From positions 32,001 through 96,000 of the IMG/VR virus record IMGVR_UViG_3300005259_000074: DNA of 64,000 nt. One strand, 5' to 3'. Under the pieces are notes generated by a model. The model was given only the letters and a program-made list of their open reading frames with translations. It had not been told where the DNA came from and ran no database searches. This document shows, one piece after another, positions 1 to 64,000 of this stretch. This DNA is from a virus (lineage: Duplodnaviria > Caudoviricetes). The position numbers and the translations under genes were made by a program. Positions within the stretch are counted from its first letter, which is position 1; each line of letters starts with the position of its first letter.

Positions 1-1587
1 CACATCTGCAGTAGAACTCACATCTTATCTGTTTTCCAATGTAAGCTGAACACCAGTACTTTCGAAACCAGTCGGGATGATCATCATGCGCACACGCTAT
101 GTACATGTCACAAGTCCTCGTAGACTTCGTTGAAGTGGGCGTTGATCCTCGCAGAACTCCCTTCGCAGACTTCAGAACTCTCGTCTCCGAACTCGCATCC
201 ACCGCCGGACCTCTGTTTGTAGTACTTGCACTTCGCTTGGAACTTGCGGAGCCTCTTTATCTCCTTCTTGTAGCGGTAGTCTTCGCTCAGCGGTATCTTG
301 GAGTAGTACTTCGCGAGGTGAGGCCACGTCTCGAGTTCGCACTTCCGCTCCCGCTCAGCGGACTCGAGGAACAGCCGCAGCCAACGCCTAGGCGAACACA
401 CGTAGTACACGCGAGGAACGCGAAGATCATACAGCAGCGGTTCTTCGCGTTCTATGAGGCAGAGGTTGTCTTTGTCGCTTCGAAATTTCATATCTCGTCT
501 AATTTTATATATGCCTCTTCAGCCATAGCCGCTTCGAGGTTTGTGCAGATGCGAGGTGACACTCCAGAAACGTACACACACTTTCCGCCATGGTGCATGC
601 TCATCTCGTAAAACTCGCAGTCCATCTCTTCGTCTGCTTTACAGAATTTGAAGAAGTATGTGATCGGCGAAGAGGGTTCGCTCGACTTCACGCACGTCAC
701 TTTCATTCGTGGCCGCTTCATATCATGTCTAAGTCCTCTTCACTCTGTAAGTCATACCACGCTTTTACTGAATTGCACCTGTAAGTCATGATGTCGCACC
801 ACTTGCACTCGCGTTCTCTCTTCCCAAGTTCGAAGTACTTGCACGCAGTCTGCCCACCATCAGGAAGACAGAGCAAGGGTTCATCCAGTAGTTTCAGAGC
901 TTTTAATTCTTTCACAAGTCCTCCATCTTCCTCTCGAGGTGCGCTTCTTCGCAATAGCACCGCCTCTTGACGTCAAAAGGGTTGTAGAACTTACACGCAG
1001 GCCAGTGAGGCTCCATCTCACCGGCCCTGCGCTGGAAATAAGAACAATCTTCTTGGCCTCTGTTCCAGCGTATGCCACCGCATATCCACATTCTATCTCT
1101 CTGCTCGCAGTAAGAAGTAGCTCTGATCACACTTCCTCCATAGCGTACGCCAACCTCGCTTCTTCGTTTGTGCACTCGCAGTTGTTCGTGCTGTGTTCAC
1201 AGATAGTTCGGTGATCATAACTCGTCATGTCTATCTTAAAGTACCGGCAAAATCGCTGATTGATAATGGACTGGTATGGAGGGTTGCAAATCCACTCATG
1301 TTTTCTTCCACCGTCAAAAGAGACGCAGAATGATATAGAAGTGTCTATTGCTTTCATCATATGTCGTCCATCGCTCTGTCTAGCCCTATGTTGGAGATAG
1401 CTTCAGCGCACGTGCAGTCATTTAACAGAGTATTATCGGAGTAAGAGAGGTACTTGCACTTCGACAGCGAAGCATATTCATCCTCCGGCTCATAGTATGC
1501 GCATTTCTCTTTATTTCCGTAGGAGTCAAGAAAACTACAAGCGGGCTTCTTTCCGTCGATCCTCTCTATGCAGAAGTTAGTCCTCAT
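1..1587 (-). repeat. Cys-rich mini-protein array A (7 CDS: 1..106 partial, 108..491, 488..721, 718..915, 912..1130, 1127..1360, 1357..1587)
   Basis: Members have 5-6 spaced Cys with CxYF/CEFY cores and tails YEDL, KLDEI, DLDMI, KMEDL, AMEEV, AMDDI, and are linked by 4-nt start/stop overlaps. 1..106 was read manually as MYIACAHDDHPDWFRKYWCSAYIGKQIRCEFYCRC and runs off the window. Confidence 0.85.
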
Positions 1588-1594
1588 AGATCAT

Positions 1595-1930
1595 TCACCA
1601 CTCCTCTCTTCTAGAGTAAGGAAAAGCTATAGCGTTCAATCCACTACGAGTGAGCTCAGCGACTATGTTGCTAGCGCCGACAGGATTCATCGAGTGCACT
1701 ACGATCTTCGTGTTCTTGAGGTGTCCTTCAGCGATGATCCACCTGACGAGCTCTATCATGTCCCCACCCTCACCTAGGTCGTGGTCAAAGAAAGCGACGT
1801 CGTAGTCGTCCCACTCTATCATTCCCTTAACGCCTTCGACCGTCTTCGCCGGAGCGATCTTGTGTTTCTCGAAGCGCGAGAAGAACCAGTCGATGCGCTT
1901 TTGGTCGTCATCTACGATGAGTATGTTCAT
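1595..1930 (-). CDS. cyclic-phosphate-processing receiver-like (cREC) domain protein
   Basis: MNILIVDDD...FFDHDLG...KIVVHSMNPVG matches the stand-alone phage receiver-like family. Confidence 0.7.
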   Translation of the reverse strand: MNILIVDDDQKRIDWFFSRFEKHKIAPAKTVEGVKGMIEWDDYDVAFFDHDLGEGGDMIELVRWIIAEGHLKNTKIVVHSMNPVGASNIVAELTRSGLNAIAFPYSRREEW

Positions 1931-1954
1931 GCAGCTCTCCTGTCAATGATAGTC

Positions 1955-1990
1955 AATATAACCCCCAATTCACAGGATGTAAAGGGAAAT
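1955..1990 (-). promoter_or_regulatory. sigma70-like early promoter
   Basis: The minus strand reads TTCCCTTTACA-N17-TATATT, upstream of 1930 and array A. Confidence 0.7.
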
Positions 1991-2159
1991 CAGCACAAAT
2001 TTTTAGTTGTTCTACTCAAGAGATTCAACGCCAACCACTTATAAGAAAATACGAGAAACTGATGAAGTTCGCTGTACAACGTTCACTTCCAGAGTTATGG
2101 TATACACGTAAGAGGGACAGCGGCGTCCTTCGACAAACAGTAAGGAGGAGACTGTTGAT

Positions 2160-2633
2160 ATGTACGCTATTCACGTGACAAGCAAAGACATTCAAACTGG
2201 TTCTCTTCTAGTCAGCAACCAGACTCAACAGCAGACTTATAAGTTGGTTTTTGAACTTTACAACAGAGTCGCGCTACGCTTAGGAATCAACCTTTTCCCA
2301 TCTTACGGATACGCGTATCGCACTGGGCAACCGAAGATCAAATCATTTTCGGGGGTCTCTAAGTTCTACTTAGTTGAGTCTAGCGACGTTCTAGCTTGTG
2401 ATTTGAACTTTTCAGTCTATGTGACTATGGAATCTTTCTTGTCAGCAAGACAGTATGACGGAAGAACTCTCCAAGAACGTCTCTCCAACAGGGAACAATG
2501 TGTAATGAGCAGAGCTGAGGCCTATTTTAAAAACCCTGTTCCGATAGAAAGAGAGGAATTAATTTCACCCTCTTGGAAAATCGTAAGACGCATAGCTTTT
2601 GAGGATATCCAAGATGATACTTTCTCCAACTGA
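2160..2633 (+). CDS. hypothetical protein
   Basis: 157 aa ORF with AGGAGG upstream; AT-richer than its neighbours. Confidence 0.7.
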   Translation: MYAIHVTSKDIQTGSLLVSNQTQQQTYKLVFELYNRVALRLGINLFPSYGYAYRTGQPKIKSFSGVSKFYLVESSDVLACDLNFSVYVTMESFLSARQYDGRTLQERLSNREQCVMSRAEAYFKNPVPIEREELISPSWKIVRRIAFEDIQDDTFSN

Positions 2634-2645
2634 TATCATGAAACA

Positions 2646-3764
2646 GTGAGGTCAGAGATGGCAAGAACAATCGAGTACGAGCAACTACCTTATTACGGTG
2701 TAATCACGATGATGAACACTTGCAACATCAGAGTCCGCGTGACTGAGACTGTTGAAGGCGCTATTAGGCCGATAGTCAGAGTCATAGAAGTGCGCGGAGC
2801 AGGGGCGGTGACATCAGATTTCTCGACGTCGCTGGTGTCTAAAGCTGCCCGAGAGCTGGCTTCTGTGAAGATAGCCTCTTGGAGAGACTCTAATGGACAG
2901 GAAGTGTCTACTATTGGGCCCGATCGCAAGTGTCTCGACGCTCCTGAAGACCTCCGCCAAGAGGTGTTGGACTTCATCGGCGAGAAGATGTTGGACCTCT
3001 ATGCTGAGCTGAAGATCGATTACGACTTCTCGCCGATAACTGCGGTATGTAAAGCTGTGACAGCTTCTGAGAAGTCGTTCGAAGCTGTGTCAAAAGACAC
3101 TCCCACTGCAGAGAGGCTCGCTTTCTCCCCGTTCTTCACCAAGAAGGACCACACAAAGCGTCCGAAGCGAGACTCGTGGTTCACCCCTAGCATTACCAGC
3201 GTTAACGACGGAGAAGCATGCTTGATCAGCACGACTACACCATTAGACAGAAAAGTCATCACAATCATCACTCCTGTAAAAGACAGGTTTTACTGCGAGA
3301 TGGCTTACAGCAAGGTGGTGAAGAACGTGTTCAAGAGGGGGAAGTCGATCCCTTTCACGCGCTGGATGCCAGTCGAGTGTAAGACGCTGAAATGCATAGA
3401 CGATATCATCGACAACGTCGTGAATGCCCACAAGACAATGTACGATATAGACGATGCGGTGATCGCGAGGAAGATGTCTGTCAAAGAGCAGTCTGCTCAG
3501 CTGTTGAAAGATATCGGGATGACTGGGATCGTGTCAAATGACGAGAGAGTAGAAATTAAGGTGTACTTTTCCGCCGAGGAAGATCTGAAAGATAACCGAC
3601 AGCACATGAGAAGCTGGGTCAGGATCAGCCAGAACAAATCCGGCTATTCCCTGGACTCTGCGAGCTTGCCGCCGCTGACTATCGATGATCTGAAGCGAGT
3701 GCTGAGTGTACTTGACGAGAGGGTTACAGACCACGCCGCGGACGTGAAATTAGAAGGTGTGTGA
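2646..3764 (+). CDS. hypothetical protein with C-terminal tag (VKLEGV)
   Basis: 372 aa ORF that overlaps the next gene. Confidence 0.75.
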   Translation: MRSEMARTIEYEQLPYYGVITMMNTCNIRVRVTETVEGAIRPIVRVIEVRGAGAVTSDFSTSLVSKAARELASVKIASWRDSNGQEVSTIGPDRKCLDAPEDLRQEVLDFIGEKMLDLYAELKIDYDFSPITAVCKAVTASEKSFEAVSKDTPTAERLAFSPFFTKKDHTKRPKRDSWFTPSITSVNDGEACLISTTTPLDRKVITIITPVKDRFYCEMAYSKVVKNVFKRGKSIPFTRWMPVECKTLKCIDDIIDNVVNAHKTMYDIDDAVIARKMSVKEQSAQLLKDIGMTGIVSNDERVEIKVYFSAEEDLKDNRQHMRSWVRISQNKSGYSLDSASLPPLTIDDLKRVLSVLDERVTDHAADVKLEGV

Positions 3765-4327
3765 TGCAGAAACTCAAGATAAACGAGAAGCGGCTCTGCC
3801 GATTGACATCTAAGATGGCTGCGAGTATCGTCCCGCACATGGAAAGAGTGGAGTACGCGTGGTCGCCGATAGACGATAACGGTCTCATCACACTGAGAGC
3901 CCGCGTCTATGCGAAGGCGTACGACCACGCGTCGTCACACGAAGTGTACTACATTGAACCCGATGACCCTCCACTCGAGAGGAAGAAACAGCACAGGCCT
4001 CTCCTGTGGAGGTACCGCCAGAACGAGGAAGTGTTGAAAAAGGTGCAGACTGACATCGTCGTCCACTTAGATCCATGGCTGTGGCGGACGGAGATCGTCT
4101 TCGACAAGTTAACTAAGCGTCTTGAGACCGCTGTCGTTCCGGCGGCCTTTTCGAAAGAGTCTAACCCTGACTGGGAGTGTTATGTACACGCTTTCTACGA
4201 TAGAGGCAGGAACACCTGCGTGTACAAGGGAAAGAACAACACGGATGTGTACACCTTCTGCTACACTTTCAGGTACATGAAATGGGTGCACGAAGACGAG
4301 ATAATTCGGGCAATGGAAGACCTGTGA
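3761..4327 (+). CDS. hypothetical protein with C-terminal tag (AMEDL)
   Basis: 188 aa ORF with a 4-nt overlap to the upstream gene. Confidence 0.75.
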   Translation: MMQKLKINEKRLCRLTSKMAASIVPHMERVEYAWSPIDDNGLITLRARVYAKAYDHASSHEVYYIEPDDPPLERKKQHRPLLWRYRQNEEVLKKVQTDIVVHLDPWLWRTEIVFDKLTKRLETAVVPAAFSKESNPDWECYVHAFYDRGRNTCVYKGKNNTDVYTFCYTFRYMKWVHEDEIIRAMEDL

Positions 4328-4335
4328 GTCCGGAC

Positions 4336-4905
4336 TTATTTCCCGTACCTAACTCTCAGCTGATCTACTGACGGTATCCCTTGATAGGATTCACCCTGCG
4401 GCCCTATTAAAACACTTCCACTCCTAGTCAATGGCACTCCCTGGTAACTACCGTCGCTGTTGGGAATGAAGAACAGCGATGATGGAACGCCTGCATTCGG
4501 CTGCGCTACGGGAGCTTGCGGCTGCGCTTGGACTACGCTGACTTGCTGAGGCTGCTGTACAATTTGTGGAGATTGCACTACGATCGTCTGCTGCACTGGA
4601 GGAGCGACCACAACGTACCCGACTCCGTACGGCTGGTAGTACACACCACCAGCGGTGAAGTACGGTGAACCGTTGACGTACACGACTCTCCTCTCCGGAG
4701 GGATATATGAGACCATTGCACCGGTGACTAGAGCTCCTGCGCTGAGGCCGAAGTTAGTCCAGAAGTAAGCGCCCCGACCGTAACCGTAGTACCCGTGACC
4801 ACCGTGCCAACCAGGTCCGGGACCAAATCCTGGAGGATGGGCGAGTGTTGTAGTTGAAGCTAACAGTAAGACGACTACGACAGTGATGCACATCAAGGCT
4901 TTCAT
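4336..4905 (-). CDS. secreted Gly/Tyr/Pro-rich protein, DUF6515-like
   Basis: N-terminal signal peptide, GWHGGHGYYGYG, VVYVNGSPYFTAGGVYYQP..YVVVAPP; TTCAAT-N17-TATAAT with extended TG upstream at about 4944-4972. Confidence 0.7.
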   Translation of the reverse strand: MKALMCITVVVVLLLASTTTLAHPPGFGPGPGWHGGHGYYGYGRGAYFWTNFGLSAGALVTGAMVSYIPPERRVVYVNGSPYFTAGGVYYQPYGVGYVVVAPPVQQTIVVQSPQIVQQPQQVSVVQAQPQAPVAQPNAGVPSSLFFIPNSDGSYQGVPLTRSGSVLIGPQGESYQGIPSVDQLRVRYGK

Positions 4906-5045
4906 TTCATTCTCCGTTTAAATTTATGTTACTTCTTTCTATATATTATACCACACAAAATAGTGTCATTGAAATGAAATTGAAACATCCCGTTGATTAC
5001 CAACTATTTACATAGAAAATGTGAAAATTATGATGGATTTCACTG

Positions 5046-5124
5046 TACAAGTGTACGTTGTGGTTGTATATTGATTACCATTAAGGGAACCACAACGGCT
5101 CCCGACAAACGGAGAGTAGAGATG
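5046..5124 (+). promoter_or_regulatory. repeated promoter-leader cassette, copy 1
   Basis: TGTACA-N17-TATATT-GATTACCATTAAGGGAAC..CGGCTCCC..AAACGGAGA..ATG; similar to the copies at 50419 and 62040. Confidence 0.8.
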
Positions 5125-5376
5125 AAACTCACAGCTGATCTGAAGTCCGAAGTCTACAATAAAGCTCTCGCCAAAGCGGGCGAAGGCTTGGAAGCGCTGA
5201 TGCCTTTCTTAACAGTAGAGCAGAAGGACGAATTCAACGAGGGATTTAAAGTAGGATGGGTGGGGCGCAAGCTCACCGAACAAGAGAGTTGGTGCACCAT
5301 ATTTGGCAAAGGTGTATCAGAAGGCCGACTCTGCCGGAGCCGCATCGACTACGTGATATCAATTCTTCCTGTGTAA
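5122..5376 (+). CDS. hypothetical protein
   Basis: Start reassigned to MKLTADL after the GGAGA RBS of the cassette. Confidence 0.7.
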   Translation: MKLTADLKSEVYNKALAKAGEGLEALMPFLTVEQKDEFNEGFKVGWVGRKLTEQESWCTIFGKGVSEGRLCRSRIDYVISILPV

Positions 5377-5397
5377 TTCTAACCGAAGGAAATACCG

Positions 5398-5913
5398 ATG
5401 CACTACAACGAGATAAAGAAACTCACTTCAAGAGGACGCTATTGCTGCGACTTGAACCTCGGAGAGCTGATCCCGAAGTTCGACAGTTACATTGCAGAAT
5501 ACGAACTCCAGATATGCCCTGACTTCCAAAGAGGCCACGTGTGGACTCAGGAGCAGCAGATCAAGTACTGTGAGTTCATGCTCAGGGGAGGGTGCACCAA
5601 CAACGAGTTCCTCCTCAATCACCCCGGGTGGATGCACACCTTCAGAGGAGATTTCGTGCTTGTCGACGGCCTTCAGAGATTGACTGCGATCCGCGAGATG
5701 CTCGAGGACAAAGTTCCAGTCTTCGGTGTGGCATTCAGTTCTATCGAAGACAACCGAAAGTTCAAAAGCGAGGTGAATTTCAAGGTCAATGTGAACAACC
5801 TCAAGACTCGTAAAGAAGTCTTGAATTGGTATCTCGAGCTCAACAGCAACGGAACACCTCACACTGCAGAAGAAATCACGAGGGTCAAAGAACTCCTCGG
5901 AAAGGAGAACTGA
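5398..5913 (+). CDS. DUF262 (GmrSD N-terminal/ParB-like) domain protein
   Basis: ICPDFQRGHVW...LVDGLQRLTAI motifs. Confidence 0.8.
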   Translation: MHYNEIKKLTSRGRYCCDLNLGELIPKFDSYIAEYELQICPDFQRGHVWTQEQQIKYCEFMLRGGCTNNEFLLNHPGWMHTFRGDFVLVDGLQRLTAIREMLEDKVPVFGVAFSSIEDNRKFKSEVNFKVNVNNLKTRKEVLNWYLELNSNGTPHTAEEITRVKELLGKEN

Positions 5914-5915
5914 CA

Positions 5916-6500
5916 ATGATGATCACGAAGACAGCCGAGGACAAGGTCATATTCATCGTCCAAGGAGTGATAGTAGCCGAGTACGAAGCTTCGGTGTACA
6001 AGAGTACTTCTATCGGCAGTTATGTGCCGGTCACGATATTCGACTCGTACGAATCGACGAGGAAGGGCACCACAGTAGAAGACTTCCACAAGACGCTGAA
6101 ACAGAAAGTCGTCAACAAGCTCGCGAAGATGGCAGCGGACCTTGCAAATTACACATTCCCTCTGATGATTGACTCACAGGTGATGTCAGAACACTTTGAA
6201 TTACTGGAAACAAAACTAAAAGAGATCTCCATTGAGAACATCTGCAACGTCGAGCAGTACGCCAACAGATTCGCTTCAGTAGAAGCATCTCTAGCGAACT
6301 GCGAGACGAGAGATGAAGCAAAACACATTCTCGAAGACGAACTGACGACCTCTGTAGAACTTAAGCTCTTCGCCCGTCGGAACGATATCGTAGCGTTTGG
6401 CACCAAAGCAGAAGTACGGGACCGCATCATAGAGTCGATGGTAGGCTCCCGCCTGAATTCTGACGCGATCCAGAACTACAACAAGACAGCCAGACGCTAG
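5916..6500 (+). CDS. hypothetical protein
   Basis: ORF with a GGAGA RBS before MMITK. Confidence 0.7.
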   Translation: MMITKTAEDKVIFIVQGVIVAEYEASVYKSTSIGSYVPVTIFDSYESTRKGTTVEDFHKTLKQKVVNKLAKMAADLANYTFPLMIDSQVMSEHFELLETKLKEISIENICNVEQYANRFASVEASLANCETRDEAKHILEDELTTSVELKLFARRNDIVAFGTKAEVRDRIIESMVGSRLNSDAIQNYNKTARR

Positions 6501-6523
6501 CTCTTGCTAACAGGAGAACTGAA

Positions 6524-6820
6524 ATGTCATTCACGATGAGACTGCAAGCGGCGAGGCGCAAAAAGGACCTGACCGCGGAGGACGTGATCCCGTTCGCTCA
6601 CGAGTTCAGAGACATGGACAACAACTCGGTGGGAGGACACCTTCACATAGTCCTTGACGACGGCAACTGCGAAGACCACTTTGTGGAGTTCTGCAAGCTC
6701 CAAGCTGACAGAGATCACGACATCAAAGCTTACCTACTAGCTGACACTCTCCTGTCAATGCCCGAGACCGAGCGCGAGAAGGTGGCTGAGGCATTCTACT
6801 CGCGCGAGGAACAAGTATGA
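6524..6820 (+). CDS. conserved phage hypothetical protein
   Basis: GGHLHIVLDDGN motif; AGGAG RBS. Confidence 0.7.
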   Translation: MSFTMRLQAARRKKDLTAEDVIPFAHEFRDMDNNSVGGHLHIVLDDGNCEDHFVEFCKLQADRDHDIKAYLLADTLLSMPETEREKVAEAFYSREEQV

Positions 6821-6916
6821 CCCACGAGATTAGAATGATGTTCAGGATGAGGAGAGCGTGGATCGCTCTCCAGAGGAAGCGTCACTATTCTTCAAACAAC
6901 CGGACGGAGAAGTGAC

Positions 6917-8503
6917 ATGAAGAAAGTAATAGTGCTCTTTGTGGTGTTCGCTTTCCCGGCTTTTGTTGCGTTCTACGCGACGAACGGAGATGCTTCTATG
7001 CAGCTGCAGCAGCTCTTCTGCGGTTTCTTGGCGATGTCTCTGCTAGCGTTCGGCATATCAATGTTGGTAGAAAAGAAACTTCTCTGTGTTCTACTCGCCG
7101 CGGTTTCTTGTGGAGCACAGCTCGTTGGGTGGCTCGATGCGATGTGCTTTTACATGCTCCACAAATCTTTCGACTTCGTCTTCATGTTTCACCTAGATGC
7201 GAACACGTTCAAGTTCATGACAAGCACGCAGATTGCTGGGATGATTGTCATCGCACTGTCTCTTGTTGGGTGTGCTTGGATGTTTTACGCGATATACTTA
7301 GCCGCTGGAGAAGAGGGGAAGACCACTTCGAAGTATCTGAAGTGGATGATGATAGCTTTGGGAATGTTCGGCGTAGTGATATTCGAGACTCCGTGTAAAG
7401 ATCTCGTCCACTATTTCCAACGAGCTCACGCTAGGAGTGGTATGTCTCAGCTCACAGATGAACAGATGTTGGAGCTCGGTATCAAGACGTGTCAAGTCGA
7501 CTACGAGACTCTGAAGACTGTGAAGGGCAAGAACCTCGTGTTCGTATACCTCGAGAGTTTTGAGGCTGCATTCCTTGACGAGAAGCTCTTTCCAGGACTC
7601 TGCCCCAACATAAACGCTCTCCGCAAAGAAGCGGTGGTCTTCGATAACATCACACCTTCTTTCCATGGGACGTATTCTTTCGGCGGTATTTACGCTTCAA
7701 TGGCCGGGAGCCAGATAGTGACTGCGCAGATGCCGAGTGTCTTCGAGTGCAACACTGGCGTGAAGTCGAGCTACGGTGGAAAGCTGCTGACGGTTCCAGC
7801 GATACTCTCTAAAGCTGGATATTACCAAGTGTTCGTCCACGGAGGAGATCCAGCGTTCTCCGGACTCGGAAACTTCTTGAAACACGAGCACTGTGACGAG
7901 TATATTCGCCCGCAGACTGGTCGAGGCATGGGGTGCAGAGATGACGAGATGTTCGAAGCAGCATATGTTAAGTACGCTAAATTAGCAGCCTCTGGACGTC
8001 CTTTCAGCATCACAATGTTCACGCTAGACACTCACATCGGCAACGTAATAGAACCGAACTGGGAGGAATACAATACGAAGGACGTTCCTGAGTTCGCTGG
8101 ACGGCCTGACTCAGTGCTGTCGACATGCAAGCACACGGACGCAGCTTTTGGACAGTTCATCGCCAAACTGAAGGCATCTCCGGCGTGGTCGAACACCGTT
8201 GTCTTCGTGATGAACGACCACTTCTGCTGGCCCGGAGATCACAGCAGAGTGTTGGAGAAGTCAGGGCATAGGGTCATGAATATGTTCGCGATAAACGCAG
8301 GAACTCCGCGGATCGTCAAGACGAGAGGGAAGACGTTTGACGTTGCTCCGACTGTGCTAGAGTTGGTTGGTGTCTCCCACGATTATGTGTTCCCCGTCGG
8401 AGAGTCCCTGCTCGGAACCCCCAACCCGAAGCGCCTAGAAGACGACACGATCATCAGAGAAGAGTGCCTCAACGCCTACTTGTTGAAGAAGAGTGAGAAG
8501 TAA
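6917..8503 (+). CDS. membrane sulfatase-fold phosphotransferase (OpgB/MdoB or LTA-synthase-like)
   Basis: Several N-terminal TM helices followed by NLVFVYLESFE..FPGLCPNI, TLDTH and NDH metal-ligand motifs. Confidence 0.8.
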   Translation: MKKVIVLFVVFAFPAFVAFYATNGDASMQLQQLFCGFLAMSLLAFGISMLVEKKLLCVLLAAVSCGAQLVGWLDAMCFYMLHKSFDFVFMFHLDANTFKFMTSTQIAGMIVIALSLVGCAWMFYAIYLAAGEEGKTTSKYLKWMMIALGMFGVVIFETPCKDLVHYFQRAHARSGMSQLTDEQMLELGIKTCQVDYETLKTVKGKNLVFVYLESFEAAFLDEKLFPGLCPNINALRKEAVVFDNITPSFHGTYSFGGIYASMAGSQIVTAQMPSVFECNTGVKSSYGGKLLTVPAILSKAGYYQVFVHGGDPAFSGLGNFLKHEHCDEYIRPQTGRGMGCRDDEMFEAAYVKYAKLAASGRPFSITMFTLDTHIGNVIEPNWEEYNTKDVPEFAGRPDSVLSTCKHTDAAFGQFIAKLKASPAWSNTVVFVMNDHFCWPGDHSRVLEKSGHRVMNMFAINAGTPRIVKTRGKTFDVAPTVLELVGVSHDYVFPVGESLLGTPNPKRLEDDTIIREECLNAYLLKKSEK

Positions 8504-8524
8504 CGTAAATTTCTGTGTGAGTTC

Positions 8525-9559
8525 ATGGTTACAAAGAGTGAACTAGCGAAGTCCAACAGGACGAGTGGCTGTCGAGCGTGGTCGAGTGATCCGAAAGAAC
8601 GGAAAGGACTGTGCCATGCTTACACGAAGTGCTACTGCAAGTGGTTCAAACCTCTAGACAGAAGAGTTGAAGACTACAGGACAGCGGCATGCCGCTTTCA
8701 CAACGGCGGTTACTGCACGTGCTGGGCTGCCCTCCGAGAAGCTCGAGAAGAATTCATGAAGCAGAGAGTCGCACAAGCGCTGGAAGAACTATGAAGACGA
8801 TACACAGTCACTGCTACATGATAATGACACCCAGAGGCCATCAGCACACGTGCTTGTCAAAGGTCGTGTCTTTCTGCAAGTGGTCTGTCGAGGCGACTGA
8901 CGGGAGATGCGAGCACGCATTCTTCCATTCCGACGACAGGACAACAGAGTGCATGCGCTCGGAAGCCAGAGAAGAGACCAGCGAGTACGAGGCGGCGTTG
9001 AGGATGGAAGAGATATGAAGACAATAAACCACTGCATTACGATGGAGGCGCATTTCATCAAGAAGTTCGCAGACGAACGCCAACCCGGCGACCACATGTG
9101 CGTGTCCATCGCGCAAGATTACTGCAGATTCTTCCAACCGGGACACGAGAGGTGGACTAACGGTGGGATGTCTTTCATGTGCGCGCACTGTAAGACCGAT
9201 GAACACAAGAATTACAACTGCACGTGCAAAGAAGCGATCGCCGACGCAGATGAAGCGCTCTTAGCGGAGAAGTTAGAGGAACTATGAAGGAAAATTGCTG
9301 CATCACCATAACTAACAGCATCACGCTCTTCAGAAAGAATCTCACTCCGGGAACTCACTACTGCGCGTCTAACATCTCGGAGTTCTGCAAATTTTACAAA
9401 AAGACAGTAGAGACGCTGCGTAGTTCATGCGGTGAGATTAAGACTTTCAAGTGCGCTTGGAATATGTCTCGCGATAGTGCTAGTAGTGTCTGCACTTGCA
9501 AGGAAGCGATAGATGAAGCCGACGAGGACGCCATCGCAGAGAAACTGGAAGATTTGTAG
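8525..9559 (+). repeat. Cys-rich mini-protein array B (8525..8794, 8791..9018, 9015..9287, 9284..9559)
   Basis: Cys skeleton; tails ALEEL, RMEEI, KLEEL, KLEDL; ATGA overlaps. The last two members are visibly close paralogs (CTCKEAI.(D/E)ADE...AEKLE.L). Confidence 0.85.
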
Positions 9560-9562
9560 AAG

Positions 9563-9595
9563 TTCCCTTTACATTTCATGGAAGTGGATTATATT
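9563..9595 (+). promoter_or_regulatory. sigma70-like early promoter
   Basis: TTCCCTTTACA-N16-TATATT upstream of 9625. Confidence 0.65.
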
Positions 9596-9624
9596 GGCTC
9601 TATAAACTAACTGGAGAGACCCAC

Positions 9625-10347
9625 ATGGGCAGAGTCAAGCAGTTGGACAAGTTAGTCGACAAGATAAGAGGTGTCGCTGGTGTCAGAGCGCACATCAATG
9701 AAGTGCTCTGGAAGCGGATGAAGAAGCTCGGAGAGGTGTTCTTCGAGTCCTTCTTCTATGAGGGCCAGAAGAAACCGGACGCAAAGCGTTTGTCAGACCT
9801 CTTCTACTACACCGGTGGATGGCCGCACGAGAACACCCCTCCGAAAGCGAAGGACCTCGCCCACGACATCTCCATAGCGTACAACTTCTTCAGGATAGCT
9901 GGGTACGACGACTTCGAGAAGTACCTAGCGGAGAATGGCCTGGGCATAGTGGTCCTCGACCCGGAGAAGGCGAAAGTCGTGTTCGACAAGCAGAAGTTCG
10001 CCGCCCAGGTCGCCCTATTCAACGAAGTGGAACCAGAACACGCGATGGCTCCTCGAGCTGAACCACAGGCGGCCTTCTTGGAGATCGTAGAGCGGTGCAT
10101 GGATGTGCAGGGAGAGATCTGCGCACAAGCCGACAAGATCAAACTCCGAGCTGCGGTGGAAGCGAGTGCCGAGCACAAGATCCAGAAGAAGAACTTCATC
10201 ATCGCGGTCAACAATGAGTCTAAGAGAGGTCTGGACTTCGCTGACAAGTTCAAAGCCGGGAAGTTCCACCAGAAGACACTGGACTCCTCTTCGGAGCTGA
10301 CTGAGATCGAGACCGCCATGAAGAAAGAAGACTCGATCAGAGCATGA
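9625..10347 (+). CDS. hypothetical protein
   Basis: 240 aa ORF with strong phage-like codon usage and a GGAG RBS. Confidence 0.75.
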   Translation: MGRVKQLDKLVDKIRGVAGVRAHINEVLWKRMKKLGEVFFESFFYEGQKKPDAKRLSDLFYYTGGWPHENTPPKAKDLAHDISIAYNFFRIAGYDDFEKYLAENGLGIVVLDPEKAKVVFDKQKFAAQVALFNEVEPEHAMAPRAEPQAAFLEIVERCMDVQGEICAQADKIKLRAAVEASAEHKIQKKNFIIAVNNESKRGLDFADKFKAGKFHQKTLDSSSELTEIETAMKKEDSIRA

Positions 10348-10619
10348 AGGTAGAAGACGGCAGTTTGGTGTTCAGATTCCGCGGGATGATGTACGAGTTC
10401 CCCATCGGAATAAGCGCAGTCTTCCTGATCATGAGCGTGATAGGTGTCGTGATGGTAGTCCAAGAGCCTCTGATCGAAGACAGCGGCCCTGAGATACGGA
10501 TGATGGGTGCAATATTCTTAATAGTGTGCCTATCATACTTGAAGCGCATGCGCAAGTTCGCCAAGGAGCGCGATGTGTCAGACGAAGAAATACTAATACG
10601 AAAGTTGGAGGAGTTGTGA
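10344..10619 (+). CDS. 2-TM membrane protein with tag KLEEL
   Basis: Two hydrophobic segments; ATGA overlap. Confidence 0.7.
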   Translation: MKVEDGSLVFRFRGMMYEFPIGISAVFLIMSVIGVVMVVQEPLIEDSGPEIRMMGAIFLIVCLSYLKRMRKFAKERDVSDEEILIRKLEEL

Positions 10620-10909
10620 TCATCTTGCTCGAAGACTCGGACATGAAATCTTCCAACGCGAGGGCTGCTGCGGAAGACATCGGCGTCAAACACAAAGGTT
10701 ACCACCAGAGGTTCGGCACTAGCGATTACGACATCGGAGGTGTGCACAAAGTTTTCATGGCGAGGTACATCATCCACGTCCCACACCAGGGAGAAGCAAA
10801 AGTCATCAAGTCTCGCGATAGCCAGATAGGGATCAACGGGATCATACCGGAAGACATCGCCGAGAAGTTCAAGAAGATGATAGCGTTAGATGCTATGGAG
10901 AGACTATGA
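10616..10909 (+). CDS. hypothetical protein with tag AMERL
   Basis: GTG start at the GTGA overlap. Confidence 0.65.
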   Translation: MIILLEDSDMKSSNARAAAEDIGVKHKGYHQRFGTSDYDIGGVHKVFMARYIIHVPHQGEAKVIKSRDSQIGINGIIPEDIAEKFKKMIALDAMERL

Positions 10910-11229
10910 ACGCGCTGAATCAGTTCATCGAGGTGATAGCTGAGGCATACGCTTCTTACATCTACACGAGGAAGGCAAAGAAGATACCGCTTAGGCTCAG
11001 CGTGCTGATGGTCCTCATAGCGTTCTTCAACTACGTCTTCAACGAACTCCTCTTAGGTTGGAACTTACACAACGTGCTCTTCTCCGGAAAGCACGATGCA
11101 GGGACTCTACTGGGTCTCGCTGTCTCAGCATGCACAGTGGGGTTCATCTTCCTTGTGTCTTACAGGATACAGGTGAAATTCAACCAGATGAAAGACGATG
11201 ACATAGCGACAGCTATAGAGGACATATGA
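10906..11229 (+). CDS. 2-TM membrane protein with tag AIEDI
   Basis: Hydrophobic segments; ATGA overlaps. Confidence 0.7.
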   Translation: MNALNQFIEVIAEAYASYIYTRKAKKIPLRLSVLMVLIAFFNYVFNELLLGWNLHNVLFSGKHDAGTLLGLAVSACTVGFIFLVSYRIQVKFNQMKDDDIATAIEDI

Positions 11230-11555
11230 GAGAATCCGCAGAGGTCTTAGCAAAAGACGTAGCTGACTACGTGACCACCGACAAGTGGGCCAACGAAAAT
11301 CACGAGATGAGGAGTATGACACTCGTGTGGTACTTATCGCTGTTCTTGTTATTCCCATTCATGTTCGGAAACAGCTGTGGAAGAGTTGTCGAAGATATGT
11401 GCAATTGCGACATGATGCGCGCGCCTTTCTCGTGCGTCTTAGTCGTGTCGACAGGCTTTCTGACGTTCTACTCCTTCGCTTCGCTGAAGATCGCGAAATA
11501 CATCGTCAGAGAGCATGAGTACTCCGAGATAGACAAGAAGTTGGAGGAACTGTGA
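11226..11555 (+). CDS. 2-TM membrane protein with tag KLEEL
   Basis: Hydrophobic segments; overlaps on both sides. Confidence 0.7.
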   Translation: MRESAEVLAKDVADYVTTDKWANENHEMRSMTLVWYLSLFLLFPFMFGNSCGRVVEDMCNCDMMRAPFSCVLVVSTGFLTFYSFASLKIAKYIVREHEYSEIDKKLEEL

Positions 11556-11860
11556 GACTCGAGAAATACGACGTGTTCAAGTGCTCTCACGATTGCGCGA
11601 TAACGCTGGTCGAAGACGACAGATTTTCCGTGTCGTTCACTAGAGGGTTATACGTCGTCCTGATTGCAATACACGGACCACCGCCGCACAACCTTGTTGA
11701 ACTCTACGGAGTGTCTGGCTTAGACCCACTCATAATCCGTAACATCTCCAAGAGAGTCTCCGTTGAGACCCTCAAGAGGAGCATGGACTTCGGGTACATG
11801 TCTTACGACGAGAAAGATTCTCTGGAACTCAAAACCAACCACAAGTTGGAGGATCTGTGA
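11552..11860 (+). CDS. hypothetical protein with tag KLEDL
   Basis: GTGA overlaps on both sides. Confidence 0.7.
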   Translation: MRLEKYDVFKCSHDCAITLVEDDRFSVSFTRGLYVVLIAIHGPPPHNLVELYGVSGLDPLIIRNISKRVSVETLKRSMDFGYMSYDEKDSLELKTNHKLEDL

Positions 11861-12580
11861 AGGAGAACCTCTGTAAATTCTACGGCGTAAAGATCTACGC
11901 TTGCAATTGTTTCGACCCCGGGCACCAGCACCTCCCTCCGGTGTCGGACTGCAAGTACTTTGAGCAAGATGGAGTCTCAGAGAGACGGTGCATGCACTCC
12001 CATGGAACTTGGACGTGCCACTGTGGAGAAGCTCATCTCGACGCCAAAGCGACTTACACTATGGAGAACTTATGAGTGTGAGAGTCCTCGCAGATATGCC
12101 CAGCAGGCTCTGCATCGTCGGAGACGGACCGGTGTTCGTGTGTCAGGCTGACGTGTTCTCTGATGGGCATTGGAACTGCGCCAAGTACTCTAGTAAGAGC
12201 GGTCAGTATACGTGGTGCGAACATGCTGTACACACGGAGGGTGGGCTCTGCGTGTGCAGACACCCGGAATTGCTGGTAGATCTCGCACTAGAAGGACTGT
12301 GAGGATTTCAGTGGACAAAGTCAACTTGTGCAAGCTGATAAGGATTAGGTACTACTGCTTCTCCTCGAGGATCGAGAGCTCTAGGAAGAGAACTTACAGA
12401 CGGAGAGACTGTGTGTACTTTAAGCGGGGAAGAAAACGAGGATCGAAACAGTTGGACTGCACTTACTGCTTAAAACCTGGCGCTTATTGCACCAACCCAC
12501 AGGCGAAATCAGACGCACTCTCGGCCAAGAATGCAGCTGAACTAGAATCGAAACTGGAAGACAAACTAGAACTGATATAG
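11857..12580 (+). repeat. Cys-rich mini-protein array C1 (11857..12075, 12072..12302, 12299..12580)
   Basis: MKENLC../CKYF/C.H..C.C skeleton; tails TMENL, ALEGL, KLELI. Confidence 0.8.
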
Positions 12581-12591
12581 GAGACACAGAG

Positions 12592-13482
12592 ATGTGGAGT
12601 GAAGTGCGAGACATCAAAGGAGAGAACCCCAACGTCACAAAATTCGTCTTCCTGAAGAAGGACGCGGTTGCAGAAGCAGTGCTCTACAAGTACGGAGACT
12701 GCAGAGACAGGACAGTCATCTGCTGTTCCACTCAGTCGGGTTGTCCCGTGGGCTGCGCGTTCTGTGGGACCGGTAAGAAGTTCGTCCGCAACTTGACTGC
12801 GAGGGAGATCACCAGCCAGATCGAGACAGTGCTCCAGTCAAAGCATGTAGATTGCTCGGTCGACGACATCTTCCGCTTCCAGATCATGTTCATGAGCATG
12901 GGAGAGCCCTTCTTGAACATGAAGAACGTGATAACCGCGATCAGAGACATGAACGAGGAGTACGTAGACGTCGAACTCCTGGTCTCCACGATGGGAGCTA
13001 AGTCCGCTACTTTCGAGCAGGACTTGAAGTCTTTCACAGAGCAGTCGCGTCTCATATCGGGAGTGGGCTTGCAATTCTCCATCCACAAGATGATAGACAG
13101 CGACCGGGACCGCCTCATCCCGTTCAAGAACAAGCTCACGCTGAGGGAGATGCGGGACGTCGGCATATTCTGGCACAAACAGACGAAGAGGCCGGTATTC
13201 CTCAATTTCTGCGTCGACGAGGAGTGGTCAGCCTACGAGAGGGCACGTCTGCTAGACATGTTTTCACCCGTGGTGTTCAACTTGACGTTCTCCGTAGTCT
13301 GCAACACGGAGAAAGGCGGCCTCTCTTCTAGGGGCATCGAAACAGCGAAGAAGATGAACGACGAGTTCACCGCTATCGGGTACAACTCGAGGACGTTCGA
13401 CCCAGGTGGACAGGACGATATCGGAGCCGGCTGCGGCCAACTGTGGTTCGTGCAGGATTGGATGAAGAACAGAGGAGAGTGA
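12592..13482 (+). CDS. rlmN: RlmN-like radical SAM RNA methyltransferase
   Basis: CSTQSGCPVGCAFC (CxxxCxxC), FMSMGEP, and C-terminal DIGAGCGQL carrying the catalytic Cys. Confidence 0.8.
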   Translation: MWSEVRDIKGENPNVTKFVFLKKDAVAEAVLYKYGDCRDRTVICCSTQSGCPVGCAFCGTGKKFVRNLTAREITSQIETVLQSKHVDCSVDDIFRFQIMFMSMGEPFLNMKNVITAIRDMNEEYVDVELLVSTMGAKSATFEQDLKSFTEQSRLISGVGLQFSIHKMIDSDRDRLIPFKNKLTLREMRDVGIFWHKQTKRPVFLNFCVDEEWSAYERARLLDMFSPVVFNLTFSVVCNTEKGGLSSRGIETAKKMNDEFTAIGYNSRTFDPGGQDDIGAGCGQLWFVQDWMKNRGE

Positions 13483-13483
13483 G

Positions 13484-13702
13484 ATGAGCACTACGAGTTT
13501 GAGGCACTGCATGAGGTGTGGAAAAACTACGATCCACGTGACTACTCCGAAGAGAAGCATCGGAGAGAAGCTCTTCCTCGGCGTAGTCACGCTGGGTATG
13601 ATCCCTTTCATAGAATCAATTTCACCCGACAAGCACAACAACAAACTCATGGGGAGTGAAGTACGCTGCGACGTGTGCGGAAAATTGAAAGAAGAAACCT
13701 GA
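13484..13702 (+). CDS. small Zn-ribbon protein with a hydrophobic segment
   Basis: CMRC...hydrophobic stretch...CDVC. Confidence 0.6.
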   Translation: MSTTSLRHCMRCGKTTIHVTTPKRSIGEKLFLGVVTLGMIPFIESISPDKHNNKLMGSEVRCDVCGKLKEET

Positions 13703-13712
13703 TAGAGGACCT

Positions 13713-14725
13713 ATGAGTACTCTAGAAGCAAAGAATTACTGCGCCTACTCGGACGTCTTTGGAATGCCCGTCAAGAGGTTCAAGTGCGAGAAACCAAAGG
13801 AGTCTACCAAGTGCAAGTACTACGAAAGTGACGAGACACCAACGACTCAGATGAACGAGTGCATGCACGAGTCTTTCGGGGTCTGTGCAAGGAGTGCAGC
13901 TAGGAAGGAGGCGTTAGCCGAAGTTGAACTGATGGAGAGACTGGAGAACATATGAACAAGTACCTATCCAGAGCTATAGACAGCATCGAGCGGTTCGAAC
14001 TCTTCATGGTGATCGGAGGCGTACTGACGATCTTCATCAAATCAGCCGTCGATGCAGCCTTTGATCTCGTGCACGAACACACGGGGTTTGACATCATTCT
14101 GATGGTGTTGGGAGCCACAGGGGTCATCTGGAATATCATTCTGATCTACACGGTGTTCTCAAGAGCTCGCAAGTACAAGCGAGATAAGGAAGAGCGCTTG
14201 ATTCTGGAGAAGTTAGAAGATGTGTAAGGTCAACAGGTGCTGGATAAGGAATTTCGACGGTCTCTTCGACGACGTCTACACCTGCACTTGCTCACAAATT
14301 ATCATCAGCAGATCTCCTAACATATTCGACTACGACACGTGTCAACACTTCGTGCAAGTTCCGGACTACGCAGACGAGATGTGCAAGTACGAGGTATCGA
14401 GGCCAATCGTCGGCATACTCTGCGGATGTCCAGAAGCGCAGGACGACGCCGAAGCAAACAAGAAGTTGGAGGAACTGTGAAGAGGAACTTGTGCGGAAAG
14501 TACGGTGATGTGTTCATCTGCGAAGCCGAAGATAGGACGTACGTTCCTGTACGTCCTTCATCACTATTTGAAGACAACCATTCTACGTCTCAAGAAGATT
14601 GCATGTACTACAAGAAGGGTACTCCACTCTACAACGAATGTTACAACTTAGTGAACGGAATAAAGTGCAATTCTAAGAGAGCTAGAAAAGACGCCAGCAT
14701 AGTAGCTATGATAGAAGCTCTATGA
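13713..14725 (+). repeat. Cys-rich mini-protein array C2 (13713..13955, 14220..14480, 14477..14725) interrupted by tagged membrane ORF 13952..14227
   Basis: Cys skeleton; tails RLENI, KLEEL, MIEAL. Confidence 0.8.
13952..14227 (+). CDS. 2-TM membrane protein with tag KLEDV
   Basis: Two hydrophobic helices followed by a basic-acidic tail. Confidence 0.7.
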   Translation: MNKYLSRAIDSIERFELFMVIGGVLTIFIKSAVDAAFDLVHEHTGFDIILMVLGATGVIWNIILIYTVFSRARKYKRDKEERLILEKLEDV

Positions 14726-14763
14726 AGATGAACTTACACAACGAACAACTGGAGGAACTTTAG
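14722..14763 (+). CDS. 13-aa mini-ORF MKMNLHNEQLEEL (array head plus tag only)
   Basis: ATG AAG ATG AAC TTA CAC AAC GAA CAA CTG GAG GAA CTT TAG; ATGA overlap upstream, and the next ATG follows immediately. Confidence 0.55.
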   Translation: MKMNLHNEQLEEL

Positions 14764-15309
14764 ATGGACCGGCCGTACCCCGAAGAAGGCTCATGCGGTT
14801 CTTTGAGAGACTGGTACGTCGCTAGGAGGAACATCATCTTGAACCGCCGGTGTGATGATCCCACTAATTCTTCTAACATACACCCTCTTGTGAAAGAACT
14901 GTGCGTCACGTTGAACTCCATCCCGGGCATTGTGACTGGCTGCATTAGCGGAAAAGAACTCGACCCATTCAGAGTGTGGTTCTACGCGTACAACCAGGCC
15001 CAACTGTTCGTCGTCGCTAGAGCTATCGACAGGCGCTACTGCGGAGCTGCTGCTTGGCGCATGTACGTTGATGCAGGGGACATGCAGGAGTTCGCTACAT
15101 CCTACTACATAGAGGGATTCTCAAAAGACAGAGGCATCTCGTATTCCGACAACGAGCGAGATGAAGTCAGGATTCCACACGTAGTGAAGAACATTAAGAA
15201 ACTCCTTGACGATCAACAATGCGCGATGTACTACGGTTACGACACCGATCAGACACAGATACCGACAGTGGAAGAGCTCGCATCGTATGAAAAACTCGAA
15301 GATTTGTGA
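14764..15309 (+). CDS. phage hypothetical protein with tag KLEDL
   Basis: LNSIPGIVT...PFRVWF...ARAIDRRY. Confidence 0.7.
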   Translation: MDRPYPEEGSCGSLRDWYVARRNIILNRRCDDPTNSSNIHPLVKELCVTLNSIPGIVTGCISGKELDPFRVWFYAYNQAQLFVVARAIDRRYCGAAAWRMYVDAGDMQEFATSYYIEGFSKDRGISYSDNERDEVRIPHVVKNIKKLLDDQQCAMYYGYDTDQTQIPTVEELASYEKLEDL

Positions 15310-15413
15310 GGATTTCTCTTTACATTCTCTGAAAGTGGTGTAAATTATAAGTAAAGGAAATGACTTCACTATTATGACACAGGAATGTATATATAATATT
15401 AAGGAATCACCAT

Positions 15414-17039
15414 ATGACACCTGAAGAGCTTAAAGAATTTCTCAAAGATCCGAATATGAAAAAGAACTTCGGAGCGATCGCTGCTTCAACTAAAGTTGGG
15501 ACGAAGTACTTTGATGTAAGAACGACTCTCTACGAGGAGACTTCATCATTTCCAGATGCTTCGATAAGTGAACGCATCTTCTGTGTTTTGAACGGAATTA
15601 AACGTCCCAAGATATGTAAGTGCGGTTGTGGGAAACTAGTCAACGACCAACGGCATGACTATCTCGCATCTCACGGAAATAGAGATCCTGAGGTCAAAGC
15701 TAAAAAGGAAGAGTCTTACAAAAAGAAGACAGGCTATACTAATCCATCTCAGAATCCGGATGTCAAGAAACAGAAAGCTGACACTTCGATCAAAAATTGG
15801 GGAGCAGTTAGCTACATGCGGACCGATGAAGGTAAAAAGATGCATGATGATAGCATGCTAAAATTGCACGGAGTTGTGAACCCCTTTCAGATACCTGAAG
15901 TCAAAGCTGATATTCAGATAAAGTGGAAAGTTAAAAAATCCGAGACTATCAAGAAGATAAAAGAAACTGGTAAAAAAACATTCTTCGAGAAAATGTTGAC
16001 ATCAAATAGAATGGGTTCTATCAGACCACTATTTACTATCGATGAATATGCTGGGTGTGACAAGTATTATCGATTCATGTGTACCACCTGCAACAAAGAA
16101 TTCACCGACAGAGTCATCAATGGACGCATTCCTCGTTGCACTACGTGTTATCCTCTCATAGATTCCGGTGGTCGTTCTTTAGCTCAACAAGAAGTGACAG
16201 ACTACATTAAATTTTTAACAGACCAAGAAGTGAAAGAGGAAGATAGAAAAGTACTAGAGGGAAAAGAACTTGACATATACATTCCTTCGTTGAACATAGC
16301 ATTTGAATACTGCGGTCTCTATTGGCACAGTGAGATATCTGGCACGGAACGCAACAAGGACGCTGATAAAGGTAGGCACTATCATGTTGGAAAATTTAAG
16401 AAGTGTTCTGATAAAGGCATTAAGCTCATCACAATTTTTGAAGATGAATGGGTGTATAGACAAACACAAGTAAAAGGTAGAATAAGAGCACTGTTAGGAG
16501 CATGTGAGAAAATTGGAGCACGTGAGTGTTCTGTTGAGAAATTGAATTTTGAAGAATACTCCCAATTTGTTGATAACTATCACATACAAGGAAGCACAAA
16601 TGCTTTTTTGACAGCATACGGTCTCAAGTATGGTGGAGAAGTCCTTTCAGTCATAGGTATTTCTAACAAGCGCGGTATCTTTAAGGGAGGAAAGAAAGAT
16701 TGTCTAGAACTCATCAGAATGTGTTCTAGAGATGGAATAGAAGTTGTTGGTGGGATGTCACGGTTGATATCTGCTGTTGCAAAAGATTACCCAGAAAGAT
16801 TGCTAGTTTCATATGCAGACAGACGATGGAGTGATGGAAATGGATATGTTAAGACTGGATTCATAGCAGTCAATACATCTACTGCTAATTATTGGTATGT
16901 CAAAGATGGAGAACGTCACCACCGTCTGATAGCGAGAGATAAACGAATCACAGGTCTTACTGAATGGGAATCGATGCAGATTCTTAAGTATGACAGAATA
17001 TGGGATTGTGGCACAATCAGATTTGAAAAGATTCTCTAA
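15414..17039 (+). CDS. Hef-like homing endonuclease (putative mobile gene)
   Basis: NUMOD-like K-rich repeats, a CxxC..CxxC ribbon, ELDIYIP..AFEYCGLYWHS nuclease motif and C-terminal SYADRRWS..IWDCG; visibly AT-rich. Confidence 0.75.
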   Translation: MTPEELKEFLKDPNMKKNFGAIAASTKVGTKYFDVRTTLYEETSSFPDASISERIFCVLNGIKRPKICKCGCGKLVNDQRHDYLASHGNRDPEVKAKKEESYKKKTGYTNPSQNPDVKKQKADTSIKNWGAVSYMRTDEGKKMHDDSMLKLHGVVNPFQIPEVKADIQIKWKVKKSETIKKIKETGKKTFFEKMLTSNRMGSIRPLFTIDEYAGCDKYYRFMCTTCNKEFTDRVINGRIPRCTTCYPLIDSGGRSLAQQEVTDYIKFLTDQEVKEEDRKVLEGKELDIYIPSLNIAFEYCGLYWHSEISGTERNKDADKGRHYHVGKFKKCSDKGIKLITIFEDEWVYRQTQVKGRIRALLGACEKIGARECSVEKLNFEEYSQFVDNYHIQGSTNAFLTAYGLKYGGEVLSVIGISNKRGIFKGGKKDCLELIRMCSRDGIEVVGGMSRLISAVAKDYPERLLVSYADRRWSDGNGYVKTGFIAVNTSTANYWYVKDGERHHRLIARDKRITGLTEWESMQILKYDRIWDCGTIRFEKIL

Positions 17040-17058
17040 TCATCTTTCAAAATGAAGA

Positions 17059-17100
17059 CAAAAAAATAGGGGAGAGTTTTTACACTCTCCCCTATTTGTT
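17059..17100. terminator. bidirectional rho-independent terminator
   Basis: AAATAGGGGAGAG-loop-CTCTCCCCTATTT with A and T tracts, between convergent genes. Confidence 0.85.
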
Positions 17101-17143
17101 CTTGTAGAACTACTTGCAGTTGTCCACTGCTAAGCTTTTCAGC

Positions 17144-18532
17144 TTAGTACATGAACACTCTGCTGCCACTTGCCTCAAGAACCGAGGAGGTGAGTCCGTC
17201 GACCTTGATGAAATGGTAATAGTTTCCTGCGCCGAACAGATTGCTCAAAATCCCGTAGCGGGTCCTGACACCGATCCTAGGAGTGAAGTTCTCCTGGCCG
17301 AGAGCCCTGAGCAACTGAACCGGGATGTACGGAGTATATATGATACCCGCATCATACGGAGTTGGTCCCTTGTACCCGAGGAGCGCGTAGTTGCCCATGG
17401 CGAACGTATCCCTGTAGAGGGTGATTCCGCCGTTGCGCATCGTGCCGACCTTGGAGATTCCGACCGTATTCGTGTCGAGGGCTGCGTTTCCAGCCTTGTC
17501 GAGGACGAAGTCCTGGAGTCTCTCGAGGATTGCGCAGACGTTCGGGGAGCCGAAGGCGAAGGTCGCCGGGCCTCTCCTGGACGTGATTGCGATCTCGTTG
17601 GACTTCTGGAGGATCTGGGTGTAGAGAGTGCCGATACGCTCGAGCTGGTTCCTGCCGTCAGCAGAGACCGGGCTCCAGGTCGACACGCGTCCACCTGCGA
17701 TAGCAGCCTTCACCATTTCTGCGAGGAGCTGACGGTCGATTTCCGCCTGGATCTCGTAGGAGATGATGTTGACCATCTCAGCATCGACGTCTACGCCGTG
17801 CATGTTCATCATGTCTTCAGCGAGTTCCAGCGACCAGTGGGCTGCGAGCTTGCGGCTCTTAGCTTCGACTATCGCCTTCTCCATGCTGAACTTGGCCATC
17901 GGCATGTCCTCGCCAATATTCCACCACTCGGAACCAGCCAGAGTAGCGCCCTGACCGTCTTCACCGTAGGTGTTCTGGCCGAGAGCACCAGCAGAACCGG
18001 TGCCAGCGAAGGCTTCCCAGTATGCGCCGGTAGTCGCGTTGCCGGAAGCGCCGGTGAACGCGGAGTCTACGAGGTTGTACCCGATCTCAGTTCCCTGAGT
18101 GACGGTACCCTTGCCGTTGGAGCCGTAGCGCGCGCGGAATGCGAACGCGAATCCAACCGGGCCGTACATCGGCTGAACACCGACGGTGTTGTGGGCGATG
18201 AGCTCGGGGAATATACGCCTCGCGGTCGGGATTACGATCGTGGGCATGCGGGCGTCGTTGGCGCCGTAGTCGAAAGTGCTGCCGAGCTGACCTGCGCCAT
18301 TCGGGAGGCCAGTCGTGTATGCACCGGCCTGCGCACCCATTCCGGCGGCCTGTCCAGCGTAAGACTCGTTGACCTTGTCGAACTCGCGCTGAGTGTTCTC
18401 GAGGACTAGTGCCGTCGAGAGCCTGACTTGCTCCGAGCTGATCTTGGAGAGACCCTCGGCCTCGAGGACCGGAGTCCACTTCTCTAGGACCTTCTCCTGG
18501 TAGTTAGCCGGGAGGTGCTGGTAGAGACTCAT
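17144..18532 (-). CDS. gp23: major capsid protein, T4 gp23-like
   Basis: EKWTPVLE, RRIFPELIAHNTVGVQPMYGPVGFAFAFR, AKSRKLAAHWSLELAEDM, EIQAEIDR, IIYTPYIP, FTPRIGVRTRYG. Confidence 0.97.
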   Translation of the reverse strand: MSLYQHLPANYQEKVLEKWTPVLEAEGLSKISSEQVRLSTALVLENTQREFDKVNESYAGQAAGMGAQAGAYTTGLPNGAGQLGSTFDYGANDARMPTIVIPTARRIFPELIAHNTVGVQPMYGPVGFAFAFRARYGSNGKGTVTQGTEIGYNLVDSAFTGASGNATTGAYWEAFAGTGSAGALGQNTYGEDGQGATLAGSEWWNIGEDMPMAKFSMEKAIVEAKSRKLAAHWSLELAEDMMNMHGVDVDAEMVNIISYEIQAEIDRQLLAEMVKAAIAGGRVSTWSPVSADGRNQLERIGTLYTQILQKSNEIAITSRRGPATFAFGSPNVCAILERLQDFVLDKAGNAALDTNTVGISKVGTMRNGGITLYRDTFAMGNYALLGYKGPTPYDAGIIYTPYIPVQLLRALGQENFTPRIGVRTRYGILSNLFGAGNYYHFIKVDGLTSSVLEASGSRVFMY

Positions 18533-18551
18533 TTCTTATTCTCCTGTGAGA

Positions 18552-19556
18552 TTACTTGCGGTTCTTACCGAACCGATTGATACGGGAGACGTAGGCGTCC
18601 ATCGTCGTGGGCTCCTTCGTTTCCTCTTCTATTACGCCCTCAGTGATTTTCTGAGCGGCAGGGGTGATCGACGGCTTAGCTGCGTCTACGAGCTTGTCTC
18701 GTGTGGCGGTCTCATCGTCGGCGAAGGCCTTGACGGCCTCATCGAACTTCTCCTCAATCTCGCTCGCCTTGCTGTCCTTGAAACGGACCTCGAGGAAAGC
18801 GTGAAGCTTAGGAGATACGTCCTTAGTCTTCTTCTCAAGCGTTATGCGCGCTTCGTTCTTCTCTATCTTGTTGACGAGCTCGACCCTCTCGAGCATGAGC
18901 TTGTCTATTGTCTGATCTTTCGCGTCGAGCTGCGCTTTCGCATCTACGATGGCTTCCTTGATCTCGCCCTGGACGTAGTCGCTGTTGATGAAGCACATGT
19001 TCTTGACCTGCTCGAACATGCTCTCGAGGCGCTGCAGCTTGGCTGCGTCTACTATCTTCTCCTCAGGAGTCGCTTCCTCAAGGTAAGCGTCGAGGAACTT
19101 CGAGACGTTCTCTTCGACCTTGGCGATCGTCTCAGCGTCGTACTTCTGGTAGACTGCCTTGAGCTTCTCGGAGTGGTTCTCGTCGATCTTATCGACTGCG
19201 TCCTGAAGCATCTCAGTGTGGTCTTCGTCGATCTTCGAGATGACTTTCTCCAACAAGTCGGTGTGCTTGTCGTCGATGGCTTCGAGCGCCGCTTCAAACT
19301 TCTCGGCGTGGTCTTCGTCGATCATGTCGATGATCTCTTGCATCTTAGCTGCGTGGTCTTCGTCCATCGCGTCGAGGGCTTCTTGGAGTTTCGCAGTGTG
19401 ATCTTCGTCAACGGCTGCGACAGCCTTCTCAAAGGACTGCTTGGTGATATCTTCGATCTTGCTCTCGAAAGCCTTGACGAGTTCCGCTTTCTTAGCGGAG
19501 TCCATCAGACCCTTCGACTCGAGCTCAGTCAGCAAACTCTCGAAAAGTACTTTCAT
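18552..19556 (-). CDS. gp22: prohead core scaffold protein, gp22-like
   Basis: Acidic coiled-coil immediately upstream of the MCP; ends MDAYVSRI. Confidence 0.85.
   Translation of the reverse strand: MKVLFESLLTELESKGLMDSAKKAELVKAFESKIEDITKQSFEKAVAAVDEDHTAKLQEALDAMDEDHAAKMQEIIDMIDEDHAEKFEAALEAIDDKHTDLLEKVISKIDEDHTEMLQDAVDKIDENHSEKLKAVYQKYDAETIAKVEENVSKFLDAYLEEATPEEKIVDAAKLQRLESMFEQVKNMCFINSDYVQGEIKEAIVDAKAQLDAKDQTIDKLMLERVELVNKIEKNEARITLEKKTKDVSPKLHAFLEVRFKDSKASEIEEKFDEAVKAFADDETATRDKLVDAAKPSITPAAQKITEGVIEEETKEPTTMDAYVSRINRFGKNRK
19143..19412 (-). repeat. six 15-aa tandem repeats (xDEDH..) in the scaffold
   Basis: VDEDHTAKLQEALDA / MDEDHAAKMQEIIDM / IDEDHAEKFEAALEA / IDDKHTDLLEKVISK / IDEDHTEMLQDAVDK / IDENHSEKLKAVYQK. 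Confidence 0.85.
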
Positions 19557-19583
19557 CTTAACAGATCTCCTGTTGTTTGATCC

Positions 19584-19591
19584 TATTTACA
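19584..19591 (-). promoter_or_regulatory. T4-type late promoter-like TGTAAATA
   Basis: Directly upstream of gp22-gp23; resembles the T4 late consensus TATAAATA. Confidence 0.65.
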
Positions 19592-19599
19592 CTCGAACT

Positions 19600-19746
19600 T
19601 TAACGAACTGTGAGTTTCTCGGCTATTTGTGCTTTTCTTGCGATAGCTTTCTCAGCCAGCGCTTTCTTCAACTCTTCGAGAGCCAACTGAGCGTTACCGC
19701 TCTTAAGGTTCTTGACGAACGATTTCACGTGTGTGTTTTCAGACAT
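19600..19746 (-). CDS. small prohead core protein, gp67-like (absent from the ORF track)
   Basis: MSENTHVKSFVKNLKSGNAQLALEELKKALAEKAIARKAQIAEKLTVR, 48 aa; AAGGA RBS; position next to gp22. Confidence 0.6.
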   Translation of the reverse strand: MSENTHVKSFVKNLKSGNAQLALEELKKALAEKAIARKAQIAEKLTVR

Positions 19747-19767
19747 GATGCGTTGTCCTTTCAGACG

Positions 19768-20178
19768 TTATTTCTTAGACGGTCTCAGCGCGATGTTTCC
19801 ACGAGACTTCGCCGCCTCGTACACTTCATCAGCAGCTTTTCCGAGCGCTTCGAGTTCTTTGGAGTGCTTTTCGCAATAGGCGACAGCTTCTTCTAGATCA
19901 GTGACAGCAGATTTCCACTCTTTCAAGTACTCTTCTTTAGCTTTCTGAAGCGAAGTGTAACCACCTGGAGTAGATATTCCCATGAAGAACTGCAGTTGGA
20001 ATCCCTTCTGCTTGTCGGCTAAAACGTTCACTACACCGCCGAAAGAAGTCTTACCGAAACTCTTGTTCAGAGCTCTTGTCTTCTCGTCGATCTTCGCCAT
20101 CTCATCGACAAACTGCTTGTCTTCGAGAATCTTATCGGACTTAGTCAACTTCTCAAATGCATCATCGAACTTGCTCAT
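19768..20178 (-). CDS. putative internal head protein (MSKF leader)
   Basis: MSKFDDAFEKL. Confidence 0.65.
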   Translation of the reverse strand: MSKFDDAFEKLTKSDKILEDKQFVDEMAKIDEKTRALNKSFGKTSFGGVVNVLADKQKGFQLQFFMGISTPGGYTSLQKAKEEYLKEWKSAVTDLEEAVAYCEKHSKELEALGKAADEVYEAAKSRGNIALRPSKK

Positions 20179-20732
20179 TTAACCCATGCCTTTTCAACAT
20201 TCTGGAGGTTGTTGTACGCACGTTTGGCTGAGTTGAACGCGTCTTCGCTCTGGTGTTTGATACTCTCTATGTCCATCATCGGAAGATTGCTGTTCGCGCC
20301 GAGAGATTTGTTGAGTTCTTTAGCTTTGTTGTAGAGAGATTCAGCTTCCACAAAAGTCTCGTTTGCCAATTTGCCGACTTCCCGCGCTTTAGTGACCAAC
20401 GCGCTGATGTTAACGTTGGTATTAGCTTCAGTCAATTTCTCAGAATTATCTTCAAAATCGTCAGCTTCTTTGATGAACGACTTATCGAGGACTCCGTGCT
20501 TGACAAGTTCTGCGACCGCAGCTTTCCTGTACTTTTTATACTGGGAAGAGTTCAGTTGGGTATCTTCTCTGTCTTTGAACTGCTGATAACTTCCGGTTTG
20601 CAGGACTTTAACCCACTCTTCGTTGTCTTTCAGAGACCTCGCATCATTAGTCCCCATCTCCTTCAGATCGTTGTCGGTGAATGACTCTTCACTCAGAGAG
20701 TATTTCTTTAAAACATCATCGAACTTGCTCAT
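20175..20732 (-). CDS. putative internal head protein (MSKF leader)
   Basis: MSKFDDVLKKYSLSEE. Confidence 0.65.
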   Translation of the reverse strand: MSKFDDVLKKYSLSEESFTDNDLKEMGTNDARSLKDNEEWVKVLQTGSYQQFKDREDTQLNSSQYKKYRKAAVAELVKHGVLDKSFIKEADDFEDNSEKLTEANTNVNISALVTKAREVGKLANETFVEAESLYNKAKELNKSLGANSNLPMMDIESIKHQSEDAFNSAKRAYNNLQNVEKAWVK

Positions 20733-20737
20733 GTCAA

Positions 20738-21160
20738 TCAGTCCTTCTTTATCAGTTTAGCAAAATCATTGAAATTGCTTTCAGCTTCTTCTGCATCTCC
20801 ACCCGTGTAGTGTTTCTTCAAGTGGTGTATGAGCGAATGTTTGTTCCCTACGAGATGGACCACAGGATGTCCACCGCCAGGTCCACTCATCGTCATTACT
20901 TTTCCTTCTACACCCGGAGTGCTGTTTATCTTACGCTCCAGAGATTTTTGGTCTCCATCATGCATCCAATCTAGCTTGATCTCATGCCGGGCCTGATCGA
21001 TCTTTTCAAATTTTCCTCCAACTTTGCGGAACAGAGGTTTGTGATCTTCTTTTCCGTAGAAGCCCTGACCGATAGAATGAGTGCCTTCAGGTCCCTGAAG
21101 TTTTGAATTCGCCTTCTCTTCACCGATAATGCTCTCATAAAGTTCTTGAAACTTGCTCAT
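20738..21160 (-). CDS. putative internal head protein (MSKFQELYE)
   Basis: Leader plus a GPE.TH..G.GFYG domain shared with the next gene. Confidence 0.65.
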   Translation of the reverse strand: MSKFQELYESIIGEEKANSKLQGPEGTHSIGQGFYGKEDHKPLFRKVGGKFEKIDQARHEIKLDWMHDGDQKSLERKINSTPGVEGKVMTMSGPGGGHPVVHLVGNKHSLIHHLKKHYTGGDAEEAESNFNDFAKLIKKD

Positions 21161-21165
21161 TCCAA

Positions 21166-21627
21166 TCAGTCCTTCTTTTTGTATTTATCGACGATCGCCT
21201 CTATTGCCGCTTTGACGATGTCTTGTGGGAGGTCTAGACCAGCGATCCCCTTGAAGAAGTGGTCCATCGCGATCTTCATCTCGGGGTTGGCTATGTCGGA
21301 ACCGACGTGCACTTCCTGTCCACCGACAGAAGCTATCCTCTCGTGGCCAGGTCCCACTGGAAGCGCTCCTGCTTTTTGCGCAGCCATCTTAGCTAGCAGA
21401 TCTTCCTCATCGCCTGGTTTGTCGTACGACTTGAACAAGAGCCTCTGGTCTTTCTCCGGGGCGCTGATCTTCTCGAACTTGTCTCCGACTTTGCGGAACA
21501 GAGGGACGCCTTTCTCGCGCCCGTAGAAGCCGTACCCCAGGGCGTGAGTCTGTTCGGGTCCCTTCAAGTGGAAGTTCTCCTTCTCCCAAGGCATGTTGCT
21601 CTCGTATAACTCCTGGAACTTGCTCAT
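21166..21627 (-). CDS. putative internal head protein (MSKFQELYE)
   Basis: Start reassigned to MSKF; N-terminal domain paralogous to 20738..21160. Confidence 0.65.
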   Translation of the reverse strand: MSKFQELYESNMPWEKENFHLKGPEQTHALGYGFYGREKGVPLFRKVGDKFEKISAPEKDQRLLFKSYDKPGDEEDLLAKMAAQKAGALPVGPGHERIASVGGQEVHVGSDIANPEMKIAMDHFFKGIAGLDLPQDIVKAAIEAIVDKYKKKD

Positions 21628-21959
21628 TTCTGCTCCCATTTTTCCCTGACAGCTTCGAGTATCTCTTCGGTCCGTTCAGCTGACTGTTCAGTCACGGTGT
21701 TGAAACCTTCTACAGCCTGTTTGATGATGTACTCGAACAACTCAGTCGAGATTACTCCGTGTGCTTTGAAAGTCGACCAGTGACGCTGATCGCGGCTAGC
21801 TCTCACGTCGCCGTTCTCGAGCTTTTTAACGGTGTAACCCGTAGCTTCTAACAGATTTGTCACGAAGGGCATCCACTCCAAGTGGACTAATTTCTTCTCT
21901 TCAGAGACGACAGGTGATTTTATTGTGACTCTCTCGTATAGCTCCTGGAACTTACTCAT
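21624..21959 (-). CDS. putative internal head protein (MSKFQELYE)
   Basis: Leader motif. Confidence 0.65.
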   Translation of the reverse strand: MSKFQELYERVTIKSPVVSEEKKLVHLEWMPFVTNLLEATGYTVKKLENGDVRASRDQRHWSTFKAHGVISTELFEYIIKQAVEGFNTVTEQSAERTEEILEAVREKWEQK

Positions 21960-21966
21960 TTGACCC

Positions 21967-22377
21967 TCACTTCAGGTTCTCCAACTTGTACAGTGTAGAA
22001 GTCAACAACTTCTGCACTTCGTCTATCTCGTTCTGGAGCCAAGACTCGGAAATGCTCTTCCGGCTGACCTCTATGTACTTCACGAGCGATGTGATGTACA
22101 CGACTGGGTCGGTGTCGGCTGCAACAGCGGACAGAGTTATGTCCGCTAGCTTACCGTGCGATCCCTGCCAAGACTCGACTATCCCATCGACCAGTCCTAA
22201 GATCTTATCGTAAGCGTCGTTCAGCGCTACGTGAGCGGCGTATGATCCGGCGCCCTGTGTCTTCAGGTGGGACAGGTGGAAGAAATCTCGCGCTTGGAAC
22301 AGCTTGGCGAACAGGTCGAACACCGGCTTGTTAGTCTCGAACGTCAGCGCTTCGTAAAGCTCTTGGAACTTACTCAT
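21967..22377 (-). CDS. ferritin/Dps-like four-helix protein (DUF5856-like) with MSKFQELYE leader
   Basis: FHLSHLKT...YAAHVALNDAYD..LVDGIVESWQG...LQNEIDE..LYKLENLK. Confidence 0.7.
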   Translation of the reverse strand: MSKFQELYEALTFETNKPVFDLFAKLFQARDFFHLSHLKTQGAGSYAAHVALNDAYDKILGLVDGIVESWQGSHGKLADITLSAVAADTDPVVYITSLVKYIEVSRKSISESWLQNEIDEVQKLLTSTLYKLENLK

Positions 22378-22378
22378 T

Positions 22379-22744
22379 TCATTCCCCCCTCTTATCGAGA
22401 TAATCCTTGACGTATTCGCCGGCTTCAGCTATAGCGATCGCAGCATTACGGGCTTTTTTAGATATGTCATGGTACTTTCCGCCGGCTCCCACGACCATAT
22501 CACGGATAGTTTGAGACGTAGTGCCTAAGTTCAGAAAAGCTTCGCCGTTGGTTTTATGTTTGTTCACAACTTCTTCAAGATATGCGATCATCAGTGGGAC
22601 GATCTTATCTTCTGGAATCTCATTTTTCCACGTGACTAACGATGGACGAACTCGATCGACCATGTGCTTAAGATGGTTCCAGTCTCCAGATTCAAGATTT
22701 TTTGTATGAACTACATTCTCATATAGCTCTTGAAACTTACTCAT
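22379..22744 (-). CDS. putative internal head protein (MSKFQELYE)
   Basis: Leader motif. Confidence 0.65.
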   Translation of the reverse strand: MSKFQELYENVVHTKNLESGDWNHLKHMVDRVRPSLVTWKNEIPEDKIVPLMIAYLEEVVNKHKTNGEAFLNLGTTSQTIRDMVVGAGGKYHDISKKARNAAIAIAEAGEYVKDYLDKRGE

Positions 22745-22758
22745 ATGTTGACCTTTCT

Positions 22759-23337
22759 TTAACGCGTGTAGAACTCCTGGTACTGCGAGACGTACCAGTG
22801 TCTGTATGGAATGATGATCGCTTCAGGTGGGGTAGTAGCTATGCTGAACACCGACAATGGGACGTCTAGAGGAGTCACCACTAACAAGTTGCACGTCCAG
22901 TTGAAGCACATCTGGGCGGTTTGAGTCTGGTTGAACACCAGTTCAAATCTGTCGCGTAGAACGGGATCGTCGTAGCAGACTCTCGAATCTATGACTTCCT
23001 GAAAAGTCCACGGACGGTACGATATGAAGCCGGCGCTGCACAGGCGAGTGTAAGCCCTGCACATGATGTACTGGTCGCCGACGAGCGCTCCGTCTAGCGT
23101 GACGATGCCGACTGGAAGTATCGGGATGCTGACCACCGCTACTTCAGTCGCGTTGAACGCCGTTATCAAGCAGTTAGCGCCCCAGTTGATCGGAACTTGG
23201 AAGTAGTTCAGAGGCTGGTCATACCTAGTGTCGTAGAAGTAGGTGTCTCTCGTGTCTATGTACTGAGCGCACGAAGACAGCATGACTGTCACACACAGCA
23301 GTAAGAGCATCACCAACTTCTTCATGAGAACTGTCAT
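22759..23337 (-). CDS. putative lipoprotein
   Basis: MKKLVMLLLLCVTVMLSSC lipobox-like signal. Confidence 0.55.
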   Translation of the reverse strand: MTVLMKKLVMLLLLCVTVMLSSCAQYIDTRDTYFYDTRYDQPLNYFQVPINWGANCLITAFNATEVAVVSIPILPVGIVTLDGALVGDQYIMCRAYTRLCSAGFISYRPWTFQEVIDSRVCYDDPVLRDRFELVFNQTQTAQMCFNWTCNLLVVTPLDVPLSVFSIATTPPEAIIIPYRHWYVSQYQEFYTR

Positions 23338-23591
23338 TTCTTGTTGTAATCTGACTTAGCATCGCTCTTGAGGATCGTCTTATACAGTTTCTGAAGGCTC
23401 TCGGTGTTCAGAGAGAAGAGTCCCTTTCCTTCACCTTCGAGAGTACCGGTGTGTCCTTCTATCTTAGCCGCCATGAACTCGCGAAATTCAGCACCGCCAT
23501 CACCTTCGTACATTTCTCGGCTGTGCCTATTTGCTTTGATCTTGTTGAGATCGACTACGTGATTCTCGTACAAATCTTGGAACTTGCTCAT
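23334..23591 (-). CDS. putative internal head protein (MSKFQDLYE)
   Basis: Leader motif. Confidence 0.6.
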   Translation of the reverse strand: MSKFQDLYENHVVDLNKIKANRHSREMYEGDGGAEFREFMAAKIEGHTGTLEGEGKGLFSLNTESLQKLYKTILKSDAKSDYNKK

Positions 23592-23606
23592 GTCAATGTC
23601 CTCAGC

Positions 23607-24179
23607 TTATGTGTTGAGACCGCCGGTGGCAACAGGGTCGGCCTGTCCGGTGCCCTCTGGATACCAGTACTGGTATGCGAAGGTGACGTCGAACGTCGAA
23701 GGAGTAGCAGCGTCGTAGGAGAGCTGCAAGTCGCCTATCTGAGACGGGAATATGCCCGCCATGACGTAGGTCGAAGCGATGTTCTGCATGTCGGGGGTCA
23801 GGAGGTCTATCCTAGCGAGGTCAGTTGGGACGGTCTTCTGCCCTCCGCCGCCGTACTGGATGTTCGAGAATATGTTCATCCACTGCTCAAAAGTGGTCCT
23901 GACGACCATCGCATTGTCGCAGTGCACCGTCACATTCCAGGAATCGCCGTAGTTGACGATGCCCGGGAGCTTGAACTTGATGCCCTGGTATGCGATCTCC
24001 TCGGCGGATATCTGCTTGCCCGGGAGGGAAGTCGCCGTGCAGTAGAACGCGAAGGACGGACCCAACACCGGAGAGGACACAGAGGACGAAGTCACAGTCA
24101 GCTGGAACTGGTTCTGCAACCTCTGGGGTGTAGAGGAAATGTAGCTGTAGAAGCCCTGTAGTGATTGGACGTTACCCAT
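23607..24179 (-). CDS. gp19: tail tube protein, T4 gp19-like
   Basis: F.CTATSLPG, YQGIKFKLPG..NYGDSWNVTVHCD, FEQW, GIFPSQIGDLQLSYD, FDVTFAYQYW. Confidence 0.9.
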   Translation of the reverse strand: MGNVQSLQGFYSYISSTPQRLQNQFQLTVTSSSVSSPVLGPSFAFYCTATSLPGKQISAEEIAYQGIKFKLPGIVNYGDSWNVTVHCDNAMVVRTTFEQWMNIFSNIQYGGGGQKTVPTDLARIDLLTPDMQNIASTYVMAGIFPSQIGDLQLSYDAATPSTFDVTFAYQYWYPEGTGQADPVATGGLNT

Positions 24180-24206
24180 CTTAAGAGTATCCTTTCGGTT
24201 TCATTC

Positions 24207-24214
24207 TATTTACA
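24207..24214 (-). promoter_or_regulatory. late promoter-like TGTAAATA (a second, GATAAATA, at 24270-24277)
   Basis: Upstream of the tail tube and head cluster. Confidence 0.6.
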
Positions 24215-24289
24215 CAGATCTGGCTCCTGCGCCAGACAGATGCATCGCGAGACACTTCTCGCGGTATTCTATTTATCAACGGAGATCTC

Positions 24290-25107
24290 GTGACGACTCT
24301 AGAAACCTACATACCGGTGAAGAACGAGAGGACTGCGGTAGACGTACCTTTTCCTAACTTCATCGTCACATCCGCGGTTTCTTTCAAGTCCCCACAGAGC
24401 ACTCACGTTATAAGGGCAGAGCTGAGGACGGCCGAGGGAAAGATCCAGAAGTTCACCGTAGAGTGCGTGTTGAAGACCGATTTCATCAGGTGTCCTTGCT
24501 ACGGCAACTACAAGGGCTTCGGTGTCAAAAAAGTAGAAGACATCATATCGTTCTGGATGTCTTTCAGGAATGATAGAGGGTACGGAGATCTTAAACCAGT
24601 CAGTTGTATGCACATGGACACCGACTGGAAGTACCAGACAGGTGAATCGATCGTGTGTCACTGTTCGGAAATAGCTTCGCACTTGATAAACACGTGCTAT
24701 AAAGATGAGTTCACGCTGCAGAAGTTGGAGGAGATATGACAGACGCCGAACGAGAGGACATCTTAGACTCGTACAGAGTGGTGAGCGACTCCAGAGACGA
24801 GCCTAACGCCGGAGACATGATCATCGTCAAGCTCGAGTCTCCCATCGGACACCGGATCATAGGCGAAATGAAGTTCGACAGAAACCACGTCAAGTACTTC
24901 GCGTCGATGTGCGTGTTGAAACCAGATTTCTCCAGGTGTCCTCGCTACTCGGAGAGCGGTAATTGCTGCGTCCACATGTACCCGAGTAAAGACCCTCTCG
25001 AATCATGGTGGGCTGTCCAGTGTTTTGATGAAGTGATATCGAACTTCGTCATACGCAGAGGTAATCTAGAAGACGAATTCGCTCTAATGAAAATGGAAGA
25101 AATGTAG
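24290..25107 (+). repeat. paralog pair with N-terminal extension, Cys domain and tag (24290..24739, 24736..25107)
   Basis: CVLK.DF.RCP.Y shared; tails DEFTLQKLEEI and DEFALMKMEEM. Confidence 0.7.
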
Positions 25108-25112
25108 GACAC

Positions 25113-26768
25113 ATGAGTTTCGACTGTAAGAGCTATTTTCCGTTCCCAAAAGCCAGAGTCGTCCAGCAGAAGGTGCTGGACGTCGCTAAAGATGCGTACG
25201 AATCCGGATTCGACCACGTGGTCCTCTCAGCTCCGACCGGAGTAGGGAAGAGCGCTATAGCAGTAGCGCTATCTAACTGGCTCAACAAGACCAGTGGGGC
25301 GCAGACGTATGGCCTGACTAGCCAGAAAGTGCTCCAAGAGCAGTACTGCAGCGATTTCAACATTCCAATGCTCAAGGGTAAGGCCAACTTCAAGTGCGCT
25401 AAGGACCCGTTCGGCAACTTGAAGTGCGACGCCGGAGTCTGCATGATGCTGAGAGCTAGGGGGAAAGCGGTGACCTGCGCTGGAGCGTGTCCCTACATCG
25501 CCGCGAGAGACCTAGCTTACTCGAAACCGATGCTCGTGACGAACTACCGCTACTTCCTGAACATGTCGCTAGCCGCTGAGATAATGAAGCACGACGGCAA
25601 AGAGCTGTTTCACCAACCCAGAGAGCTGCTGGTGCTAGATGAGGCCCACCGCGTGGAATCTGAGGTTCTCGAATTCGCGTCACTGTCGTTGAAGTCTGAT
25701 GACTTCCTGTCTTTTGGGTTGGGGAGGAAGTTCTTGAAGCTCCCGGAGTCTAGCACTACAGAAGCAGATTTGGTGACGTGGCTAGACGATCACGGGCTTC
25801 CGGTGCTCAACGACAAGTACAACCGCGAGCTGCTGGAGCTAGCTCAGATGGACGAGAACGACAAGAAGACTTATGCGCAGAGCAGGAAGGTCAAGTTCTT
25901 GGACACGCTGATATGCATGGGCAACCGGTTGAACTCGGCAGCTAAGTCTGGCATTCCAGTCTGCGCGTGGGCGGGAGAAGGTACTGCCGACTTCAAACTG
26001 GTGTTCGGCAAGTCTGCTTGGGACAAGTGGCTGTCTATCTACGGGAAGTACAAGCTGTCGATGTCTGCCACAATCCTCTCCAAAGAGCAGTACTGCGAAG
26101 AGCTGGGGTTAGACCCGTCTAGAGTCAAGTACATCAAGTGTCCGTCTCCGTTCGACGTAGAGCACCGGAAGATACTGGCAGTCCCAATCGGAAGTATGTC
26201 GTACTCAAAGAAGGAGTCGACCCTGCCGCTACTAGCCAGAGCCGTGGAGAACATCCTTTCTAAGCACGCAGATGAACGTGGGATCATACACTGCGTTAAC
26301 TACGGGGTCGCTAGCTACATCCTCTCCAACGTGTCTCCAGAGGCGCAGAACCGCTTGGTGTACCCCAAGGGGGAAGACCGAGACGAGCTGATAGACTTCT
26401 TCATGAGGCAGTCGAAGCACCGGAGAGACTTGGTGCTGATCAGCCCGTCTCTGGGAGAGGGGATAAACTTGCGAGGAGAGCTTGCGAGGTTTGCTATCAT
26501 ATGCAAAGTCCCATACGCAGGATTGGGCGATCCCTGGGTCAAGAAGAGGATGTCGATGGACAACACTTGGTACTCGGACTTCGCTTCCAAGAACTTAGTC
26601 CAGATGACTGGGAGGACTGTCAGGACTGAAGACGACTGGGCGAAGACCTACGTGTTAGACGACGACTTTGTGAAGCACGTCGTGCGGAACCAAGACAGGC
26701 TCCCGCAGTGGTGGTTAGACTCAGTCAAACCGGCTGACAGAGCGCTGATAGATGAACTCACTAAGTGA
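25113..26768 (+). CDS. SF2 DinG/XPD(Rad3)-like DNA helicase
   Basis: SAPTGVGKS, DEAH, SMSAT, SLGEGINL, QMTGRTVR; a Cys cluster after motif Ia consistent with an Fe-S centre. Confidence 0.88.
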   Translation: MSFDCKSYFPFPKARVVQQKVLDVAKDAYESGFDHVVLSAPTGVGKSAIAVALSNWLNKTSGAQTYGLTSQKVLQEQYCSDFNIPMLKGKANFKCAKDPFGNLKCDAGVCMMLRARGKAVTCAGACPYIAARDLAYSKPMLVTNYRYFLNMSLAAEIMKHDGKELFHQPRELLVLDEAHRVESEVLEFASLSLKSDDFLSFGLGRKFLKLPESSTTEADLVTWLDDHGLPVLNDKYNRELLELAQMDENDKKTYAQSRKVKFLDTLICMGNRLNSAAKSGIPVCAWAGEGTADFKLVFGKSAWDKWLSIYGKYKLSMSATILSKEQYCEELGLDPSRVKYIKCPSPFDVEHRKILAVPIGSMSYSKKESTLPLLARAVENILSKHADERGIIHCVNYGVASYILSNVSPEAQNRLVYPKGEDRDELIDFFMRQSKHRRDLVLISPSLGEGINLRGELARFAIICKVPYAGLGDPWVKKRMSMDNTWYSDFASKNLVQMTGRTVRTEDDWAKTYVLDDDFVKHVVRNQDRLPQWWLDSVKPADRALIDELTK

Positions 26769-27257
26769 TTTAGACAACTTGTGCAGACCCTGGGGTCTCT
26801 CAGTCGACTCACAAGGACACTGTTTCGGAGCTGATCCATTGATGGGTCCATATGGTTCTGGTTTCGATCGTCAGACCGAGTGCGCTTACTTCGAATACTC
26901 CGCAGTAAAAGACAGATGTAAGTTCTTCATCGGTTATCGCAACTGCAGTTGTGATAGAGCCCTGGAGAACGCTATCGTGGCCAGAAAGATAGAAGACCTG
27001 TGATGAAATCTCCTCTGTGTAAGAGTTACTGGAACGGATGGCACTGCGAAGCTTCGCGGATTGACCTGACGTGGTTTCCACCGACATTCGTCTCTGACGC
27101 TGAGAAGCAATCCCAGTGTGAGTTCTTCGAACGAGACAACAAGAATGAATGCCGATGGTTCAATGTTAACATCAACAATTTCCACGTGTTCAGCACCTGT
27201 TCGTGTGGTGCTGCCCACGCGATGGTGTTGGCCGACAAGATAATGGAAGATTTCTGA
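26752..27257 (+). repeat. Cys-rich mini-protein array D (26752..27003, 27000..27257)
   Basis: Cys skeleton; tails KIEDL, IMEDF. Confidence 0.8.
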
Positions 27258-30200
27258 TCAGAGTCGATCTAGTTTCTCGTCCATGCGAGCTTCTCTGCTG
27301 AGACACACGTAACCACTCTTAGCATTCAACACGTGCTGACAACGTACATTCTCGAAGTATGGGGATGTTTCTTCCGGCTCAAAGAACTCACACGTTGACA
27401 TCCGCGGTCCCATGCTGATGAAAGCTTCACAGTAGTACGTTCCGTCTTTGTATATCCTGCAATAGTTCACATTTTCCTCTGCTATATGCTCTCCAAGGCG
27501 TTCATAGTCGATTTCTCCAGTCGGGCTTCGGCGTTGGTGCACCTGTGTTCTTCTTTAGAAAAACCTTTTCCGTTGGACCTCCACTTACACCGATTGTACT
27601 GCTGGTACCCGGACAGATGGGACGCGTTATCGTTTTCGAAATATGAACAGTCTTTCATGTGAGGACTAAAGTTCATGAATCCTTCACAGATGAAAGAGTC
27701 TCCTGCTATTCTGCACATATTATCTTTCACAGCTCCTCCAGTTTCTTCATTAACAATGAGTCTTCTATTGCTGACCAACACGTGCAGAAGTTATCGCGAT
27801 TCCGGTGTTTGCAGTCTCCGTGACCGTTTTCGAAGAACTTGCAACTGCGGATGTCTAGTGTTCTATCCCACAGCACCGTCCTACACACGAAGAAAACTTC
27901 AGTGGGGTCTGATCTCTTCGACAACATCTCACAGAGGTTACTCTTCATAATTCTTCCATCTTTAGCAATGTCTGGGCATCTCTCTGGGCTTTTTCACACA
28001 AGCAATATATGACATTGCCGCTCCCTTGATAAACGCACTTTCCACCATTCCCCTCATAGAAATCGCATTTATCCAGAGATGCTAACACACTAAGTCTACA
28101 TAAGAATTCAATTTCTGCAATTACGCACAAGTTATTCACAGCGTCTCCATCTTGGCTGCTATGAGTGAATCTTCGTTAGCATTCCTGCACATACATAAGG
28201 AGTGCGACGCCTCATCATTCTCGACGTAGTGACACCTCCAGCCGGCCGCGGCCCCTATCCCATCTGGTTTAAAGTACTTGCACATGAACATAGGAGTGAT
28301 ATTCGGATCTACTTTTGGCGACGCTGGAAAGATACCGTAGTTGTTGCACTTCTTTACGGCTTCTTGTTCAGTCTTCGACCGGAGCACCGCAGTGCACCAG
28401 AAAGAAGGCTTCGCGAAATCTTCATATCCAACGCACGTGCAGCAGTTCGTCATAACTCCTCCATGTTCCGGTCTATCTGAGCGTCCACGTTAGAGCAGAA
28501 GTGAGTGAAGTCCCAACGTCCGATTGGTGGATTGTCCCGCTTCACAGCGAATTTGCATTCTTTCGTGTCGTGAGTGGATGTCTCCTCTCTGAAATCACAG
28601 TTGGTATTGATTGGCTTAGGCTGTGGGCGCGGGGTTCTCCAACACATGTATTCTCCCGATACCTTCAAGCAGCGGTTCATATGTCCTCCAACTTTTGGAG
28701 CAGATTCTGTTGCTCTCTAGAGATGATCGCCGCTGGGCACAAGCAGAAATCTCTGTGGTTTCCTACTGTCCACACGCACCGGCCCTTCTTCTCTTCGAAG
28801 TAGACGTATGGATCGCACTCTTCAAAGAACTCACAATCTCTTATTCTGACACCGACGAACACGAAAGACATGCAGTACGTCTTTTCGTTGAGTACGTCGC
28901 ACATGTTGAATTTCTGAGTTGTCATATGTCTTCCATCTTCGCTTCTAGACGAGCGTCGAGATGAGCTTTCTCGCAGTTGCACAACTTATAGAAGTCGTTC
29001 TGTGCCCATGCACAAGTGCCTCTAAATGTTACCCACTCTTCGAAGAACTCGCATTCACTGAGTTCGTCTGACAACTTCGCAGTGCACTTGAACCACCTGT
29101 CATCGGTGAGTTTATCAGGATTGATGTGCATCAACTTACAGAAGTTCATATGTCCTCCAACTTAGACGATAGCAGGCTGTCTTCCTGTGCTTCTTCGGAA
29201 CAGCAGTACCAGTACTCGTCTTGGTGATAGCACTTCTTTGCACTCGCGGCTGGTTTAAAGAACTCGCACAGTTGACAATAGTATTGTGTATGGTACGAGG
29301 GCTTGCAAAAGAAATCGATTTCGGAGCTACCGTTGAGGTTGACGTAGGCTACTGAGCAGAGGTTCTCCTTCATATGTCTTCTAGCTCCAGCATCAACCGT
29401 TCGTCTTTAGTAGCTTCAGGACACTCGCACATGAGATTCATACTGTCCGTCCACACACAACTATTTCCAGATACATATTTGCTCTTGAAGAAACAACACG
29501 TCCTCTGTGCTACTCCAAAAGACTGCCCGTGAAATTCATTGTACAGCTGATTAGCTTGATGCACTCTCATAGAGATTGGACTTCCACCACATAGGAAGCG
29601 AATTTCATCGTCAATATCAGTTTTAAAGCCCTTGCACAAGCTCTTCCTTGCTGGATTCATATCTCATCTAGCCTCGTTGTCATCTTCGCTTCTTCTATAG
29701 CTTCGCGGCAGTCGCAGAACTCGAGAACGATCCCAGACGACCACTCACAACTGTTGGCGTTAGTGCTCCCTCTCCGAAAGTACTTACAGTCCGTCACAAA
29801 CACCACGTCTCCTCGAGACAGCGCAGACGTCTTGACTAAGCCGCCGCACCATCCATGGTGCGTGCAGAAGTTCTCCTTCATATGTTCTCCAGTGCGTGTT
29901 CAGCCAGAGCGTCTTCTCTTGCCGCCTTACACCAGCAGTCGTTCCCATCGAAGGCTTTGTCGTGCCGGCACCGCGGGTATGGGTAGTCAAATCCCTCGAA
30001 GTACTTACAACCGCTAGTATACTCCAACGAACGTAGAGCGTGACACCGAAACGTGATGTTACCTTTATTTTCGTGCACTTCACAGAAATTCCTCATATCT
30101 CTTCCAACTTCATGTTCAGGAGTTCTTGATTCCTCACTTCTGGGTGTCCACACTCCGTCATTATAAGTCCACGCTTCTTCCATCGGCATTCCACGCCATT

Positions 30201-31237
30201 CGGCTCCCACTCAGCTTGGCGAAAGTGATCGCACTCTCTCATGTTATACATCGTCCCAATGCATGGGAACCAGATGTTTGAGATGTTGAACGCATGCACA
30301 TCTATCGCCACACAGTGGTTCATAAGTCCTCCAGCTTCGCCAACGTTGTCAGCTCTACTATAGCTTCATCTTTGGCTGCTTGGTTGGAGCACCTGTATTC
30401 TCCCATGTCTCCTGGAGCAATCTTGTACCGACACCTGACAGACAGCGTGTCACGTCCACATTCACCGTGAGAGCATTCTCTGAATGATCCCGCATAACAG
30501 CGAAAATCTCGGTTTTGCTCTCTAAAGTTGTCTACGTGCACGCAGTTCTTCTTCATATCTCATCCATCTTCTTCATCAGTGAGTACTCTTCATAAGCCAT
30601 TTCACATGCGCGATCACACGAGCACTCTATCGTCGGAGGCGCCGCGCGAACGAGGACATAGTTGAATTTAACATGTATGCACTGTCTGTTAAACGACTTC
30701 TTCTTATAGAACGTGCACTTCCTCGCGAGACGAGATGAATTCCCGGCAGTGCATCTGTTCCAACCCCAGCTCCCTCCCGTTGTTTCGTGCTGGCACATGT
30801 TCTTCATATGCTCTCTATGCCTCTGAGGATCGTCGTGTTGACCCAGTTCTTTCTGACAGCACCGGTGTTAGTGCACCGTCCTCTACACTTGAACTTACAC
30901 GACTTCTTGTGATCTTCGTCGAGTGATGTGAAATATTCACACGGGTTGTCGCGAGTTTTCCAGCAGAAGGACCACCAGCTCTTCGGAGGCTTTATCATAT
31001 CTCCTCCATCTTATCGACAAGGCCAATTTCATCTTTCGCTATTGGGTTTGTGCAGTCTCCGTCAAATTGTAAATCTGCATTATCTACGCACATTCGTTGG
31101 TCGAACCACTCGCACTTCTTCATTTTCTCGATCAGCTCATCTCTGTTGTAAAGACCTACGCGTAAAACCTTACACCCACAAAAGATATGAGTATAACCTG
31201 GATATATGTGCACTTCAGGTTTCATCTTATATTGCAT
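27258..31237 (-). repeat. Cys-rich mini-protein array E, 17 CDS (27258..27470, 27482..27730, 27727..27948, 27945..28139, 28136..28453, 28450..28680, 28677..28925, 28922..29149, 29146..29373, 29370..29660, 29657..29881, 29878..30096, 30093..30323, 30320..30556, 30553..30807, 30804..30998, 30995..31237)
   Basis: All members carry the Cys skeleton and the tag; 15 of 16 junctions are 4-nt ATGA/GTGA overlaps. Several starts were reassigned to the overlap. Confidence 0.9.
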
Positions 31238-31258
31238 ATGTCATTTCTTTCTTTATGT

Positions 31259-31345
31259 TAAAATAACACGCGAATGATGTTTGTAAAGGGAACTAGAGGA
31301 TTTTTCTTCAGTTTCCTTTACATCTTCATTTCAGATTGTATTATA
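31259..31345. promoter_or_regulatory. divergent early promoters
   Basis: Minus strand TTCCCTTTACA-N16-TATTTT; plus strand TTCCTTTACA (TTTACA at 31317) -N16-TATTAT. Confidence 0.6.
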
Positions 31346-31366
31346 CTTATGAAAGGAAATAAGTTT

Positions 31367-31612
31367 ATGTCAGATGGGAAAACATCATTCGCTGTGTTCA
31401 ACATCGGTGGATTTATGACGTTCTGCATTGCAAATGGCCGTCAACACGATTGCACTTATTTTGAACCCACTAAAGATCTATCTGTTTGTAAGTGGCAGAA
31501 GAGCACTCCGAGTCTATTCTGTCTAGAATGTCGGTGTAGACCAGCGAGAGACGCGGCCCAAGACCAATATTTCGCTGAGAGAGACTTAGAGCGAAAATTA
31601 GAGGACATATAG
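31367..31612 (+). CDS. Cys-rich mini-protein (tag KLEDI)
   Basis: FC...DCTYF...CKW...CRC; start reassigned to MSDGK. Confidence 0.75.
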   Translation: MSDGKTSFAVFNIGGFMTFCIANGRQHDCTYFEPTKDLSVCKWQKSTPSLFCLECRCRPARDAAQDQYFAERDLERKLEDI

Positions 31613-31620
31613 AGCTCACC

Positions 31621-32052
31621 ATGGGAATGAACTACTATTACGTAGCAACTGAAGACGATGTTCTCCGCATCATGGACGACGACGACCGGGTGAGGCAGGA
31701 CAAAATCCATATCGGAAGAAGCGCGCACGGCTGGATGTTCACGTTTCAAGCTCGCTCGAAGGCGGACTTGACCGACGCGTACTGTGGTATCGAGCACATC
31801 TCGTCGTTTCAAGAGTGGAGAGACGTGTTCGCTAAGATCCCGGGCGTCATCATCGACGAAGACAACCGAGATTATTCAGTTGAGGACTTCTTGACTTTAG
31901 TTGAAGAGACAAAGGAGTACGAAATTCAAGACTACGTGATGACGTTGGGAACACGCTTGAGTAAGAACCACTATGATGCGTACGGTCACGTCGAGATGAA
32001 TGCTTTCAAAGATGCCGAGGGTTGGTGCTTCATCACGGAGGATTTCTCCTGA
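31621..32052 (+). CDS. conserved phage hypothetical protein
   Basis: MGMNYY...IHIGRSAHGWMFTFQ motif. Confidence 0.75.
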   Translation: MGMNYYYVATEDDVLRIMDDDDRVRQDKIHIGRSAHGWMFTFQARSKADLTDAYCGIEHISSFQEWRDVFAKIPGVIIDEDNRDYSVEDFLTLVEETKEYEIQDYVMTLGTRLSKNHYDAYGHVEMNAFKDAEGWCFITEDFS

Positions 32053-35000
32053 TCATATCTCGTCCATCTTGTCGATAGCGTCGGCCTCGGCGTGCGCTAG
32101 AGAAGATGCGCACATAGTGCGAGCTGGATCACCGCGGTGGATGAAGAAAGACACACACTTACCGTCTTTGATGTCAGGTTGGAAGAACTCGCAATCTCTT
32201 CCGTCAGGAGATTCGCAGAAATAGCGGTAGAATCCCCAAGATCGTTTTTTGACGCACGCAGTCATAATTCCTCTAGTTGTTCTAGCGCTATCATCTCTCT
32301 GTTGTTGCAGATCTCCCCGTCACATGAAAAATACGTGCACACCGGATAATCGAGGTCTCTGTTGGGTTTGTACCCGGTACAGTTGCGAGCTCGCCCTCTG
32401 ATGAGACACTTCCACTCACCTAATTGTGGGTATGCGTAAAAGAATATCTCCGCGTAGTCTTTCATATCGCCTCCAGACGAGACAACACGTCACAGTCGCG
32501 GTGCGCTTTTCCCGATAGACAGTGCATTATGTCTGGGTTGTACCCGCACTCGTAAAAAGAAGGGCGAAGTCGGGAGTGGAACACCCTCCCAGGTTCGAAG
32601 TACTTACACCGTTCTTGGCCACTCGCTAGACCACAGAGGTATTCGCCGTCGTATTTCCTGCAGTAGTTTGTTGATTTAGTGCTCGTGTTGTCCACAGTGG
32701 CCTCCATCACGTTTAGATTCGATCATATGCCCTCTATCTTCATGAGTAGTCTAGCGTCCGGTGATACACACTCGTACTTACCAAACAACGGTTCATACAC
32801 AGCATTGGCGCATATATCCAGATCTTCATTCTGTCGTAAGAAACCGGAGCACTGTCTCATAGTCTTGTACCGAGGAGAACACACTCCGACACTAGAAATT
32901 CCGCCACACAATATTGTGCTACCACCATCTGAGTACATTAGACACTCATTCATCATTACATCATCCTAGTTCACAAGTTGTCGATGCTAGAGTAGATACC
33001 GATGTCGAGGATATTTCTCAAGCAGGGGTCACACAGAGCCGCTTCCATGGGCATCCTGTGGGTCTCCTTGTCTTCGAAGAACTCAGTCAAGTCTTTTGGA
33101 GCGCCGCACATGAAGCATGTTGGAATCGGATCTACTATGATCCTCTCTTTCATCTCTTGACACAGAGTCTGCAAACTTTTCTCATACAAGCGTTCAAAAG
33201 TAGACACGCCACTGAACATCTTGTGACCGATGTCTTTCTTCTTAAAAACGCACATTTTACAGTACTTATCGTCTCCACCGCATATTCTGTCTATCAAATG
33301 GCACGGAGTCGTCTGCTGTATCACGCTGGAACTGAGAGCTATGTGATCCTTCTTCGTCTTTGCAAATGGCTGCAACACTGGAAAACACGCTTCGCAGAAC
33401 CTCTGATAGCTGGCTCCGGCGAACTTGAACTCAGCTTGATCGTCCCAACACGATTTCTTTCTATGACAGTTCTCCCATTTATCATACTGAGTCCGCTCTA
33501 CTAGCCCCCTAAGCACCTTTGACATCGACACATCGGCAAATGGAATGCCCGACATGTTGAAGCTCTCTCCGTCGAATTCTATCTGGAGTTTGTCCCTTCC
33601 AGTGCGACGGACTCCTTTGACACCCCGGTCCTGGTCTGAGAAATGGTCATTCATGCTTGCGTTGCAAGCTACGACATCACCGACTTTCGCTATGCGCGTG
33701 TTACAACCACTGGAAGGAAAGCAGAAGTTGTTCGCCGACAACGACAGTGCGATATTGGCGTCTATGGGAAGATCGAACATGTCGTTTATCGCGTCTAAGA
33801 ACTGTAGTTCTTCGTCAGATATGGGATTACGAGACAAGATGAGCTCTGCAGCTAAAGCTGGCATGCTCCTACTGCCCAAGTCTACTACGAATGACGTCGT
33901 AGAGCTGTTGCTGACGAATCCTCTCCTCGTCTTCATATCTCCTCCAGGTTCTGAGTCAGTATCGCATCGTAGTTGAGACATTTCTGATCTAACGAAAAAT
34001 CGTCATCTGTTATCTGTCCTGTCTTAAAATTTGAGGAAAAGATGCAAGCGTACATGACGTTCTTCGGGCATTGCTGTGGGCATGGCATCGACATTATATC
34101 GTGATAACAACGATATTCTCCACTGTCGTCTTTCCTGCAGTGCATTCTATATCCCCTCCATCTTCATATCGGCCAACCTATCTGCGACAGCTTCGGGACA
34201 CCTGCCCCCGTGGAACTCAGCTCGGATGTCTTCGTACATACAGGTACCTACCAGAGCCGCTGATTCTTTGAAGTTCGCGCACTTTCGCTGGTAGTCGCGG
34301 CGATCTAAGCAATAATACCCTCCGCAGATCCACTTAGACCAAGCAAACTTCGACCTGGTGTTCTCCCTGCATAAGTTAGATTTGACACCGCTCATATGTT
34401 GTCCAGTTTCATCTCTATTTCCGCGTCTTCAAGGGCCGCTTTGCACACGCACACTCTCATGCCGAACCACTCGCGAGGTCCTTGATGGGAGAATCTGCAC
34501 TTATCGTATTCTCCCTCGCGCGGTTTGAAGAACTCACACGCTGACACATCGATATACTCACCAGATCCTCTCATTTGGGTCCCAGGACTCTGGCACATCC
34601 CGTACATTCCCTCGTCATTCCGGTGTATCCAGCATAAGTTAGTCATCATATCTCCTCCAACTTCGATGCGATATAACTGTCGGCCCTCGCTTCTTTAGAA
34701 TTGCAGTATGCGTACCCTCTCATGTAGTACGCGCAGATATTCTCCTTACCTTCTAGAGATGCGTAGACACACGCTTGGAACTCCCTGACTGGACCTCTTA
34801 GGTGCGAATCCGCGGCATAGTATTCCTTTTTGTACTTAGCAGTGCAGGAATAAGAGTCCGCACCATATCTATCATCATTAAACTTACAGTAGTTAGACTT
34901 CATACATCCTCCAACTTCGAGATGCTCACTCTGTCCCAGCGCGCTGCCTGACACTCGCAGCGGCAGCTGACAGGATCGTAGTACGTGCACACCCCATAGA

Positions 35001-38000
35001 GCTGGGAATCAGTTTCGTAGAAGTCACACGGTTTCTGGATCTTGACTATAGCGCGTTCCATGACGAGGTGGTTCCTGTCTTTCTCGTCGACAAACACGCA
35101 GTAGCACTCGTCTTCTGACTTCACGTACGTGCAAGCGTTGTACTCTTCTCTCACAGCTCCTCCATCTTCATTATCACCGCTGCATCAGGATGTTGGCACC
35201 TGCTGTAGTACTCCCGGGAGTTCACATCTGTCTTGTCGATGTGTTCGTGGTGCCCTCTGCGGTAGCGGCATAGCTTGTACTCCTGGTCGGCGAACATTAC
35301 ACCGCTGGATAGGCGGCTGATCTCGAACATCTCGCACTCAGCTTGTGGCCAACCGTGGTCTTTGCACACTGCGATCTCGTCGATGAACTTACACAAGTTC
35401 ATAAGTCCTCTATCTTCTCTGTTATTTTCAAGTCTTCCCAAGCTTCTACGCTGATACAAGTGGCTGGACACTTCCGATGTCGGCAGTCGAACCACTTTCC
35501 ATCCGCCCTGTCGAAGTACTTACACATGCTCATGAGTTCCCACGCAGTGCAGGTGTACTTGCGTTCGATTTCGTGTCTGGCGCAGAAGTTGACTTTGATT
35601 TCTTCGTTCATATCTTCTCGATGGCTCTGGTCAGCAGTTCGTCCGTCATCGCGTCTCCGTTCAGACATATGACGTACCCGATGTCCCTCGCGTAAGAGTA
35701 GATGCAATCCTTAGAGCAGTTCTTTCCTTTCATGAATGCGCTGTATTTGCAGTATCTGTCTGGAGGCATCCCGGTGCTGTAATGGTCTTCGTATTCTTCG
35801 ACGGAGATGTTCCTACCGACACACATGAACTCATCGTCGACTGAGACGCACAAGTTGTCTCCTCTGCTGTAAGGATTTGACCTCATGTTCATAATTCCTC
35901 TAGTTTCTCAGCAAGTAATGCATCTGTATGTGCATCTTCACAAATACATGTAAAGAAACTGTTGTACATGCACGATGAATTCCACAATCTTCGTTTGAAA
36001 TAAGTACAATCTCGCTGTTCATCAGTGTACTCACAAGAGAACCTCAAACTATACTCTCGTGGTACCATCATCAAACGAATTAACTTGCACTTGTTCTCCT
36101 TCATAACTCTTCTATCTTTGCGTTGACTTCAGCCTCCTCTTGAGCTGTCTTGTGATTGCAGTACTCATCGTATTCTCCGCTGGTGAATTTACACCATCTT
36201 GAAGAACTACTGTCAAAGTACTTGCACTTCCAGTTGATGTCGTCGGTGCAATAGAATCTCTCAGAAGTTTTATTGTAGTTGAGCATCTTCACACACTTGT
36301 TTTCCTTCATAGCCTTTCCATCACCTCCACCGCCTGTGATTCTCGCTGTGCTGAGTAGCTCCTGCAGTACTCGTTGTGCTCTCCATCCGACTCGCGGCAA
36401 CAGTGGCGGTAGTCCCTGTAGTCGGGTGCGTAGTAGTCGCAGGGTTTCCCGCGTAATCGATAGCAGTAGAAATACCACTTTCCATTTACTACGACACTGT
36501 GACATCCATTCTTCTTCATATCTTATCTAGTCCTATGCCTATCTTAGCTTCGTCGCACTTACAGAGTCTTCCGACCCCTGTGATGAATAATTTTCCGGCG
36601 TATATGCACATCCCGCGGCACTTTAGCTTCTTGCTCCGGACGTAGTAGTCGCACTCTGTCGCCCGACCTTTCGCGCGAGTCAAGTAATTGGTGCAGTACG
36701 TCCTGCCATCAGTTTCATTCAACCGACACATGTTCACGTCATATCTCCCACATTCGGACGTCTATCAGCGCTTCTCTGTTGGTACACCTACACGACACTC
36801 TGCTGAGGCGGTCCACCTGTTTGCTGTGGACGCACGCGTTGGGGAATTCCCCATCTTCGCTGAAGTAGCAGCACTCCTTAGGATCAATGAGCATCACCGG
36901 AGCTCCACACATCAGAGATTCATCGTTCATGTTCTTCCACAGGAGACTTCTGACGTCACGCATGTCACAGCCCTCTCATCTTCAGCTCTAACAGTGCTTC
37001 ATCACTAGTGCACATGCGAAAAGGAAGAGTACTATCTATGTTCTTCCCGTACTCGCACACGTTGTCGTAGATCAAATAGTGCCTGTCCATCTCTTCATTA
37101 CAGCATCGCTCGAAGTAATCGCAGGTGGTTTGTTCAACGTTGCTACTGCTGATTATCGCGCCGCACAAGTGAGGACCGTCCTCGTTAGTTGAAAGGCAGT
37201 AGTTCACAGCTCCTCCATCTGTTTGTCTAATATAGCGTCTTTACAGAAGCAGGTGTAAGTAGTGTTAGAACTTGGGGTCTCGTATCCTTCGTATGCGCAC
37301 TTGCGAGTCCCGTCTTTCCACGATAACATATTGTTGAGTTGGTAGAAATCGCATACTAACCTAGAAGATGTGATCCACCCGCAAGTCGCTTTCCCATTTT
37401 CAGATATGTGACAGTAGTTCACAACTCCTCCAGTTTCAGGTCCATCTTCAGCGACGGACAGCAACATACCACAGTAAAATTCGAATAAGGAAGACAAAGC
37501 GCGTACTTACACGGTTGTCTGTGGTTCAACAAGTTGACTCTATTGATGACTTCGCAGTAATCGCAGAGTTCTATGCCGCGAGCGGAGTCGTAGCACCCCG
37601 AAGTACATCGGTACACACCGGCTGACTCGTAGCATGCTATCTTCATAGTTCCTCCATCGCCCTCTCCAGCTTGGCTTCTACACAAGAACACTGGAAATTC
37701 CTGTTACCGACTTCTTCTGCATGCTTACAAAAATCAGCGACTCGCTTCCTTTCGAAGAACTTGCAGTCCCTTTCTTCTCCGTCGTGAATCGGCAGCGTTG
37801 GTGGGAACCGCTTCAGATCGTAATCGTGGAACACGTGCCTGTGGCATTCCCCACTGGAAGAACACAAGTTGTGCAGTATCATAGATCCTCCACTGCGTTG
37901 TCCATCTGAGCGTCTTTACACGAGCAGAACACGTGACACGAGTCACTGGTGTCTGCGTGCACGCAGACTGGCCTCAACATGAAGGTAGAAACACCACCTA

Positions 38001-39588
38001 GGTCATCGTAGTACTCGCATTCATGATTCTTCATAGCGAGCAGCATGCAGTAGTACTTTCCATTTATCGCTTTAGAGCAGGCGTTCATAGTTCCTCTATG
38101 TTGAATTCGACTGCCGCGCTGAGGATTGCATCGCAACTGCTGCACCTATTCATCATCTTCCAGCCTATGTCGGAAGAGACGTCTACTTCGAAAGCGCACC
38201 CTAAGTAGGTCACGTACTTGATGTGGGTTGAAGATGGTTGTTCTACCGCTTTTTTCCGAGAAAAGGGATCGAATTCACATGGTTGAGATAATATGTTTTT
38301 CGCCATCTCGTGTCGCTTAGTGCAGTAAGCCACTCGCGTGGTGTTTTCGCGCTCTATCTTGCAGTAGTTCATCATAACTCTTCCATCTGTTTGTCTAGTA
38401 TAGCTTCTTTGCTATTGCACAGAGCAGCCGTACCTCTTAGATTTTCGTACATACACCTCTGTATCATCTTACTGAAGATTTCTCCTGGTTCATAGTATAC
38501 ACACTCACAACTACCTAATATAGTTTGACAGTAATAAGTCTTATCGATCAGAACGCACTTGTTGTCTTTCACAACCTCTCCAACGCATATGACAGCTTAG
38601 CTTCTTTCGCCGCTTCTTCGCAATAGCACTGGTGCCCGTGGCAGTGGAGACAGCCGTTCTTGTCATCGCCACGAGACACGAAGTACTTGCACTCCTCTGC
38701 AGCCATGTCAAAGAACTCTGACTTGCGCCAGCACATCTCCCTTTTTACAGAGCACATGTTGATTAAACGTTTCACAATTCCTCCAGCACGTCGGCAATTG
38801 GGTCTGTTGCAGCGATAGCGACGGGATTTTTACACACTCTAATGTTGGGGTTCGATTTAAGTATCCCGGCGAACTGACACCAAGACTTGTGGGACTTCTT
38901 GAAGAACTTACATCCATCCCACATCGACATTCCAGATAGTGAAACGCACTTCCATCCAGCGACCCGGTCGTACTTACACATGTTAGTCTTCATATCTCTT
39001 CAATCTTCGCTGCGGTGATGGCTTCTTCGCAAGTGCACAACTTCATGCGCCTAACTCCAGATAAATTCTCGTATATTAACGTCTTCGTGTGTGCGCACAT
39101 TACCCACCACGTAGTGGGATTCCGATAGTCGCACGCCCCTCGCGAAGTCAGATTGACACACAATGCTCTACCTTCTTCGTCTATTTTACAGTGGTTCATA
39201 TGTCTTTTATCTTAGCTTCGAGACACGCCGGCTCACAACGACACACATAACCGCTAGATATCTGTACGCTAAACTTGCACTTCTCCAGACTCATGTCTGA
39301 GTACTCACACTGACTCATCGAGTAGAAACCAGTCCCAAGACACACGAACGCGTCTCCAGCAGCTTCGCAGAGGGTGTAATCGCACTTGTGCTCTTCTTCA
39401 GAGAACTTTATGGCTGTTCCACACTTGCATACGTACCGAGAGTCCCTGTGCCACTCTGCATAAAAGCACTTGTTGCAACCGGTATCTTGCTGCACGTAGT
39501 GGACGCACTCCTTCTGTCCAGCGTCTTTGACACTACAGTAGTTGCCAGTCTCGTTCCTGACGCACAAGTTGTTTGGGAGCTCCAACAA
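32053..39588 (-). repeat. Cys-rich mini-protein array F, 28 CDS (32053..32265, 32262..32465, 32462..32710, 32723..32956, 33933..34145, 34147..34395, 34392..34649, 34646..34903, 34900..35154, 35151..35402, 35399..35611, 35608..35892, 35889..36104, 36101..36310, 36307..36519, 36516..36737, 36739..36963, 36965..37207, 37204..37422, 37419..37646, 37643..37882, 37879..38088, 38085..38375, 38372..38572, 38569..38775, 38772..38993, 38990..39199, 39196..39588)
   Basis: Cys skeleton and tag in every member; near-continuous overlap chain, interrupted by 32971..33936. Confidence 0.9.
32971..33936 (-). CDS. GFVSNSS-leader protein with Cys-rich C-terminal part and tag SIDNL
   Basis: Start reassigned to MKTRRGFVSNSSTTSF at the ATGA overlap; several CxxC motifs. 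Confidence 0.75.
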   Translation of the reverse strand: MKTRRGFVSNSSTTSFVVDLGSRSMPALAAELILSRNPISDEELQFLDAINDMFDLPIDANIALSLSANNFCFPSSGCNTRIAKVGDVVACNASMNDHFSDQDRGVKGVRRTGRDKLQIEFDGESFNMSGIPFADVSMSKVLRGLVERTQYDKWENCHRKKSCWDDQAEFKFAGASYQRFCEACFPVLQPFAKTKKDHIALSSSVIQQTTPCHLIDRICGGDDKYCKMCVFKKKDIGHKMFSGVSTFERLYEKSLQTLCQEMKERIIVDPIPTCFMCGAPKDLTEFFEDKETHRMPMEAALCDPCLRNILDIGIYSSIDNL

Positions 39589-39605
39589 ATTTCATCCTTC
39601 GTTTA

Positions 39606-39640
39606 CTATAATCTACACCACAATTGACATTTGTAAAGGG
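39606..39640 (-). promoter_or_regulatory. early promoter heading array F
   Basis: TTCCCTTTACA-N16-TAGATT; a divergent TTGACT-N17-TAGTAT lies on the plus strand at about 39663-39691. Confidence 0.65.
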
Positions 39641-39711
39641 AAATCTGAGAAAAATTTCTATTTTGACTCCGGCATCCATTTCGCCTAGTATTCTACTGGA
39701 AAGGAGGACTC

Positions 39712-40008
39712 GTGAAGAAGTTATTGTTGACTCCGGAAGAAGACGCCGTGTTAGATGAGGCGTTCACTCGGATAGCTGATGTCCTAGAAGTCGCAGTATG
39801 CTCGTGCGATCCCGAAGTCGAGAGCGACGAGGGTACTCGTAGAAAAATTGATCGAGTGCTCCAATGGTTTGTCGCAGAGGGGTTCTTCTTGGGCTTCATC
39901 TCTCGTGTATTAGAAGAAGAGAGAATTTACGCCAACGGAGTGTATCTAGCACCGATAGAAGTGACTATAATGTTCGAAAGCGGAGCGACAATAGTCGATA
40001 AAATATGA
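39712..40008 (+). CDS. hypothetical protein with tag IVDKI
   Basis: AGGAGG RBS, GTG start. Confidence 0.7.
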   Translation: MKKLLLTPEEDAVLDEAFTRIADVLEVAVCSCDPEVESDEGTRRKIDRVLQWFVAEGFFLGFISRVLEEERIYANGVYLAPIEVTIMFESGATIVDKI

Positions 40009-42315
40009 TCATGGGGTTAGACTACATCTACTTAGAACGGGGGAGGGGACCTGCGTACAGCATCTTCGATAAGAAGATGAAGTGTCTTGGTCTCTCAGGT
40101 AAGTCTATCCCAGGGTGCAAGTTCTATGTCAGAAAGAAGAAGCTCATCCCCTTCTTGGTACTCAAACTACTGCAAGTGAAGGAGGAAGATCGGTGCACTC
40201 CTTTCGAAGTGGGTGACCTAGCCGACATCACCTGCGAGTTCCACAGAGAGAAAAACACTTGTGAAAATCCCGAAGTCAAACTGGAGTTTGCCCTAGAAGA
40301 GGTATGACTGTGTTGAAAAGTAAGCGCGAGAGCTTGTGTAAGATTGGAGATGGGTACTATTCGTGCAACTTTGAGTTCAGATTCTTTGACGACTGCGTCC
40401 ACTTTGAACATCTCGACAAAAGGCACATTCCAGGCGTCTGTAAATTCTTTAGGTCAGTCGTAGACACTAACACTATGAAGCTGAGATGCATATGCTCGTG
40501 TCTCGAAGCGGCGGCCGCCGCTGAATTGGAGAACTTGTGAGCGAGAACTTCTGCCGGCTCAGAGAGACAGGATACGAGTGTGTTGGCTGTGCTGTCTACA
40601 ACAATGGTGGGTTAGGTTGCACATTCAGGAAATCCGCACTTGGGTCGCAGTGTTCATTCGTCCGAGTTGATGTCGTCGAGCTGTCAGAATGCAAACATGT
40701 CATGTTCTACCACTGCGGGAGTAGAGACGCTCAGATCGAAGCTAAACTCGAGGAAGTCTGATGATCTTGAAGAACATGTGTCAAACGTATTTCAACGATG
40801 GAGTGGGAATGCTAGGCGGAATTTGTCCGCTCAAGGTGAATGATACTGGGTGTGTTCATTTCATAGCGTTCGTCGACGTTAATAAGAACATCTATTGCAT
40901 GCACTTAGGAGTCGCTGGCAACTGCTACTGCTCTAAAGCGATCAGAGAGAACACCACTCCTGACATGAGAACACTCCAAATTCTAGAGGAAATGTGATGG
41001 AAAACTGCTGCGTCCCTAATAGAGACGGAACATTCAAGTGCACTGCGTACGCTCCCATATCAGGCAACCACTGCAGGGTGTGCAAGTACTACGAGTCATG
41101 GTACTTGATGTACTTCGGAGAGTGTAAACACCTCTGGAGGACTAACGCAGGATCGCTCACTCGCTGCGAGTGCACTAACGAGTGGGCGCGCATCGGAGAG
41201 GCAATGGAGGAGATATGAGCATTCCCAAATCGACGCTGCGCATCGACGTATACGACACGCACAGACGGGTCCCGGTTGAACTGATCGATCCCATGTGCGA
41301 GCAGATGGTGCAACTAGAAGAAGAGGGTATGCTGTTGACCAACAAGTTGGGCATCACGCCCGGGCGTCTATTCTCCGCTGAGTCGTTCAGGAGTGATGAA
41401 TTTGGTCTGACTGCTCCCGAAGATTCGGTGTTCTTCGCGCTGATGGACGATCGCGTGCTGGCGGGATACTCTCTGTACAGGCACAACGCAGGCAGGTTGA
41501 GGATAAGTGCGCTGTACGTCGTCCTAGAGTACCGGGGACGAGGGAACGGCCGCAGATTGCTAGAGTGCGTGTTGGCCCACATCGAGGAACACTATCCGTG
41601 TTCCAGCGTGGAGATCGGAGTCATCGCTAACAACACCCGAGCTCTGAAGTTGTACGAAGACTTAGGTTTCACAGTCCCGACTCACTACACGTTCATGAGA
41701 TCGAAATGAACTGCTGCCGCATACTCAGAGCGATAGAACCGTGCGAAGAGTACCCTCGTGGGGAGATTGAGACGTCCTGTGGTGCCGAAGATGATTTCAG
41801 GTCGTGTGAGCACGCCTTTCTAGCTGAAAATGATAGGTGCATGCACTGGTGTTTAGGGTACGACAGCTGTCGGTGTCATCAAGCTATCATAGATAATCTG
41901 CCAAGAGACATCAAAATTTGGTTGAAATTAAACGACATATGAAAACTAACGAATGTTTATATGTTATATTCTTAAACGGAAGAGGCGGGTATTGGTGCAA
42001 TGCAGCTCTCGCGCATAGCGCCGTCAGCAAAGAAGTGACTTTCAACGGTTGGATAGAGCGAATGAACCACTGCGAGGGTTTCTCACTAGAAGAGGGAAAC
42101 ACTTTCTGCAAGTACTTCAAGGAGAAGGAGACGACGTGCACTCACCGAAGATTGAGAAAAGAAGCTCGCCTCCTTTACAAATTAGAAGAACTGTGACGAG
42201 AGAGGAAGAGATCATCGATGAATGTATGATGACTTTGCTAAAAGAAGCTTTCGCAAAGGCGATAGATGAAATTACAAGTGATATGGAAGCAGATGATAGA
42301 CTAGAAAAGTTATGA
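40005..42315 (+). repeat. Cys-rich mini-protein array G (40005..40307, 40304..40540, 40537..40761, 40761..40997, 40994..41218, 41706..41942, 41939..42196, plus Cys-poor tagged 42193..42315)
   Basis: Skeleton, tag and overlaps; interrupted by a GNAT gene. Confidence 0.85.
41215..41709 (+). CDS. GNAT family acetyltransferase
   Basis: ISALYVVLEYRGRGNGRRLL (motif A) and NNTRALKLYEDLGF. Confidence 0.88.
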   Translation: MSIPKSTLRIDVYDTHRRVPVELIDPMCEQMVQLEEEGMLLTNKLGITPGRLFSAESFRSDEFGLTAPEDSVFFALMDDRVLAGYSLYRHNAGRLRISALYVVLEYRGRGNGRRLLECVLAHIEEHYPCSSVEIGVIANNTRALKLYEDLGFTVPTHYTFMRSK

Positions 42316-42319
42316 CGAC

Positions 42320-42604
42320 TCACTTGACAGTGATGATTGACTCTACTGAGTTCTCTTTATAGGATTTGACTACTTCGACACCCGCTGCTCTAAGAGCTTT
42401 CTCAGCACTCTGGGCCTGTTTGGTGAGCACGTATAGGTCTAGCGTGTCATCATCTTCATTGGGAAGAGGACGACGAGTGAGGTATCTCTTGATGACTTCT
42501 TCGGGTGTTCTGTTCTGCTTGTTTTCTATCAGAGCAGTCTCAGCGATGGCAGCCATGATAGACTCGACCATCTTCTTATTCACCAGATCTTGGCTCATTT
42601 CCAC
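42320..42604 (-). CDS. hypothetical protein, late operon
   Basis: Overlaps the end of 42595..42966. Confidence 0.6.
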   Translation of the reverse strand: MEMSQDLVNKKMVESIMAAIAETALIENKQNRTPEEVIKRYLTRRPLPNEDDDTLDLYVLTKQAQSAEKALRAAGVEVVKSYKENSVESIITVK

Positions 42605-42966
42605 TTCCTAGCTATTGTTCTTCCAGCGCTATCTTTAGTCTGCAGTATCCTGTTGGCTCTAGCATCAGACGCAGATGTTCTAGCGCTCCCATAGTTGGTC
42701 TTATAATGTTCTTTCAACCACTTGATCAAGAACATCGTAGGACCGTCTTTAAAAGTAGGAAATGCTGCTTTGACTTCGTCTTCCAATTTCACTCCTCTAG
42801 ACTTGCTGTCGACAATCAACTGCACAGCGCCTCTAATGTCGTCATCAGAAGGAAGTGAAGTTGCGATCGCGCTGAACTTGTCTTTCACCGCTTTGACAGC
42901 CTCTTCTTTCGCGTGAGGCACATCCATGCCGATGATAGCCTCATACAACTCTTGAAACTTACTCAT
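42595..42966 (-). CDS. putative internal head protein (MSKFQELYE)
   Basis: Leader motif; downstream of a late-type promoter. Confidence 0.65.
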   Translation of the reverse strand: MSKFQELYEAIIGMDVPHAKEEAVKAVKDKFSAIATSLPSDDDIRGAVQLIVDSKSRGVKLEDEVKAAFPTFKDGPTMFLIKWLKEHYKTNYGSARTSASDARANRILQTKDSAGRTIARKWK

Positions 42967-43199
42967 TTTTTAGGTCCATTTTTAATTAAGATGCTTTCTA
43001 TGTGTTTGAGTAATTCAGCGCGCTCAGCTTCTTCGACGTTTGGACGGGCGTCAAAGCTCCACTTCTTCCAGAAATCAGCGAGCTGCTTCTCGATCCTGAC
43101 GAATTCCGGGTCTGTCACTGGAGTCAGCTTCTTAGGCGAGTTCTGTTGGTGAAATGAACTCTCACTCAAGAGCTTCGCATATGCTGCTTTGATCCTCAT
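42963..43199 (-). CDS. hypothetical protein, late operon
   Basis: ATGA overlaps. Confidence 0.6.
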   Translation of the reverse strand: MRIKAAYAKLLSESSFHQQNSPKKLTPVTDPEFVRIEKQLADFWKKWSFDARPNVEEAERAELLKHIESILIKNGPKK

Positions 43200-43432
43200 T
43201 TTTTTGCTGACTCACAAGCTTTCCACCCAGCTCTAAACGCATTCTTGAACATTTGAATTTCTTCATCAGCATACGCGTCTTTGAATTTCTTCAAGTATTT
43301 TTCGAGTGCAGCTGTATCGACTGCTTCAGCAATGATTTCACCTTTGGGTTCAACTGGATCTTTGACCTCTAGCATCGCCTTGAGGACGCCTCTGTCCCCC
43401 GAGTAGTTGTTGCCTGCTATAACTGTCCTCAT
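43196..43432 (-). CDS. hypothetical protein, late operon
   Basis: AAGGA RBS. Confidence 0.6.
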   Translation of the reverse strand: MRTVIAGNNYSGDRGVLKAMLEVKDPVEPKGEIIAEAVDTAALEKYLKKFKDAYADEEIQMFKNAFRAGWKACESAKK

Positions 43433-43536
43433 GATATCGTTTCCTTCACGTTTTTTCGTGTTTAAATTTTCCGCGAACTAAATAAGATGATCATCTTATT
43501 TCAGAATTCCACCGTGGATTTCTTCACGTTCCTGTC

Positions 43537-43569
43537 TATTTACACATTTCTCGCATCTAATGATAAATA
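43537..43569. promoter_or_regulatory. divergent late promoter-like motifs
   Basis: Minus TGTAAATA at 43537-43544; plus GATAAATA at 43562-43569 before the sheath gene. Confidence 0.6.
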
Positions 43570-43643
43570 ACTTCAGTACGCGAGAGGCGATTCGGACCCC
43601 TCGCTTTTCTATACACCGATCTCTAAACAAGTGAGGATCAAAA

Positions 43644-45794
43644 ATGGCATCTGTAAGCACACTTGGGGCACCCGGCGTCGCTATCAGGGAGATAGACCTC
43701 TCGCAGGTCGCTCCGGCGATACAGGGGACATACTGCCTCGTTCCGGGTTTCACCGACCAGGGTCAAGAATTAGAACCCCTGGTGATCAACACGACCGACG
43801 ACTACACCGCCACATATGGTGAGCCAACTAACGAAGCCGAACGCTACCACTACTACGCTTCGCAGTCAGTCCTCTCCAACGGCGGCACGCTGATCGTCGC
43901 GAAGCTTCCCTACAACAACGTCATCAGCAAGAACTACAAGTTCGTCGGGCTGAACGTGGACACTGGGACTGCTATCACCACTGCCGCTCCGGCGTATCTT
44001 CGTCCTTTGACAGGCTCTACCTACGGTTTCACGAAGTATGCGGCGATAACAGCGTCTTCTGCGACTAACATGGCGACCAGCGGTTACGACCAGATCGTCG
44101 CTGGTGGAGACTTCCCGACTGTCGCTTCGTCTTACGACTTCGTGGTGATCGACGACTCCAAGTCGAGGATCAGTGGTCCCGCTTCTAACGAAGGCATATT
44201 CGTAGCGATCGTAGATCCTTACGACGCGATGAACGTCCAACGTGCTCTCCCGAGTCCGTCCGACGATGACGTCATGGACTGCATAGAGGGTATCAGCTAT
44301 CCAGCTGGAATAGCTCTCAGCGCTTTCATGACTCCCCTCACAGGAGAGTACAAAGGATCTTCTCTCTCAGAAGATGTCGCGAGACAGTTCCCAACTATCG
44401 TTTACGAGACAGGCGGCAACAAGCTCAATCCAGAGTACAGCCAGTACCTCGGACTCGTAGTCTGCAGGATATTCACCGACTCCAACTCTCAAGGCTTGCT
44501 CAATGCTAGCATCTTGGAGGCGTTCGTCGGCAGCATTCACAAAGGCAAGAGGGACTCTATCACCGGTCAGTCTGTCTACTTAGGCGACTTGGTCAACGCT
44601 GGCTCTAAGTACATCAAGTTCTACAGGAACGAGACGCTCGCATCTCTCTTCCCAGTGGACTCAGACACAACTGTGATAGATAAGTCTAGCTCAACTTATC
44701 CGCTCCTCGGGTTCACCGACGCAGAGAGTGTGAAGCTCGTCCAGGGCACACAGGTCGTGACTAACCTCAACCTCGCTTTCGCCAAGATCAGCAACCTCGA
44801 CGAGATGCAGGTCGACGTAGTAGTCGACGCCGGCGTGTCTACTATCGCTCAGTTCTGCGACGACACGACTTCCGGCTCGCTGTTCGACCCGGTGCTGGAC
44901 GCAGACTCCGGCGACGTCCCTCCGATCACCTCTTCTACGGCGATCGCGACTTGGTGGAGTGTCGTGACTGCGATGGAGCAGTTCTGCAGCAAGACCCGCA
45001 AGGACTGCATGGCGATCGTAGACGTCCCGAGGAACTTAGTCCTCCAGGGGAACTCGAAGCTCATCAGGAAGACTGCGCCTAACAACACGTTCGGCAACAC
45101 CATCGCACCGTGTCTGAGGTTCGTCACGGGTCTGAACAGCTCGTACGCAGCGATGTACTCCGACTGGTTCTACGCACTCGACACCTACTCCGGCACGCAG
45201 TTCTGGATGCCCCAGACTTGCAAGGTCGGTGGAGTGTACTGCTTCAACGACTCGGTCGGGAACATCTGGGACGCGCCAGCAGGTCTCAACCGCGGCGTCG
45301 TATCGGGAGTCGTGGACCTGGCTTTCAACCCAGGACAGAATACCGACGACGTGCAGCTCTACAGCAAGAGCATCAACTACGCAAGGAAGTACCAGCTAGA
45401 TGGGTTCATCGTAGAGGGCCAGAAGACAACGCAGGCAAAGAACAGCGCATTCGACAGGGTCAACGTGCGCAGGCTCTTCCTCAGGTTGGAGAGGCTCACG
45501 AGAGCTGTCGCCCGTTATTTCGTATATGAACCCAATAACTTGTTCACTCGCCGTCGGTTGGTAGACACACTCAAGCCAACGTTCAACGCGTTTAAGGCTG
45601 CTGGCGGTCTGTACGACTACCAAATCCTGTGTTCTGAAAAAAATAACACGGCAGAAGTTATTGACCGTAACGAGATGAAAGTGGCAGTTCTCCTCAAGCC
45701 AGTTCGCACCGCGGAAATGATTGAGGTAGATTTTGTAGCAACACGCACGGACGCTAACTTCGAGGAGATCATCCAGCAGGTGACAGCCGTCTGA
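43644..45794 (+). CDS. gp18: contractile tail sheath protein, T4 gp18-like
   Basis: PGVAIREIDLS, IWDAPAGLNRG, SAFDRVNVRRLFLRLE, FVYEPNNLFTRRRL, VIDRNE...KPVRTAEMI. Confidence 0.95.
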   Translation: MASVSTLGAPGVAIREIDLSQVAPAIQGTYCLVPGFTDQGQELEPLVINTTDDYTATYGEPTNEAERYHYYASQSVLSNGGTLIVAKLPYNNVISKNYKFVGLNVDTGTAITTAAPAYLRPLTGSTYGFTKYAAITASSATNMATSGYDQIVAGGDFPTVASSYDFVVIDDSKSRISGPASNEGIFVAIVDPYDAMNVQRALPSPSDDDVMDCIEGISYPAGIALSAFMTPLTGEYKGSSLSEDVARQFPTIVYETGGNKLNPEYSQYLGLVVCRIFTDSNSQGLLNASILEAFVGSIHKGKRDSITGQSVYLGDLVNAGSKYIKFYRNETLASLFPVDSDTTVIDKSSSTYPLLGFTDAESVKLVQGTQVVTNLNLAFAKISNLDEMQVDVVVDAGVSTIAQFCDDTTSGSLFDPVLDADSGDVPPITSSTAIATWWSVVTAMEQFCSKTRKDCMAIVDVPRNLVLQGNSKLIRKTAPNNTFGNTIAPCLRFVTGLNSSYAAMYSDWFYALDTYSGTQFWMPQTCKVGGVYCFNDSVGNIWDAPAGLNRGVVSGVVDLAFNPGQNTDDVQLYSKSINYARKYQLDGFIVEGQKTTQAKNSAFDRVNVRRLFLRLERLTRAVARYFVYEPNNLFTRRRLVDTLKPTFNAFKAAGGLYDYQILCSEKNNTAEVIDRNEMKVAVLLKPVRTAEMIEVDFVATRTDANFEEIIQQVTAV

Positions 45795-45812
45795 CTAGGC
45801 TGAAAGTTCACC

Positions 45813-45848
45813 GAGAGGGAGTGGAGAAATTCACTCCCTCTCTTTTTG
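45813..45848 (+). terminator. rho-independent terminator
   Basis: GAGAGGGAGTG-loop-CACTCCCTCTC followed by TTTTT. Confidence 0.85.
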
Positions 45849-46049
45849 TATGTTTCTTTTGAGTCTAAAAAGCGATTCTTAAAACCTTCGTCAAAGTGTT
45901 TATTGGACGAAGACAACTTCTCCACCGCGCCCGTCGCCCATGATCTCATGTTTCTTCTGGTACGACGGCAACTGCCAATGAGACTTGTGACCGAGTGCTG
46001 GCATCTTTTCAGGACCCCTGGCGAGCAATTCCTTGCCGGTGTTTCTATA

Positions 46050-49000
46050 TTACAGTGAATCTAAGCTGTATTCTATCGCAGCTTCCGCGATAGCATCTTC
46101 GCACTTGCATATGCGAAGCGAGAACTCTCGGAAATGACAGTGAGTTACTTTCCTCGCGAGGAAGATGCGCTCTTCCATCTTTTTGTAGAAGACGCATTCT
46201 TTTTCGCGGCTAGTATCACAGACGAAGATGTGATCTGGAGCGTGTGCCACGCTGTCCTCTCTAGAGCACATGTTAGTCTTCATATATTCTCCAGGGTTAA
46301 AACACACAACGCATCTGTCCTAGCGTCTTCACTTTCACAAGCGTAAATGAATTGCATGTTTTTGCACCACCAACTAGACGAACTGTCTTCTGGTTTTTCG
46401 TAGTACTTACATCTTTTCACGCTCGACATGCTGCAGTCGCATAAGAAACTCCTCTGACCACCGCGATCGTCGATGCGACAATAGTTCTCTTTAGTCTTCA
46501 TAGTTCTTCAATCTTTCTCAGCGCCCAGTACTCGTCTCTCATCGCTTCTTCTATAGTGAAGTTCATGCACCTCCGGAATTTTCCTTGGTACTTGTGGTGT
46601 ATGCACCAACCGCTCTTGTCATTTTCTCTGAAAGCGCAGTCTTCGATATCCATTGGACTCTCACAACCCAATGTGATGTACACCTTTTCATTCTGAGTGA
46701 CATCCCATGTAAAAGCGCTGACGCTTATGTTAGTCTTATTACCCAAGCAAGACGTAGTCTTCCACTGTTCGGTGTCTTTCACAACAATTCCAATCTGTAC
46801 TGCAGTTCGGCTTCTGGATACATTTCCTCATTCCCACAACGCATCCAACGATCGTCGACTCCGTAGAATATACACCGTCTCATTCCATCTTCAAGATCTT
46901 CAATGTATCCAATGCAATGCTCTTGGTCTTTGGGCGTATCATATGCTGCGCACTCTTTGTTGCCATATTTGTCAATACAGCATAGATTTTTCTTCTTCAT
47001 ATGTCTTCTAACTTCATCTCAGCGATTTTCATTGGAAGCCACACGCTGATTATAGTCGGATGATGACATATTTCTTCATATCTTACACACATATCACAGT
47101 GCCCTCCGTCTAACCGCTTCATCGCCCCGTACTGGCACAGGTGATTCTGCTCGCCGCTACTGCATATAGCCCGGTCTTCATCGAAGAGCACTGTGAAGAA
47201 GTTCTCGATGTCTCTCATGATGTCGTCATCGGTCACATCTTTCACAGCTGTTCTAACCTCAAGTCCACTGAAGCGTCGGCTATAGCTGCTTCACAGTGAC
47301 ACTCTCTCAATCCATTCTCCCTGAACTTACACGAACGATGATGCACAGTGATCTTTTCGTAGAACACACAGTAATCCTCGTTCCCGATGTCACACGCGAA
47401 GAAACCATCAGAAGGATCTAACCAGAATACCTCCCAAAAGCACATGTTTCTTTTCACAGTTCTTCTATCTTCTTTCTGACGTCCTCTTCCAGATGAACGT
47501 CGATGCTTCTACAATATCCACCTTCCCTGTGCACACAGCTAAGTCTGTTGAAGAACAGCCCTCTTACGTAGAACTCGCACTTCAGCTCATCTTCCTCTTC
47601 TGTTGCACTGCACCAGTAGAGGTATTTCCCGAAGAACGGCTGCAACGAGCGAAAGCAGTTGTTCACAGAGACCTCATTTTGGCGTCTACTATCGCATCTC
47701 TGTTCTTGCACAGCGATTCTACAACAAGCACACTGAGGATCATGGATATGTGTAAGTGAATGCATCCAAATGCTTTATCATCATCTCCTTCAAAATATTG
47801 ACAAGGTGGTGTCGTCTTAGAAGTATATGTACACCTATAGAACTCCTCTCCAGTCTTATCTATTGTCCATATCTCGCACATGTTGTCTCTCATATGTTGT
47901 CTAACGCTGATTCGGCTAGTGCGACCGAGTTGGTGCACTCTTGTCCTTGTCCGCGTGACTTCACATATATGCATCCATTCCAACACGATTCCCATGTATG
48001 AGGATCAGCTTCCGGAGCACACTTGAAGTGTATGCAAAGATTAATGCACATATTAGTCTTTGCATTAGTAACTATCTGTCTAAGGCACTTTCCCCCGACG
48101 ACGCAGTTGTTCTTCAAGTAAACTCTCATAGTTCCTCGATCTTTCGCTCTATCACTGCATCTTTACTCTTACATCGCCCCCAGCGACGCCAATGAGCGCA
48201 ACACGCGTCTTCTTTTCCGCACTCGTAATAATGGCACAGCAGCATCTCGTACACTGTTGAAGTATCACAGAAGTACTTTTTGTTTCGCTCTATACACAAG
48301 TTCTTCTTCTCAAGGTCTTTCATATGCTGTCTAACTTAAAAATACTCTGTGATTCTCTCCACGCTTCTTCATTAGCGCACCAGAAAGAAAATTTAAAACG
48401 CTTATTGTGACCGCATAGGTAGGTAGTCTGGTACTTGCATCGCATGCCAGTGTAGCTGTAATTCATCCGCACGAAGAACTTACACTGACTGCTAGTACAT
48501 ACTCTATCCGCAGAGCACCTGTTATTCTTAGTCATGATACTTTTAGATGTCCTCCATCTTCGCCGCCGTGAGTGCTTCGGAGTTCCAGCACTTGTTCACG
48601 TCAAATTCTCCTTCTTTCTCGTGGTGGGCGCAGGCTGGCGTGATGTCTCTGAGGTTTATGCTATGCTTGTAGAATGTGCAGAAGCGTTCGAAAGATGAAT
48701 TGATGGTCATACAAGCACCGTCTACGTGGCAGCAGTTCAATTTCTCGTCGAGTGCGTTTAGATCTTTTGTAAAAGAGATGAGTGGAATCATAGTTCCTCT
48801 ATCTTAGTGTCGAGGAGTGCTTCACTGCACGTGCAGTGAGGTATAGACACGCTGTTGGGATCTCTGATCATCGTCCTCCAACGGCACTGGTTGTCAGCTG
48901 ACTCTCCAAAATAAAAACAAGTGCTGTACATATGACCGGGTGAAAGACACCACCCTTCAGGTGTGCAGAAGTTGAATCCACTGGTCCTCCGCAGTTCTGC

Positions 49001-50255
49001 TACGAATTCGTCTACGTCTGTCATAGTAGTTCCATCTCGATAGATAAGATAGCGTCTTTGTCGCTGCAGGCGTATACGTCCGATGAGACGCTGTCATCTG
49101 CGATGCGATGTCCCAAGCACATCAACAGCTCTTTGTCTAACTTAAAGAAAGGGCACTTATCCTCATCTTCGAAGCCGTTAGCAGTGCACTGGTAGTCCCC
49201 ATTATCAGACCTAGCTATCACGTCACTCGTCATCTTGTATGTAGGTGAACTGCCTCCCCGGTCCAGACGATCGCATGTCAGCTTCTGCTCCTCCATCTTC
49301 GTCGCTGAACGTCATGTAGTACACGTCATTACCAATGAACTTCTTCGAGATCTCTCTCGATATGATGTTGTACCCCAGGCACATGATGAGGGCCTTCTCT
49401 TCGTCGGTGTCGTACGTGTCATCGACGTCTATGATCTTTGAGATAGTGTCATGTTCTTTGTTGATGACATCGCGCAGCAATTTATCGATGTCATTGTGTG
49501 ATCTCCTAGACAGAGTAGTTGCATTGTCGTTGTACTTGACTCTCGACACCAGCGCATGCGCGACTCCGATAGCGCTAGCCGAGACATTCGCGAGTTCTTG
49601 GTCGATCACAGGGCGCTCGTCTTCACTGCACTGGTCCAGCAGTTTATTGCGTTCTTTTGGGTCTTTCGGAATGACCACTATGAACGAGGAAGAACTGCTG
49701 TTCGAGACGAATCCATTTCGAATCTTCATATGTCTTCTATCCTCTTTGTCAAGTTGAATTCTTTCAATAGAGTGTCGAGCAGATCCTCACTAGCGCAGTA
49801 CTTCTTGCGTTTCAACGTGAAAGAGTCTTCGCACGCCTTCTTGTTCCCTTTCCAGAACTCACACTTACCTTTGTCAGTCGCGAGACACTCAGCTGGATTG
49901 TTCACAGCATCCCACTTGTCCTTCGCGTCAGTCTTTGCTGCGTGTTTCATCAGACATCCTCTAACTTGAGATTAATTGCAGCCTCTCTGCTGGTGCAGAC
50001 TACTATGTCTACCGTACCGCTAGAACCGCTGATCATCCTACTACCGTGCCACAGCTGAGACCAGCGACATGCCGTAGAGAACCTCCACTTATCCGAAGTG
50101 ACGATAGTCGAATGCGTCTTCTTGTAGAAAGAGCACTTGGTCATCTGCTCGTAGTTCTTACAGCTGCACCACCAGCGGTCAGCCATCCACTTCGTGTTAG
50201 CAGACGTTCTAGACCCATCGTACTTCTTACAGAAAGAACTCTTGTCTCTCGGCAT
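46050..50255 (-). repeat. Cys-rich mini-protein array H, 16 CDS (46050..46283, 46280..46501, 46498..46782, 46779..47000, 46997..47245, 47242..47457, 47454..47666, 47663..47893, 47890..48129, 48126..48323, 48320..48535, 48543..48791, 48788..49024, 49021..~49233, 49726..49950, 49950..50255)
   Basis: Skeleton, tag and overlaps; interrupted by 49223..49729. Confidence 0.88.
49223..49729 (-). CDS. GFVSNSSSSSF-leader protein
   Basis: MKIRNGFVSNSSSSSFIV. Confidence 0.8.
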   Translation of the reverse strand: MKIRNGFVSNSSSSSFIVVIPKDPKERNKLLDQCSEDERPVIDQELANVSASAIGVAHALVSRVKYNDNATTLSRRSHNDIDKLLRDVINKEHDTISKIIDVDDTYDTDEEKALIMCLGYNIISREISKKFIGNDVYYMTFSDEDGGAEADMRSSGPGRQFTYIQDDE

Positions 50256-50418
50256 CGGAACTCCTGACTTCTGAAATTTTTCTATCTATACCTCGAGATG
50301 GCGAGGCGCTATACCTTATTATAAAGGGAATTGGACGCGTCACTGTATCATAATTCCACGTAAGTCATTGGTACTGAGTGAATTAAAAGAAAATGTGAAA
50401 AATATGCCAGCATTTTCC

Positions 50419-50499
50419 TTTACATCTGTGTAGAATGGTTGTATATTAGACTCCATTAGGGGAACCAACACGGCTCCCACCAAACGGAGAATGGCAATG
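50419..50499 (+). promoter_or_regulatory. repeated promoter-leader cassette, copy 2
   Basis: TTTACA-N17-TATATT-AGACTCCATTAGGGGAACC..CGGCTCCC..AAACGGAGA..ATG. Confidence 0.8.
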
Positions 50500-50817
50500 A
50501 AAAAGATCACGTCGACAATCCTCGAGAACTCGATGATCGGAATTTTCGTCCAGAAGGGTGTCCCTGCGAGCTGCGGTGCTCGGATGTTCAACAAGACGGC
50601 GGACACCTTCACGTTTGGCAAGGGCTTCTTCTACAGCAATGGGATGACTGCCGAGACATTTGCGGCGAAGGTATTGCTGGACCTCCGCACCTCTGGATAC
50701 ACCGTCGAGAGGCTCGACTGCGGCCAGCATGGGGCGCCTTTCCACGGCGGTGCCGACCGCTTCCAGAGCAAGAACAGCTTCTTCTGGGTCGTATGTAACG
50801 TCACCAAGAACGCTTGA
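50491..50817 (+). CDS. hypothetical protein
   Basis: First gene after the cassette; the start may be 50497. Confidence 0.7.
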   Translation: MAMKKITSTILENSMIGIFVQKGVPASCGARMFNKTADTFTFGKGFFYSNGMTAETFAAKVLLDLRTSGYTVERLDCGQHGAPFHGGADRFQSKNSFFWVVCNVTKNA

Positions 50818-50826
50818 GAGGGAGAT

Positions 50827-51045
50827 ATGAAACAGAGATTCTTGTATCTGCTAGTAAGGGAGATGGGAACGCCTCCTAACATAATAAATGCCTTTCCTTT
50901 CGCGAGCGAAGCGGAGCGCGACCAGAAGATCGCAGAGTACCTCGAAGATGACCCGGAACTCAACATCGCGAAAGTGGACACGACTCCCGACAACATGTGG
51001 ATCACCCCGGTCAACCACACCATGTTGAAAAGGAAGAACACATGA
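50827..51045 (+). CDS. hypothetical protein
   Basis: GGGAG RBS. Confidence 0.6.
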   Translation: MKQRFLYLLVREMGTPPNIINAFPFASEAERDQKIAEYLEDDPELNIAKVDTTPDNMWITPVNHTMLKRKNT

Positions 51046-51347
51046 CACACATCGAGATAGCCGTCGCCGATGACGTCGACCCGAATGTTAAGAAGACTGT
51101 CGGCCACCTCATGGCCGACAAAGACTTCATGAAGATGATCACCGGCATCCGCTCCGTAGGCTCTTCGTGCGTTTTTTTCTTCACGAAGAAAAGCCACAAG
51201 AGCGTAGACAGAGCGATTGCTCTTGCAAAACTGCAAGTCACGGGCGAGGTCGACGTCAGAGACAACGTGTTCGACTGGGGGATCAAACTGGTCAAACGCT
51301 TTCCGGTAGCTCTTGCATCAAAAATTCAAACGAAAGGTCAATTCTGA
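51042..51347 (+). CDS. hypothetical protein
   Basis: ATGA overlap start MTHIE. Confidence 0.65.
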   Translation: MTHIEIAVADDVDPNVKKTVGHLMADKDFMKMITGIRSVGSSCVFFFTKKSHKSVDRAIALAKLQVTGEVDVRDNVFDWGIKLVKRFPVALASKIQTKGQF

Positions 51348-51498
51348 CATGGAAGTCTTCATATTTCTTATGTTAGTTTTCATAGCATGCAATCTCCCGA
51401 ATACTTCACGAATAGAAGGTCAGTTAGATAAAATAATCAGACTGTTAGAAGAGAAGAACAAGTGAACAATACTAGTAAGTGAGAAGATAGGGGTGTAA

Positions 51499-51876
51499 GT
51501 GAGAGACAAGAGTTCGATGGAGTTCTTCTTTAAAGGCGCGCGCGTAGTGTGCACGTTGACAGACTCTATCATGTCATTCTCAATGGAGGACCAGACTAGA
51601 CACACTATCACGAACAACTTAGAAGAGATATACCGCACGTCTATTCCCCATCTACCGATCACCAACATAAAGGAATTCCTCGTCGGCATGCTTAACAAGA
51701 AGAGGGCAATCATCTACAGAGATTCTGATGGCACTTGGAACGTAGTCTTCCACGGTGGCGAAGAGTGGAAATCTCTGGTTGACAAGCTAGTGCCGGAGTG
51801 GGTTGCGACGGATCTGCCGACAGAAGATGTTGCTATGAGAGAGGCGATGTGTCGCATAAAACTAGAAGGACTGTGA
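51499..51876 (+). CDS. hypothetical protein with tag KLEGL
   Basis: 125 aa ORF. Confidence 0.6.
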   Translation: MRDKSSMEFFFKGARVVCTLTDSIMSFSMEDQTRHTITNNLEEIYRTSIPHLPITNIKEFLVGMLNKKRAIIYRDSDGTWNVVFHGGEEWKSLVDKLVPEWVATDLPTEDVAMREAMCRIKLEGL

Positions 51877-52004
51877 AATTGCTGTCAACTTACATAGAGA
51901 TGCGCAACAGCGGTTTCGCCCTGAGTGACGTCTACGGAATGACAGGGGACCCTTTCGACGAAGAAGACATAGAACACCCAGTAATATAGACAAAGGAGAT
52001 TGAT

Positions 52005-52700
52005 ATGAGAAGAGAATTCGCGATCGTCAGGAAAGTTAAGGTGATCGACTGCGAGGGGAACGAGAAAAACGTCGAGTACTTCTCCGTCATCGGTGGAGCG
52101 AAGGCGACGAAGGAGATCCTCGAGAAGTGGCTCAAGCCCGAGTACGACCCAGTGCTCGAAGAGGCGATGATGCCCATCGCCAACCTCAACGAGCGCAACG
52201 AGGAGGTCGCCAGAGGCCGGGAGAACGGCCCGGTGACTGTCACCACCACGGTCGACGAGTTGGGAGGCGAGGAGAACATCTCCGCATCTGAACTGGACAG
52301 GGTCGCTGCGGAAGACTGCGGGGAGGAAGACTGCGGCTCCTGCAACACTCCTTCGTGCCACGCTCCGAAGAGCAAGACAGAAGAAGCCGAAGAAGAGCCG
52401 ATGCCCAACCCCTCTCGCGAGTTCGCCGAGCAGAAGCTCGACGCCATCGTCAACATGGCAGAGTTCTTCAACACCCTCGCGAAGATCGCGAAGGAGATCA
52501 AAGAGACCGCTAAAGAAGACGACTTCGAAGCTGCTCTTCGCGTGAAGGGCTCATTCTACGACATCGACCAGGCACTGGGCGAACACCCGGAAGTCCCAGT
52601 GCTCACCAAACTCGATTTGAAGAAAGTCAACCGCTGGTTCAACGAGATAGCGGCGGACCTATTGCAAGTCCCGATGAAACCGGAAGAAGAGGAAAAATGA
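52005..52700 (+). CDS. acidic hypothetical protein
   Basis: AAGGAG RBS; strong codon bias; C..C..C..C cluster in the middle. Confidence 0.75.
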   Translation: MRREFAIVRKVKVIDCEGNEKNVEYFSVIGGAKATKEILEKWLKPEYDPVLEEAMMPIANLNERNEEVARGRENGPVTVTTTVDELGGEENISASELDRVAAEDCGEEDCGSCNTPSCHAPKSKTEEAEEEPMPNPSREFAEQKLDAIVNMAEFFNTLAKIAKEIKETAKEDDFEAALRVKGSFYDIDQALGEHPEVPVLTKLDLKKVNRWFNEIAADLLQVPMKPEEEEK

Positions 52701-52957
52701 TACTGCTGGCGCTCATAGGATTCGTAGTAATGATATGCGTGATCTTGTACATGCTGTTGTTCTTGATAGCGCTGATACCCAACACCATGTTCTTCGCTAG
52801 CTATCCAGGAGTTTCCATCTGTGTCGTCCTACGTGAAGGATTCAAGAGCGCCAGGGGTTTCGGAGACATAGCTCTGATGGCATTAATCGCATTTACCAGC
52901 ATTCCGCTGATCATCCTACAAGCAATCGGAACACCTTTCGCATCTAAAGATGAGTGA
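52697..52957 (+). CDS. small 2-TM membrane protein
   Basis: Two hydrophobic segments. Confidence 0.65.
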   Translation: MILLALIGFVVMICVILYMLLFLIALIPNTMFFASYPGVSICVVLREGFKSARGFGDIALMALIAFTSIPLIILQAIGTPFASKDE

Positions 52958-52969
52958 CATAGAGATACT

Positions 52970-55388
52970 ATGAAATCCCCATACAATACGTATGTTCATC
53001 CATATGGGACTTTCATAACCTGTAAAGTACCTCCGGATGAACAGTGCACACACGCATGTAAGTACTTTGGATGTAGAAATGAATATCTTCCAGTAACTTT
53101 GAAATATGCTGGACAATGCCGGCACTTCTCGTGGTCGAACAGCGAGTGCATGAATCCAGATGTCAGGAAAGAAGTGAAATTGGTAGAGGAGATGGAACTA
53201 ATTTGAATATCAAAGATGAAACGTACTACGGCTTCACATACAATCCCCGGTGGAAAGCTGATTGCAAGAACGGTATCCACCTCTGGGACGAGGTGCTGTC
53301 TGCGGACGGACACTATCTAGTGTGTGATGAGTGCCAGTTGATGATACGCATCGAGAGCAAAGCGGTAGACCGCTCGTACGAAGAGCCAGAGTACTCGCTC
53401 AACAAGAAACTGGAGGAGATATGAATGCCCCACGTTCGTGCTGCAAGAGGATAAACGGACGCTTCTTGTGCTACCGCTACGCCGTCCCGGAAGCAGTGTG
53501 CGCGTATTTCTTGCACAAACCGGGTGTTCATGATGACCCTAAGTTAGTGCCATCTAGATGCGAATTCGCGTTAGATCCAGCTATTACAGGCACTTCTACC
53601 AAAGGACTGATCACGATAGAAATCTTCGGAGAGTGCTTCAACGACGAGGCGAAGCTGTTAGCTGAGCTGGAGGAGATATGAACGGCTGCGAGATTATAGT
53701 CTGTGACACTGGAGATGCTTGGGCAAACTGCAGGACATCGACGGAGAGCAATCTGATAGAGACTATGTGTGAGTTCTTTAAAGATACTTCAAACACGTAT
53801 CCACAGTGTGTCTACAACAAAAAGTTCCCGCAGTGTACTTGTATCACGGCGATAGAGAAAGCTTGTGCACAGCAGGGGATAGACACCTCGGTCATATGGA
53901 ACTCCATAGCAGAAGAAAAATTGGACGACATATGACATGACAACACCGTCGACAAGAAACAACCAGTGCGTAGTAACGAAGCAGACGGGTGGAACATTCT
54001 ACAAGTGCGTCGACAACAGATTTCCCTTTCAATCTGCGTGTTCGTTCTTTGTGCTGTATCTTTCTCTGTACAAATGCAAGTACTATGAGTCACAATGCGG
54101 CAATTGCACCAACAAAAAAGCGATGAGAGACGCACTCGCAATGAAGAGATTGGACGACTTATGAGCCAGAAGAAGAACTTCTGCGTCTGGAAAGACACTA
54201 CCGACGTGATCGGCCTCAGCTACTCTTATGCTAGGTGTGAGGCGTCTTTAAATATGTGGAGACATCAGACGGAATGCGCATTTTTCGTCCCAAAACTCAA
54301 ATGGTCAGACTCTTGTCTATTCTTCGCGTTCGACGAACTTCCAACGTGTTTGTGTAGCGCTGCTATCAGTGAATCACAACTCATGAAGAAGATAGAAGAC
54401 ATATGAAGAAAAACATGGGTGTGATAGTTGAGAGCAAAGCTACGAACACAGAGGAACTACTGTGCATTGCGATATCTGACTTCTTTGAAACGGAGTGCAA
54501 GTTCTATTCACAGTCTGAAGGTGAATTCCGAATATGTAAGCACGCTTTAGATTCTCACTTCTGTGCATGTGCAGAAGCTAAAATGGACGCACTGACAGAT
54601 AAGAGGATGAACCAGAAATGAGTGTGGACTATATGAGATCCTACAGGTTAGACATGGAGAATAACCGAAAACGTAAGAAGACGTTGGAACCGATGCAGAA
54701 CTTCTGCAAGGTGTACGAAGAGCTCAACACCGTCACTAGAAAAGTCGACACTGCGCAGAAGACTTGCGCCGCGCCGTCTAACCAAGCGTACCGCTGCACG
54801 TTCTTCAAGTTCAAGTGTCATGACACATGCGAGTACATGGAGTGGTCTGATGAGTTAGACTGCACTAACAAAGAAGCGTACAGAGATGCGATGACGAACG
54901 AGAAGTTAGAGCAGATATGACTGGCTGCAAACTCATCAACAATAGCACCGTGAATTCGGACGGCTTTCCAGTGTGCGGCATAGATATGAACTCGCAGAGC
55001 CTGTCGACATGCGATCACTACACGAGGTACATGGGTTACAACGGTCGACACACGTGTTCCAATTATGATCGGAAGTACAGAGAGTGTCTCAACGAAGAAG
55101 CGATAAAGGAAGCGAAATTAGACAGACGATTGGAGAACTTGTGAAACGACTGGAGAACGTCACTATCGCGGGCACCCGTTCACTAGTCTTTCCGCGGTAT
55201 ATGATATGTCTTCACAGGATAAAGTACTCGTGTGGCAGTACGAGTGTCGTGACAATATGATAGAGGAGAACGTTAAGTCTATGATTGACAACCGCCGTTC
55301 GTGCAAATACGTGAGGCTGCTGTCCAATAACGACGTATTCTGTATTCACGAAGAAGCAACACTACAAAGAAGACTGGAAGAACTATGA
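52970..55388 (+). repeat. Cys-rich mini-protein array I (52970..53206, 53421..53681, 53678..53935, 53937..54164, 54161..54406, 54403..54621, 54618..54920, 54917..55144, 55206..55388; tagged non-family 53203..53424)
   Basis: Skeleton and overlaps; tag in all but 54403..54621 (ends KRMNQK). Confidence 0.85.
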
Positions 55389-56458
55389 ACACTGAGATTA
55401 TGAGGCTCTGGCACCGCGCAGTTAAAGATGGGAAGATTAAGGAGAATGAAAACTTCAAGATCTTGTTCTCACCGGAATACAACTTCGCTTTCGACAAGCG
55501 CACAGGCATGTTCGCTCGCTGGGGGAAGACTCTCGAAGAAGACCCTCAGTGGAGTCCCTACGGTCCGGAGATTGCTGACATAGAGATATCTGCAGGTGAG
55601 TGCTCGTCTCGGTGCGCGTTCTGCTACAAGGGGAACGGCGACCATTCCGGCAGAGCCAACAACATGTCTCTCGACACGTTCAAGAAGCTGTTCAGCAAGC
55701 TCCCGAAGACCGTCACACAGATCGCCTTCGGCATATGCGACGTCACCACTAACGAGGACTTCTTTTCCATCATGGAGTACTCGAAGTCGAACGGCGTCAT
55801 CCCGAACTACACATGCAACGGGCACTTCGTGACTGACGGAGTCGCCATGGCCACAGCAGCTCTCTGCGGCGCAGTGGCTGTGTCAGTCGTCGACAAGCAG
55901 CTCAGCTACGACGCCATCAAGAAGTTCACAGATGCTGGGATGAAGCAAGTGAACATACACGCCCTACTCAGCGAAGAGACCTACGACAAGTGCATGGGCA
56001 TCGTAGACGACATGGCGACTGACCCTCGCTTAGCTAAAATGAGGGCTATAGTGTTCCTCCAGTACAAGCACAAGAATCCGAAGTCTCCGTTCCACTCGAT
56101 GATAGACAAGGTGAAGTACCAGAAGTTGGTCGCGCACTGCCAGCGGAGGGGGATTAACTTCGGCTTCGACTCATGCTCCGCAAACCTCTTCGTCGAGAGC
56201 ATGGAGGGACATCCTCAGCTAGACCAGTTTAAGTCCGTCTCAGAGCCATGTGAGAGTGGAGTATTCAGTTCCTATATCAATTGGGAGGGAAAGTTCTTCC
56301 CGTGCAGCTTCTGCGAGAACGTGAAAGACTGGAAAGAAGGACTGGATGCAGTCAACTGCGAGGACTTCTTAAAAGACGTGTGGATGCATCCTCGTGTGCA
56401 GGAGTTCCGCGCTAGACTACTGGATAACAAACGCAATTGCTTGATGTACAACATATAA
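55385..56458 (+). CDS. radical SAM protein with SPASM/Twitch-like C-terminus
   Basis: ECSSRCAFCY (CxxxCxxC); PCESG..YINWEGKFFPCSFC. Confidence 0.88.
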   Translation: MNTEIMRLWHRAVKDGKIKENENFKILFSPEYNFAFDKRTGMFARWGKTLEEDPQWSPYGPEIADIEISAGECSSRCAFCYKGNGDHSGRANNMSLDTFKKLFSKLPKTVTQIAFGICDVTTNEDFFSIMEYSKSNGVIPNYTCNGHFVTDGVAMATAALCGAVAVSVVDKQLSYDAIKKFTDAGMKQVNIHALLSEETYDKCMGIVDDMATDPRLAKMRAIVFLQYKHKNPKSPFHSMIDKVKYQKLVAHCQRRGINFGFDSCSANLFVESMEGHPQLDQFKSVSEPCESGVFSSYINWEGKFFPCSFCENVKDWKEGLDAVNCEDFLKDVWMHPRVQEFRARLLDNKRNCLMYNI

Positions 56459-56466
56459 GGAGACCT

Positions 56467-56721
56467 ATGAAAGAACAGAGTAAGACAACAGATGCTGTAA
56501 AGACTGTCACTATTCCAATGTCACTAGTCAACGACATCAACCACGCTCTCTTTGAAGCAGATATTGCGATGACTGAGTTCTGGCAAGTGCAGGAGAAGCG
56601 CTTCGCCAAAGAAGAATTCACTAAGCGAGCGGTGTTAGGCGCTCTGACGGACAAGATCCTCTTCATGAAAGCCGCTAAAGAAAAATTGGAAGAAGCTGCT
56701 ATCACACAGCGCCGAGGATGA
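56467..56721 (+). CDS. hypothetical protein
   Basis: AAGGAG RBS before MKEQ. Confidence 0.6.
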   Translation: MKEQSKTTDAVKTVTIPMSLVNDINHALFEADIAMTEFWQVQEKRFAKEEFTKRAVLGALTDKILFMKAAKEKLEEAAITQRRG

Positions 56722-57191
56722 CGATGAAGACGTACTTCAGTGACGAACTACTCCCAACTGACTTCGACGGAAGTGTATTCCTCGCTGGACCGACTCCGCG
56801 AGACCGCGCTCTCAAGTCATGGAGGCCAATGGCAGTAGAGATGTTGACCTTCGGCGGCACCTTCAAGAAGTGTTTCATTCCAGAGAGAAAAGATTGGAAA
56901 GTTGGATTCGACTACATAGACCAAGTGGAATGGGAGCTCGAAGCGCTCGAGAAGTGCTCCGTCATATTGTTCTGGGTTCCACGAGACATTAAGACTATGC
57001 CAGCATTCACGACGAACGTTGAGTTCGGGATGTTCGTGCGAGACTCGAGGAGCGTGTACGGCCGCCCTCCCAATGCAGAGAACTGTAGATACCTCGACTA
57101 CGTGTACAAAAAGTTCAGAGGGCTCCGCCCGGCAGTTAACTTGCAGATACTCGTGTCTAGCGCTGAGAACACTATGGTGAACTCGTGTTGA
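56718..57191 (+). CDS. nucleoside 2-deoxyribosyltransferase-like protein
   Basis: VFLAGPTPR..SWR, QVEWE..L..C.VILFW, TTNVEFG. Confidence 0.8.
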   Translation: MTMKTYFSDELLPTDFDGSVFLAGPTPRDRALKSWRPMAVEMLTFGGTFKKCFIPERKDWKVGFDYIDQVEWELEALEKCSVILFWVPRDIKTMPAFTTNVEFGMFVRDSRSVYGRPPNAENCRYLDYVYKKFRGLRPAVNLQILVSSAENTMVNSC

Positions 57192-57625
57192 CGTCAATAA
57201 GGCTGGCTGAGGTATTGATCAACCCTCCGTATAAATTCGAGCGCCATAATTTGTACTCCGTGTGCTCTATAGAAGACACCTCAGTCAATCTGATATGGAT
57301 GTGGAAACCAGAAGACGTCGCGACGGTGCAGCGTGCGTGGTTAGAAGATGTGATATCGCTCTATGATAGCGGCGTATTCGCCGAGGAGAGACGGCAGATT
57401 TTCAGATCTTGGTTCGAAGACTCAAAGTGTAGAGTCGGTTGCATATACAGCATCTCGAATGCACTTTCTTCTAGGTACGAGAATGACCTCAAAGAGCTAG
57501 GCTCAAGGTTGTCTTGCATAGACATCGCTGGATATGAGTGGAGAGAGTACTTTTACGCTGCTGACGAGAGAGGAAGAAAATTCTTGCAAGAAGCAGAGAT
57601 CATGGCAAAACTAGAACTGTTGTGA
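57185..57625 (+). CDS. hypothetical protein with tag KLELL
   Basis: 146 aa ORF. Confidence 0.65.
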   Translation: MLTSIRLAEVLINPPYKFERHNLYSVCSIEDTSVNLIWMWKPEDVATVQRAWLEDVISLYDSGVFAEERRQIFRSWFEDSKCRVGCIYSISNALSSRYENDLKELGSRLSCIDIAGYEWREYFYAADERGRKFLQEAEIMAKLELL

Positions 57626-57658
57626 AGTATATTATCAAGAACTTTGAGAGGACGAAAG

Positions 57659-58111
57659 ATGAAAGTTAGAGTCGGGTTCGTCAGCAACAGCAGCTCTAGC
57701 AGTTTCGTAGTGTCAGGACCCGGAGAGTTGATCCTCGAGAACACTCTCGTCGGCAAAATCTATGTTATCGGAGCTAATGGTAAGAGAGAGTTCGGCTGGG
57801 AGAGAGAACGGACTTTTGATTTTGATTCGAAGGTTAACTGGGCAGCAATGCAGGCGATGTACTCTCCAGACGACTTGCTCGAGATGAAGATGTACATGCT
57901 GGAGAACGTCATCAAAGAGCACATGGGAGCGGCCCACGTGGATATCTCGTTGCAGATCGATGATTACGACAAACCTGGGTACGGCTACATAGACCACCAG
58001 TCGACTTCATCAGAAGACGATAGTTTCTTAGAGATATTTGAGTCGGAACAACAGCTGAAGGAGTTCCTGTTCTGCCCGAAGAACTACATACAAGGTGGAA
58101 ATGACAACTGA
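57659..58111 (+). CDS. GFVSNSSSSSF-leader protein
   Basis: MKVRVGFVSNSSSSSF; ends IQGGNDN. Confidence 0.8.
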   Translation: MKVRVGFVSNSSSSSFVVSGPGELILENTLVGKIYVIGANGKREFGWERERTFDFDSKVNWAAMQAMYSPDDLLEMKMYMLENVIKEHMGAAHVDISLQIDDYDKPGYGYIDHQSTSSEDDSFLEIFESEQQLKEFLFCPKNYIQGGNDN

Positions 58112-58120
58112 GGAGACAGC

Positions 58121-58474
58121 ATGAAGTTCAGAGATGGTTTCGTCAGCAATTCGTCCAGCAGTTCTTTCGTCGTGTTCGGCGTCAAGCTGAGCGCTAGAAA
58201 GTTGGGCGAAGAAGACTACTTCATCAGCAGCATCGCAGAAGACATCGGTTGCTACGACGAAGATGGGATGGCGATACTCCTAGGAAATGATGACATCTAC
58301 TTCGGGAAGATACTCGCAGAGGGAGAAGACGACTTGACTGAGAGCGAGACATCAGCAAGAGAATTAGCTGACCTCGAAGAGAGCATCGTCGACAACCTCA
58401 AGAAAGTGCTGAAGAAAGACAAGCAGAACATGAAAATGACGGTCAAGCTCTACACGGGGCAGAGATCATGCTGA
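58121..58474 (+). CDS. GFVSNSSSSSF-leader protein
   Basis: MKFRDGFVSNSSSSSF. Confidence 0.8.
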   Translation: MKFRDGFVSNSSSSSFVVFGVKLSARKLGEEDYFISSIAEDIGCYDEDGMAILLGNDDIYFGKILAEGEDDLTESETSARELADLEESIVDNLKKVLKKDKQNMKMTVKLYTGQRSC

Positions 58475-58487
58475 CGGGAGATGCAGA

Positions 58488-58859
58488 GTGAAGACTAGAG
58501 ACGGATTCATCAGCAACAGCAGCTCTTCGAGCTTCGTCGTAGTGCTTTCACCGAAGTTCAACATCGATAAGTTCATCGATGAGAACTACGAGAAGAATCC
58601 AGACACTGACGAGGAGCTCGTTTTTGCGGAAGAAGCTCTCTCGAGGTCTGAGTTGGTGGATGTCATCAAACAGATAAGAAGTGGAAAAATCATCTACGAA
58701 AATGACTGCGACTACGGCATCTACGTCAGCCTCCAAGAAAAACTGAAAGATTTCGTGATAGTTGAGAATGAAATTGGACCAGACGAGGGACACATCCTCG
58801 GCTTGAAGATGACCGAACTAGAGAGACAACTCAAAAAGATAAAGGAATACGGAGTATGA
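58488..58859 (+). CDS. GFISNSSSSSF-leader protein
   Basis: MKTRDGFISNSSSSSF. Confidence 0.8.
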   Translation: MKTRDGFISNSSSSSFVVVLSPKFNIDKFIDENYEKNPDTDEELVFAEEALSRSELVDVIKQIRSGKIIYENDCDYGIYVSLQEKLKDFVIVENEIGPDEGHILGLKMTELERQLKKIKEYGV

Positions 58860-59188
58860 AGGTCAGGAATGGTTTCGTGTCGAACAGCAGCTCTTCGAGC
58901 TTCTGCATCTACGGGTTCCGCATCGACGAGCACGACTACGAGCTGCGCGGGCAGATCGAAGAGTGGATATCTAAGAACGTGGGGAACCGCGGGTGGACGA
59001 TTTCCAGTGGTCCCGGTGGAGAGGCCATCTACTGCGGCCGCGACTTCACCACTATCAAAGATGACGAGACAGGCGCTCAGTTCAAGAAGTCGGTCGCGGA
59101 CGCCGTCGAGAAGATGACTGTCGAGCTGGGACTCCCGGAAGATTGCAAGACACTTTCCTCATTCGAAGAAGGCTGGTACGACGGCTGA
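58856..59188 (+). CDS. GFVSNSSSSSF-leader protein
   Basis: MKVRNGFVSNSSSSSF; ends EEGWYDG. Confidence 0.8.
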   Translation: MKVRNGFVSNSSSSSFCIYGFRIDEHDYELRGQIEEWISKNVGNRGWTISSGPGGEAIYCGRDFTTIKDDETGAQFKKSVADAVEKMTVELGLPEDCKTLSSFEEGWYDG

Positions 59189-59235
59189 CCCATCCGTCGG
59201 TAATATAGACAGCGAACAAACGAGAACGGAGCACA

Positions 59236-60159
59236 ATGGAAAAGAGAGAACTCTGGGTAGACAAACACGCCCCACCGACTCTCGATGACATGGTCATCGA
59301 CAGCGACATGAGGAAGATGTTCGAAGAGTACGTCAAGCAGAAGACGATCCCCAACATGCTGCTCGCCGGAAGACAGGGAACTGGAAAGAGCACGTTGGCT
59401 CATGCATTAGCCCACGACATCGGTGCGACAGTGCTCTACGTCAATGCTGGATACGAGTCAGGCATTGAAGTCATAAGGACTAAGGTCAAAGACTTCTGCG
59501 ATGCTTTCGCTTTCGGCGGTGCACTCAAAGTCGTGATATTAGATGAGGCGGACGCTCTATCAGGTCAGGGTGGTGGAGGGAACGGCGCCAGCGCTCAGGG
59601 AGGTCTCAGAAACCTCATTGAAGAGGCGTCTGATGACACTCGCTTCATCATGACGTGTAACTACGTGAACAAGATAATTCCCGCACTACAATCACGCTGC
59701 ACGCCTATAAAGGTCAAGTTTACCGTAGAAGACGTGATGCGGAGAGTCGTGAAGATACTGAAAGCCGAGAAGGTGAAGTTCGACGCAGACACCCTAACGG
59801 CATTCACCGCTAGGATCGTCAAGAAGAAGTTCCCAGACGTCAGGTCGATCATCAACTGCTTGGAGCAGTGGAGCATATCCGGAGAGCTGAAAGACGGAAA
59901 AGCTACTGATGACCAAGCTGGCGATGAAGTGGTGAATAAGATACTCGCTTTTGGGACTATGAGAGAAGCTCGCGAGTGGTGGATATCGAACGAAGAGGCG
60001 TTCGCGTCTGACTACGAAGCGCTAGCGTCTAAGGTGTTCGACGCGCTAGAAGACCCGAAGAAGCAGCTCGCTGTGGCCGAGGGGATGTACCGCATGGCGG
60101 TCTGCCTCGACAAGGAGATCCAGTTCGCAGCGATGGTTTACCAACTCAAGGGATCGTGA
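59236..60159 (+). CDS. gp44: sliding-clamp loader AAA+ subunit, T4 gp44/RFC-like
   Basis: LWVDKHAP.TLDDMV, GRQGTGKS, VVILDEAD, FIMTCNY..KIIPALQSRC. Confidence 0.92.
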   Translation: MEKRELWVDKHAPPTLDDMVIDSDMRKMFEEYVKQKTIPNMLLAGRQGTGKSTLAHALAHDIGATVLYVNAGYESGIEVIRTKVKDFCDAFAFGGALKVVILDEADALSGQGGGGNGASAQGGLRNLIEEASDDTRFIMTCNYVNKIIPALQSRCTPIKVKFTVEDVMRRVVKILKAEKVKFDADTLTAFTARIVKKKFPDVRSIINCLEQWSISGELKDGKATDDQAGDEVVNKILAFGTMREAREWWISNEEAFASDYEALASKVFDALEDPKKQLAVAEGMYRMAVCLDKEIQFAAMVYQLKGS

Positions 60160-60160
60160 C

Positions 60161-60649
60161 ATGTCAAACAGCACTGCCGGTGTTCCGCAGTCTACTTCTA
60201 TGTTGACAGCAGAGAACTTGTGCAGCAGCCGCGCATCGATAGATTCCCTACATGTCAATAAATCTTTGAACGCAAACACCGCTCAGATATCATGCGACAA
60301 TGTGGACATTGACATGTCAAATTCAAATTTGAGGATGTCTGGTGGAATTTTAAACATGTTGAATACATCTGTGTTTATTTCTGAGTCAATGAATCTGCAC
60401 TTTGGAAAACTGCATATCAGATCGGTCGATGGACTACCCAATGATGTACTGCCATGCAAGGAGATCTCCGATTGCGAGATATTTAGAGGGTCAACGTTAA
60501 TTGTCTCTTATGACAGCATAGTCCACATGGCGTTCACACCGTTCTGCTACCATTGCACTCACTTTAATCCAGACAGAATAGACTTTAAGAAGAAAATAGC
60601 AGATCACTACAAAGACGCCGAAGCCAACAAGAAGTTAGAATCTATCTGA
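60161..60649 (+). CDS. hypothetical protein with tag KLESI
   Basis: AT-richer N-terminal part; CYHC near the C-terminus. Confidence 0.6.
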   Translation: MSNSTAGVPQSTSMLTAENLCSSRASIDSLHVNKSLNANTAQISCDNVDIDMSNSNLRMSGGILNMLNTSVFISESMNLHFGKLHIRSVDGLPNDVLPCKEISDCEIFRGSTLIVSYDSIVHMAFTPFCYHCTHFNPDRIDFKKKIADHYKDAEANKKLESI

Positions 60650-60661
60650 CATGGGTGTAAG

Positions 60662-60901
60662 ATGGAACACATAGATATAAAAGAACACTGTGAACCGGTG
60701 TATTCATCTAGTCATCCACCGTACTTGCACTGCAAATACCAGAACGAGTTTTCCGAAAGAATGTACCGGTGTCCGATGTTTGAATCATCTTTCGTCGACA
60801 AAAATTTCTGCTACTGGTTCATTGCGAGAGATCGTGGAGAGTGCCGGACCCCATCCGCGCTGAAGGAACTAGAAGTAGATGAGAAGATGGACAGCATATG
60901 A
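60662..60901 (+). CDS. Cys-rich mini-protein (tag KMDSI)
   Basis: HC..HC..RCPMF..FCYW..EC. Confidence 0.75.
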   Translation: MEHIDIKEHCEPVYSSSHPPYLHCKYQNEFSERMYRCPMFESSFVDKNFCYWFIARDRGECRTPSALKELEVDEKMDSI

Positions 60902-61143
60902 GGATGACGTTCAAATATCATAAACACGGAGACCGCCGTACTGTCAAGAAGTTCATATGGTGGCCTATGATACTGATGCTAGACCCACCGAAGAACGGTT
61001 CTCTCGAACGGGGTGATGTGCAGATGCGGTGGTTGGAGTACACTTACGTCACTCAGCTGTACCTCATTAGCGGAAAAGGATCTCACTGGATAGACTTTTG
61101 TTGGGGTGACGCTGCGTTAGAAAGAGCTCTTGATGACCTCTAG
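60898..61143 (+). CDS. conserved phage hypothetical protein with tag ALDDL
   Basis: GDRRTVKKFIWWP...RWLE. Confidence 0.7.
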   Translation: MRMTFKYHKHGDRRTVKKFIWWPMILMLDPPKNGSLERGDVQMRWLEYTYVTQLYLISGKGSHWIDFCWGDAALERALDDL

Positions 61144-61772
61144 CACTTGGAGTACTTGGAGACACCTGCTCTCCGTCTCTTTATCTTCTCGAAAGCGTTC
61201 GCATAGTCGTGAGCGTCATCATAGTCCCAGTTCTCTACTGCCATTTGGACTATCTCGCGGTACTCATGCTCTTCTATGAACGGCCTTTCTGCTTCTAAGA
61301 TCTTGTCGTCTATGATGATCAAGTTCTTCTGCCCGACGTAGTCGTACACCAGACCGTGACCACCGTACTTGAAGTTGGGATCGAACAGCCGTCTGACTTT
61401 CTGTCCGTCGACTAGAGATATCTCGAAGTCGCCTCTAGTGATCTTCATGCCGACTAGAAGACCACATGCGTTGACTCTTGGAACGAGGCCACTCTCTGGC
61501 TGACGCATTGCAACTTTGGCTTCTTCGTAGTCCTTCCCACTCCTCATTAGTTCACGCATCTTAGTATACGTCTCGATGAAGAAGTCAGCTTCATCAGCGT
61601 ATATCTTATCTAGCCACAGTCTTCCCACTGGTACTATCGGGTTCATATCGTGGTCAGCCAGACCGGAGAAATCTATGTCGAGAGTGTTCCTGATGTGGTA
61701 GCCGTCTACTAACTCCAAGTTCCTGCTGACGGAAAAGTAAGCTTTATTTATGTGGAAAGAAGAAGGGTTCAT
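61140..61772 (-). CDS. phage hypothetical protein, possibly zincin-like
   Basis: DIDF..GGHGLVYDYV..IIIDD..EHEYRE..YDDAH. Confidence 0.65.
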   Translation of the reverse strand: MNPSSFHINKAYFSVSRNLELVDGYHIRNTLDIDFSGLADHDMNPIVPVGRLWLDKIYADEADFFIETYTKMRELMRSGKDYEEAKVAMRQPESGLVPRVNACGLLVGMKITRGDFEISLVDGQKVRRLFDPNFKYGGHGLVYDYVGQKNLIIIDDKILEAERPFIEEHEYREIVQMAVENWDYDDAHDYANAFEKIKRRRAGVSKYSKC

Positions 61773-61984
61773 TCGCCAGCTCCTGGAAAGTCGGGTAGGT
61801 CTAACTTCTCGTGCGAGTAGTCCGTCGGGTCAGCAGTCAACCTATTGCACTCTCTATTCCAGCAAACCGAGCACAACTTCTGCTCGTTCAGCTTGCTGGG
61901 ACGGCGGACGTTGCACTGCAAACCGCAGCGCTGGCATATCTGCATCCTGATGTTGTACCGGTTCTCCATGTCTCTATTTATCAT
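61769..61984 (-). CDS. small Zn-finger-like protein
   Basis: CQRC...CSVC. Confidence 0.55.
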   Translation of the reverse strand: MINRDMENRYNIRMQICQRCGLQCNVRRPSKLNEQKLCSVCWNRECNRLTADPTDYSHEKLDLPDFPGAGE

Positions 61985-62039
61985 TTCAGAAACATCTCGT
62001 TGATAATTAACGACTTAGAAGAAATAATGCGAGTTTCCC

Positions 62040-62122
62040 TTTACAAGCCCACTATTTGGTTGTATATTGATTACCATTAAGGGAACTTAACACGGGCTTC
62101 CGCCAAATGGAGAACGGAAATG
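62040..62122 (+). promoter_or_regulatory. repeated promoter-leader cassette, copy 3
   Basis: TTTACA-N17-TATATT-GATTACCATTAAGGGAAC..CGGGCTTCC..AAATGGAGA..ATG. Confidence 0.8.
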
Positions 62123-62431
62123 AAAGCAAGAACGAAGCGAGACCTCGAGATCGACCTCGACGTCATGACCAACCAGTACAACGAGGCGATGAAGAGGGCG
62201 AACGCGGCTGAAGCAAAACTTGCTCAGTGCACGAAGTACGCGGTCCTCCAACTCTGTCCCGCATATCCCACACTCGAAGACTTGAAAGGGGCAGAATGCG
62301 AGGCCGAGCAGGCGGACGTCAGAGACACCAAAGAAGACGCCAATATTCTTGCTCGCTATCGGAATGCCGTCAGCGTCACTGAAAATTACATCATCGCCGA
62401 AGTCTTCAACGGCAAATTCACCGGAAAGTGA
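62120..62431 (+). CDS. hypothetical protein
   Basis: First gene after the cassette. Confidence 0.7.
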   Translation: MKARTKRDLEIDLDVMTNQYNEAMKRANAAEAKLAQCTKYAVLQLCPAYPTLEDLKGAECEAEQADVRDTKEDANILARYRNAVSVTENYIIAEVFNGKFTGK

Positions 62432-62742
62432 GATACGCAATGGAGCAGACACTCAGGAAGTACTGCGATAAGACGGATTTTGGCATCATCCGTAAGACGA
62501 TAGCCGAGGTCGGAGCCCTCCACGGTTTCGGACATGGGACGGGAAAGATCTACTCGGTCCGTAAAGCGCTGGAAGACGCCAGCATACAGCCACCGCCGGT
62601 AGAATCTCTCGACGCCCTCATAGCGGTCGCCATCAACATCATTCGCGACACGGACCACGAACTGGCAGCTCGGTTCCAGAGCTACGACCTAGACGAGATC
62701 ACCACCGACGAATTCACCAAGAACATGAGGGACGGAAAGTGA
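62428..62742 (+). CDS. hypothetical protein
   Basis: GTGA overlaps. Confidence 0.65.
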   Translation: MRYAMEQTLRKYCDKTDFGIIRKTIAEVGALHGFGHGTGKIYSVRKALEDASIQPPPVESLDALIAVAINIIRDTDHELAARFQSYDLDEITTDEFTKNMRDGK

Positions 62743-63155
62743 AGACAGAAAACGTGCTGACTTTGCTCAAGAAGGTGGGGACTCCTGATGACGTGCTCAA
62801 TAAGATGAGGCTCGACATACTGAGTGACGGCGTTGAACCAGTCTTAGAGGGCTTCTTGGAGAAATTGAACCACGACGAGATCAAAAAACTCTGTTCTTCC
62901 ATCCGGACTTCTTACAGAGGCACGGTCAATTTCATACCGATTATCATCACAATGTTGAAAAACTTCTCGTCAGCCTACCCTGATCTGGACATGCGAGTTC
63001 TCATCGAGAAGACTGAGCGCGCGCGCGATAAAAAGGAATTTTTGAAAGAATTGCGCGAGGTAATGAACTTACCTCTTCAAGACAAAGCAAAGAATGACGC
63101 CGCTCGTCGGAAGTTCTTGTCTGAGCACTTCGCGAACATAATGAATGAAGAGTAG
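62739..63155 (+). CDS. hypothetical protein
   Basis: GTGA overlap. Confidence 0.65.
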   Translation: MKTENVLTLLKKVGTPDDVLNKMRLDILSDGVEPVLEGFLEKLNHDEIKKLCSSIRTSYRGTVNFIPIIITMLKNFSSAYPDLDMRVLIEKTERARDKKEFLKELREVMNLPLQDKAKNDAARRKFLSEHFANIMNEE

Positions 63156-63158
63156 GAT

Positions 63159-63598
63159 GTGGTGAAGCGGGAAAACGAGTGTTTCGACGTGGACGATCAC
63201 TGGGACGATGAAGTGAACAACTGTGGTTGTCGTTTCGATAAGAGGTTCTCCCGCTGCCTATTCTACTCGCCAGAGGATGCGGTGTACGACGACTGTAGGT
63301 GGTTTGACGGTTATAGGTACTGCCGAAACCCAGAAGCGATACGCAACAAGAACTTATACAGAGCGATTGACGAAATATGATGACCACTAAAAAGAACATG
63401 TGTTGCGATACTGATGACGTCTTAGGAGGTATGCAGAACTGGTGCGCTGCTACGTCTAGAGGACACCTACAATCGGAGTGCAAGTTCTATGGAAAACTTG
63501 CAACTGGATCGTGCTACTGGCGAGACAGATCTGCAATGTGCACTAACCCACTGGCGATAGAAGACAAAGACCTGACTAACGCACTGGAGAAAATATGA
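63159..63598 (+). repeat. Cys-rich mini-protein pair (63159..63380, 63377..63598)
   Basis: Skeleton; tails RAIDEI, ALEKI. Confidence 0.8.
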
Positions 63599-63615
63599 AC
63601 ACTAGGAGGACGACA

Positions 63616-64000
63616 GTGGAATCTCACATGAAAGCGACTAGCAAGATGCTAGCAAAGAGGCTGAACAAGACGGCAGAGCTCGCCGAAGACCTCAGGAAGG
63701 AACGCGACATCCTCAGAAGGGGACTGCTCCTGTCGCTCTTGCTGTCCGTCAAGTGGTCTACGAACAAGAAGTCCAACTTCGACCGGCGGAACTCGTGGGA
63801 GGCCAAGATAGGCAGAGAAGCTATCCCGAGGACTGACCTCCGGAAACACGAGACGTTCGGCTACGACTCCGATAGACACGAGGAGACTTCGAAGACTCAC
63901 GTCTTCGTGTGGACTCAGTGCGCTGACGAAGACGGGATCGTGCTCGTCTGCTCTGACATCTCCAGCGAAAAGAAAGTGCGCGCTATTCTCCGACAGCACT
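63616..64000 (+). CDS. hypothetical protein, runs off the window
   Basis: AGGAGG RBS, GTG start, open to the end of the sequence. Confidence 0.6.
   Translation, partial: MESHMKATSKMLAKRLNKTAELAEDLRKERDILRRGLLLSLLLSVKWSTNKKSNFDRRNSWEAKIGREAIPRTDLRKHETFGYDSDRHEETSKTHVFVWTQCADEDGIVLVCSDISSEKKVRAILRQH

Follow-up and report, generated by a model that had tools for sequence, protein, structure and literature searches.

A repertoire of about one hundred diverged cysteine-skeleton mini-proteins in translationally coupled arrays of a T4-like phage

Introduction

In Bacillus phage G, zinc-ribbon proteins number about 35, a lineage-specific expansion termed unprecedented by the authors of that study, who proposed that they act as transcription factors or as structural DNA/RNA-binding proteins (Iyer et al. 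2021, PMC7824862). In T4-type phages, hyperplastic regions and PeSL cassettes have been described, whose boundary motifs could promote shuffling (PMC2839356, PMC4122927). Here we analyse a 64,000-nt stretch of viral DNA (the window), which encodes a family of small cysteine-based proteins; the genome that it belongs to is that of a 262-kb T4-like phage, derived from metagenomes only. Among eukaryotic viruses, large sets of diverged paralogs, located in variable parts of the genome, are represented by the ASFV MGF110/360/505 and the poxvirus ankyrin and Bcl-2-like families, which are thought to act on host defence.

The closest precedent is the phage G expansion, to which the family is not detectably homologous. 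Searched against phage G (JN638751) at E ≤ 1, the family profile gave 0 matches, with 102 in the positive control, its own genome. Both cases concern a very large phage in which one small Cys-based domain of unassigned role occurs dozens of times. Compared to phage G, however, the copies are about three times as many (102-112), the lineage is T4-like, CxxC knuckles are lacking and the C-terminal end doubles as the ribosome site of the next gene. As in T4-type hyperplastic regions, small, lineage-specific and probably early genes are found in blocks between core genes. PeSLs are intergenic units of promoter and stem-loop between unrelated ORFans, whereas neighbouring genes in the present arrays share a 4-nt overlap and leave no intergenic DNA, the boundary is coding (tag, Shine-Dalgarno (SD) sequence and start) and all genes are paralogs. 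Since the ATGA/GTGA overlaps have no spacer and promoters occur at array heads only, the junctions were not identified as PeSLs. The eukaryotic-virus families are likewise large, diverged paralog sets, but they have eukaryotic hosts, larger domains of known fold and no polycistronic coupling chains.

Results and Discussion

Size and arrangement of the family

A seed of 47 tagged Cys-rich ORFs was used to build an HMM, which was then iterated. At E < 1e-3 it matched 89-90 ORFs of the window and 0 of 552 shuffled ORFs. After start trimming, the median length of the 90 members is 75 aa (range 64-129); they take up 21,402 nt (33.4% of the window) and form 16 same-strand groups, about ten of which are multi-gene arrays, on both strands. 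Nine diverged additional ORFs (per-sequence E 4e-8 to 1.4e-4) bring the window total to about 99, in good agreement with the original prediction of about 100 ORFs in about ten arrays on both strands, covering roughly a third of the window. Over the whole 262-kb genome the HMM finds 112 matches spread across 230 kb, corresponding to about one tenth of the genome length and roughly 23% of its genes. An independent six-frame search of the genome yields 102 matches with 0 internal stops, and no pseudogene fragments of the family were found, so that the frames are intact, as had been claimed. Hereby, the members align as a single homologous family with 102-112 copies in this genome, the outcome that the proposed HMM search was meant to probe. 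Signal peptides, also predicted to be missing, are absent from the 90 members, a hydrophobic run in 1 of 90 being unconvincing. Members differ widely in pI and some are basic, around a median pI of 5.6; the net charge is about -2.4. The arrays, all delimited by HMM, and the promoters, located in the sequence, are as follows:

108..1587, minus strand: array of 6 family genes
8525..9559, plus strand: array of 4 family genes
11857..12580, plus strand: array of 3 family genes, including the modelled member 11857-12075 (pLDDT 88.5)
13713..14725, plus strand: 3 family genes with a non-family tagged membrane-like ORF (13952-14227) between them
26752..27257, plus strand: 2 family genes, convergent with the 27258..31237 array
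27258..31237, minus strand: 17 coupled genes, namely 16 HMM members and the diverged 30804-30998; collinear orthologs on related contig L001
31349..31612, plus strand: one family gene, transcribed from the divergent promoter region
32053..32956, minus strand: 4 family genes
33933..39588, minus strand: chain of about 24 genes, namely 22 HMM members and the diverged 33933-34145 and 37419-37691
40005..42196, plus strand: 6 HMM members and the diverged 41706-41942
46050..50255, minus strand: 13 HMM members and the diverged 46498-46782, 47890-48129 and 49726-49950
52970..55388, plus strand: 7 HMM members, the diverged 53331-53681 and the truncated 55206-55388
60662..60901, plus strand: single member
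63159..63598, plus strand: 2 members
1955..1983, minus strand: promoter that follows the phage consensus TTTACAT..N..TTATATT and precedes the first minus array
31260..31344, both directions: divergent sigma-70-like promoters, TTTACA-16-TATTTT (minus) and TTTACA-16-TATTAT (plus), heading the arrays on either side
39608..39691, both directions: divergent sigma-70-like promoters, TTTACA-16-TAGATT at the head of the minus chain and TTGACT-17-TAGTAT at that of the plus chain

The promoter consensus is eightfold enriched in non-coding DNA and found only at array heads. The minus-strand chain at 33933..39588 contains the second modelled member (34392-34649) as well as a two-domain member (39196-39588), and the plus-strand array at 52970..55388 runs up to the start of a radical SAM gene.

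Cysteine skeleton and predicted fold

The profile reproduces the Cys skeleton that had been proposed, with informative columns at M1, N4, C6, an aromatic residue before C20, C32-x-[FY]-[FY], C45-x-[HYFW], C56-x-[C/N/S], A61 and the four C-terminal residues. No other column carries more than 0.4 bits, in keeping with the variable loops of the original prediction. Its cysteines are not equally fixed, though: among 205 non-redundant members only four are invariant (97-100% conserved), while the first is kept in 83% and the sixth in 43%, the latter being N, S or H in the other 57%. Four invariant residues, as would be expected of the ligands in a generic Zn(Cys)4 or Fe-S mini-domain, are thus present. 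CxxC knuckles are absent from the family, and odd Cys counts (101 members) are as common as even ones (104). Because four Cys are invariant, even counts are not preferred and signal peptides are missing, a metal site appears favoured over obligate disulfides. The parity of the counts and the missing signal peptides also speak against disulfide-rich secreted mini-proteins of the knottin, EGF or defensin-like type.

Confident AlphaFold (AF2) models of two members that are only 29% identical (11857-12075 and 34392-34649, pLDDT 88.5 and 85.6) show an identical order of elements, in which an N-terminal β-hairpin that includes the conserved M-K-x-N-x-C precedes a small sheet of three strands, with a helix at the C-terminus; the suggestion that structure prediction would reveal one shared fold is borne out for this diverged pair. 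The four Cys would probably converge on one site in the folded protein. No relatives or fold matches were found in PDB, AlphaFold DB, BFVD, ESM Atlas, Pfam, PHROGs or NCBIfam, and BLAST of the genes one by one gave no match. The fold, as modelled, is without match in current structure libraries. Database and literature searches likewise did not find a described family, fold or phage with this copy number, in line with the initial statement that no such phage family has been described.

A partial likeness exists to the GRF-type zinc finger (PF06839; NEIL3, APE2, TOP3A), namely a hairpin with Cys at both ends, an aromatic-x-Cys and a Cys-x-F-F. The family profile aligns with the NEIL3 GRF zinc fingers over these elements in the N-terminal half at a whole-sequence E of 0.045 and a domain E of 1.5, which is below significance. 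Two additional invariant Cys and the C-terminal helix set the family apart from GRF. Pfam Zn_ribbon_GRF, with the pattern C-x-C/H ... GRxF-x-C ... C-x-FF-x-W, gave no match at E ≤ 10 in 84 members or the six-frame genome, entries containing the three-stranded GRF fold were missing from PDB Foldseek, VIA-align wide and AFDB Swiss-Prot for either model, and zinc-ribbon structures were absent from all fold searches. GRF identity is thus not supported by the Pfam and fold searches.

A C-terminal tag with two codes

Of 883 stop-to-stop frames, 89 terminate in the tag [LMI][ED][EDNSG][ILVM]-stop, where about 1 is expected, and 89 of 105 tagged ORFs show an NTGA stop-start overlap (64 ATGA, 25 GTGA). 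The junction DNA has the consensus aag.TgGAggA.aTATGAA. Hereby, an SD-like sequence lies 4-9 nt before a start that overlaps the stop, the arrangement that defines translational coupling, and the SD duplex energy at coupled junctions is -5.3 kcal/mol compared to a background of -1.9. At array ends the SD pairing weakens to -3.1 kcal/mol, yet the tag residue pattern stays at 91%. Moreover, at the convergent ends of the arrays 26752..27257 (plus) and 27258..31237 (minus) the tag is kept on both sides with no gene downstream. Among genes that end in this NTGA overlap, a hydrophobic last residue occurs in 99% of the family members and in only 28% of those that are unrelated and ≥150 aa long. Since the hydrophobic end is specific to this extent and the pattern persists at array ends, the tag is selected as protein. 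It is also constrained as RNA, because purine-ending Leu/Ile codons and GAG are favoured and its pS of 0.50 in ortholog pairs is lower than that of the loops (0.71). The tag is thus dual-coded, serving as the SD site and ATGA/GTGA start of the next gene while being selected as protein. The conserved tag had originally been taken as a feature of the protein, which holds; in addition, it provides the following gene with its ribosome-binding site and its overlapping start. E occupies position -2 in about 43% of family ends, and the same C-terminal end is carried by about 40 unrelated proteins of the phage, including membrane proteins and a DenV-like enzyme.

Age and divergence of the copies

The closest paralogs within the family are a median of 31% identical, with a full-length maximum of 42%, and recent duplicates were not found among them. 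On the related metagenomic contig L001, 42 of 46 genes are reciprocal best matches in collinear order. Family orthologs are 30-86% identical between the two phages, while identity amounts to 93% in the helicase and 100% in the tail tube; relative to the helicase, their divergence is about seven times as fast. In 35 ortholog pairs, the loops show a pN of 0.33 against a pS of 0.71 and the Cys codons a pN of 0.125, the contrast of Cys and loops that had been put forward as a check; dS is saturated in these pairs, the only ones at hand, and the pN/pS values can therefore not show positive selection on the loops. Based on the collinear but fast-diverging orthologs and on pN<pS, we regard the copies as old, individually kept, coding genes rather than a churning library. 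Of the library originally envisaged, the diverged loop repertoire stands, whereas ongoing diversification is contradicted by paralog identities of about 31% and by the gene-for-gene order kept in L001. Weak constraint could be an alternative cause of the high divergence.

Possible function

Taken together, we tentatively favour, at slightly less than even confidence, an old and fast-evolving family of cytoplasmic metal-site mini-proteins, expressed from early coupled operons as specialised binders of host or rival macromolecules. Hereby, the four invariant Cys, contributed by four separate segments of each member, would most likely form a single metal site of tetrahedral geometry, Zn(Cys)4 or perhaps an Fe-S cluster, which would tie the chain together and leave nearly all other residues free to vary. 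Chains of up to about 24 cistrons follow sigma-70-like promoters and would thus probably be read by the host RNA polymerase early in infection. Translation is coupled in that the codons of K-[LMI]-E-[ED]-[IL] spell GGAGGA plus the ATGA/GTGA overlap for the next gene, and the same residues make up the last turn of the C-terminal helix. By analogy with the small proteins that phages make early, the likeliest role of the members may be that of individually specialised binders, for example of defence or regulatory proteins. A more far-reaching version, which we consider doubtful, holds that more than 100 metal-knotted binders, built on a fold not seen before, are each directed at a different host or competitor protein and that the portable end K-hydrophobic-E-E/D-hydrophobic is an address read by one hub; a clamp, chaperone, protease or packaging partner would be candidates.

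Other functions have to be weighed against the preferred binder role. That the members are nucleic-acid-binding, zinc-ribbon-like proteins, i.e. specific transcription factors or structural DNA/RNA binders, has the precedent of roughly 35 copies in phage G (PMC7824862), the weak N-terminal match to NEIL3 and the basic members within the wide pI range in its favour. We nevertheless consider it unlikely, as Zn_ribbon_GRF matches 0 of 84 members and nothing in the genome at E ≤ 10, fold searches return neither GRF nor zinc-ribbon structures, the profile is without match in phage G, the typical member is acidic (pI 5.6, net charge about -2.4) and CxxC knuckles are lacking. Widely spaced single Cys and a late CxC could also be those of disulfide-knotted peptides acting outside the cytoplasm, either as toxins or receptor blockers released at lysis or, in the manner of the internal proteins of T4, after packaging in the head and injection. 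These internal proteins, IPI-III, carry an N-terminal capsid-targeting sequence and are cut by gp21 at L/I-x-E, and IPI* is of a size comparable to that of the family members. The present phage encodes a gp21-type prohead protease, and many tags read hydrophobic-x-E, which may resemble its cleavage motif. However, odd Cys counts are as frequent as even ones (101 vs 104), signal peptides are missing, 57% of members have N, S or H in place of the sixth Cys, E stands at position -2 in only about 43% and the conserved N-terminus lies within the modelled hairpin instead of forming a cleavable targeting peptide, which renders this explanation improbable.

We likewise see little chance that the arrays consist of filler under low constraint or of a selfish gene accordion, in which the junction would be no more than a cassette for coupling and recombination by which such genes multiply, and the proteins would have little individual function. 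The conserved junction DNA, the C-terminal end shared by about 40 unrelated proteins, the sevenfold faster divergence relative to the helicase and the PeSL cassettes of T4-type phages, whose motifs shuffle small ORFs (PMC2839356, PMC4122927), would fit such a scenario. It is opposed by the lack of recent duplicates and pseudogenes, by gene-for-gene collinear retention in the related phage, by pN<pS and four Cys 97-100% invariant over 205 members, and by a tag that persists without a downstream gene. Finally, radical SAM/SPASM enzymes modify precursor Cys in SCIFF/ranthipeptide and sactipeptide systems, and such an enzyme (55385-56458) starts with an ATGA overlap at the end of one array, an arrangement also found on the relative contig L098, and weakly matches NCBIfam peptide maturases such as WgkB, ScmE and StsB. 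The members could then be RiPP precursors with the C-terminal end as recognition sequence, which we consider very improbable. The enzyme lies beside only 7 of 112 genes of a family scattered over 230 kb, no NCBIfam precursor model matches (two members scanned), and the modelled members are folded domains with no division into leader and core. Its homologs number >3,000, 50-60% identical, in other large phage contigs; a 219-kb contig with a homolog has glycosyltransferase neighbours and no mini-gene array, and the homolog locus L100 is without family member. A dedicated maturase-precursor pair is not supported, given that these >3,000 homologs include large phage contigs without arrays.

Conclusion

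The junction represents a clean case of dual coding, in which one 15-nt block is the last helical turn, the ribosome-binding site, the stop and the start, and it accounts for the translation of chains of about 24 cistrons from a single promoter. The family escapes Pfam, PHROGs, NCBIfam and single-gene BLAST. Its scaffold of about 75 residues, with four fixed Cys, few aromatics and nearly all else free, is an attractive natural template for engineered mini-binders. Should the members indeed be such binders and their shared end be read by a hub, this would constitute a new kind of phage counter-defence organisation together with a natural mini-binder scaffold. If the members are binders, their paralog repertoire would surpass all others on record for phages, with about three times as many copies as in the expansion of phage G, and a phage would be able to retain more than 100 separate host-directed proteins over long periods.

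A gene family filling a third of the window

The source phage is a distant T4-like phage, whose virus record comprises 262,470 bp and is 97% complete according to CheckV (window = bases 32001-96000). Outside the window, the genome also encodes a prohead protease of the gp21 type and a polymerase of family B, and the window itself contains the following landmarks:

17144-18532, minus strand: Gp23-type capsid protein
25113-26768: helicase
43644-45794: tail sheath
59236-60159: gp44-type clamp loader

The capsid protein is at best 37% identical to that of any GenBank phage, and megablast with the DNA of the window found no matching GenBank phage. In IMG/VR the record has provirus status, with a source contig of 313,637 bp compared to the 262,470 bp of the record; the trimming of this T4-like genome may be artefactual, or the phage may exceed 262,470 bp.

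To define the family of small Cys-skeleton proteins, an HMM was seeded with 47 aligned ORFs (60-86 aa, 5-8 Cys, C-terminal motif) and then iterated. At E<1e-3 it matches 89-90 ORFs of the window and none of the shuffled ORFs, so that the members, as predicted, form one family. The 90 members (median length 75 aa with starts trimmed) form 16 same-strand groups and together occupy 21,402 nt, or 33.4% of the window. Nine further diverged ORFs of the window match the family profile with per-sequence E values of 4e-8 to 1.4e-4, and the original prediction of about 100 genes is therefore right. Genome-wide, the HMM finds 112 members. An independent six-frame profile search of the genome returned 102 matches, none with internal stops, and neither family fragments nor pseudogenes were detected in the genome, which bears out the claim of intact frames. 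One member is a two-domain form:

39196-39588, minus strand: two-domain family member with 15 Cys, assigned by HMM

Two- and three-domain metagenomic relatives lacking the C-terminal tag occur in other T4-like contexts (P0074, P0144, L095). The longest chain of coupled genes also includes a 336-aa, 17-Cys protein without family assignment (32971-33981, minus strand), which has the tag-like end SIDNL and which the related contig keeps at 54% identity.

Conserved cysteines and predicted fold

In a conservation profile of 205 non-redundant members, own and metagenomic, the informative columns are M1, N4, C6, the aromatic residue before C20, C32-x-[FY]-[FY], C45-x-[HYFW], C56-x-[C/N/S], A61 and the final four residues, all remaining columns holding at most 0.4 bits each. 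Four Cys are conserved in 97-100% of these members; 83% have the first Cys and 43% the sixth, the others carrying N, S or H at the latter position. The number of Cys is odd in 101 and even in 104 members, and signal peptides, whose absence had been claimed, were found in none. Because four Cys are conserved, Cys parity is mixed and signal peptides are lacking, we infer that one four-ligand metal site would fit the pattern better than obligate disulfides. The pI of the members ranges from 4.1 to 9.8 (median 5.6).

AlphaFold2 was applied to two members 29% identical to each other. Model 1 (11857-12075, with 84 paralogs alone as input) reached a pLDDT of 88.5 and a pTM of 0.75, model 2 (34392-34649, 150 sequences) a pLDDT of 85.6 and a pTM of 0.72. 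Both models show the same order of elements, namely a hairpin up to the second Cys, then a variable loop and a short turn preceding the third Cys, followed by short strands with the fourth and fifth Cys and by a C-terminal helix extending into the tag. This agrees with the proposed shared fold, the two models not being independent since most of their alignment is common.

Neither model matched the PDB (Foldseek), AFDB clusters, Swiss-Prot, BFVD or, with TM ≤0.52, the ESM Atlas; in the exhaustive VIA-align search model 1 gave no Z of 2 or above and model 2 a best Z of 2.6. Pfam, PHROGs and NCBIfam likewise returned no family match, and the expectation that no characterised family would be matched thus held. 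The family profile weakly matches the GRF zinc fingers in NEIL3 (E=0.045), which is a lead only, as the GRF identity is supported neither by the Pfam GRF model nor by the fold searches. No useful relatives were obtained by megablast and tblastn against GenBank phages, by a word-index protein search with A2 (only 51 candidates), or by locus searches with the family alignment, which has no conserved stretch, or the helicase as query; the junction DNA pattern gave only chance matches and no family members in IMG/VR and JGI metagenomes. By sequence and modelling, the family and its predicted fold are without known relative.

A C-terminal end coded as RNA signal and as protein

Of 883 long frames, 89 end in the tag [LMI][ED][EDNSG][ILVM]-stop, compared to about one expected. 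At the DNA level the tag reads xTG/xTA GAG GAx xTA TGA, whereby GGAGGA or AGAGGA stands 4 bases upstream of a start codon, ATG or GTG, overlapping the stop TGA (ATGA in 64 and GTGA in 25 of 105 tagged ORFs). The tag DNA, a Shine-Dalgarno (SD) sequence with an overlapping start, thus serves the following cistron as ribosome site and start.

The tag could thus be a pure by-product of translational coupling. However, unrelated genes that share the NTGA overlap have diverse last residues: for those of at least 150 aa the last residue is hydrophobic in 28% (family 99%) and position -3 acidic in 21% (family 91%), and just 6 of 71 unrelated genes with an NTGA overlap carry the tag. Moreover, the tag outlasts the decay of the SD. 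At the 22 array ends that no gene follows, the SD pairing energy is -3.1 kcal/mol, compared to -5.3 within arrays and a background of -1.9, yet the residue pattern still holds at 91%. A pure protein signal is equally at odds with the data, as the codons lean towards GGAGG, with purine-ending Leu and Ile codons and GAG at 63% versus 45% in gene bodies, and as pS is lower in the tag (0.50 in the last five codons of pooled family ortholog pairs). Since coupling explains the tag incompletely and codon choice is nevertheless biased to the SD, the tag is dual-coded, as RNA signal and as protein.

About 40 proteins of the genome that are unrelated to the family carry this same end, K-hydrophobic-E-E/D-hydrophobic, among them predicted membrane proteins, a DenV-like glycosylase and several of 280-400 aa; examples lie at 2646-3764, 14764-15309, 24290-25107 and 60161-60649 of the window and at 215796-216638 and 228272-229480 of G000. 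The glycosylase ends in VLDSI and the family B polymerase in the loosely similar SDINSL. As candidate tag readers, neither a PDZ domain nor a tail-specific protease is encoded in the genome, and no gp45 clamp, a candidate docking partner, was identified there.

The divergent gaps at 39608-39691 and 31260-31344 hold array heads and sigma-70-like promoters. A phage promoter consensus, TTTACAT..N..TTATATT, has 15 sites in the non-coding 4.7% of the genome, compared to 1.9 expected (eightfold), with examples at:

1955-1983: phage promoter consensus
9568-9595: phage promoter consensus
15319-15346: phage promoter consensus
39610-39637: phage promoter consensus

The T4-type late promoter motif is absent from the window. 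Together with the sigma-70-like promoters at array heads, this suggests that the host polymerase reads the chains, the longest with about 24 cistrons, and probably does so early.

Age and retention of the copies

Searched with the family profile, 1.84 billion representatives yielded 188 proteins at E≤1e-3, and the best 150 include 101 foreign ones. Ten foreign relatives that were looked up come from metagenomes only; none has a functional name and two are called 'hypothetical protein'. The C-terminal end is shared by most foreign relatives, a few of which have two or three domains. Relatives occur in JGI 3300033121, in ERZ1426829 and in ENA and Logan samples. The related metagenomic contig L001 (14.7 kb, 37 family members) is collinear with 23566-37595 of the window, 42 of its 46 genes being reciprocal best hits in order. 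Hereby family orthologs are 30-86% identical, whereas the helicase reaches 92.7% and the tail tube protein 100%. In pooled family ortholog pairs the loops show a pN of 0.33 versus a pS of 0.71, the Cys codons a pN of 0.125; dS is saturated, so that positive selection and site-wise dN/dS are not assessable from these orthologs. Inside the genome, members share a median of 31% identity with their closest paralog, the maximum over the full length being about 42%, and neighbouring genes make up just 10% of best paralogs.

Collinear orthologs, pN below pS and distant, non-neighbouring paralogs indicate that the family is old and its copies individually retained, with proteins evolving several times faster than core genes. 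The original prediction thus stands as to what was observed and in part as to its interpretation, but not in its 'library' under current diversification, against which the distance of the closest paralogs and the ordered reciprocal best hits in L001 both speak.

A radical SAM enzyme and known expansions

One array ends at a gene for a radical SAM (rSAM) enzyme:

55385-56458, plus strand: rSAM/SPASM protein, start via ATGA overlap at the array end

It weakly resembles peptide maturases and reaches no curated family cut-off, and the family could accordingly be its RiPP precursor peptides. This is unlikely, because homologs are widespread, with more than 3,000 of 50-60% identity on other large phage contigs, and can occur without arrays: the rSAM locus L100 contains no family members, and the homolog on a 219-kb contig lies next to glycosyltransferases and lacks a mini-gene array. 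A role for the enzyme as anaerobic sulfatase maturase, acting on the 'sulfatase' at 6917-8503 (plus strand), was likewise rejected. This 528-aa protein has a sulfatase fold, but its matches are to phosphoglycerol transferases of the OpgB/LtaS type and not to true sulfatases; it would be an envelope-acting phage enzyme. Adjoining the rSAM gene is a nucleoside 2-deoxyribosyltransferase-like protein (56718-57191, plus strand), a pairing also seen near the homolog of the 219-kb contig. The gene at 5398-5913 (plus strand) encodes 171 aa that include a GmrSD_N domain of DUF262 type.

The nearest described case is Bacillus phage G, whose zinc-ribbon expansion of about 35 copies was termed unprecedented by its authors, with transcription-factor or DNA-binding roles proposed (PMC7824862); the family profile finds no match in the phage G genome. 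The nearest genomic analogue is provided by the T4-type hyperplastic regions with PeSL cassettes, which are intergenic and flank unrelated ORFs (PMC2839356, PMC4122927). In conclusion, a small Cys-based domain has undergone an extreme, lineage-specific expansion in this large phage.

Follow-up and report, generated by a model that had tools for sequence, protein, structure and literature searches.

What could a phage gain from carrying more than a hundred versions of one small cysteine-scaffold protein, each with different loops? The question is raised by a stretch of 64,000 nt (the window) from an uncultured 262-kb T4-like phage, about a tenth of whose genome is taken up by some 115 such proteins. 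The original prediction saw in them a fixed metal-binding or disulfide scaffold that displays variable loops, like a gene-encoded binder library, possibly aimed at host defence.

Extent of the family and layout of its arrays

A family HMM, seeded with 101 tagged, Cys-rich ORFs and iterated to convergence, matched 115 ORFs genome-wide at a cut-off of E<=1e-3, 91 of them in the window, and none of the shuffled or reversed versions of the same ORFs. An independent six-frame search with alignment A1 found 109 genome places. About ten further divergent copies score under the HMM threshold; with these, the earlier estimate of about 100 ORFs in the window was right, as was the statement that they fill roughly a third of it (21,945 nt, 34.3% of bases). 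Both strands are used, as had been noted, and the members form 16 same-strand runs, 12 of them with at least two genes; the biggest comprise 21, 17, 12 and 9 genes. The arrays at both ends, contrary to the earlier description, continue outside the window, the first upstream of it and the last beyond base 64000.

The first array (region 1..1587, minus strand) contains 6 complete members (108-1587), recognized by HMM matches and start-stop overlaps, and one cut by the window start (2-202); 4 more lie upstream, outside the window. On the plus strand are 4 HMM members at 8525..9559, 3 at 11857..12580, directly upstream of an RlmN/Cfr-like radical SAM gene (12592-13482), and 3 in region 13713..14725 (13713-13955, 14220-14480 and 14477-14725), with a small, tag-ended membrane protein among them (13952-14227). 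Two N-terminally extended proteins of 149 and 123 aa (24290..25107, plus strand), just upstream of a helicase gene, were not called by the HMM; as we read them, the Cys skeleton is present in their C-terminal halves and each has the tag at its end. Their orthologues in a related phage contig, L014, show 67% and 60% identity. The helicase gene is followed immediately by 2 plus-strand members (26752..27257) and then by a minus-strand array of 17 (27258..31225), in which almost every gene is linked to the next by an ATGA or GTGA overlap of start and stop; a sigma-70-like promoter stands at its head (31287-31260). A single plus-strand member (31415..31612) has such a promoter in front of it (31317-31344).

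Region 32053..32953 (minus strand) holds 3 HMM members and a divergent copy (32262-32465). The largest array, also on the minus strand (33933..39588), has 21 HMM members and divergent copies at 33933-34145, 36516-36737 and 37419-37691; its first gene is a tandem two-domain fusion (39196-39588), and a sigma-70-like promoter (39637-39610) stands at its head. Divergent from this array, with a promoter-like site in front (39663-39691), is the plus-strand operon 40077..42196, which comprises 5 members (40077-41218), a 78-aa ORF that is rich in Cys and ends almost like the tag (41706-41942; no HMM match, read by us as a probable divergent copy) and a further HMM member (41939-42196). The minus-strand region 46050..50255, downstream of the tail-sheath gene, contains an array of 12 HMM members (46050-49296), divergent copies at 46997-47245, 47890-48129 and 49726-49950, and one further member (49950-50255). 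A plus-strand array of 9 (52970..55388) ends in a truncated member of 60 aa (55206-55388), the stop of which is overlapped by the start of a radical SAM/SPASM gene (55385-56458). Still on the plus strand are a single member (60662..60901) and a pair (63162..63598), whose array goes on past the window with a member at 64014-64238. Sigma-70-like promoter sites were located in the rare intergenic gaps, at array heads, and promoter-like sites in the region are no more numerous than in shuffled sequence.

Scaffold, predicted fold and C-terminal tag

The HMM reproduced the skeleton described earlier, with the consensus M-K-x-N-x-C, [YF]-x-C, C-x-[FY]-[FY], C-x-[YHFW], C-x-[C/N/S/H], x-E-A and K-[LMI]-E-[ED]-[IL]: one fixed Cys scaffold with essentially unconstrained loops, emissions being near-flat at every loop state, so that the loops are almost without sequence conservation. 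Five Cys, about 11 residues apart, are near-universal among members. Such spacing, without CxxC knuckles, is not that of a classical zinc site. The sixth Cys-like position is C, N, S or H; given these residues and its location directly ahead of the helix, we read it as a putative helix N-cap and not as a ligand. Members have a median length of 76 aa and a Cys content of only about 7%. A 15-residue hydrophobic window occurs in 2 of 115 members and is N-terminal in neither; members therefore lack signal peptides, as had been claimed, and the claim of intact frames holds in both this genome and a second phage. A cytoplasmic location, together with the five conserved Cys, suggests that members may bind metal. 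In loop composition, R, H, W and Y are enriched 1.2-1.6x and L, A, I and V depleted. The core net charge ranges from -3 to +4 (median 0), a spread that suggests diverse targets; the whole-protein charge has a median of -2, many members being acidic.

Members align and share a predicted fold. AlphaFold2 gave a pLDDT of 94.0 with the paralogue alignment, and of 93.4 for a plasmid homologue, from an independent alignment of 96 sequences, all from outside this genome, and strands, cysteines and terminal helix come in the same order in the two models. Structure prediction, which had been proposed as a check for one shared fold, thus returned the same topology from two independent alignments at pLDDT 93-94, a confidence that may be inflated by strong cysteine covariation. 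In the predicted fold, a conserved Cys closes each of three short beta-hairpins, and an amphipathic helix forms the C-terminus. Neither model matched a solved structure. Searches of Pfam, PHROGs and NCBIfam gave no recurrent match to the family, no characterized family was matched in these or in the PDB, and no sequence membership in known anti-defence families was found. Full-text literature searches likewise found no described family of such architecture at such copy number, in agreement with the original remark.

The C-terminal tag is a Φ-E-E/D-Φ ending (Φ, hydrophobic residue), in members K-[LMI]-E-[ED]-[LI]. It had been taken as part of the skeleton, and the HMM does find it there, but it extends beyond the family: about 33 unrelated phage proteins are also tag-ended, and no protein of a relative that lacks the family ends in this way. 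Those in the window include two unrelated proteins of 372 and 188 aa with a Φ-E-x-Φ end (2646..4327, plus strand) and others at 10344-10619, 10906-11229, 11226-11555, 11552-11860, 14764-15309, 32971-33981, 51499-51876, 53116-53424, 60161-60649, 60898-61143 and 63595-64014. The member at 9284-9559 keeps the tag though its TAG stop is overlapped by no gene, and tag codons have invariant second and loose third positions. At the nucleotide level, tag position -3 prefers GAG to GAA (odds ratio 2.1, p=0.003), Leu codons of the CTY type are under-represented at position -4, and synonymous divergence is lower at the junction (pS 0.54 vs 0.73). The tag is chiefly a feature of the protein, to which a Shine-Dalgarno bias is added.

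Divergence of members and context of homologues

Contig L014 carries the same arrays in the same order. Of 36 genes, 32 are kept one-to-one and collinear (reciprocal-best, 35-71% identical), with intact frames, at a divergence of dS 0.4-0.8. The adjacent helicase shares 93% identity between these genomes (dN 0.05, dS 0.82), and for the tail-tube protein dN is 0 and dS 0.36; within family genes, dS is saturated. Site-class rates, another of the checks proposed, differed sharply over the 32 orthologue pairs: scaffold positions show 87% identity and dN 0.07, loop positions 44% identity and dN 0.50. From these rates we conclude that the loops change at close to the neutral rate although every gene is kept; the near-neutral loop dN is equally compatible with relaxed constraint.

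Within the genome, 18 of 115 members have their best-scoring paralogue right next to them (rough expectation about 2), and for 21 it lies within three positions (6.2 in shuffles); paralogue identity is 20-40%, with a 95th percentile of 41%. The paralogues are old tandem duplicates, individually conserved as collinear orthologues and not diversified in situ. A diversity-generating retroelement (DGR) was ruled out because no reverse transcriptase was found in the phage genome. The expansion is lineage-specific, in that a complete 164-kb relative with a 56%-identical capsid protein has no family member. The copy number per genome, which was to be compared, is 115 here, 0 in this relative and 1-3 in other phage-like contigs.

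The domain without the tag occurs in those one to three copies and once on a plasmid. In the latter, a Desulfosarcina plasmid (MOBQ/T4SS), the homologue belongs to a series of small genes that share one strand, with ssb, ParA and a DUF4942 gene nearby; anti-defence islands of plasmids are characteristically marked by SSB genes (PMC11541004). In a lambda-like phage it lies between an SbcC-like ATPase gene and genes for RecT and an Apyc1-like hydrolase, and in a podophage contig with an SU10-type capsid gene it is among small genes beside a sigma-factor gene, a neighbourhood that we read as an early region. The contexts of untagged homologues are thus early-gene or leading-region-like. One metagenomic homologue has an N-terminal TM segment and then a basic stretch ahead of the domain, which, on our reading by the positive-inside rule, would be cytoplasmic. 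One homologue-bearing contig is from a sediment metagenome.

Proposed function, alternatives and known systems

Our preferred reading, to which we give a probability of about 0.4, is that members are early, cytoplasmic, metal-clamped binders of diverse host targets. They would form a germline-encoded repertoire of small proteins (about 65-100 aa) on one compact fold, which would be stabilised by a metal site (Zn or Fe-S cluster) where the five Cys meet; with the fold so clamped, the four inter-Cys loops would be free to vary. Long translationally coupled operons behind sigma-70-like promoters suggest that members are probably early products of host RNA polymerase. Each paralogue would bind stoichiometrically a different macromolecule of the host or of a rival element, most likely a defence or takeover target. 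The tag has two jobs, as the last helix turn, under protein-level selection, and in encoding part (GAGG) of the RBS of the next, overlapping cistron. A binder library aimed at host defence is what we infer from the rates of evolution, the make-up of the loops and the genomic setting of homologues, the anti-defence reading being guilt by association from three such settings; if it is correct, the more than 100 copies would be an arsenal maintained under an arms race. Of the original interpretation, the fixed scaffold, single predicted fold and free loops stand; the correction is that the paralogues are old, the tag is more widespread and untagged homologues exist.

It is unlikely, in our judgement, that members are nucleic-acid-binding zinc fingers, distantly related to or convergent with the GRF type, that would bind ssDNA or RNA and shield phage nucleic acid or regulate genes, the loops tuning specificity. 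Two profiles from non-overlapping sets each match only the NEIL3 tandem GRF fingers among 177,635 PDB sequences, but with E-values of 0.29-0.34, which are not significant. Both NEIL3 repeats of F-[YF]-x-C ... C-x-F-F can be aligned with the segment [FY]-x-C ... C-x-F-F-E of the family, and single-copy homologues adjoin ssDNA-handling genes (plasmid ssb; RecT and SbcC-like ATPase of the lambda-like phage). Yet 0 of 79 members touch any Pfam zinc-finger model, zf-GRF included, even at E<=10, the GRF N-terminal two-ligand knuckle is missing, Foldseek and VIA-align match neither model to a GRF structure, median charges (core 0, whole protein -2, many members acidic) are not favourable, and more than 100 different nucleic-acid binders per phage are hard to rationalise. 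We take the resemblance, seen in sequence alignments, as a lead only. Dosage rather than diversity would explain the copy number if members were metal, sulfur or redox handlers (Fe-S/thiol carriers, metal sequestration) in an anaerobic, sulfide-rich host. The five conserved cysteines, the homologue in a sulfate reducer (Desulfosarcina), the sediment contig and the two radical SAM enzymes of the phage agree with this; we nevertheless think it highly improbable, as dosage favours near-identical copies, whereas the paralogues are 20-40% identical, each a distinct kept orthologue, and Cys content is low.

The radical SAM/SPASM gene inside an array, whose best NCBIfam similarities, far under cut-offs, are to peptide maturases, suggests that its enzyme might cross-link the Cys of members as RiPP precursors, with helix and tag as 'follower' recognition and loops as a natural product library (cf. 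prochlorosins, SCIFF/ranthipeptides). Conserved ends, conserved Cys and a hypervariable middle follow a RiPP-like logic. This explanation is weakened, and to us very doubtful, by a 95%-complete 213-kb virus that has a 52%-identical enzyme orthologue and no family member, and by the absence of any called or annotated radical SAM gene from the retrieved flanking sequence (about 8-10 kb, where available) of homologues on other phage contigs and the plasmid. Moreover, the second radical SAM gene is RlmN/Cfr-like and not a peptide maturase, the genome's C39-like peptidase is also in the relative without the family, and members match no SCIFF or other precursor model, are long for precursors and are predicted to be compact domains with aromatic core positions (pLDDT 93-94). 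Largely neutral or selfish expansion, in which the junction (helix end, RBS, start, M-K-x-N) serves as a recombination or translational-coupling cassette and the ORFs have no individual function, would account for junctions conserved at protein and nucleotide levels, for the same ending on unrelated genes of these regions, as expected of cassette exchange, and for near-neutral loops. We see very little chance of it, given the collinear retention of 32 of 36 genes with scaffold dN only 0.07, a loop identity of 44%, where unconstrained sequence so diverged would by our rough estimate show about 30%, and the high price of 10% of a packaged genome for junk.

The proposed binder repertoire partly resembles several known systems. 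GRF fingers are eukaryotic ssDNA-binding modules inside larger enzymes, whereas the phage proteins stand alone in arrays. Like the family, the GRF-type finger (zf-GRF; NEIL3, PDB 7omk, 7jl5) is a small beta-rich Cys-ligand domain, to which the family adds two conserved Cys and a C-terminal helix. DGR targets are also phage-encoded fixed scaffolds with variable binding residues, but there one gene is rewritten each generation, and here old paralogues are stably inherited as orthologues. Prochlorosin and SCIFF/ranthipeptide libraries likewise comprise numerous small paralogous genes, conserved in their recognition parts and hypervariable in the middle, and SCIFF precursors share conserved Cys with the family, in one array of which a radical SAM/SPASM gene sits; members differ in being longer, with a predicted autonomous fold and a conserved part that is C-terminal and distributed rather than an N-terminal leader, and in the contigs examined the SPASM enzyme and the family do not co-occur elsewhere. 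T4-like hyperplastic regions and the SPO1 host-takeover module contain small early genes with strong translational signals between core genes; our arrays are similarly packed among conserved core genes, but consist of a single family with a common C-terminal ending instead of mostly unrelated ORFs. The ASFV MGF110 and poxvirus host-range arrays are tandem diverged small-protein paralogues taken to reflect a host arms race, and MGF110 proteins are Cys-rich, with a short C-terminal sorting motif, and enter the secretory pathway. These 'accordions' share with the family the tandem diverged paralogues and, for MGF110, the Cys richness, although viruses and folds are different and no homology is implied. 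Finally, anti-defence islands (Acr, Ard, Ocr, PsiB; PMC11541004) also hold small, fast-evolving accessory proteins in early or first-entering regions, and untagged homologues lie near the ssb of a conjugative-type plasmid and beside an Apyc1-like gene; those islands carry unrelated genes in few copies each, whereas this phage has more than 100 paralogues of one scaffold.

Extent of the family and the phage that carries it

From all ORFs of at least 40 aa, we seeded a profile HMM with 101 that were 140 aa or shorter, contained at least 5 Cys and ended in the C-terminal motif, and iterated the search to convergence. The HMM matched 115 ORFs in the genome, 91 of them inside the window, and gave no match to shuffled or reversed ORF controls; a six-frame search of the genome with a MAFFT alignment of 79 window members (alignment A1) marked 109 places. 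The members take up 34.3% of the window and 10.6% of the genome, and they lie in 16 same-strand runs, the biggest of which comprise 21, 17, 12 and 9 genes. Thus, the repertoire of about 100 Cys mini-proteins in tandem arrays over roughly one-third of the window, as proposed in the original prediction, is real, and we hold it to be nearly certain that the family and its shared fold exist. The conserved positions of the HMM, namely M, N-x-C, [YF]-x-C, C-x-[FY]-[FY], C-x-[YHFW], C-x-[C/N/S/H], E-A and a terminal K-[LMI]-E-[ED]-[IL] (hereafter the tag), agree exactly with the skeleton that had been drawn by eye, and emissions were nearly flat in every loop state. No N-terminal hydrophobic segment was found in the members, consistent with the earlier claim that they lack signal peptides.

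Five Cys recur in nearly all members. The median distances between them are 11, 11, 12 and 10 residues, with maxima of up to 37. The position of a sixth Cys is occupied by C, N, S or H and is placed immediately before the helix, and for these reasons we read it as a probable helix cap and not as a ligand. The first gene of the largest array (39196-39588, minus strand) encodes a tandem fusion of 2 domains, with 130 aa and 15 Cys; fusions of 2 or more family domains were also seen in metagenomes (P0063, P0091, P0124, P0068 and P0059).

Among the genes of the 262,470-bp record, of which the window is bases 32001-96000, are those for a T4-type major capsid protein (Gp23 family, E 4e-85), a tail sheath, a helicase of the DEAD_2/Helicase_C_2 type and a gp44-like clamp loader. 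Since this gene content is of the T4 type and no cultured phage has a capsid protein more than 37% identical to this one, the nearest being cyanophages, we take the source to be an uncultured, deeply branching T4-like jumbo phage. Its genome may be larger than the 262 kb of the record, given that the longest contig found for its proteins in the protein collection is 313,637 bp. The IMG/VR label of the record is "provirus", which is at odds with the T4-like gene content; T4-like phages are known only as virulent. There are no tRNA genes in the 64-kb window. The T4 late-promoter motif TATAAATA does not occur there either, the regions upstream of the capsid and sheath genes included, so that the late transcription signals of this lineage must differ from those of T4. 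A 431-aa open frame (17114-18409, plus strand) lies antisense to the major capsid gene (17144-18532, minus strand), and a 344-aa frame lies antisense to a 334-aa ORF at 18552-19556; these 2 frames are probably non-coding and mirror the strong bias of the genes opposite. The window also encodes a 528-aa sulfatase-fold protein (6917-8503, plus strand) that resembles phosphoglycerol transferase (OpgB/MdoB) and LtaS (E 2e-35), carries an N-terminal extension of about 200 aa ahead of the catalytic domain and, by this resemblance, may be an envelope-modifying enzyme.

An exhaustive HMMER search of 1.84 billion representative proteins returned only 180 matches to the family at E<=1e-3; among the best 150 of these, 47 were this phage's own proteins and 103 came from elsewhere. 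On a 14.7-kb contig of a related phage (L014), 36 members were found, and the gene order around the helicase matches that of the window. Another contig (L018, 5 kb) has 6 tagged members; their identity to those of this phage is only 24-35%, so that the contig represents a third array-bearing phage. Untagged copies, 1-3 per contig, were found in an SU10-like podophage, a lambda-like temperate phage, 2 more phage-like contigs and the Desulfosarcina ovata plasmid Do28_1, where the copy (locus L021, 87593-87742) is a hypothetical protein in GenBank and has no entry in the RefSeq-derived gene table. A complete 164-kb relative, whose capsid protein is 56% identical, has no members. With so few foreign copies and a relative that lacks the family, the domain is a rare mobile-element protein, massively expanded in one T4-like lineage. 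The plasmid copy, together with one homologue from a sediment metagenome, is a hint that these elements may have Desulfobacterota as hosts.

Other searches gave little more. The family alignment offered no conserved stretch with which to look for related loci. Relatives of the helicase in IMG/VR and metagenome contigs were only 33% identical, and none was accompanied by family members; a word-indexed homologue search returned this phage's own proteins only; a tblastn search with one member against 50,697 cultured phages gave no match; and the ESM Atlas gave no lead (scores of 0.78). Pfam, PHROGs and NCBIfam scans of all 79 window members produced no recurrent match, known anti-defence protein families among the PHROGs and Pfam models included, and the one weak match to a "host nuclease inhibitor" PHROG (E 0.014) concerned a single member. 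Nothing useful on such a family or its like was found in the literature. As far as these libraries and this literature show, the family is undescribed.

Predicted fold and divergence of the arrays

We modelled a 73-aa member with AlphaFold2 and alignment A1 (model 1; mean pLDDT 94.0, pTM 0.79), and observed a beta-hairpin with Cys1 and Cys2 at its 2 ends, followed by short bridges that bear Cys3-5 and by a C-terminal helix that reaches the last residues. A second model, of the untagged 62-aa plasmid homologue, was based on 96 sequences of which none came from this genome (model 2; pLDDT 93.4), and it has the same order of elements. Because the 2 models rest on independent alignments, they point to one predicted fold for the family, as the original prediction had supposed. 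Foldseek searches of both models against the PDB and BFVD gave no match at E<=0.001. Against 48,161 chains, VIA-align scored model 1 at Z 3.1 or below and found no chain with Z>=2 for model 2, on a scale where models without a clear match typically still score Z 7-8. The likeness of model 1 to a sulfatase C-terminal subdomain (Z 2.0-3.1) was not reproduced with model 2, and we take it as noise. Thus, neither the profile libraries nor the structural searches yielded a characterised family, in line with what had been expected. The Cys geometry is inferred, and with it metal binding, which we consider probable. A homodimer prediction with 2 copies and Zn scored 0.06, a value that we weigh neither way.

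Comparison with L014 gave a view of how the arrays have diverged. Thirty-two of the 36 L014 genes are reciprocal best matches of window genes, each far outscoring the next-best paralogue, and the 2 gene orders are collinear except for one swapped adjacent pair; the other 4 genes have no counterpart in the window, which implies gain or loss. By this pattern of orthology, the paralogues are older than the split of the 2 phages, and each has been retained individually. The orthologues are nevertheless only 35-71% identical, compared with 92.6% for the adjacent helicase and 100% for the tail-tube protein of the same 2 genomes. The divergence by site class that the original prediction had called for was dN 0.07 at scaffold positions and 0.50 in loops, with synonymous sites of the family genes saturated. 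Core genes of the 2 genomes have dS of 0.36-0.82 and dN of 0-0.05, so that the loops have changed at about 0.6-1.4 times the core synonymous rate. Such a rate reflects either very weak constraint or diversifying selection, 2 conditions that saturated dS does not separate. In the loops, R, H, W and Y are over-represented and aliphatic residues under-represented, and the core charge of members ranges from -3 to +4.

Diversity-generating retroelements (DGRs) can be excluded as the origin of the loop diversity. Their variable proteins need a reverse transcriptase and a template repeat, and no reverse transcriptase (PF00078) was detected in this phage genome by a search in which control genomes were positive. 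The best-scoring paralogue of a member is its immediate neighbour in 18 of 115 cases, compared with a rough expectation of about 2, and this points to old tandem duplication.

The common C-terminal ending

Of 98 tagged ORFs in the window, 85 end in ATGA or GTGA, which places the start of the following gene on the stop codon. The Glu-Glu/Asp codons of the tag often read GAGG, 8 nt upstream of the overlapping start. At position -3, GAG is used in 63% of cases, against 45% in gene bodies (p=0.003); at position -4, the Leu codons CTC and CTT together make up 4%, against 33%; and at the junction, orthologues have diverged less at synonymous sites. A Shine-Dalgarno bias on top of the tag is therefore real, the codon choice being biased by the spelling of GAGG upstream of the next start.

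We rejected the view that the tag is a mere by-product of start-stop overlap and Shine-Dalgarno spelling, at least as the whole explanation. Family members without an overlap are still tagged in 17 of 22 cases; conversely, 147 of 179 non-family overlaps are untagged, with 0 of 21 tagged in the structural module, and in the relative G002, with its 62 overlaps, none of 212 genes is tagged. Moreover, the second codon positions of the tag are invariant and the third are not, and it is the second positions that fix the hydrophobic-acidic-acidic-hydrophobic series of residues. The tag also occurs on 43 non-family genes of this phage, where a rough estimate from residue frequencies gives about 1 by chance. 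About 10 of these are divergent family members and about 33 are unrelated proteins of 67-402 aa, which include small membrane proteins. About 17 of the 103 foreign homologues are untagged, among them those on other types of element (L015, L019, L020, L034 and the plasmid). By these codon patterns and distributions, the tag is a lineage-specific ending at the protein level, into which a ribosome-binding site has been written. Recoding of the stop codon, or a polyprotein, was set aside: successive genes lie in different frames, and the ATGA overlaps account for the TGA stops.

Seven small tagged proteins, at 10344-10619, 10906-11229, 11226-11555 and 13952-14227 (all plus strand) and, outside the window, at genome positions 2770-3057, 177949-178380 and 246495-246860, have long hydrophobic stretches that by eye resemble transmembrane segments, followed by a charged C-terminal helix that ends K-Φ-E-E/D-Φ (Φ, hydrophobic residue). 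With regard to what might recognize the ending, the phage encodes no PDZ domain, and mimicry of the tail of the phage ssDNA-binding protein (gp32) was discarded since the gp32 homologue ends otherwise. A ClpP-like serine protease (genome 226066-226704, plus strand, outside the window; locus L038 4067-4705; Pfam E 7e-18) is encoded about 0.6 to 3 kb from 4 tagged proteins of 118, 402, 79 and 371 aa, and is not present in G002 or G003, the 2 other large phages compared. Possibly, this protease reads the tag, or it is simply the prohead protease; the association is a pointer from one genome. A stand-alone Peptidase_C39-like cysteine protease (genome 227604-228197, minus strand, outside the window; locus L038 5605-6198; E 1e-12) was dismissed as a protease linked to the tag or the family, because G002, which has neither, encodes it as well (39% identity). 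The ending shared by over 120 proteins of this phage bears on how early proteins are sorted, timed or disposed of, and it shows cleanly how one set of bases can specify both a protein motif and a ribosome-binding site.

Possible functions of the repertoire

The arrays fill gaps between core genes, and their heads lie behind sigma-70-like promoter matches in the few intergenic regions, although the total of such matches is not above chance. From these positions and the coupled starts, expression of the arrays would be early and roughly equimolar. We favor, with a probability of about 0.4, the reading that the proteins form a repertoire of metal-clamped binders for diverse host factors, probably targets in defence or takeover. 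It is suggested by the cytoplasmic location, the 5 invariant Cys at the hairpin ends, the free loops with their fast evolution, the retention of paralogues and the contexts of single-copy homologues, which are an ssb-containing stretch like a plasmid leading region, an early operon with RecT and an Apyc1-like gene, and the early region of a podophage. A hallmark of plasmid anti-defence islands is ssb (PMC11541004).

Two radical SAM genes in the window raise the question of whether the members are instead precursors of ribosomally synthesized, modified peptides (RiPPs). The product of the one directly after a family array (12592-13482, plus strand, 296 aa) is RlmN/Cfr-like (NCBIfam E 4e-26, below the family cut-offs) and thus resembles an RNA methyltransferase rather than a peptide maturase; an rRNA or tRNA C-methylase would be an uncommon gene for a phage to carry. 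The other (55385-56458, plus strand) encodes a SPASM-domain protein whose weak likeness to peptide maturases stays below threshold, and the start of the gene overlaps the stop of a truncated member (55206-55388), an adjacency seen in 1 of 115 members. Yet orthologues of this enzyme occur in the 213-kb virus L022 (52% identical), which has no members, and in contig L023 (40%), and no radical SAM gene was called or annotated in the fetched flanks of members from other phages and the plasmid. The NCBIfam scan of the 79 members matched neither SCIFF nor any other curated precursor model. Given this lack of co-occurrence and the confident globular models, the RiPP reading is improbable.

A role in nucleic-acid binding like that of GRF zinc fingers has more to recommend it, and is still unlikely. 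The only PDB sequence match of either family profile was the tandem GRF zinc finger of NEIL3, with non-significant E values of 0.29-0.34, both profiles aligning their aromatic-x-Cys ... Cys-x-Phe-Phe segment with both NEIL3 repeats; in a GRF finger this segment belongs to the C-terminal half. A GRF finger has 4 zinc ligands, including an N-terminal 2-ligand knuckle (C-x-C or C-x-H), whereas states 19-21 of the family HMM read N-x-C, mostly a single N-terminal Cys, and zf-GRF (PF06839) was never listed for any of the 79 members in a Pfam scan at E<=10. For these reasons we treat the NEIL3 likeness as a lead only. Neither Foldseek nor VIA-align listed a GRF chain with model 1 or model 2, in a domain so small that a missing match does not mean a different fold. 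That the members serve in metal or redox handling, or that they represent a largely neutral expansion of cassettes, we consider very improbable in each case.

A broader version of the binder reading, unlikely as a whole, is that a new fold supplies more than 100 germline-encoded binders which, with the roughly 33 unrelated proteins (small membrane proteins included), bear a common C-terminal address read by a lineage-specific factor. The address would be an amphipathic helix ending K-Φ-E-E/D-Φ-COOH, and its reader might be the ClpP-like protease of this phage or a docking hub. If true, this would be a tagged effector system without known counterpart in phages.

No untapped source of bacterial-immunity inhibitors and host-takeover factors is as important as the accessory genes of phages, which usually come to light singly, as unrelated small genes. 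Here, a single scaffold with an apparently new fold has been copied more than 100 times, with every copy kept separately and its loops diverging almost as fast as neutral sequence. Should the members prove to be binders, they would amount to a library from nature, already sorted, on a metal-clamped frame of 70 residues, useful in the search for new host targets and as an engineering scaffold, and phages would be able to reach a diversity like that of immune repertoires by paralogy and not by retroelement mutagenesis. The family is a viral tandem multigene family of accessory proteins, a general kind already known, and its 115 diverged paralogues in same-strand runs with a signature of local duplication fit that description; from other such families it differs in its scaffold, in its scale for a phage and in its common C-terminal ending.

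Follow-up and report, generated by a model that had tools for sequence, protein, structure and literature searches.

The window (the whole 64-kb stretch of DNA analyzed here) belongs to the genome of an uncultured 262-kb T4-like phage, in which our own gene calls gave 453 genes and whose place in the T4 family is marked by a gp23-like capsid protein, a sheath, a gp44-like clamp loader, and a gp55 homolog. An earlier note on the window had proposed that one short C-terminal tag is shared by a protein family and by at least 17 unrelated proteins. We scored the tag in a strict form, [KRA][LMI][ED]x[ILVM]-COOH, and in a loose form, [LMIV][ED]x[ILVM] at the C terminus. The tag proved to be real and even more pronounced than had been stated: the strict form ends 111 of the 453 proteins of the 262-kb genome, where its internal frequency (91 in 76,338 positions) predicts 0.54, and the loose form ends 147 (3.8 expected), so that about one third of the phage proteins are tagged. 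The loose tag marks 102 of the 166 genes in the window, and tagged tails were present at every one of the coordinates named in that note, all of which were rechecked. The tag is pinned to the exact C terminus, with 111 strict motifs at an offset of 0 residues and approximately one at each offset from 1 to 12. It is missing, as had been noted, from the capsid protein (17144-18532), the sheath (43644-45794), the helicase (25113-26768), both radical SAM proteins (12592-13482 and 55385-56458), and the clamp loader (59236-60159).

Tagged genes of the Cys-rich family

Most of the tagged genes belong to a single Cys-rich family of 109 genes, each encoding about 75 amino acids (aa), with variable sequence between the conserved cysteines. 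On the plus strand, the family forms arrays of four tagged genes at 8525..9559, the last ending EKLEDL-TAG and followed by a promoter; of three genes at 11857..12580, the last ending DKLELI-TAG; and of five genes at 40005..41218. A further plus-strand array at 53421..55144 lies upstream of a radical SAM/SPASM gene and is syntenic in L002 and L009, two of three partial related metagenomic contigs (L002, L005, and L009). There are also a family-like open reading frame (ORF) ending ERKLEDI-TAG (31274..31612) and two genes ending RAIDEI and NALEKI (63162..63598). The minus strand carries five tagged genes at 488..1587, approximately 16 genes at 27258..31237, nearly all with 4-bp overlaps, long tagged arrays at 32053..39588 that are broken by two non-family bearers of 321 and 70 aa, and arrays at 46050..49296, whose last gene (46050-46307) ends YSLDSL-TAA. 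The family HMM did not detect two tagged minus-strand genes within 46997..48129 (46997-47245 and 47890-48129), but a family profile without the tail gives their bodies a weak score, so that they are probably diverged members. Among foreign sequences, 89 cluster representatives belong to the family, 76 of them with the tag.

Tagged proteins outside the family

Fifty tagged proteins lie outside the family, and about 45 of them have no body similarity to it; a tail-less family profile matched only 4 of 48 non-family bearers at E<0.1. Considered alone, the non-family proteins carry 35 strict tags (0.41 expected) and 50 loose ones (2.85 expected). Four tagged proteins that BLAST and HMM searches had left outside the family, none of them among the bearers listed in the earlier note, are probably diverged members. 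Bearers without detectable body similarity to the family span 42 to 402 aa, and a Pfam and PHROG search of the unrelated bodies gave no match above the cut-off.

On the plus strand, a 368-aa protein ending HAADVKLEGV-TGA (2658..3764; ORF 2646-3764), with no Pfam or PHROG family above the cut-off and no tblastn match in phages, precedes a 187-aa protein ending EIIRAMEDL-TGA (3764..4327; ORF 3761-4327), which has no start codon within -15 to +20 of its stop. Five consecutive plus-strand genes at 10368..11860, with 4-bp overlaps between them, encode proteins of 83 to 109 aa that end RKLEEL (ORF 10344-10619), DAMERL (10616-10909), TAIEDI (10906-11229), KKLEEL (11226-11555), and HKLEDL (11552-11860). 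Next on this strand are a 91-aa protein ending EKLEDV-TAA (13952..14227) and a 181-aa protein ending EKLEDL (14764..15309; AAA CTC GAA GAT TTG TGA), which has no Shine-Dalgarno (SD)-like sequence and is followed by a sigma70-like promoter, the next gene being 104 nt away. A paralogous Cys/His-rich pair of 149 and 123 aa at 24290..25107 (plus strand) ends QKLEEI-TGA and MKMEEM-TAG; it is unrelated to the main family, and its L005 orthologs end AKLEDI and MKLEEV-TAG.

The two bearers that interrupt the minus-strand arrays end SSIDNL (321 aa; 32971..33936, ORF 32971-33981), with an L005 ortholog (54% identical) ending AGIDNL, and QNLEEI (70 aa; 33933..34145), and a third minus-strand protein of 74 aa ends KRIEDI (49726..49950). 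The remaining plus-strand bearers comprise a 98-aa protein with only the loose tag (TIVDKI; 39712..40008), a 40-aa ORF of uncertain gene status ending DRLEKL (42193..42315), a 125-aa protein ending IKLEGL with no downstream start (51499..51876), and a 73-aa protein ending KKLEEI (53203..53424), whose L009 ortholog ends KKLEEL in different codons. A 146-aa protein ending AKLELL (57185..57625) lies 33 nt from the next gene, and its L002 ortholog (48% identical) ends KKLEEL, likewise without overlap. Following the clamp loader, in the position of gp62, a 162-aa protein (60161..60649) ends KDAEANKKLESI (KKLESI) with ATC as its final codon, and its L002 ortholog (44% identity, BLAST) ends KDAEADRKLETI. 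Finally, an 81-aa protein ending RALDDL-TAG (60898..61143) faces a convergent gene. Most tagged genes are in operons that begin with a sigma70-like promoter; we take these operons to be early.

Shape and conservation of the tail

The conserved part extends beyond the five residues originally described and takes in E or D at -11, frequently an Ala at -10, and I, L, or A at -8, giving an 11-residue consensus [DE]-A-x-[LIA]-x-x-K-[LMI]-E-[ED/x]-[ILV]. Although positions -11 and -8 played no part in choosing the 50 non-family proteins, E or D stands at -11 in 35 of these and I, L, or A at -8 in 40, in agreement with the family profile (P=1e-19 versus untagged proteins). The hydrophobic residues at -8, -4, and -1 make up one amphipathic face, and the tail is predicted to be a short amphipathic helix: as modeled by AF2 for one family member (pLDDT 91), it ends a confident helix at residues 60-74, and in a low-confidence model of a bearer from the 24290..25107 pair the last 11 residues form a helix of their own (138-148).

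Comparison of synonymous with non-synonymous changes, which had been proposed as a check on the tag, showed that the residue class stays and the codons change. In 44 tagged ortholog pairs with the three related contigs (mean identity, 52%), residue class is kept at -1 in all 44, at -4 in 43, and at -3 in 41. Non-synonymous changes number 11 to 14 at -5, -4, -3, and -1, compared with 22 to 30 at -2, -6 to -9, and -12, and synonymous changes number 9 to 12 at -5, -4, and -3 and 5 at -1. Measured by sequence identity, the tails show no clear excess of conservation over the bodies of the tagged proteins; it is the residue class that persists.

Since the tail continues a confidently modeled helix, it may belong to the family fold. 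It might then be a structural or oligomerization helix that has spread by descent and recombination and has no common reader, namely, the helix that closes the Cys-rich fold, fused to neighboring genes by deletion or recombination within the tandem arrays and kept because it stabilizes or pairs small proteins. The single amphipathic face would suit such a helix, most non-family bearers lie inside or next to family arrays, four of the bearers first placed outside the family look like diverged members, and a fusion that captured a 3' end alone would set the motif at the exact terminus. However, the same helix would need to suit many different cores, given the approximately 45 bearers with bodies unlike the family, and several bearers (e.g., at 204-230 kb of the genome) are a long way from every array. 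The fusions would also have to be old, since the tail codons differ widely, even though orthologs keep the residue class. Moreover, a packing or zipper helix need not end at the carboxylate, as the 111 strict tags do. We consider this explanation possible but doubtful.

Peptide or ribosome-binding site

Many of the tagged genes overlap the next gene, and the tail could in principle be purely a nucleic-acid signal, the peptide motif being a by-product of an SD sequence combined with an ATGA or GTGA overlap for translational coupling. ATGA or GTGA indeed ends 112 of the 147 loosely tagged genes, and of the 80 tagged genes that overlap, 56 have GGAG or GAGG in the last 18 nt. Codon choice in overlapping genes is biased in the same direction, with over-use of GAG at -3 (GAG:GAA, 50:18, versus 15:21 in free tagged genes), of G-ending Leu codons at -4, and of ATA at -1, which encodes Ile in 38 of 38 overlapping cases, ATC being common in free genes.

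Nevertheless, the tag is also found on genes that have neither an overlap nor any SD-like sequence, and codon use in the non-overlapping tagged genes follows the genome average. Before the non-overlapping TAG or TAA stops at 9559, 12580, 25107, 31612, and 46050, the tag is present, as claimed earlier. Among SD-free non-family genes (no start within -15 to +20 of the stop and no GGAG, GAGG, or AGGA in the last 21 nt), 9 of 105 carry the loose tag, where 0.87 would be expected (P=3e-7), and 6 carry the strict tag, where 0.13 would be expected. The SD-like spacer in tagged genes with a 4-bp overlap is mostly 4 nt, outside the usual 5- to 9-nt distance, and the tag is not confined to places where a downstream gene needs it. 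Untagged overlapping genes of the same genome, and likewise genes with free upstream regions, have a spacer that peaks at 7 nt (range, 5 to 9), and the tails of the former are varied. SD and overlap also leave unexplained why K stands at -5, why only L, M, or I occurs at -4 and only I, L, or V at -1, and why -11 and -8, which lie outside any SD, are conserved. In a 25-kb region of T4 with many overlaps, used as a control, the tag was found in 0 of 41 genes.

Selection on the peptide, and not on the ribosome-binding site alone, as the earlier note had argued, is therefore well supported by the SD-free enrichment, codons, spacing, exact terminus, positions -11 and -8, and orthologs. SD pairing plus overlap fails as the sole cause of conservation, since SD-free non-family genes are still tagged; the purely nucleic-acid explanation is already largely refuted, and we regard it as very improbable.

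Proposed function and possible partners

We put the probability at roughly 50% that the tail is a genuinely selected peptide motif that serves as a docking or address tail, gripped by one partner, and doubles as an SD at overlaps. One common partner, of phage or host, would grip all tagged proteins by the same free C-terminal tail. The preferred codons of the tag (xTG GAG GAx) include GGAG, and at ATGA or GTGA overlaps the tag therefore doubles as the SD of the next gene; in this reading, the SD rides on the tag and not the tag on the SD. We infer the existence of a single reader, and "address label" is accordingly our leading hypothesis, not a finding.

The most concrete class of candidate reader would be an AAA+ machine that threads or docks C termini. 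One candidate is a host unfoldase that would feed a phage ClpP-like peptidase and so clear early proteins on schedule; the phage genome encodes such a peptidase, distinct from its gp21-like prohead protease. A second candidate is an AAA_5 ATPase of the MoxR/CobS-like type, also encoded by the phage. Searches of the phage genome gave no match to PDZ_2 or TPR_12 models and none to a ClpX-type unfoldase, except for a weak, sub-threshold AAA_2 match. In a more speculative extension, which we consider rather unlikely, the more than 100 Cys-scaffold mini-proteins would bind diverse host targets (e.g., defense proteins), and the shared tail would plug them, together with dozens of unrelated early proteins, into one machine, a ClpP-containing protease of the phage or a MoxR-like AAA+ ATPase. 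As adaptors, the mini-proteins would hand over each of their bound targets to one shared fate, and the phage would run a proteome-wide C-terminal address code.

Portable terminal peptides with one reader are already known, such as clamp-binding tails, degrons, and encapsulation peptides, and they mark a handful of proteins. Here, a single tail stands on about one third of the genes of a large phage, including an apparent big library of small variable proteins. It has the look of a new kind of label for docking or addressing, and we found no published description of such a C-terminal tail. If one reader exists, its discovery would give a function to about 150 orphan proteins at once, and the tail would be a natural, transferable 11-residue tag.

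Comparison with known systems

One of the closest known parallels is the clamp-binding tail of phage T4. In T4, gp43, gp33, and gp55 have interchangeable hydrophobic-acidic C termini that bind the sliding clamp (PMC2988020), so that in both phages a short terminal peptide of this kind is found on unrelated proteins, in T4 with one partner. The tail described here might similarly tether its bearers to the phage clamp, and the protein in the gp62 position is indeed tagged. However, T4 has three bearers and this phage about 150, and the sequences are distinct, SLDFL[FY] in T4 (gp43 ends SLDFLFG and gp55 ends SLDFLYEAND) versus K[LMI]E[ED][ILV] here. The tag is carried neither by the gp55 homolog of the phage, which ends LSADFFNREIFDNDNPDHHKDE with LSADFF near the end, nor by the presumed gp43 polymerase (864 aa, named by size and position only), which ends SDINSL. 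No clamp gene was recognized in the phage with PF02916, PF09116, or T4 gp45 as the query, and it is hard to see approximately 150 early proteins competing for a clamp. A clamp-binding role appears very improbable.

AAA+ degrons and adaptor tails (ssrA LAA, MuA RRKKAI, and the SspB XB peptide) are likewise free C-terminal peptides that route unrelated proteins to one machine, and the ClpP-like peptidase of the phage is a further point of likeness to AAA+ protease systems. C-terminal degrons of ClpX and ClpA are either nonpolar, of the ssrA-type LAA, or basic, of the MuA-type RRKKAI; the phage tag, acidic and then with one hydrophobic residue, is presumably unlike the known ClpX motifs.

Class III PDZ ligands ([DE]-x-hydrophobic-COOH) and TPR-clamp ligands (EEVD-COOH) share the acidic-then-hydrophobic free C terminus, and the class III pattern x-[DE]-x-hydrophobic-COOH is found at offset 0 in 147 phage proteins. 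The phage tail differs in being conserved as an 11-residue helix rather than as an extended 4-residue strand.

Encapsulation and cargo peptides of microcompartments and encapsulins, and the N-terminal capsid-targeting sequence of T4, resemble the tail in that a terminal amphipathic helix addresses unrelated cargo; such a helix is present in the family model and in the low-confidence non-family model. The phage bearers differ in that they are found away from the structural modules, in operons that start with sigma70-like promoters. For capsid targeting, a separate N-terminal module of the phage genome is a better candidate than the C-terminal tail.

Finally, as in other translationally coupled overlapping genes, the last codons of each upstream gene in the 4-bp-overlap chains form the SD of the next. 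In this phage, by contrast, the peptide constrains the SD position, leaving a 4-nt spacer, and is retained even at gene ends that require no SD. The locus is thus a clear example of dual coding, in which a constraint on the peptide sets the place of the ribosome-binding site of the next gene.

Frequency and position of the C-terminal tag

A simple codon-usage model, applied to the whole 262,470-bp record (of which the window is bases 32,001 to 96,000), called 453 genes, with 90% of the sequence coding; since stop codons alone set the C-termini, errors in start choice leave the main counts unaffected. A strict form of the tag, [KRA][LMI][ED]x[ILVM]-COOH, ended 111 of the 453 proteins, against 0.54 expected from its occurrence at 91 of 76,338 internal positions, and a loose form, [LMIV][ED]x[ILVM]-COOH, ended 147 against 3.8 expected. 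Within the window, 102 of 166 genes were tagged. Tagged proteins had a median size of 81 aa, and their genes were densest at genome positions 32 to 96 kb, with smaller clusters at 176 to 192 kb and close to both ends. Every tag coordinate in the earlier note proved correct on checking, and the absence of the tag from the capsid, sheath, helicase, both radical SAM proteins and the clamp loader, which it had also reported, was confirmed in the called proteins. The strict motif was followed by no further residue in 111 cases and by 1 to 12 residues in about one case for each offset. This exact terminal placement means that the free carboxylate matters, unless every copy arose by capture of a 3' end.

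The phage is a member of the T4 family, with a 462-aa capsid protein that shares about 36% identity with gp23-type major head proteins. The genome also encodes a T4-type sheath, a gp44-like clamp loader, a gp21-type prohead protease, and homologs of gp32 and gp55. It has no close cultured relative: the capsid region gave no megablast match among cultured phages. The clamp loader, used as a query, recovered a single relative at 30% identity from viral contigs and none from metagenome contigs. A GmrSD_N domain, the N-terminal domain of a restriction endonuclease for modified DNA, was found in a 171-aa protein (window 5398-5913 (+)).

Tagged proteins and their relatives

Many of the tagged proteins form a Cys-rich family of about 75 aa, which comprised 69 members by BLAST clustering and 109 after iterated HMM searches, 97 of the latter being tagged. 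Its pattern is M-x-x-N-x-C ... C ... C-x-[FY]-[FY] ... C ... C-x-C-x-x-A ... K-[LM]-E-[ED]-[LI]. No part of the family alignment was sufficiently conserved to seed a search for related loci. An AlphaFold2 model from 116 sequences was confident (pLDDT 91) and showed a beta-hairpin and short elements, with residues 60 to 74 forming a C-terminal helix. Fold searches with this model against the PDB and AlphaFold DB clusters gave no match at E<=0.001, and an ESM Atlas look-up of the family sequence gave no score >=0.9 and no informative named cluster.

The other 50 tagged proteins range from 42 to 402 aa. Only 4 of the 48 scored bodies reached E<0.1 against the family profile stripped of its last 12 residues, which would leave about 45 bearers whose bodies are not detectably related to the family. 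Pfam and PHROGs searches with at least 20 tagged proteins returned nothing above cut-off, and tblastn with the 402-aa and 368-aa tagged proteins (the latter at window 2658-3764 (+)) found no match in cultured phages. A Cys/His-rich paralog pair unrelated to the family (window 24290-25107 (+), 149 and 123 aa) also bears the tail; its members share invariant C59, C68, C106, H108 and C123 and have orthologs in the related metagenomic contig L005.

Matched against 1.8 billion cluster representatives, the family profile gave 125 hits. Of 127 related proteins, from at least one JGI and at least four ENA assemblies, 89 are foreign to this genome; 76 of these 89 are tagged. Usable gene context was available in three contigs, L002 and L005 from one JGI sample and L009 from an ENA assembly, with loose tags on 8 of 25, 39 of 46 and 11 of 12 genes, respectively. 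L002 is syntenic with window positions 53 to 64 kb and L005 with 24 to 39 kb.

Orthologs of non-family bearers kept the tag, as in QKLEEI/AKLEDI, MKMEEM/MKLEEV (both before TAG), SSIDNL/AGIDNL, AKLELL/KKLEEL, KKLESI/RKLETI and KKLEEI/KKLEEL. Counting positions back from the C-terminus, we found the residue class retained at -1 in 44 of 44 tagged ortholog pairs (mean identity 52%), at -4 in 43 and at -3 in 41. Non-synonymous differences in these 44 pairs numbered 11 to 14 at -5, -4, -3 and -1, against 22 to 30 at -2, -6 to -9 and -12; synonymous differences numbered 9 to 12 at -5, -4 and -3, and 5 at -1. Measured simply as identity, conservation of the tail does not clearly exceed that of the body; it is the residue pattern that these orthologs conserve. 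When we searched for untagged versions of the 321-aa tagged protein (window 32971-33936 (-)), its ortholog in L005 was the sole homolog found.

A second portable module, of about 20 to 30 N-terminal residues, is common to otherwise different proteins, for example that at window 57644-59188 (+), and phrog_7397 matches just the first 19 to 66 residues of the proteins that share it. BLAST connects one member of this cluster with the 321-aa protein, over the latter's first 30 residues. The 321-aa protein bears both the N-terminal module and the C-terminal tag. The module may be a leader of the capsid-targeting type.

Peptide sequence and translation signals

Typical tag DNA reads AAG TTG GAG GAA CTG TGA, or ends in ATA TGA; it holds GGAGG, a Shine-Dalgarno (SD) sequence, and then overlaps the next gene through GTGA or ATGA. 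One or other of these two overlaps ends 112 of the 147 tagged genes. A purely nucleic-acid signal would account for such junctions, but we consider it very unlikely. The earlier note had argued for selection on the peptide and not only on the ribosome-binding site, and this view holds: SD and overlap are insufficient alone on six lines of evidence. Among 132 non-family genes without a downstream start (no ATG, GTG or TTG opening an ORF of >=40 codons within -15 to +20 of the stop), 13 carried the loose tag against 1.09 expected. When genes whose last 21 nt contain GGAG, GAGG or AGGA were left out as well, 9 of 105 still did (0.87 expected, P=2.7e-7), and the strict tag occurred 6 times against 0.13 expected. 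Examples are AAA CTC GAA GAT TTG TGA (window 14764-15309), AAG ATA GAA GAC CTC TGA (the 402-aa protein, whose next gene lies 74 nt off) and GCT CTT GAT GAC CTC TAG (window 60898-61143).

Codon use in the tag differed with context. At -3, GAG and GAA stood at 50:18 in overlapping tagged genes and at 15:21, close to the genome's 53:47, in those free of overlap, and Ile at -1 was ATA in 38 of 38 overlapping genes, with ATC, CTC and GTT appearing at -1 in free ones. The nucleotide bias is therefore an overlay confined to places that need an SD. Where a tagged gene overlapped the next by 4 bp, the SD-like element mostly stood 4 nt before the start (26 of 55); the distance peaked at 7 nt in untagged overlapping genes and was spread over 5 to 9 nt in 203 genes with non-coding sequence upstream. 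The location of the SD is fixed by the peptide and not the reverse. Untagged overlapping genes had varied last residues (K13, L7, R6, T5 and others), and no loose tag was found among the 41 genes of a 25-kb early and replication region of T4, where 4-bp overlaps are many.

SD and overlap cannot account for K at -5, for the restriction of -4 to L, M or I among all G-ending codons, or for that of -1 to I, L or V among all A- or G-ending codons. The motif also reaches past any SD: -11 was E or D in 35 and -8 was I, L or A in 40 of the 50 non-family bearers, preferences that are common to the family too, and neither position had played a part in defining the tagged set. With a family profile over -12 to -6, non-family tails could be told apart as tagged or untagged (P=1e-19).

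The starts of family genes are conserved as well. Many (window 27258-39588 (-) and other arrays) open with ATG AAG GAG AAC NTN TGC, encoding M-K-E-N-x-C and containing an internal AAGGAG, and the arrays resemble one another over the entire stop/start junction (about 30 nt).

Promoter-like sites of the form TTTACA-N16-18-TAnnnT, often with TG before the -10 element, head the tagged arrays (window 1955(-), 5007(+), 9568(+), 15319(+), 31260(-), 39610(-), 50419(+) and 62040(+)), and 25 of 34 matches fell in the intergenic 10% of the genome. Their placement suggests that host RNA polymerase transcribes the tagged arrays as early genes.

Possible function of the tag

The tail is a three-turn amphipathic helix, hydrophobic at -8, -4 and -1 with charged residues around, and in a low-confidence model of a non-family bearer the last 11 residues formed a separate helix. 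We put at about 0.5 the probability that one partner reads the tail as a docking or address signal: a single exact-terminus peptide on some 150 proteins, mostly without detectable mutual similarity beyond the Cys-rich family, would dock that partner, and the same peptide would be reused as an SD. It is a less probable, tentative reading that the tail is the last helix of the family fold, recombined onto array neighbours and kept for stability or pairing. Such an origin agrees with where many bearers lie and with the confident C-terminal helix modelled for the family. It is harder to square with bearers that differ greatly in size and body, with those that lie far from any array, and with a tag placed so strictly at the terminus. 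Co-folding of two family-member copies, in search of tail-tail or tail-body association, scored 0.00, with the partner fold itself uncertain, and weighs neither for nor against such association.

As regards a docking partner, the phage genome contained no PDZ_2 or TPR_12 match and only a weak, sub-threshold AAA_2 match. Two candidates lie outside the window and are leads only. One is a ClpP-family peptidase of 212 aa (G000:C1:226066-226704 (+) of the whole record; Pfam CLP_protease, 65 bits; phrog_1827, 'ATP-dependent protease'), which sits among replication and recombination genes, separate from the gp21-type prohead protease (G000:C1:116777-117514); no ClpX-like partner for it was found in the phage. 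The other is a 383-aa AAA_5 (MoxR/CobS-type) ATPase, encoded at genome positions 161424-162575 and followed by a tagged 230-aa protein that ends SSTIENL and has no Pfam match (G000:C1:161424-163316 (+) for the pair).

Several known types of terminal signal were considered and rejected. Mimicry of the SSB tail does not fit, as the gp32 homolog ends ...NDVKNGKF and lacks the tag. The T4 prohead protease cleaves at an L/I-x-E motif; in the tag, the conserved acid at -3 directly follows the hydrophobic residue instead of standing two residues after it. The window also encodes a 528-aa sulfatase-family protein (6917-8503 (+)) and a 357-aa radical SAM protein with SPASM, of anSME size (55385-56458 (+)); as a pair, they resemble a sulfatase and its maturase carried by the phage. 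The putative maturase lies directly after a family array in this phage, L002 and L009, and its own tail is conserved (CLMYNI, CLMYDI and CPIYDI). We rejected a radical SAM/SPASM recognition sequence, comparable to a RiPP-like follower peptide, given an enzyme of anSME size with the window sulfatase as ordinary substrate; bearers of up to 402 aa are also unfitting.

Comparison with known terminal peptides

In T4, gp43, gp33 and gp55 carry an interchangeable hydrophobic-acidic tail that binds the clamp (PMC2988020). That the tag serves the same role here is highly improbable, since the gp55 homolog and the presumed gp43 of this phage lack it; a gp45 clamp was not recognisable in the phage genome. 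The gp55 (late sigma) homolog, outside the window at G000:C1:218161-218712 (+), has LSADFF 18 residues before its end. This sequence is similar to SLDFLY, the clamp-binding epitope of T4, except that an acidic extension comes after it.

We found no relevant description of a phage C-terminal tag or Cys-rich expansion of this sort in the literature searched. The clamp-binding tail of T4 gp43, gp33 and gp55 is the closest precedent within the T4 family, although its sequence is unlike that of the tag. Portable terminal peptides are known as a kind; new, within the searchable literature, are this particular tag, the share of the proteome that carries it and its link to a Cys-rich family of more than 100 members.

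Follow-up and report, generated by a model that had tools for sequence, protein, structure and literature searches.

The minus strand of a 64,000-nt window (the whole stretch of DNA that was analysed) from the 262-kb genome of an uncultured T4-like phage carries two head-to-tail gene chains, of 29 and 17 genes as traced by a chain walk. Almost all of these genes encode members of a six-cysteine mini-protein family, with about 112 members, whose C-terminal codons commonly double as the translation start signal of the next gene. The peptide is the primary constraint at these junctions, and the Shine-Dalgarno (SD) sequence is overlaid on it solely where a start adjoins. A full explanation, to which we assign a probability of about 0.7, would combine dual-coded junctions between end-helix and start, lying in promoter-headed arrays of paralogues, with reinitiation and with rare in-register gene exchange. 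As operon packing the arrays are extreme but understandable; they are not a self-assembling cassette system.

Architecture of the gene chains

Gene models were built with custom ORF rules and no trained gene finder. Selection of genes purely by ORF length left out many members, and the chain walk was used instead. Chain 1 (coordinates in Table 1) contains 27 small genes of 66-96 aa, one 130-aa two-domain fusion and one 321-aa non-family gene, with junction distances of -4 (23 cases), +1 (three), +12 (one) and +14 (one) at its 28 junctions and 29 nt of intergenic DNA. At the 16 junctions of chain 2 the distances are -4 (15 cases) and +11 (one). Taken together, 38 of the 44 junctions have a 4-nt ATGA/GTGA stop-start overlap, the other six being spacers of 1-14 nt, and the intergenic total is just 40 nt. 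There is hardly any spacer between the genes, since the final four codons of the conserved end-helix also spell the ribosome-binding site (RBS), the stop and the next start. An earlier note on this DNA had described chains of 17 and 24 genes with almost no intergenic DNA; the latter point was borne out, and the 24 genes correspond to chain 1 down to 33933. With one algorithm applied to both, the longest unbroken run of 4-nt overlaps comprises 16 genes in the window; in T4, for which the first 50 kb were used, it comprises 4.

The fusion state of the first gene of chain 1 is kept in a relative (P0083, 124 aa, 46% identity), and the 321-aa gene has an orthologue at 54% identity in the related contig L002. 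Between the chains, the gene at 31274-31612 is a family member with the C-terminal sequence KLEDI followed by TAG, and the gene at 31621-32052 has no tail. The divergent chain includes untagged genes whose ATGA junctions have no SD.

Each chain starts behind a promoter-like head, and exact CCCTTTACAAA promoter heads are confined to these two chain starts. The TTTACA of chain 1 is a -35 element seen in T4 early promoters, and the chain 1 head motif also heads the orthologous chain of the relative L011. Within chains 1 and 2, promoter-like or terminator-like sites occur at chance level, with no excess.

Table 1. Positions of the features discussed, numbered from the first nucleotide of the window
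Feature	Position	Strand	Description
Chain 1	39588-32053	(-)	29 co-directional genes over 7,536 nt
Chain 1 promoter-like head	39608-39640	(-)	CCCTTTACAAA, -35 TTTACA, then GTGGTGTAGATTAT
First gene of chain 1	39196-39588	(-)	two fused family domains, internal junction lost
Non-family 321-aa gene inside chain 1	32971-33936	(-)	ATGA-overlap start; IDNL-stop end, then 14-nt spacer
Type junction	34646-34660	(-)	TTG GAG GAG ATA TGA, TTGGAGGAGATATGA; L-E-E-I-stop upstream
Two genes between the chains	31274-32052	(+)	31274-31612 and 31621-32052
Chain 2	31237-27258	(-)	17 small genes of 64-105 aa over 3,980 nt
Chain 2 promoter-like head	31260-31290	(-)	identical CCCTTTACAAA, 16-nt spacer, TATTTT
Divergent chain	39712-42196	(+)	junction format as in chains 1 and 2
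Mini-ORF	14722-14763	(+)	MKMNLHNEQLEEL; 13 codons, family-like head and tail only

A mini-protein family with a common C-terminal tail

The tail [LMIV][ED]x[ILVM]-stop ends 26 of the 29 proteins of chain 1 and all 17 of chain 2 (43/46). This pattern occurs at 0.8% of internal positions, which gives about 3.6 expected cases among 440 gene ends, and 139 were observed (P ~1e-174). An iterated family HMM collected 112 members, 100 of them tailed, with five or six conserved cysteines and a helix; no family was found for the members in Pfam or PHROGs. The C-terminal helix spans about 15 residues, roughly (D/E)-A-x-(L/I)-x-x-K-(L/M/I)-E-(E/D)-(I/L), and in an AlphaFold model of the protein encoded at 35889-36104 (pLDDT 91) the tail belongs to helix 56-70. 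What the earlier note had called a tag is thus, as modelled, the end of the family's C-terminal helix.

Tagged proteins outside the family number 54, of which 23 have no adjacent downstream start. Non-family proteins, membrane proteins among them, share the junction format within chains. The N-terminal head of the family was sought in the tagged non-family proteins and is absent there, apart from the A forced by ATGA, which argues against replacement of the protein body with head and tail kept. A mini-ORF consisting of head and tail only (14722-14763) is the sole example in the 262-kb genome; its start lies in an ATGA overlap, and its GGAGG precedes by 8 nt the ATG that opens the following gene (14764).

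For 17 genes the nearest paralogue is at most three positions away (6.0 expected; maximum 16 in 1000 permutations). Recent duplicates were not found: no copies are near-identical, and the best paralogue pair, comparing gene bodies, scores 45 bits. The chains have the homology and the neighbour likeness of a tandem paralogue array, and lack its recent duplicates.

Two signals in the same codons

The type junction provides both a GGAGG and the overlapping ATG of the gene at 34392-34649. Across the two chains, an exact GGAGG lies within the last five codons at 17/44 junctions and a GGAG, GAGG or AGGA core at 28/44 (64%), the other 16/44 having a purine tract only (e.g. AGAAGA). Genome-wide, GGAG begins at -9 in 42 of 96 tagged junctions. 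The earlier statement that most junctions contain GGAGG next to an overlapping stop and start is therefore right as to the overlap format (38/44) and overstated as to the exact pentamer (17/44). Spacers of 9-14 nt hold a separate GGAG or AGGAG. The SD of tagged junctions is modestly stronger than that of other overlaps in the genome (median -6.0 vs -5.2 kcal/mol, P = 0.02).

Tails were divided into those with the next start overlapping or at most 8 nt away (n=101) and those with the next start at least 9 nt away or absent (n=38). Tails with an adjacent start have an SD core in 58-73% of cases, GAG:GAA at 61:28 and third-base G:A of codon -4 at 60:34. The corresponding values for tails without one are 13-20%, 8:22 and 8:23 (Fisher P = 3e-6 for SD core presence, 9e-5 for GAG vs GAA and 3e-4 for the third-base G:A contrast at codon -4). 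Among family members alone the GAG:GAA trend is unchanged (49:23 with an adjacent start vs 4:8, P = 0.03). Codon choice thus places SD selection exactly beside adjacent starts, which supports the earlier idea that a junction is tag, RBS, stop and start at once. The peptide is kept and the SD dropped where no start adjoins, indicating that the peptide comes first and that the RBS is added by synonymous codon choice. Late and structural genes of this phage that meet at ATGA junctions end in other tails, showing that the motif is not imposed by the overlap.

Gene turnover among relatives

Cultured phages gave no megablast match to the 12-kb region, and a helicase-based scan of viral contigs found no relative. 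A word-indexed protein search returned own proteins only, and an exhaustive HMM search was required to reach relatives, yielding 77 family matches outside the source genome, the majority tailed. In the relatives L002, L005, L007 and L011, 50/63 junctions are 4-nt overlaps and 62/68 genes are tagged, and L002, a metagenomic contig, has an uninterrupted overlap run of 18 genes. Related phages are present in the JGI 3300033121 and ENA GROS21/BUCK21 samples.

The window and L002 are colinear at about 80% of slots though the orthologues are only 35-86% identical (aa), indicating that turnover is slow relative to sequence change. The differences concern whole genes, and the new junctions on both sides are mostly canonical. 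Two genes (W36965 and W34646) are exclusive to the window and two (L7080 and L10508) to L002; the order of W36101 and W35889 is swapped, with every junction canonical; and the slots of W32262 and W29878 are occupied by non-homologous genes in the relative. A gene resembling W33933 apparently lies at another L002 slot, in a cassette that is frameshifted and was not called as a gene (36 aa aligned at 53% identity). The pair W33933/L2738 was discounted as a swap, its 29% identity being close to the family background. L005, L007 and L011 show stronger scrambling of gene order, and the junction format is unchanged. A 10-nt deletion that seemed to break an L011 cassette relative to L005 is a scaffold N run, not a real variant.

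In sum, the relatives differ from the window by genes inserted, lost or replaced, by a single swap of neighbours and by one apparent relocation, nearly all in register. The expectation of non-random breakpoints holds insofar as whole genes change in register, and the divergence of the orthologues (35-86% aa identity) bars mapping of the end points to the base. Compared in register, junctions share a median microhomology of 7 nt (at most 20 nt), and k-mers are common to junctions at 1.7-2.5 times the codon-permutation null.

Mechanism and alternative explanations

In the proposed explanation, the chains are polycistronic arrays of a lineage-specific mini-protein family, each headed by an early promoter. 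The last four codons (NTR GAR GAN NTR) plus TGA are read twice, as helix end and as start signal. G-ending synonymous codons supply an SD of the GGAG type, and 5 nt downstream of it comes an ATG or GTG whose TG forms the first two bases of TGA. Ribosomes terminating at each TGA would reinitiate on the spot, assisted by the SD, and an early mRNA of 4-7.5 kb would thereby be ribosome-covered throughout from a single promoter. Junction uniformity probably arose by tandem gene duplication, would be maintained by selection on both peptide and start signal, and may coexist with rare recombination at equivalent junction positions, which would add, remove or swap whole genes in register.

Translational coupling is inferred here from the architecture and from published ATGA pairs (PMC6728339). 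The overlaps might instead reflect compaction and shared ancestry, each gene initiating independently at its own SD. Within each gene, the mRNA is least structured at the junction (40-nt MFE -4.0 vs -6.3 kcal/mol elsewhere), so that the start is not occluded, de novo initiation is possible and strict coupling is not implied. In addition, the 64% of junctions with an SD core have the spacing of the phage's free-standing SDs, and one in five tested E. coli ATGA pairs initiated de novo (PMC6728339). However, the 36% of junctions without an SD core still head conserved, intact genes, untagged ATGA junctions within chains likewise have no SD, strict coupling was found in 13/14 tested overlapping pairs (PMC6728339), and, unless upstream translation plays some part, the relay through the mini-ORF at 14722-14763 is difficult to account for. 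Packing without coupling is on balance unlikely.

A second alternative, developed from the earlier note, concerns how the arrays evolve. The 15-nt tail/junction would be an evolved universal adaptor, combining an address helix with translation of the next gene, by which any tagged gene fits any junction with the genes behind it still expressed, exchange in an integron-like store proceeds without a recombinase or recombination sites, and this benefit drives the tag into unrelated proteins. The whole-gene, in-register differences between relatives (gains, losses, a swap, non-homologous slots and an apparent relocation) speak for it, as do the scrambled orders with unchanged junction format in L005, L007 and L011, the non-family proteins (including membrane proteins) with matching junctions, the excess of shared junction k-mers and the existence of a head-plus-tail-only mini-ORF. 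Survivorship alone could yield in-register indels, however, and tagged non-family proteins have no family head beyond the forced A. The claim of a self-assembling cassette array goes too far, since slots are mostly colinear, orthologues are diverged, microhomology is only about 7 nt and recent duplicates are absent. Nor does a role at junctions account for the spread of the tag, since the peptide persists without an SD at the 38 ends that have no adjacent start, among them those of 23 of the 54 tagged non-family proteins. The uniform junctions are more simply explained by the genes being paralogues and the tail the (predicted) C-terminal helix of their family, and we regard an evolved adaptor as doubtful.

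The least probable reading, in which the tail has no peptide function and is the mere upstream-frame translation of GGAGG, a fixed spacer and ATGA, would account for the fixed frame (the overlap turns NNG-GAG-GNN-NNA into x-E-(E/D/G/A/V)-x) and for the enrichment of purine-ending codons at -4 (94% of Leu codons vs 63% background), but it is largely refuted by the tails kept at uncoupled ends (those in front of spacers, those that close a chain and those with a TAG or TAA stop), where the SD is lost. It also leaves unexplained the second-position T of codons -4 and -1 (hydrophobic residues), the near-equal overall frequency of GAA and GAG (50 vs 69), the conservation that reaches 11-15 residues upstream in a helical pattern, and the different tails at other ATGA junctions of the same genome; we consider it highly improbable. 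Dual coding in paralogue arrays, with reinitiation and rare exchange, remains the preferred reading.

Implications

The junctions are a clean natural case of dual coding, in which the same codons carry both a conserved peptide motif and the signal to start translation, in about 100 genes of one genome. The genome also holds its own control, the identical peptide with and without a downstream start, allowing selection on the protein and on the mRNA signal to be separated using synonymous sites alone. The arrays offer a compact test bed for how far termination-reinitiation relays ribosomes over 17-29 cistrons. They are also a warning for annotation, as ORF-length rules mis-start or miss many such genes (e.g. 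36101-36310 and 36307-36519). Were the adaptor idea true, co-infecting relatives or a single genome could exchange whole genes without a recombinase, a site or loss of operon expression, and capture into arrays would be how unrelated proteins become tagged; a new mobile-cassette mechanism is not established.

Comparison with known systems

T4 RegB cuts GGAG in early SDs. Profiles for RegB (PF10715) and RegA (PF01818) match neither this genome nor the controls.

Arrays of promoterless small genes behind a single upstream promoter recall integron cassette arrays. An integron-type tyrosine recombinase (PF00589) has no match in the 262-kb genome, and a control matches in 14/14 genomes. No attC-like inverted repeats are present at gene boundaries, where predicted structure is lowest and hairpins show no excess. 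Furthermore, the cassettes here are paralogues of one family, whereas integron cassettes are unrelated genes.

The arrays also recall the PeSL modular-shuffling cassettes, which likewise involve T4-type phages, small accessory early genes grouped in blocks, a regulatory sequence repeated at gene boundaries, and insertion, deletion or replacement of whole genes between relatives. By contrast to those cassettes, no sigma-70-type early promoter or stem-loop terminator lies between the genes, the repeat is itself coding sequence that comprises tail, SD, stop and start (about 18 nt, with about 7 nt of exact match), and turnover is slow relative to sequence divergence.

Lineage-specific tandem expansions of small zinc-ribbon-like proteins in very large phages, such as Bacillus phage G, are a further parallel. 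The present family resembles them in its many diverged, small, Cys-rich paralogues arranged in tandem in a jumbo phage, and differs in that the codons of the C-terminal helix double as the next start and in that the tail is also found on unrelated proteins.

The individual junctions resemble the coupled ATGA and TGATG pairs studied by Huber et al. 2019 (PMC6728339), where strict coupling held for 13 of the 14 overlapping pairs examined, one of five tested E. coli ATGA pairs initiated de novo, and occluding local RNA structure was proposed for the E. coli pairs. The similarities are co-directional genes, a 4-nt overlap and, mostly, an SD inside the upstream 3' end. Unlike what was proposed for the E. 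coli pairs, the junction RNA here is open (-4.0 vs -6.3 kcal/mol), with no start-blocking structure. Unlike the published cases, which are pairs, the overlaps here form runs of 11-18 in succession, and the SD occupies one fixed register within a peptide motif shared by about 100 genes.

Architecture of the gene chains

Nearly every small minus-strand ORF at 27258-39588 ends in K-(L/M/I)-E-(E/D)-(I/L), its stop forming part of an ATGA or GTGA. A chain walk, in which each stop leads to the start overlapping it, places them in two chains of 29 and 17 genes, and in the longer one 24 genes come before a 321-aa gene, in agreement with the count of 24 in the earlier note. Neighbouring genes overlap by 4 nt at 38 of the 44 junctions, with a 1-nt spacer at three and 11-14 nt at another three, and total intergenic DNA across both chains is 40 nt in 11.5 kb. 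One algorithm applied to both phages gives a longest uninterrupted overlap run of 16 genes in the window, compared with 4 for T4 (first 50 kb). The four-residue tail (C-terminal [LMIV][ED]x[ILVM]-stop) is present on 43 of 46 chain proteins, and a 4-nt Shine-Dalgarno (SD) core is found at 28 of 44 junctions, the others having purine tracts (e.g. AGAAGA). The near-spacerless chains described in the earlier note are thus borne out, and its view of a junction acting at once as tag, ribosome-binding site, stop and start is correct and now has numbers; the GGAGG that it saw there is present, but at only 17 of 44 junctions.

Longest-ORF rules give one 134-aa ORF at 36101-36505 (-), which the chain walk splits into two minus-strand genes, 36307-36519 (70 aa) and 36101-36310 (69 aa), the latter with an internal ATG, part of an ATGA overlap, as its start. 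The same rules likewise mis-start several more members of the mini-protein family that makes up most of the chains.

The source phage is T4-like, with an IMG/VR record length of 262,470 bp (window, bases 32001-96000). Its capsid protein shares no more than 37% identity with the counterpart in any cultured phage, and the flagged region has no DNA matches among cultured phages. A sulfatase-family protein and two radical-SAM-like proteins are encoded amid the small-gene arrays (6917-8503, 12592-13482 and 55385-56458, all plus strand).

Features of the window and differences from L002, a metagenomic contig of a relative (W and L with a number denote window and L002 genes)
Feature	Position or gene	Strand	Remark
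Chain 1	39588-32053	-
Chain 2	31237-27258	-
gp23-type capsid protein	17144-18532
Tail sheath	43644-45794
gp44-like clamp loader	59236-60159
Early-promoter-like motif CCCTTTACAAA ... GTGGTGTAGATTAT	39608-39640, 31260-31290	-	chain heads
Window-only genes	W36965, W34646		compared with L002
L002-only genes	L7080, L10508		compared with window
Replaced slots	W32262, W29878		L002 genes there have no detectable similarity
Swapped pair	W36101, W35889		order swapped in L002; surrounding junctions all canonical

The protein family and its tail

The sequences form one family, with a head such as M-K-x-N-x-C, a C-terminal stretch, and five or six conserved cysteines, including C-x-(F/Y)-(F/Y)-E. An iterated HMM recovered 112 members from the whole genome, concentrated in the window, 100 of which have the tail; no family matching them was found in Pfam or PHROGs. 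In a confident AlphaFold model from 45 paralogues (pLDDT 91), one C-terminal helix takes in the last 15 residues, which makes the ‘tag’ the predicted end of a conserved structural element. The same ending is found on about 50 ORFs outside the HMM's hits, among them membrane proteins as well as proteins 170-400 aa long. With a frequency of 0.8% at internal positions, the tail pattern would be expected at about 4 of 440 gene ends, compared with 139 observed.

Peptide and ribosome-binding site

Genome-wide, tagged junctions have the consensus AAR NTR GAR GAN NTR TGA, with GGAG beginning at -9 in 42 of 96, and Leu codons ending in pyrimidine at codon -4 make up 6%, against a background of 38%; at -3, GAA nearly matches GAG in frequency across all tagged junctions. 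The decisive comparison divides tagged genes by what comes after the stop. Where a start overlaps or is no more than 8 nt away (n=101), the last five codons contain an SD core in 58-73% of cases, with ratios of 61:28 for GAG:GAA and 60:34 for G:A at the third base of codon -4. Where the next start is at least 9 nt off or no co-directional gene follows (n=38), the peptide pattern is retained, but the SD core is present in 13-20% and the two ratios are 8:22 and 8:23 (Fisher tests, P = 9e-5 for GAG/GAA, 3e-6 for the SD core and 3e-4 for the third base). The same codon trend is seen within family members alone, and spacers of 9-14 nt hold their own GGAG or AGGAG at the usual distance. The peptide is thus kept for its own sake, and the ribosome-binding site is overlaid on it through synonymous codons at just those ends that require one.

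The ATGA overlap does not itself force the motif, since late and structural genes of the same genome have quite different tails at their ATGA junctions. Nor is there support for the suggestion in the earlier note that the junction role could account for the spread of the tag: the tail is retained at ends with no start to serve, and of the 54 tagged proteins outside the family, 23 lack an adjacent gene downstream.

Genome-wide, GAG is less frequent at -3 in uncoupled tails than in the genome as a whole (27% compared with 52%), and this small sample suggests that SD-like sequence is avoided where unneeded. Late-region genes at 20175, 21624, 21956 and 42963 (all minus strand) begin with ATGAGCAAGT or ATGAGTAAGT (M-S-K) on ATGA overlaps, preceded by untagged tails with a final K; these starts look like a distinct, N-terminal shared leader.

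Expression of the chains

An exact CCCTTTACAAA lies ahead of each chain, and the TTTACA within it is similar to the -35 sequence of early promoters in T4. The only exact minus-strand copies in the window are these two (39630-39640 and 31280-31290), and the chain 1 head, including GTGGTGTAGATTAT, is kept in the relative L011 (L011:2150-2200). Looser copies (CYTTTACAWW) follow several chain-terminal genes, e.g. after 9559 and 15309. Within the chains, promoter-like and terminator-like sites are at chance level, and predicted mRNA structure is minimal at the junctions (-4.0 compared with about -6.3 kcal/mol per 40 nt). Strict coupling was reported at 13 of 14 tested ATGA/TGATG pairs, with a variable SD contribution (PMC6728339). 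Together, these points make termination-reinitiation along one early transcript the most likely mechanism, and the junctions without any SD core (16/44) would need it. Open junction RNA would also permit independent initiation, so coupling need not be strict.

Relatives and array turnover

Beyond this genome, exhaustive searching with the HMM recovered 77 family members, the majority with the tail. The contigs of relatives (L002, 14.7 kb, from JGI 3300033121; L005, L007 and L011, from ENA GROS21 samples) together have 4-nt overlaps at 50 of 63 junctions and the tag on 62 of 68 genes, with an uninterrupted 18-gene run in L002. Synteny between L002 and the window extends from the helicase across both chains, with orthologues 35-86% identical, and the two differ by whole genes; in the swapped pair, tails move together with their own gene bodies. 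In L005, L007 and L011, anchor genes are in order and content is more divergent. These whole-gene, in-register differences suggest that breakpoints are non-random with respect to junctions; the random placement in relatives that the earlier note had set against its own proposal was not seen in this comparison.

The best relative of W33933 in L002 is an uncalled frameshifted cassette (about L002:4665-4889, 53% identity over 36 aa), and appears to occupy a different slot. Its frame changes midway, with the N-terminal half matching W33933 and the tail EAIDDI-stop in the other frame, reflecting either a pseudogene or an assembly error. An apparent 10-nt deletion inside an L011 cassette relative to L005/L006 was rejected, being a run of 10 N (L011:4708-4717).

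The self-assembling cassette array suggested in the earlier note is a poor fit: about 80% of slots are colinear between the window and L002 despite sequence divergence by half, and exact in-register matching between junctions is short (median 7 nt, maximum 20 nt). No tyrosine recombinase is encoded in the 262-kb genome. Given these colinear slots and short matches, a closest paralogue pair of only 45 bits, and k-mer sharing between junctions of about twice the codon-permutation null, turnover looks slow. Best matches among neighbours are in modest excess (17 compared with 6). The data fit a tandem family gaining and losing units through occasional in-register recombination, and survivorship of events that spare neighbours may add to the in-register pattern. 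The mini-ORF at 14722-14763 has a family-like head and tail with nothing between, and supplies an SD for the gene after it; from this one case, the junction may be worth keeping in its own right.

Overall, the gene chains represent a novel and extreme form of systems already described, namely overlapping coupled operons (with coupling that we infer here), tandem paralogue arrays, and modular shuffling in the hyperplastic regions of T4-type phages (PMC2839356, PMC4122927).
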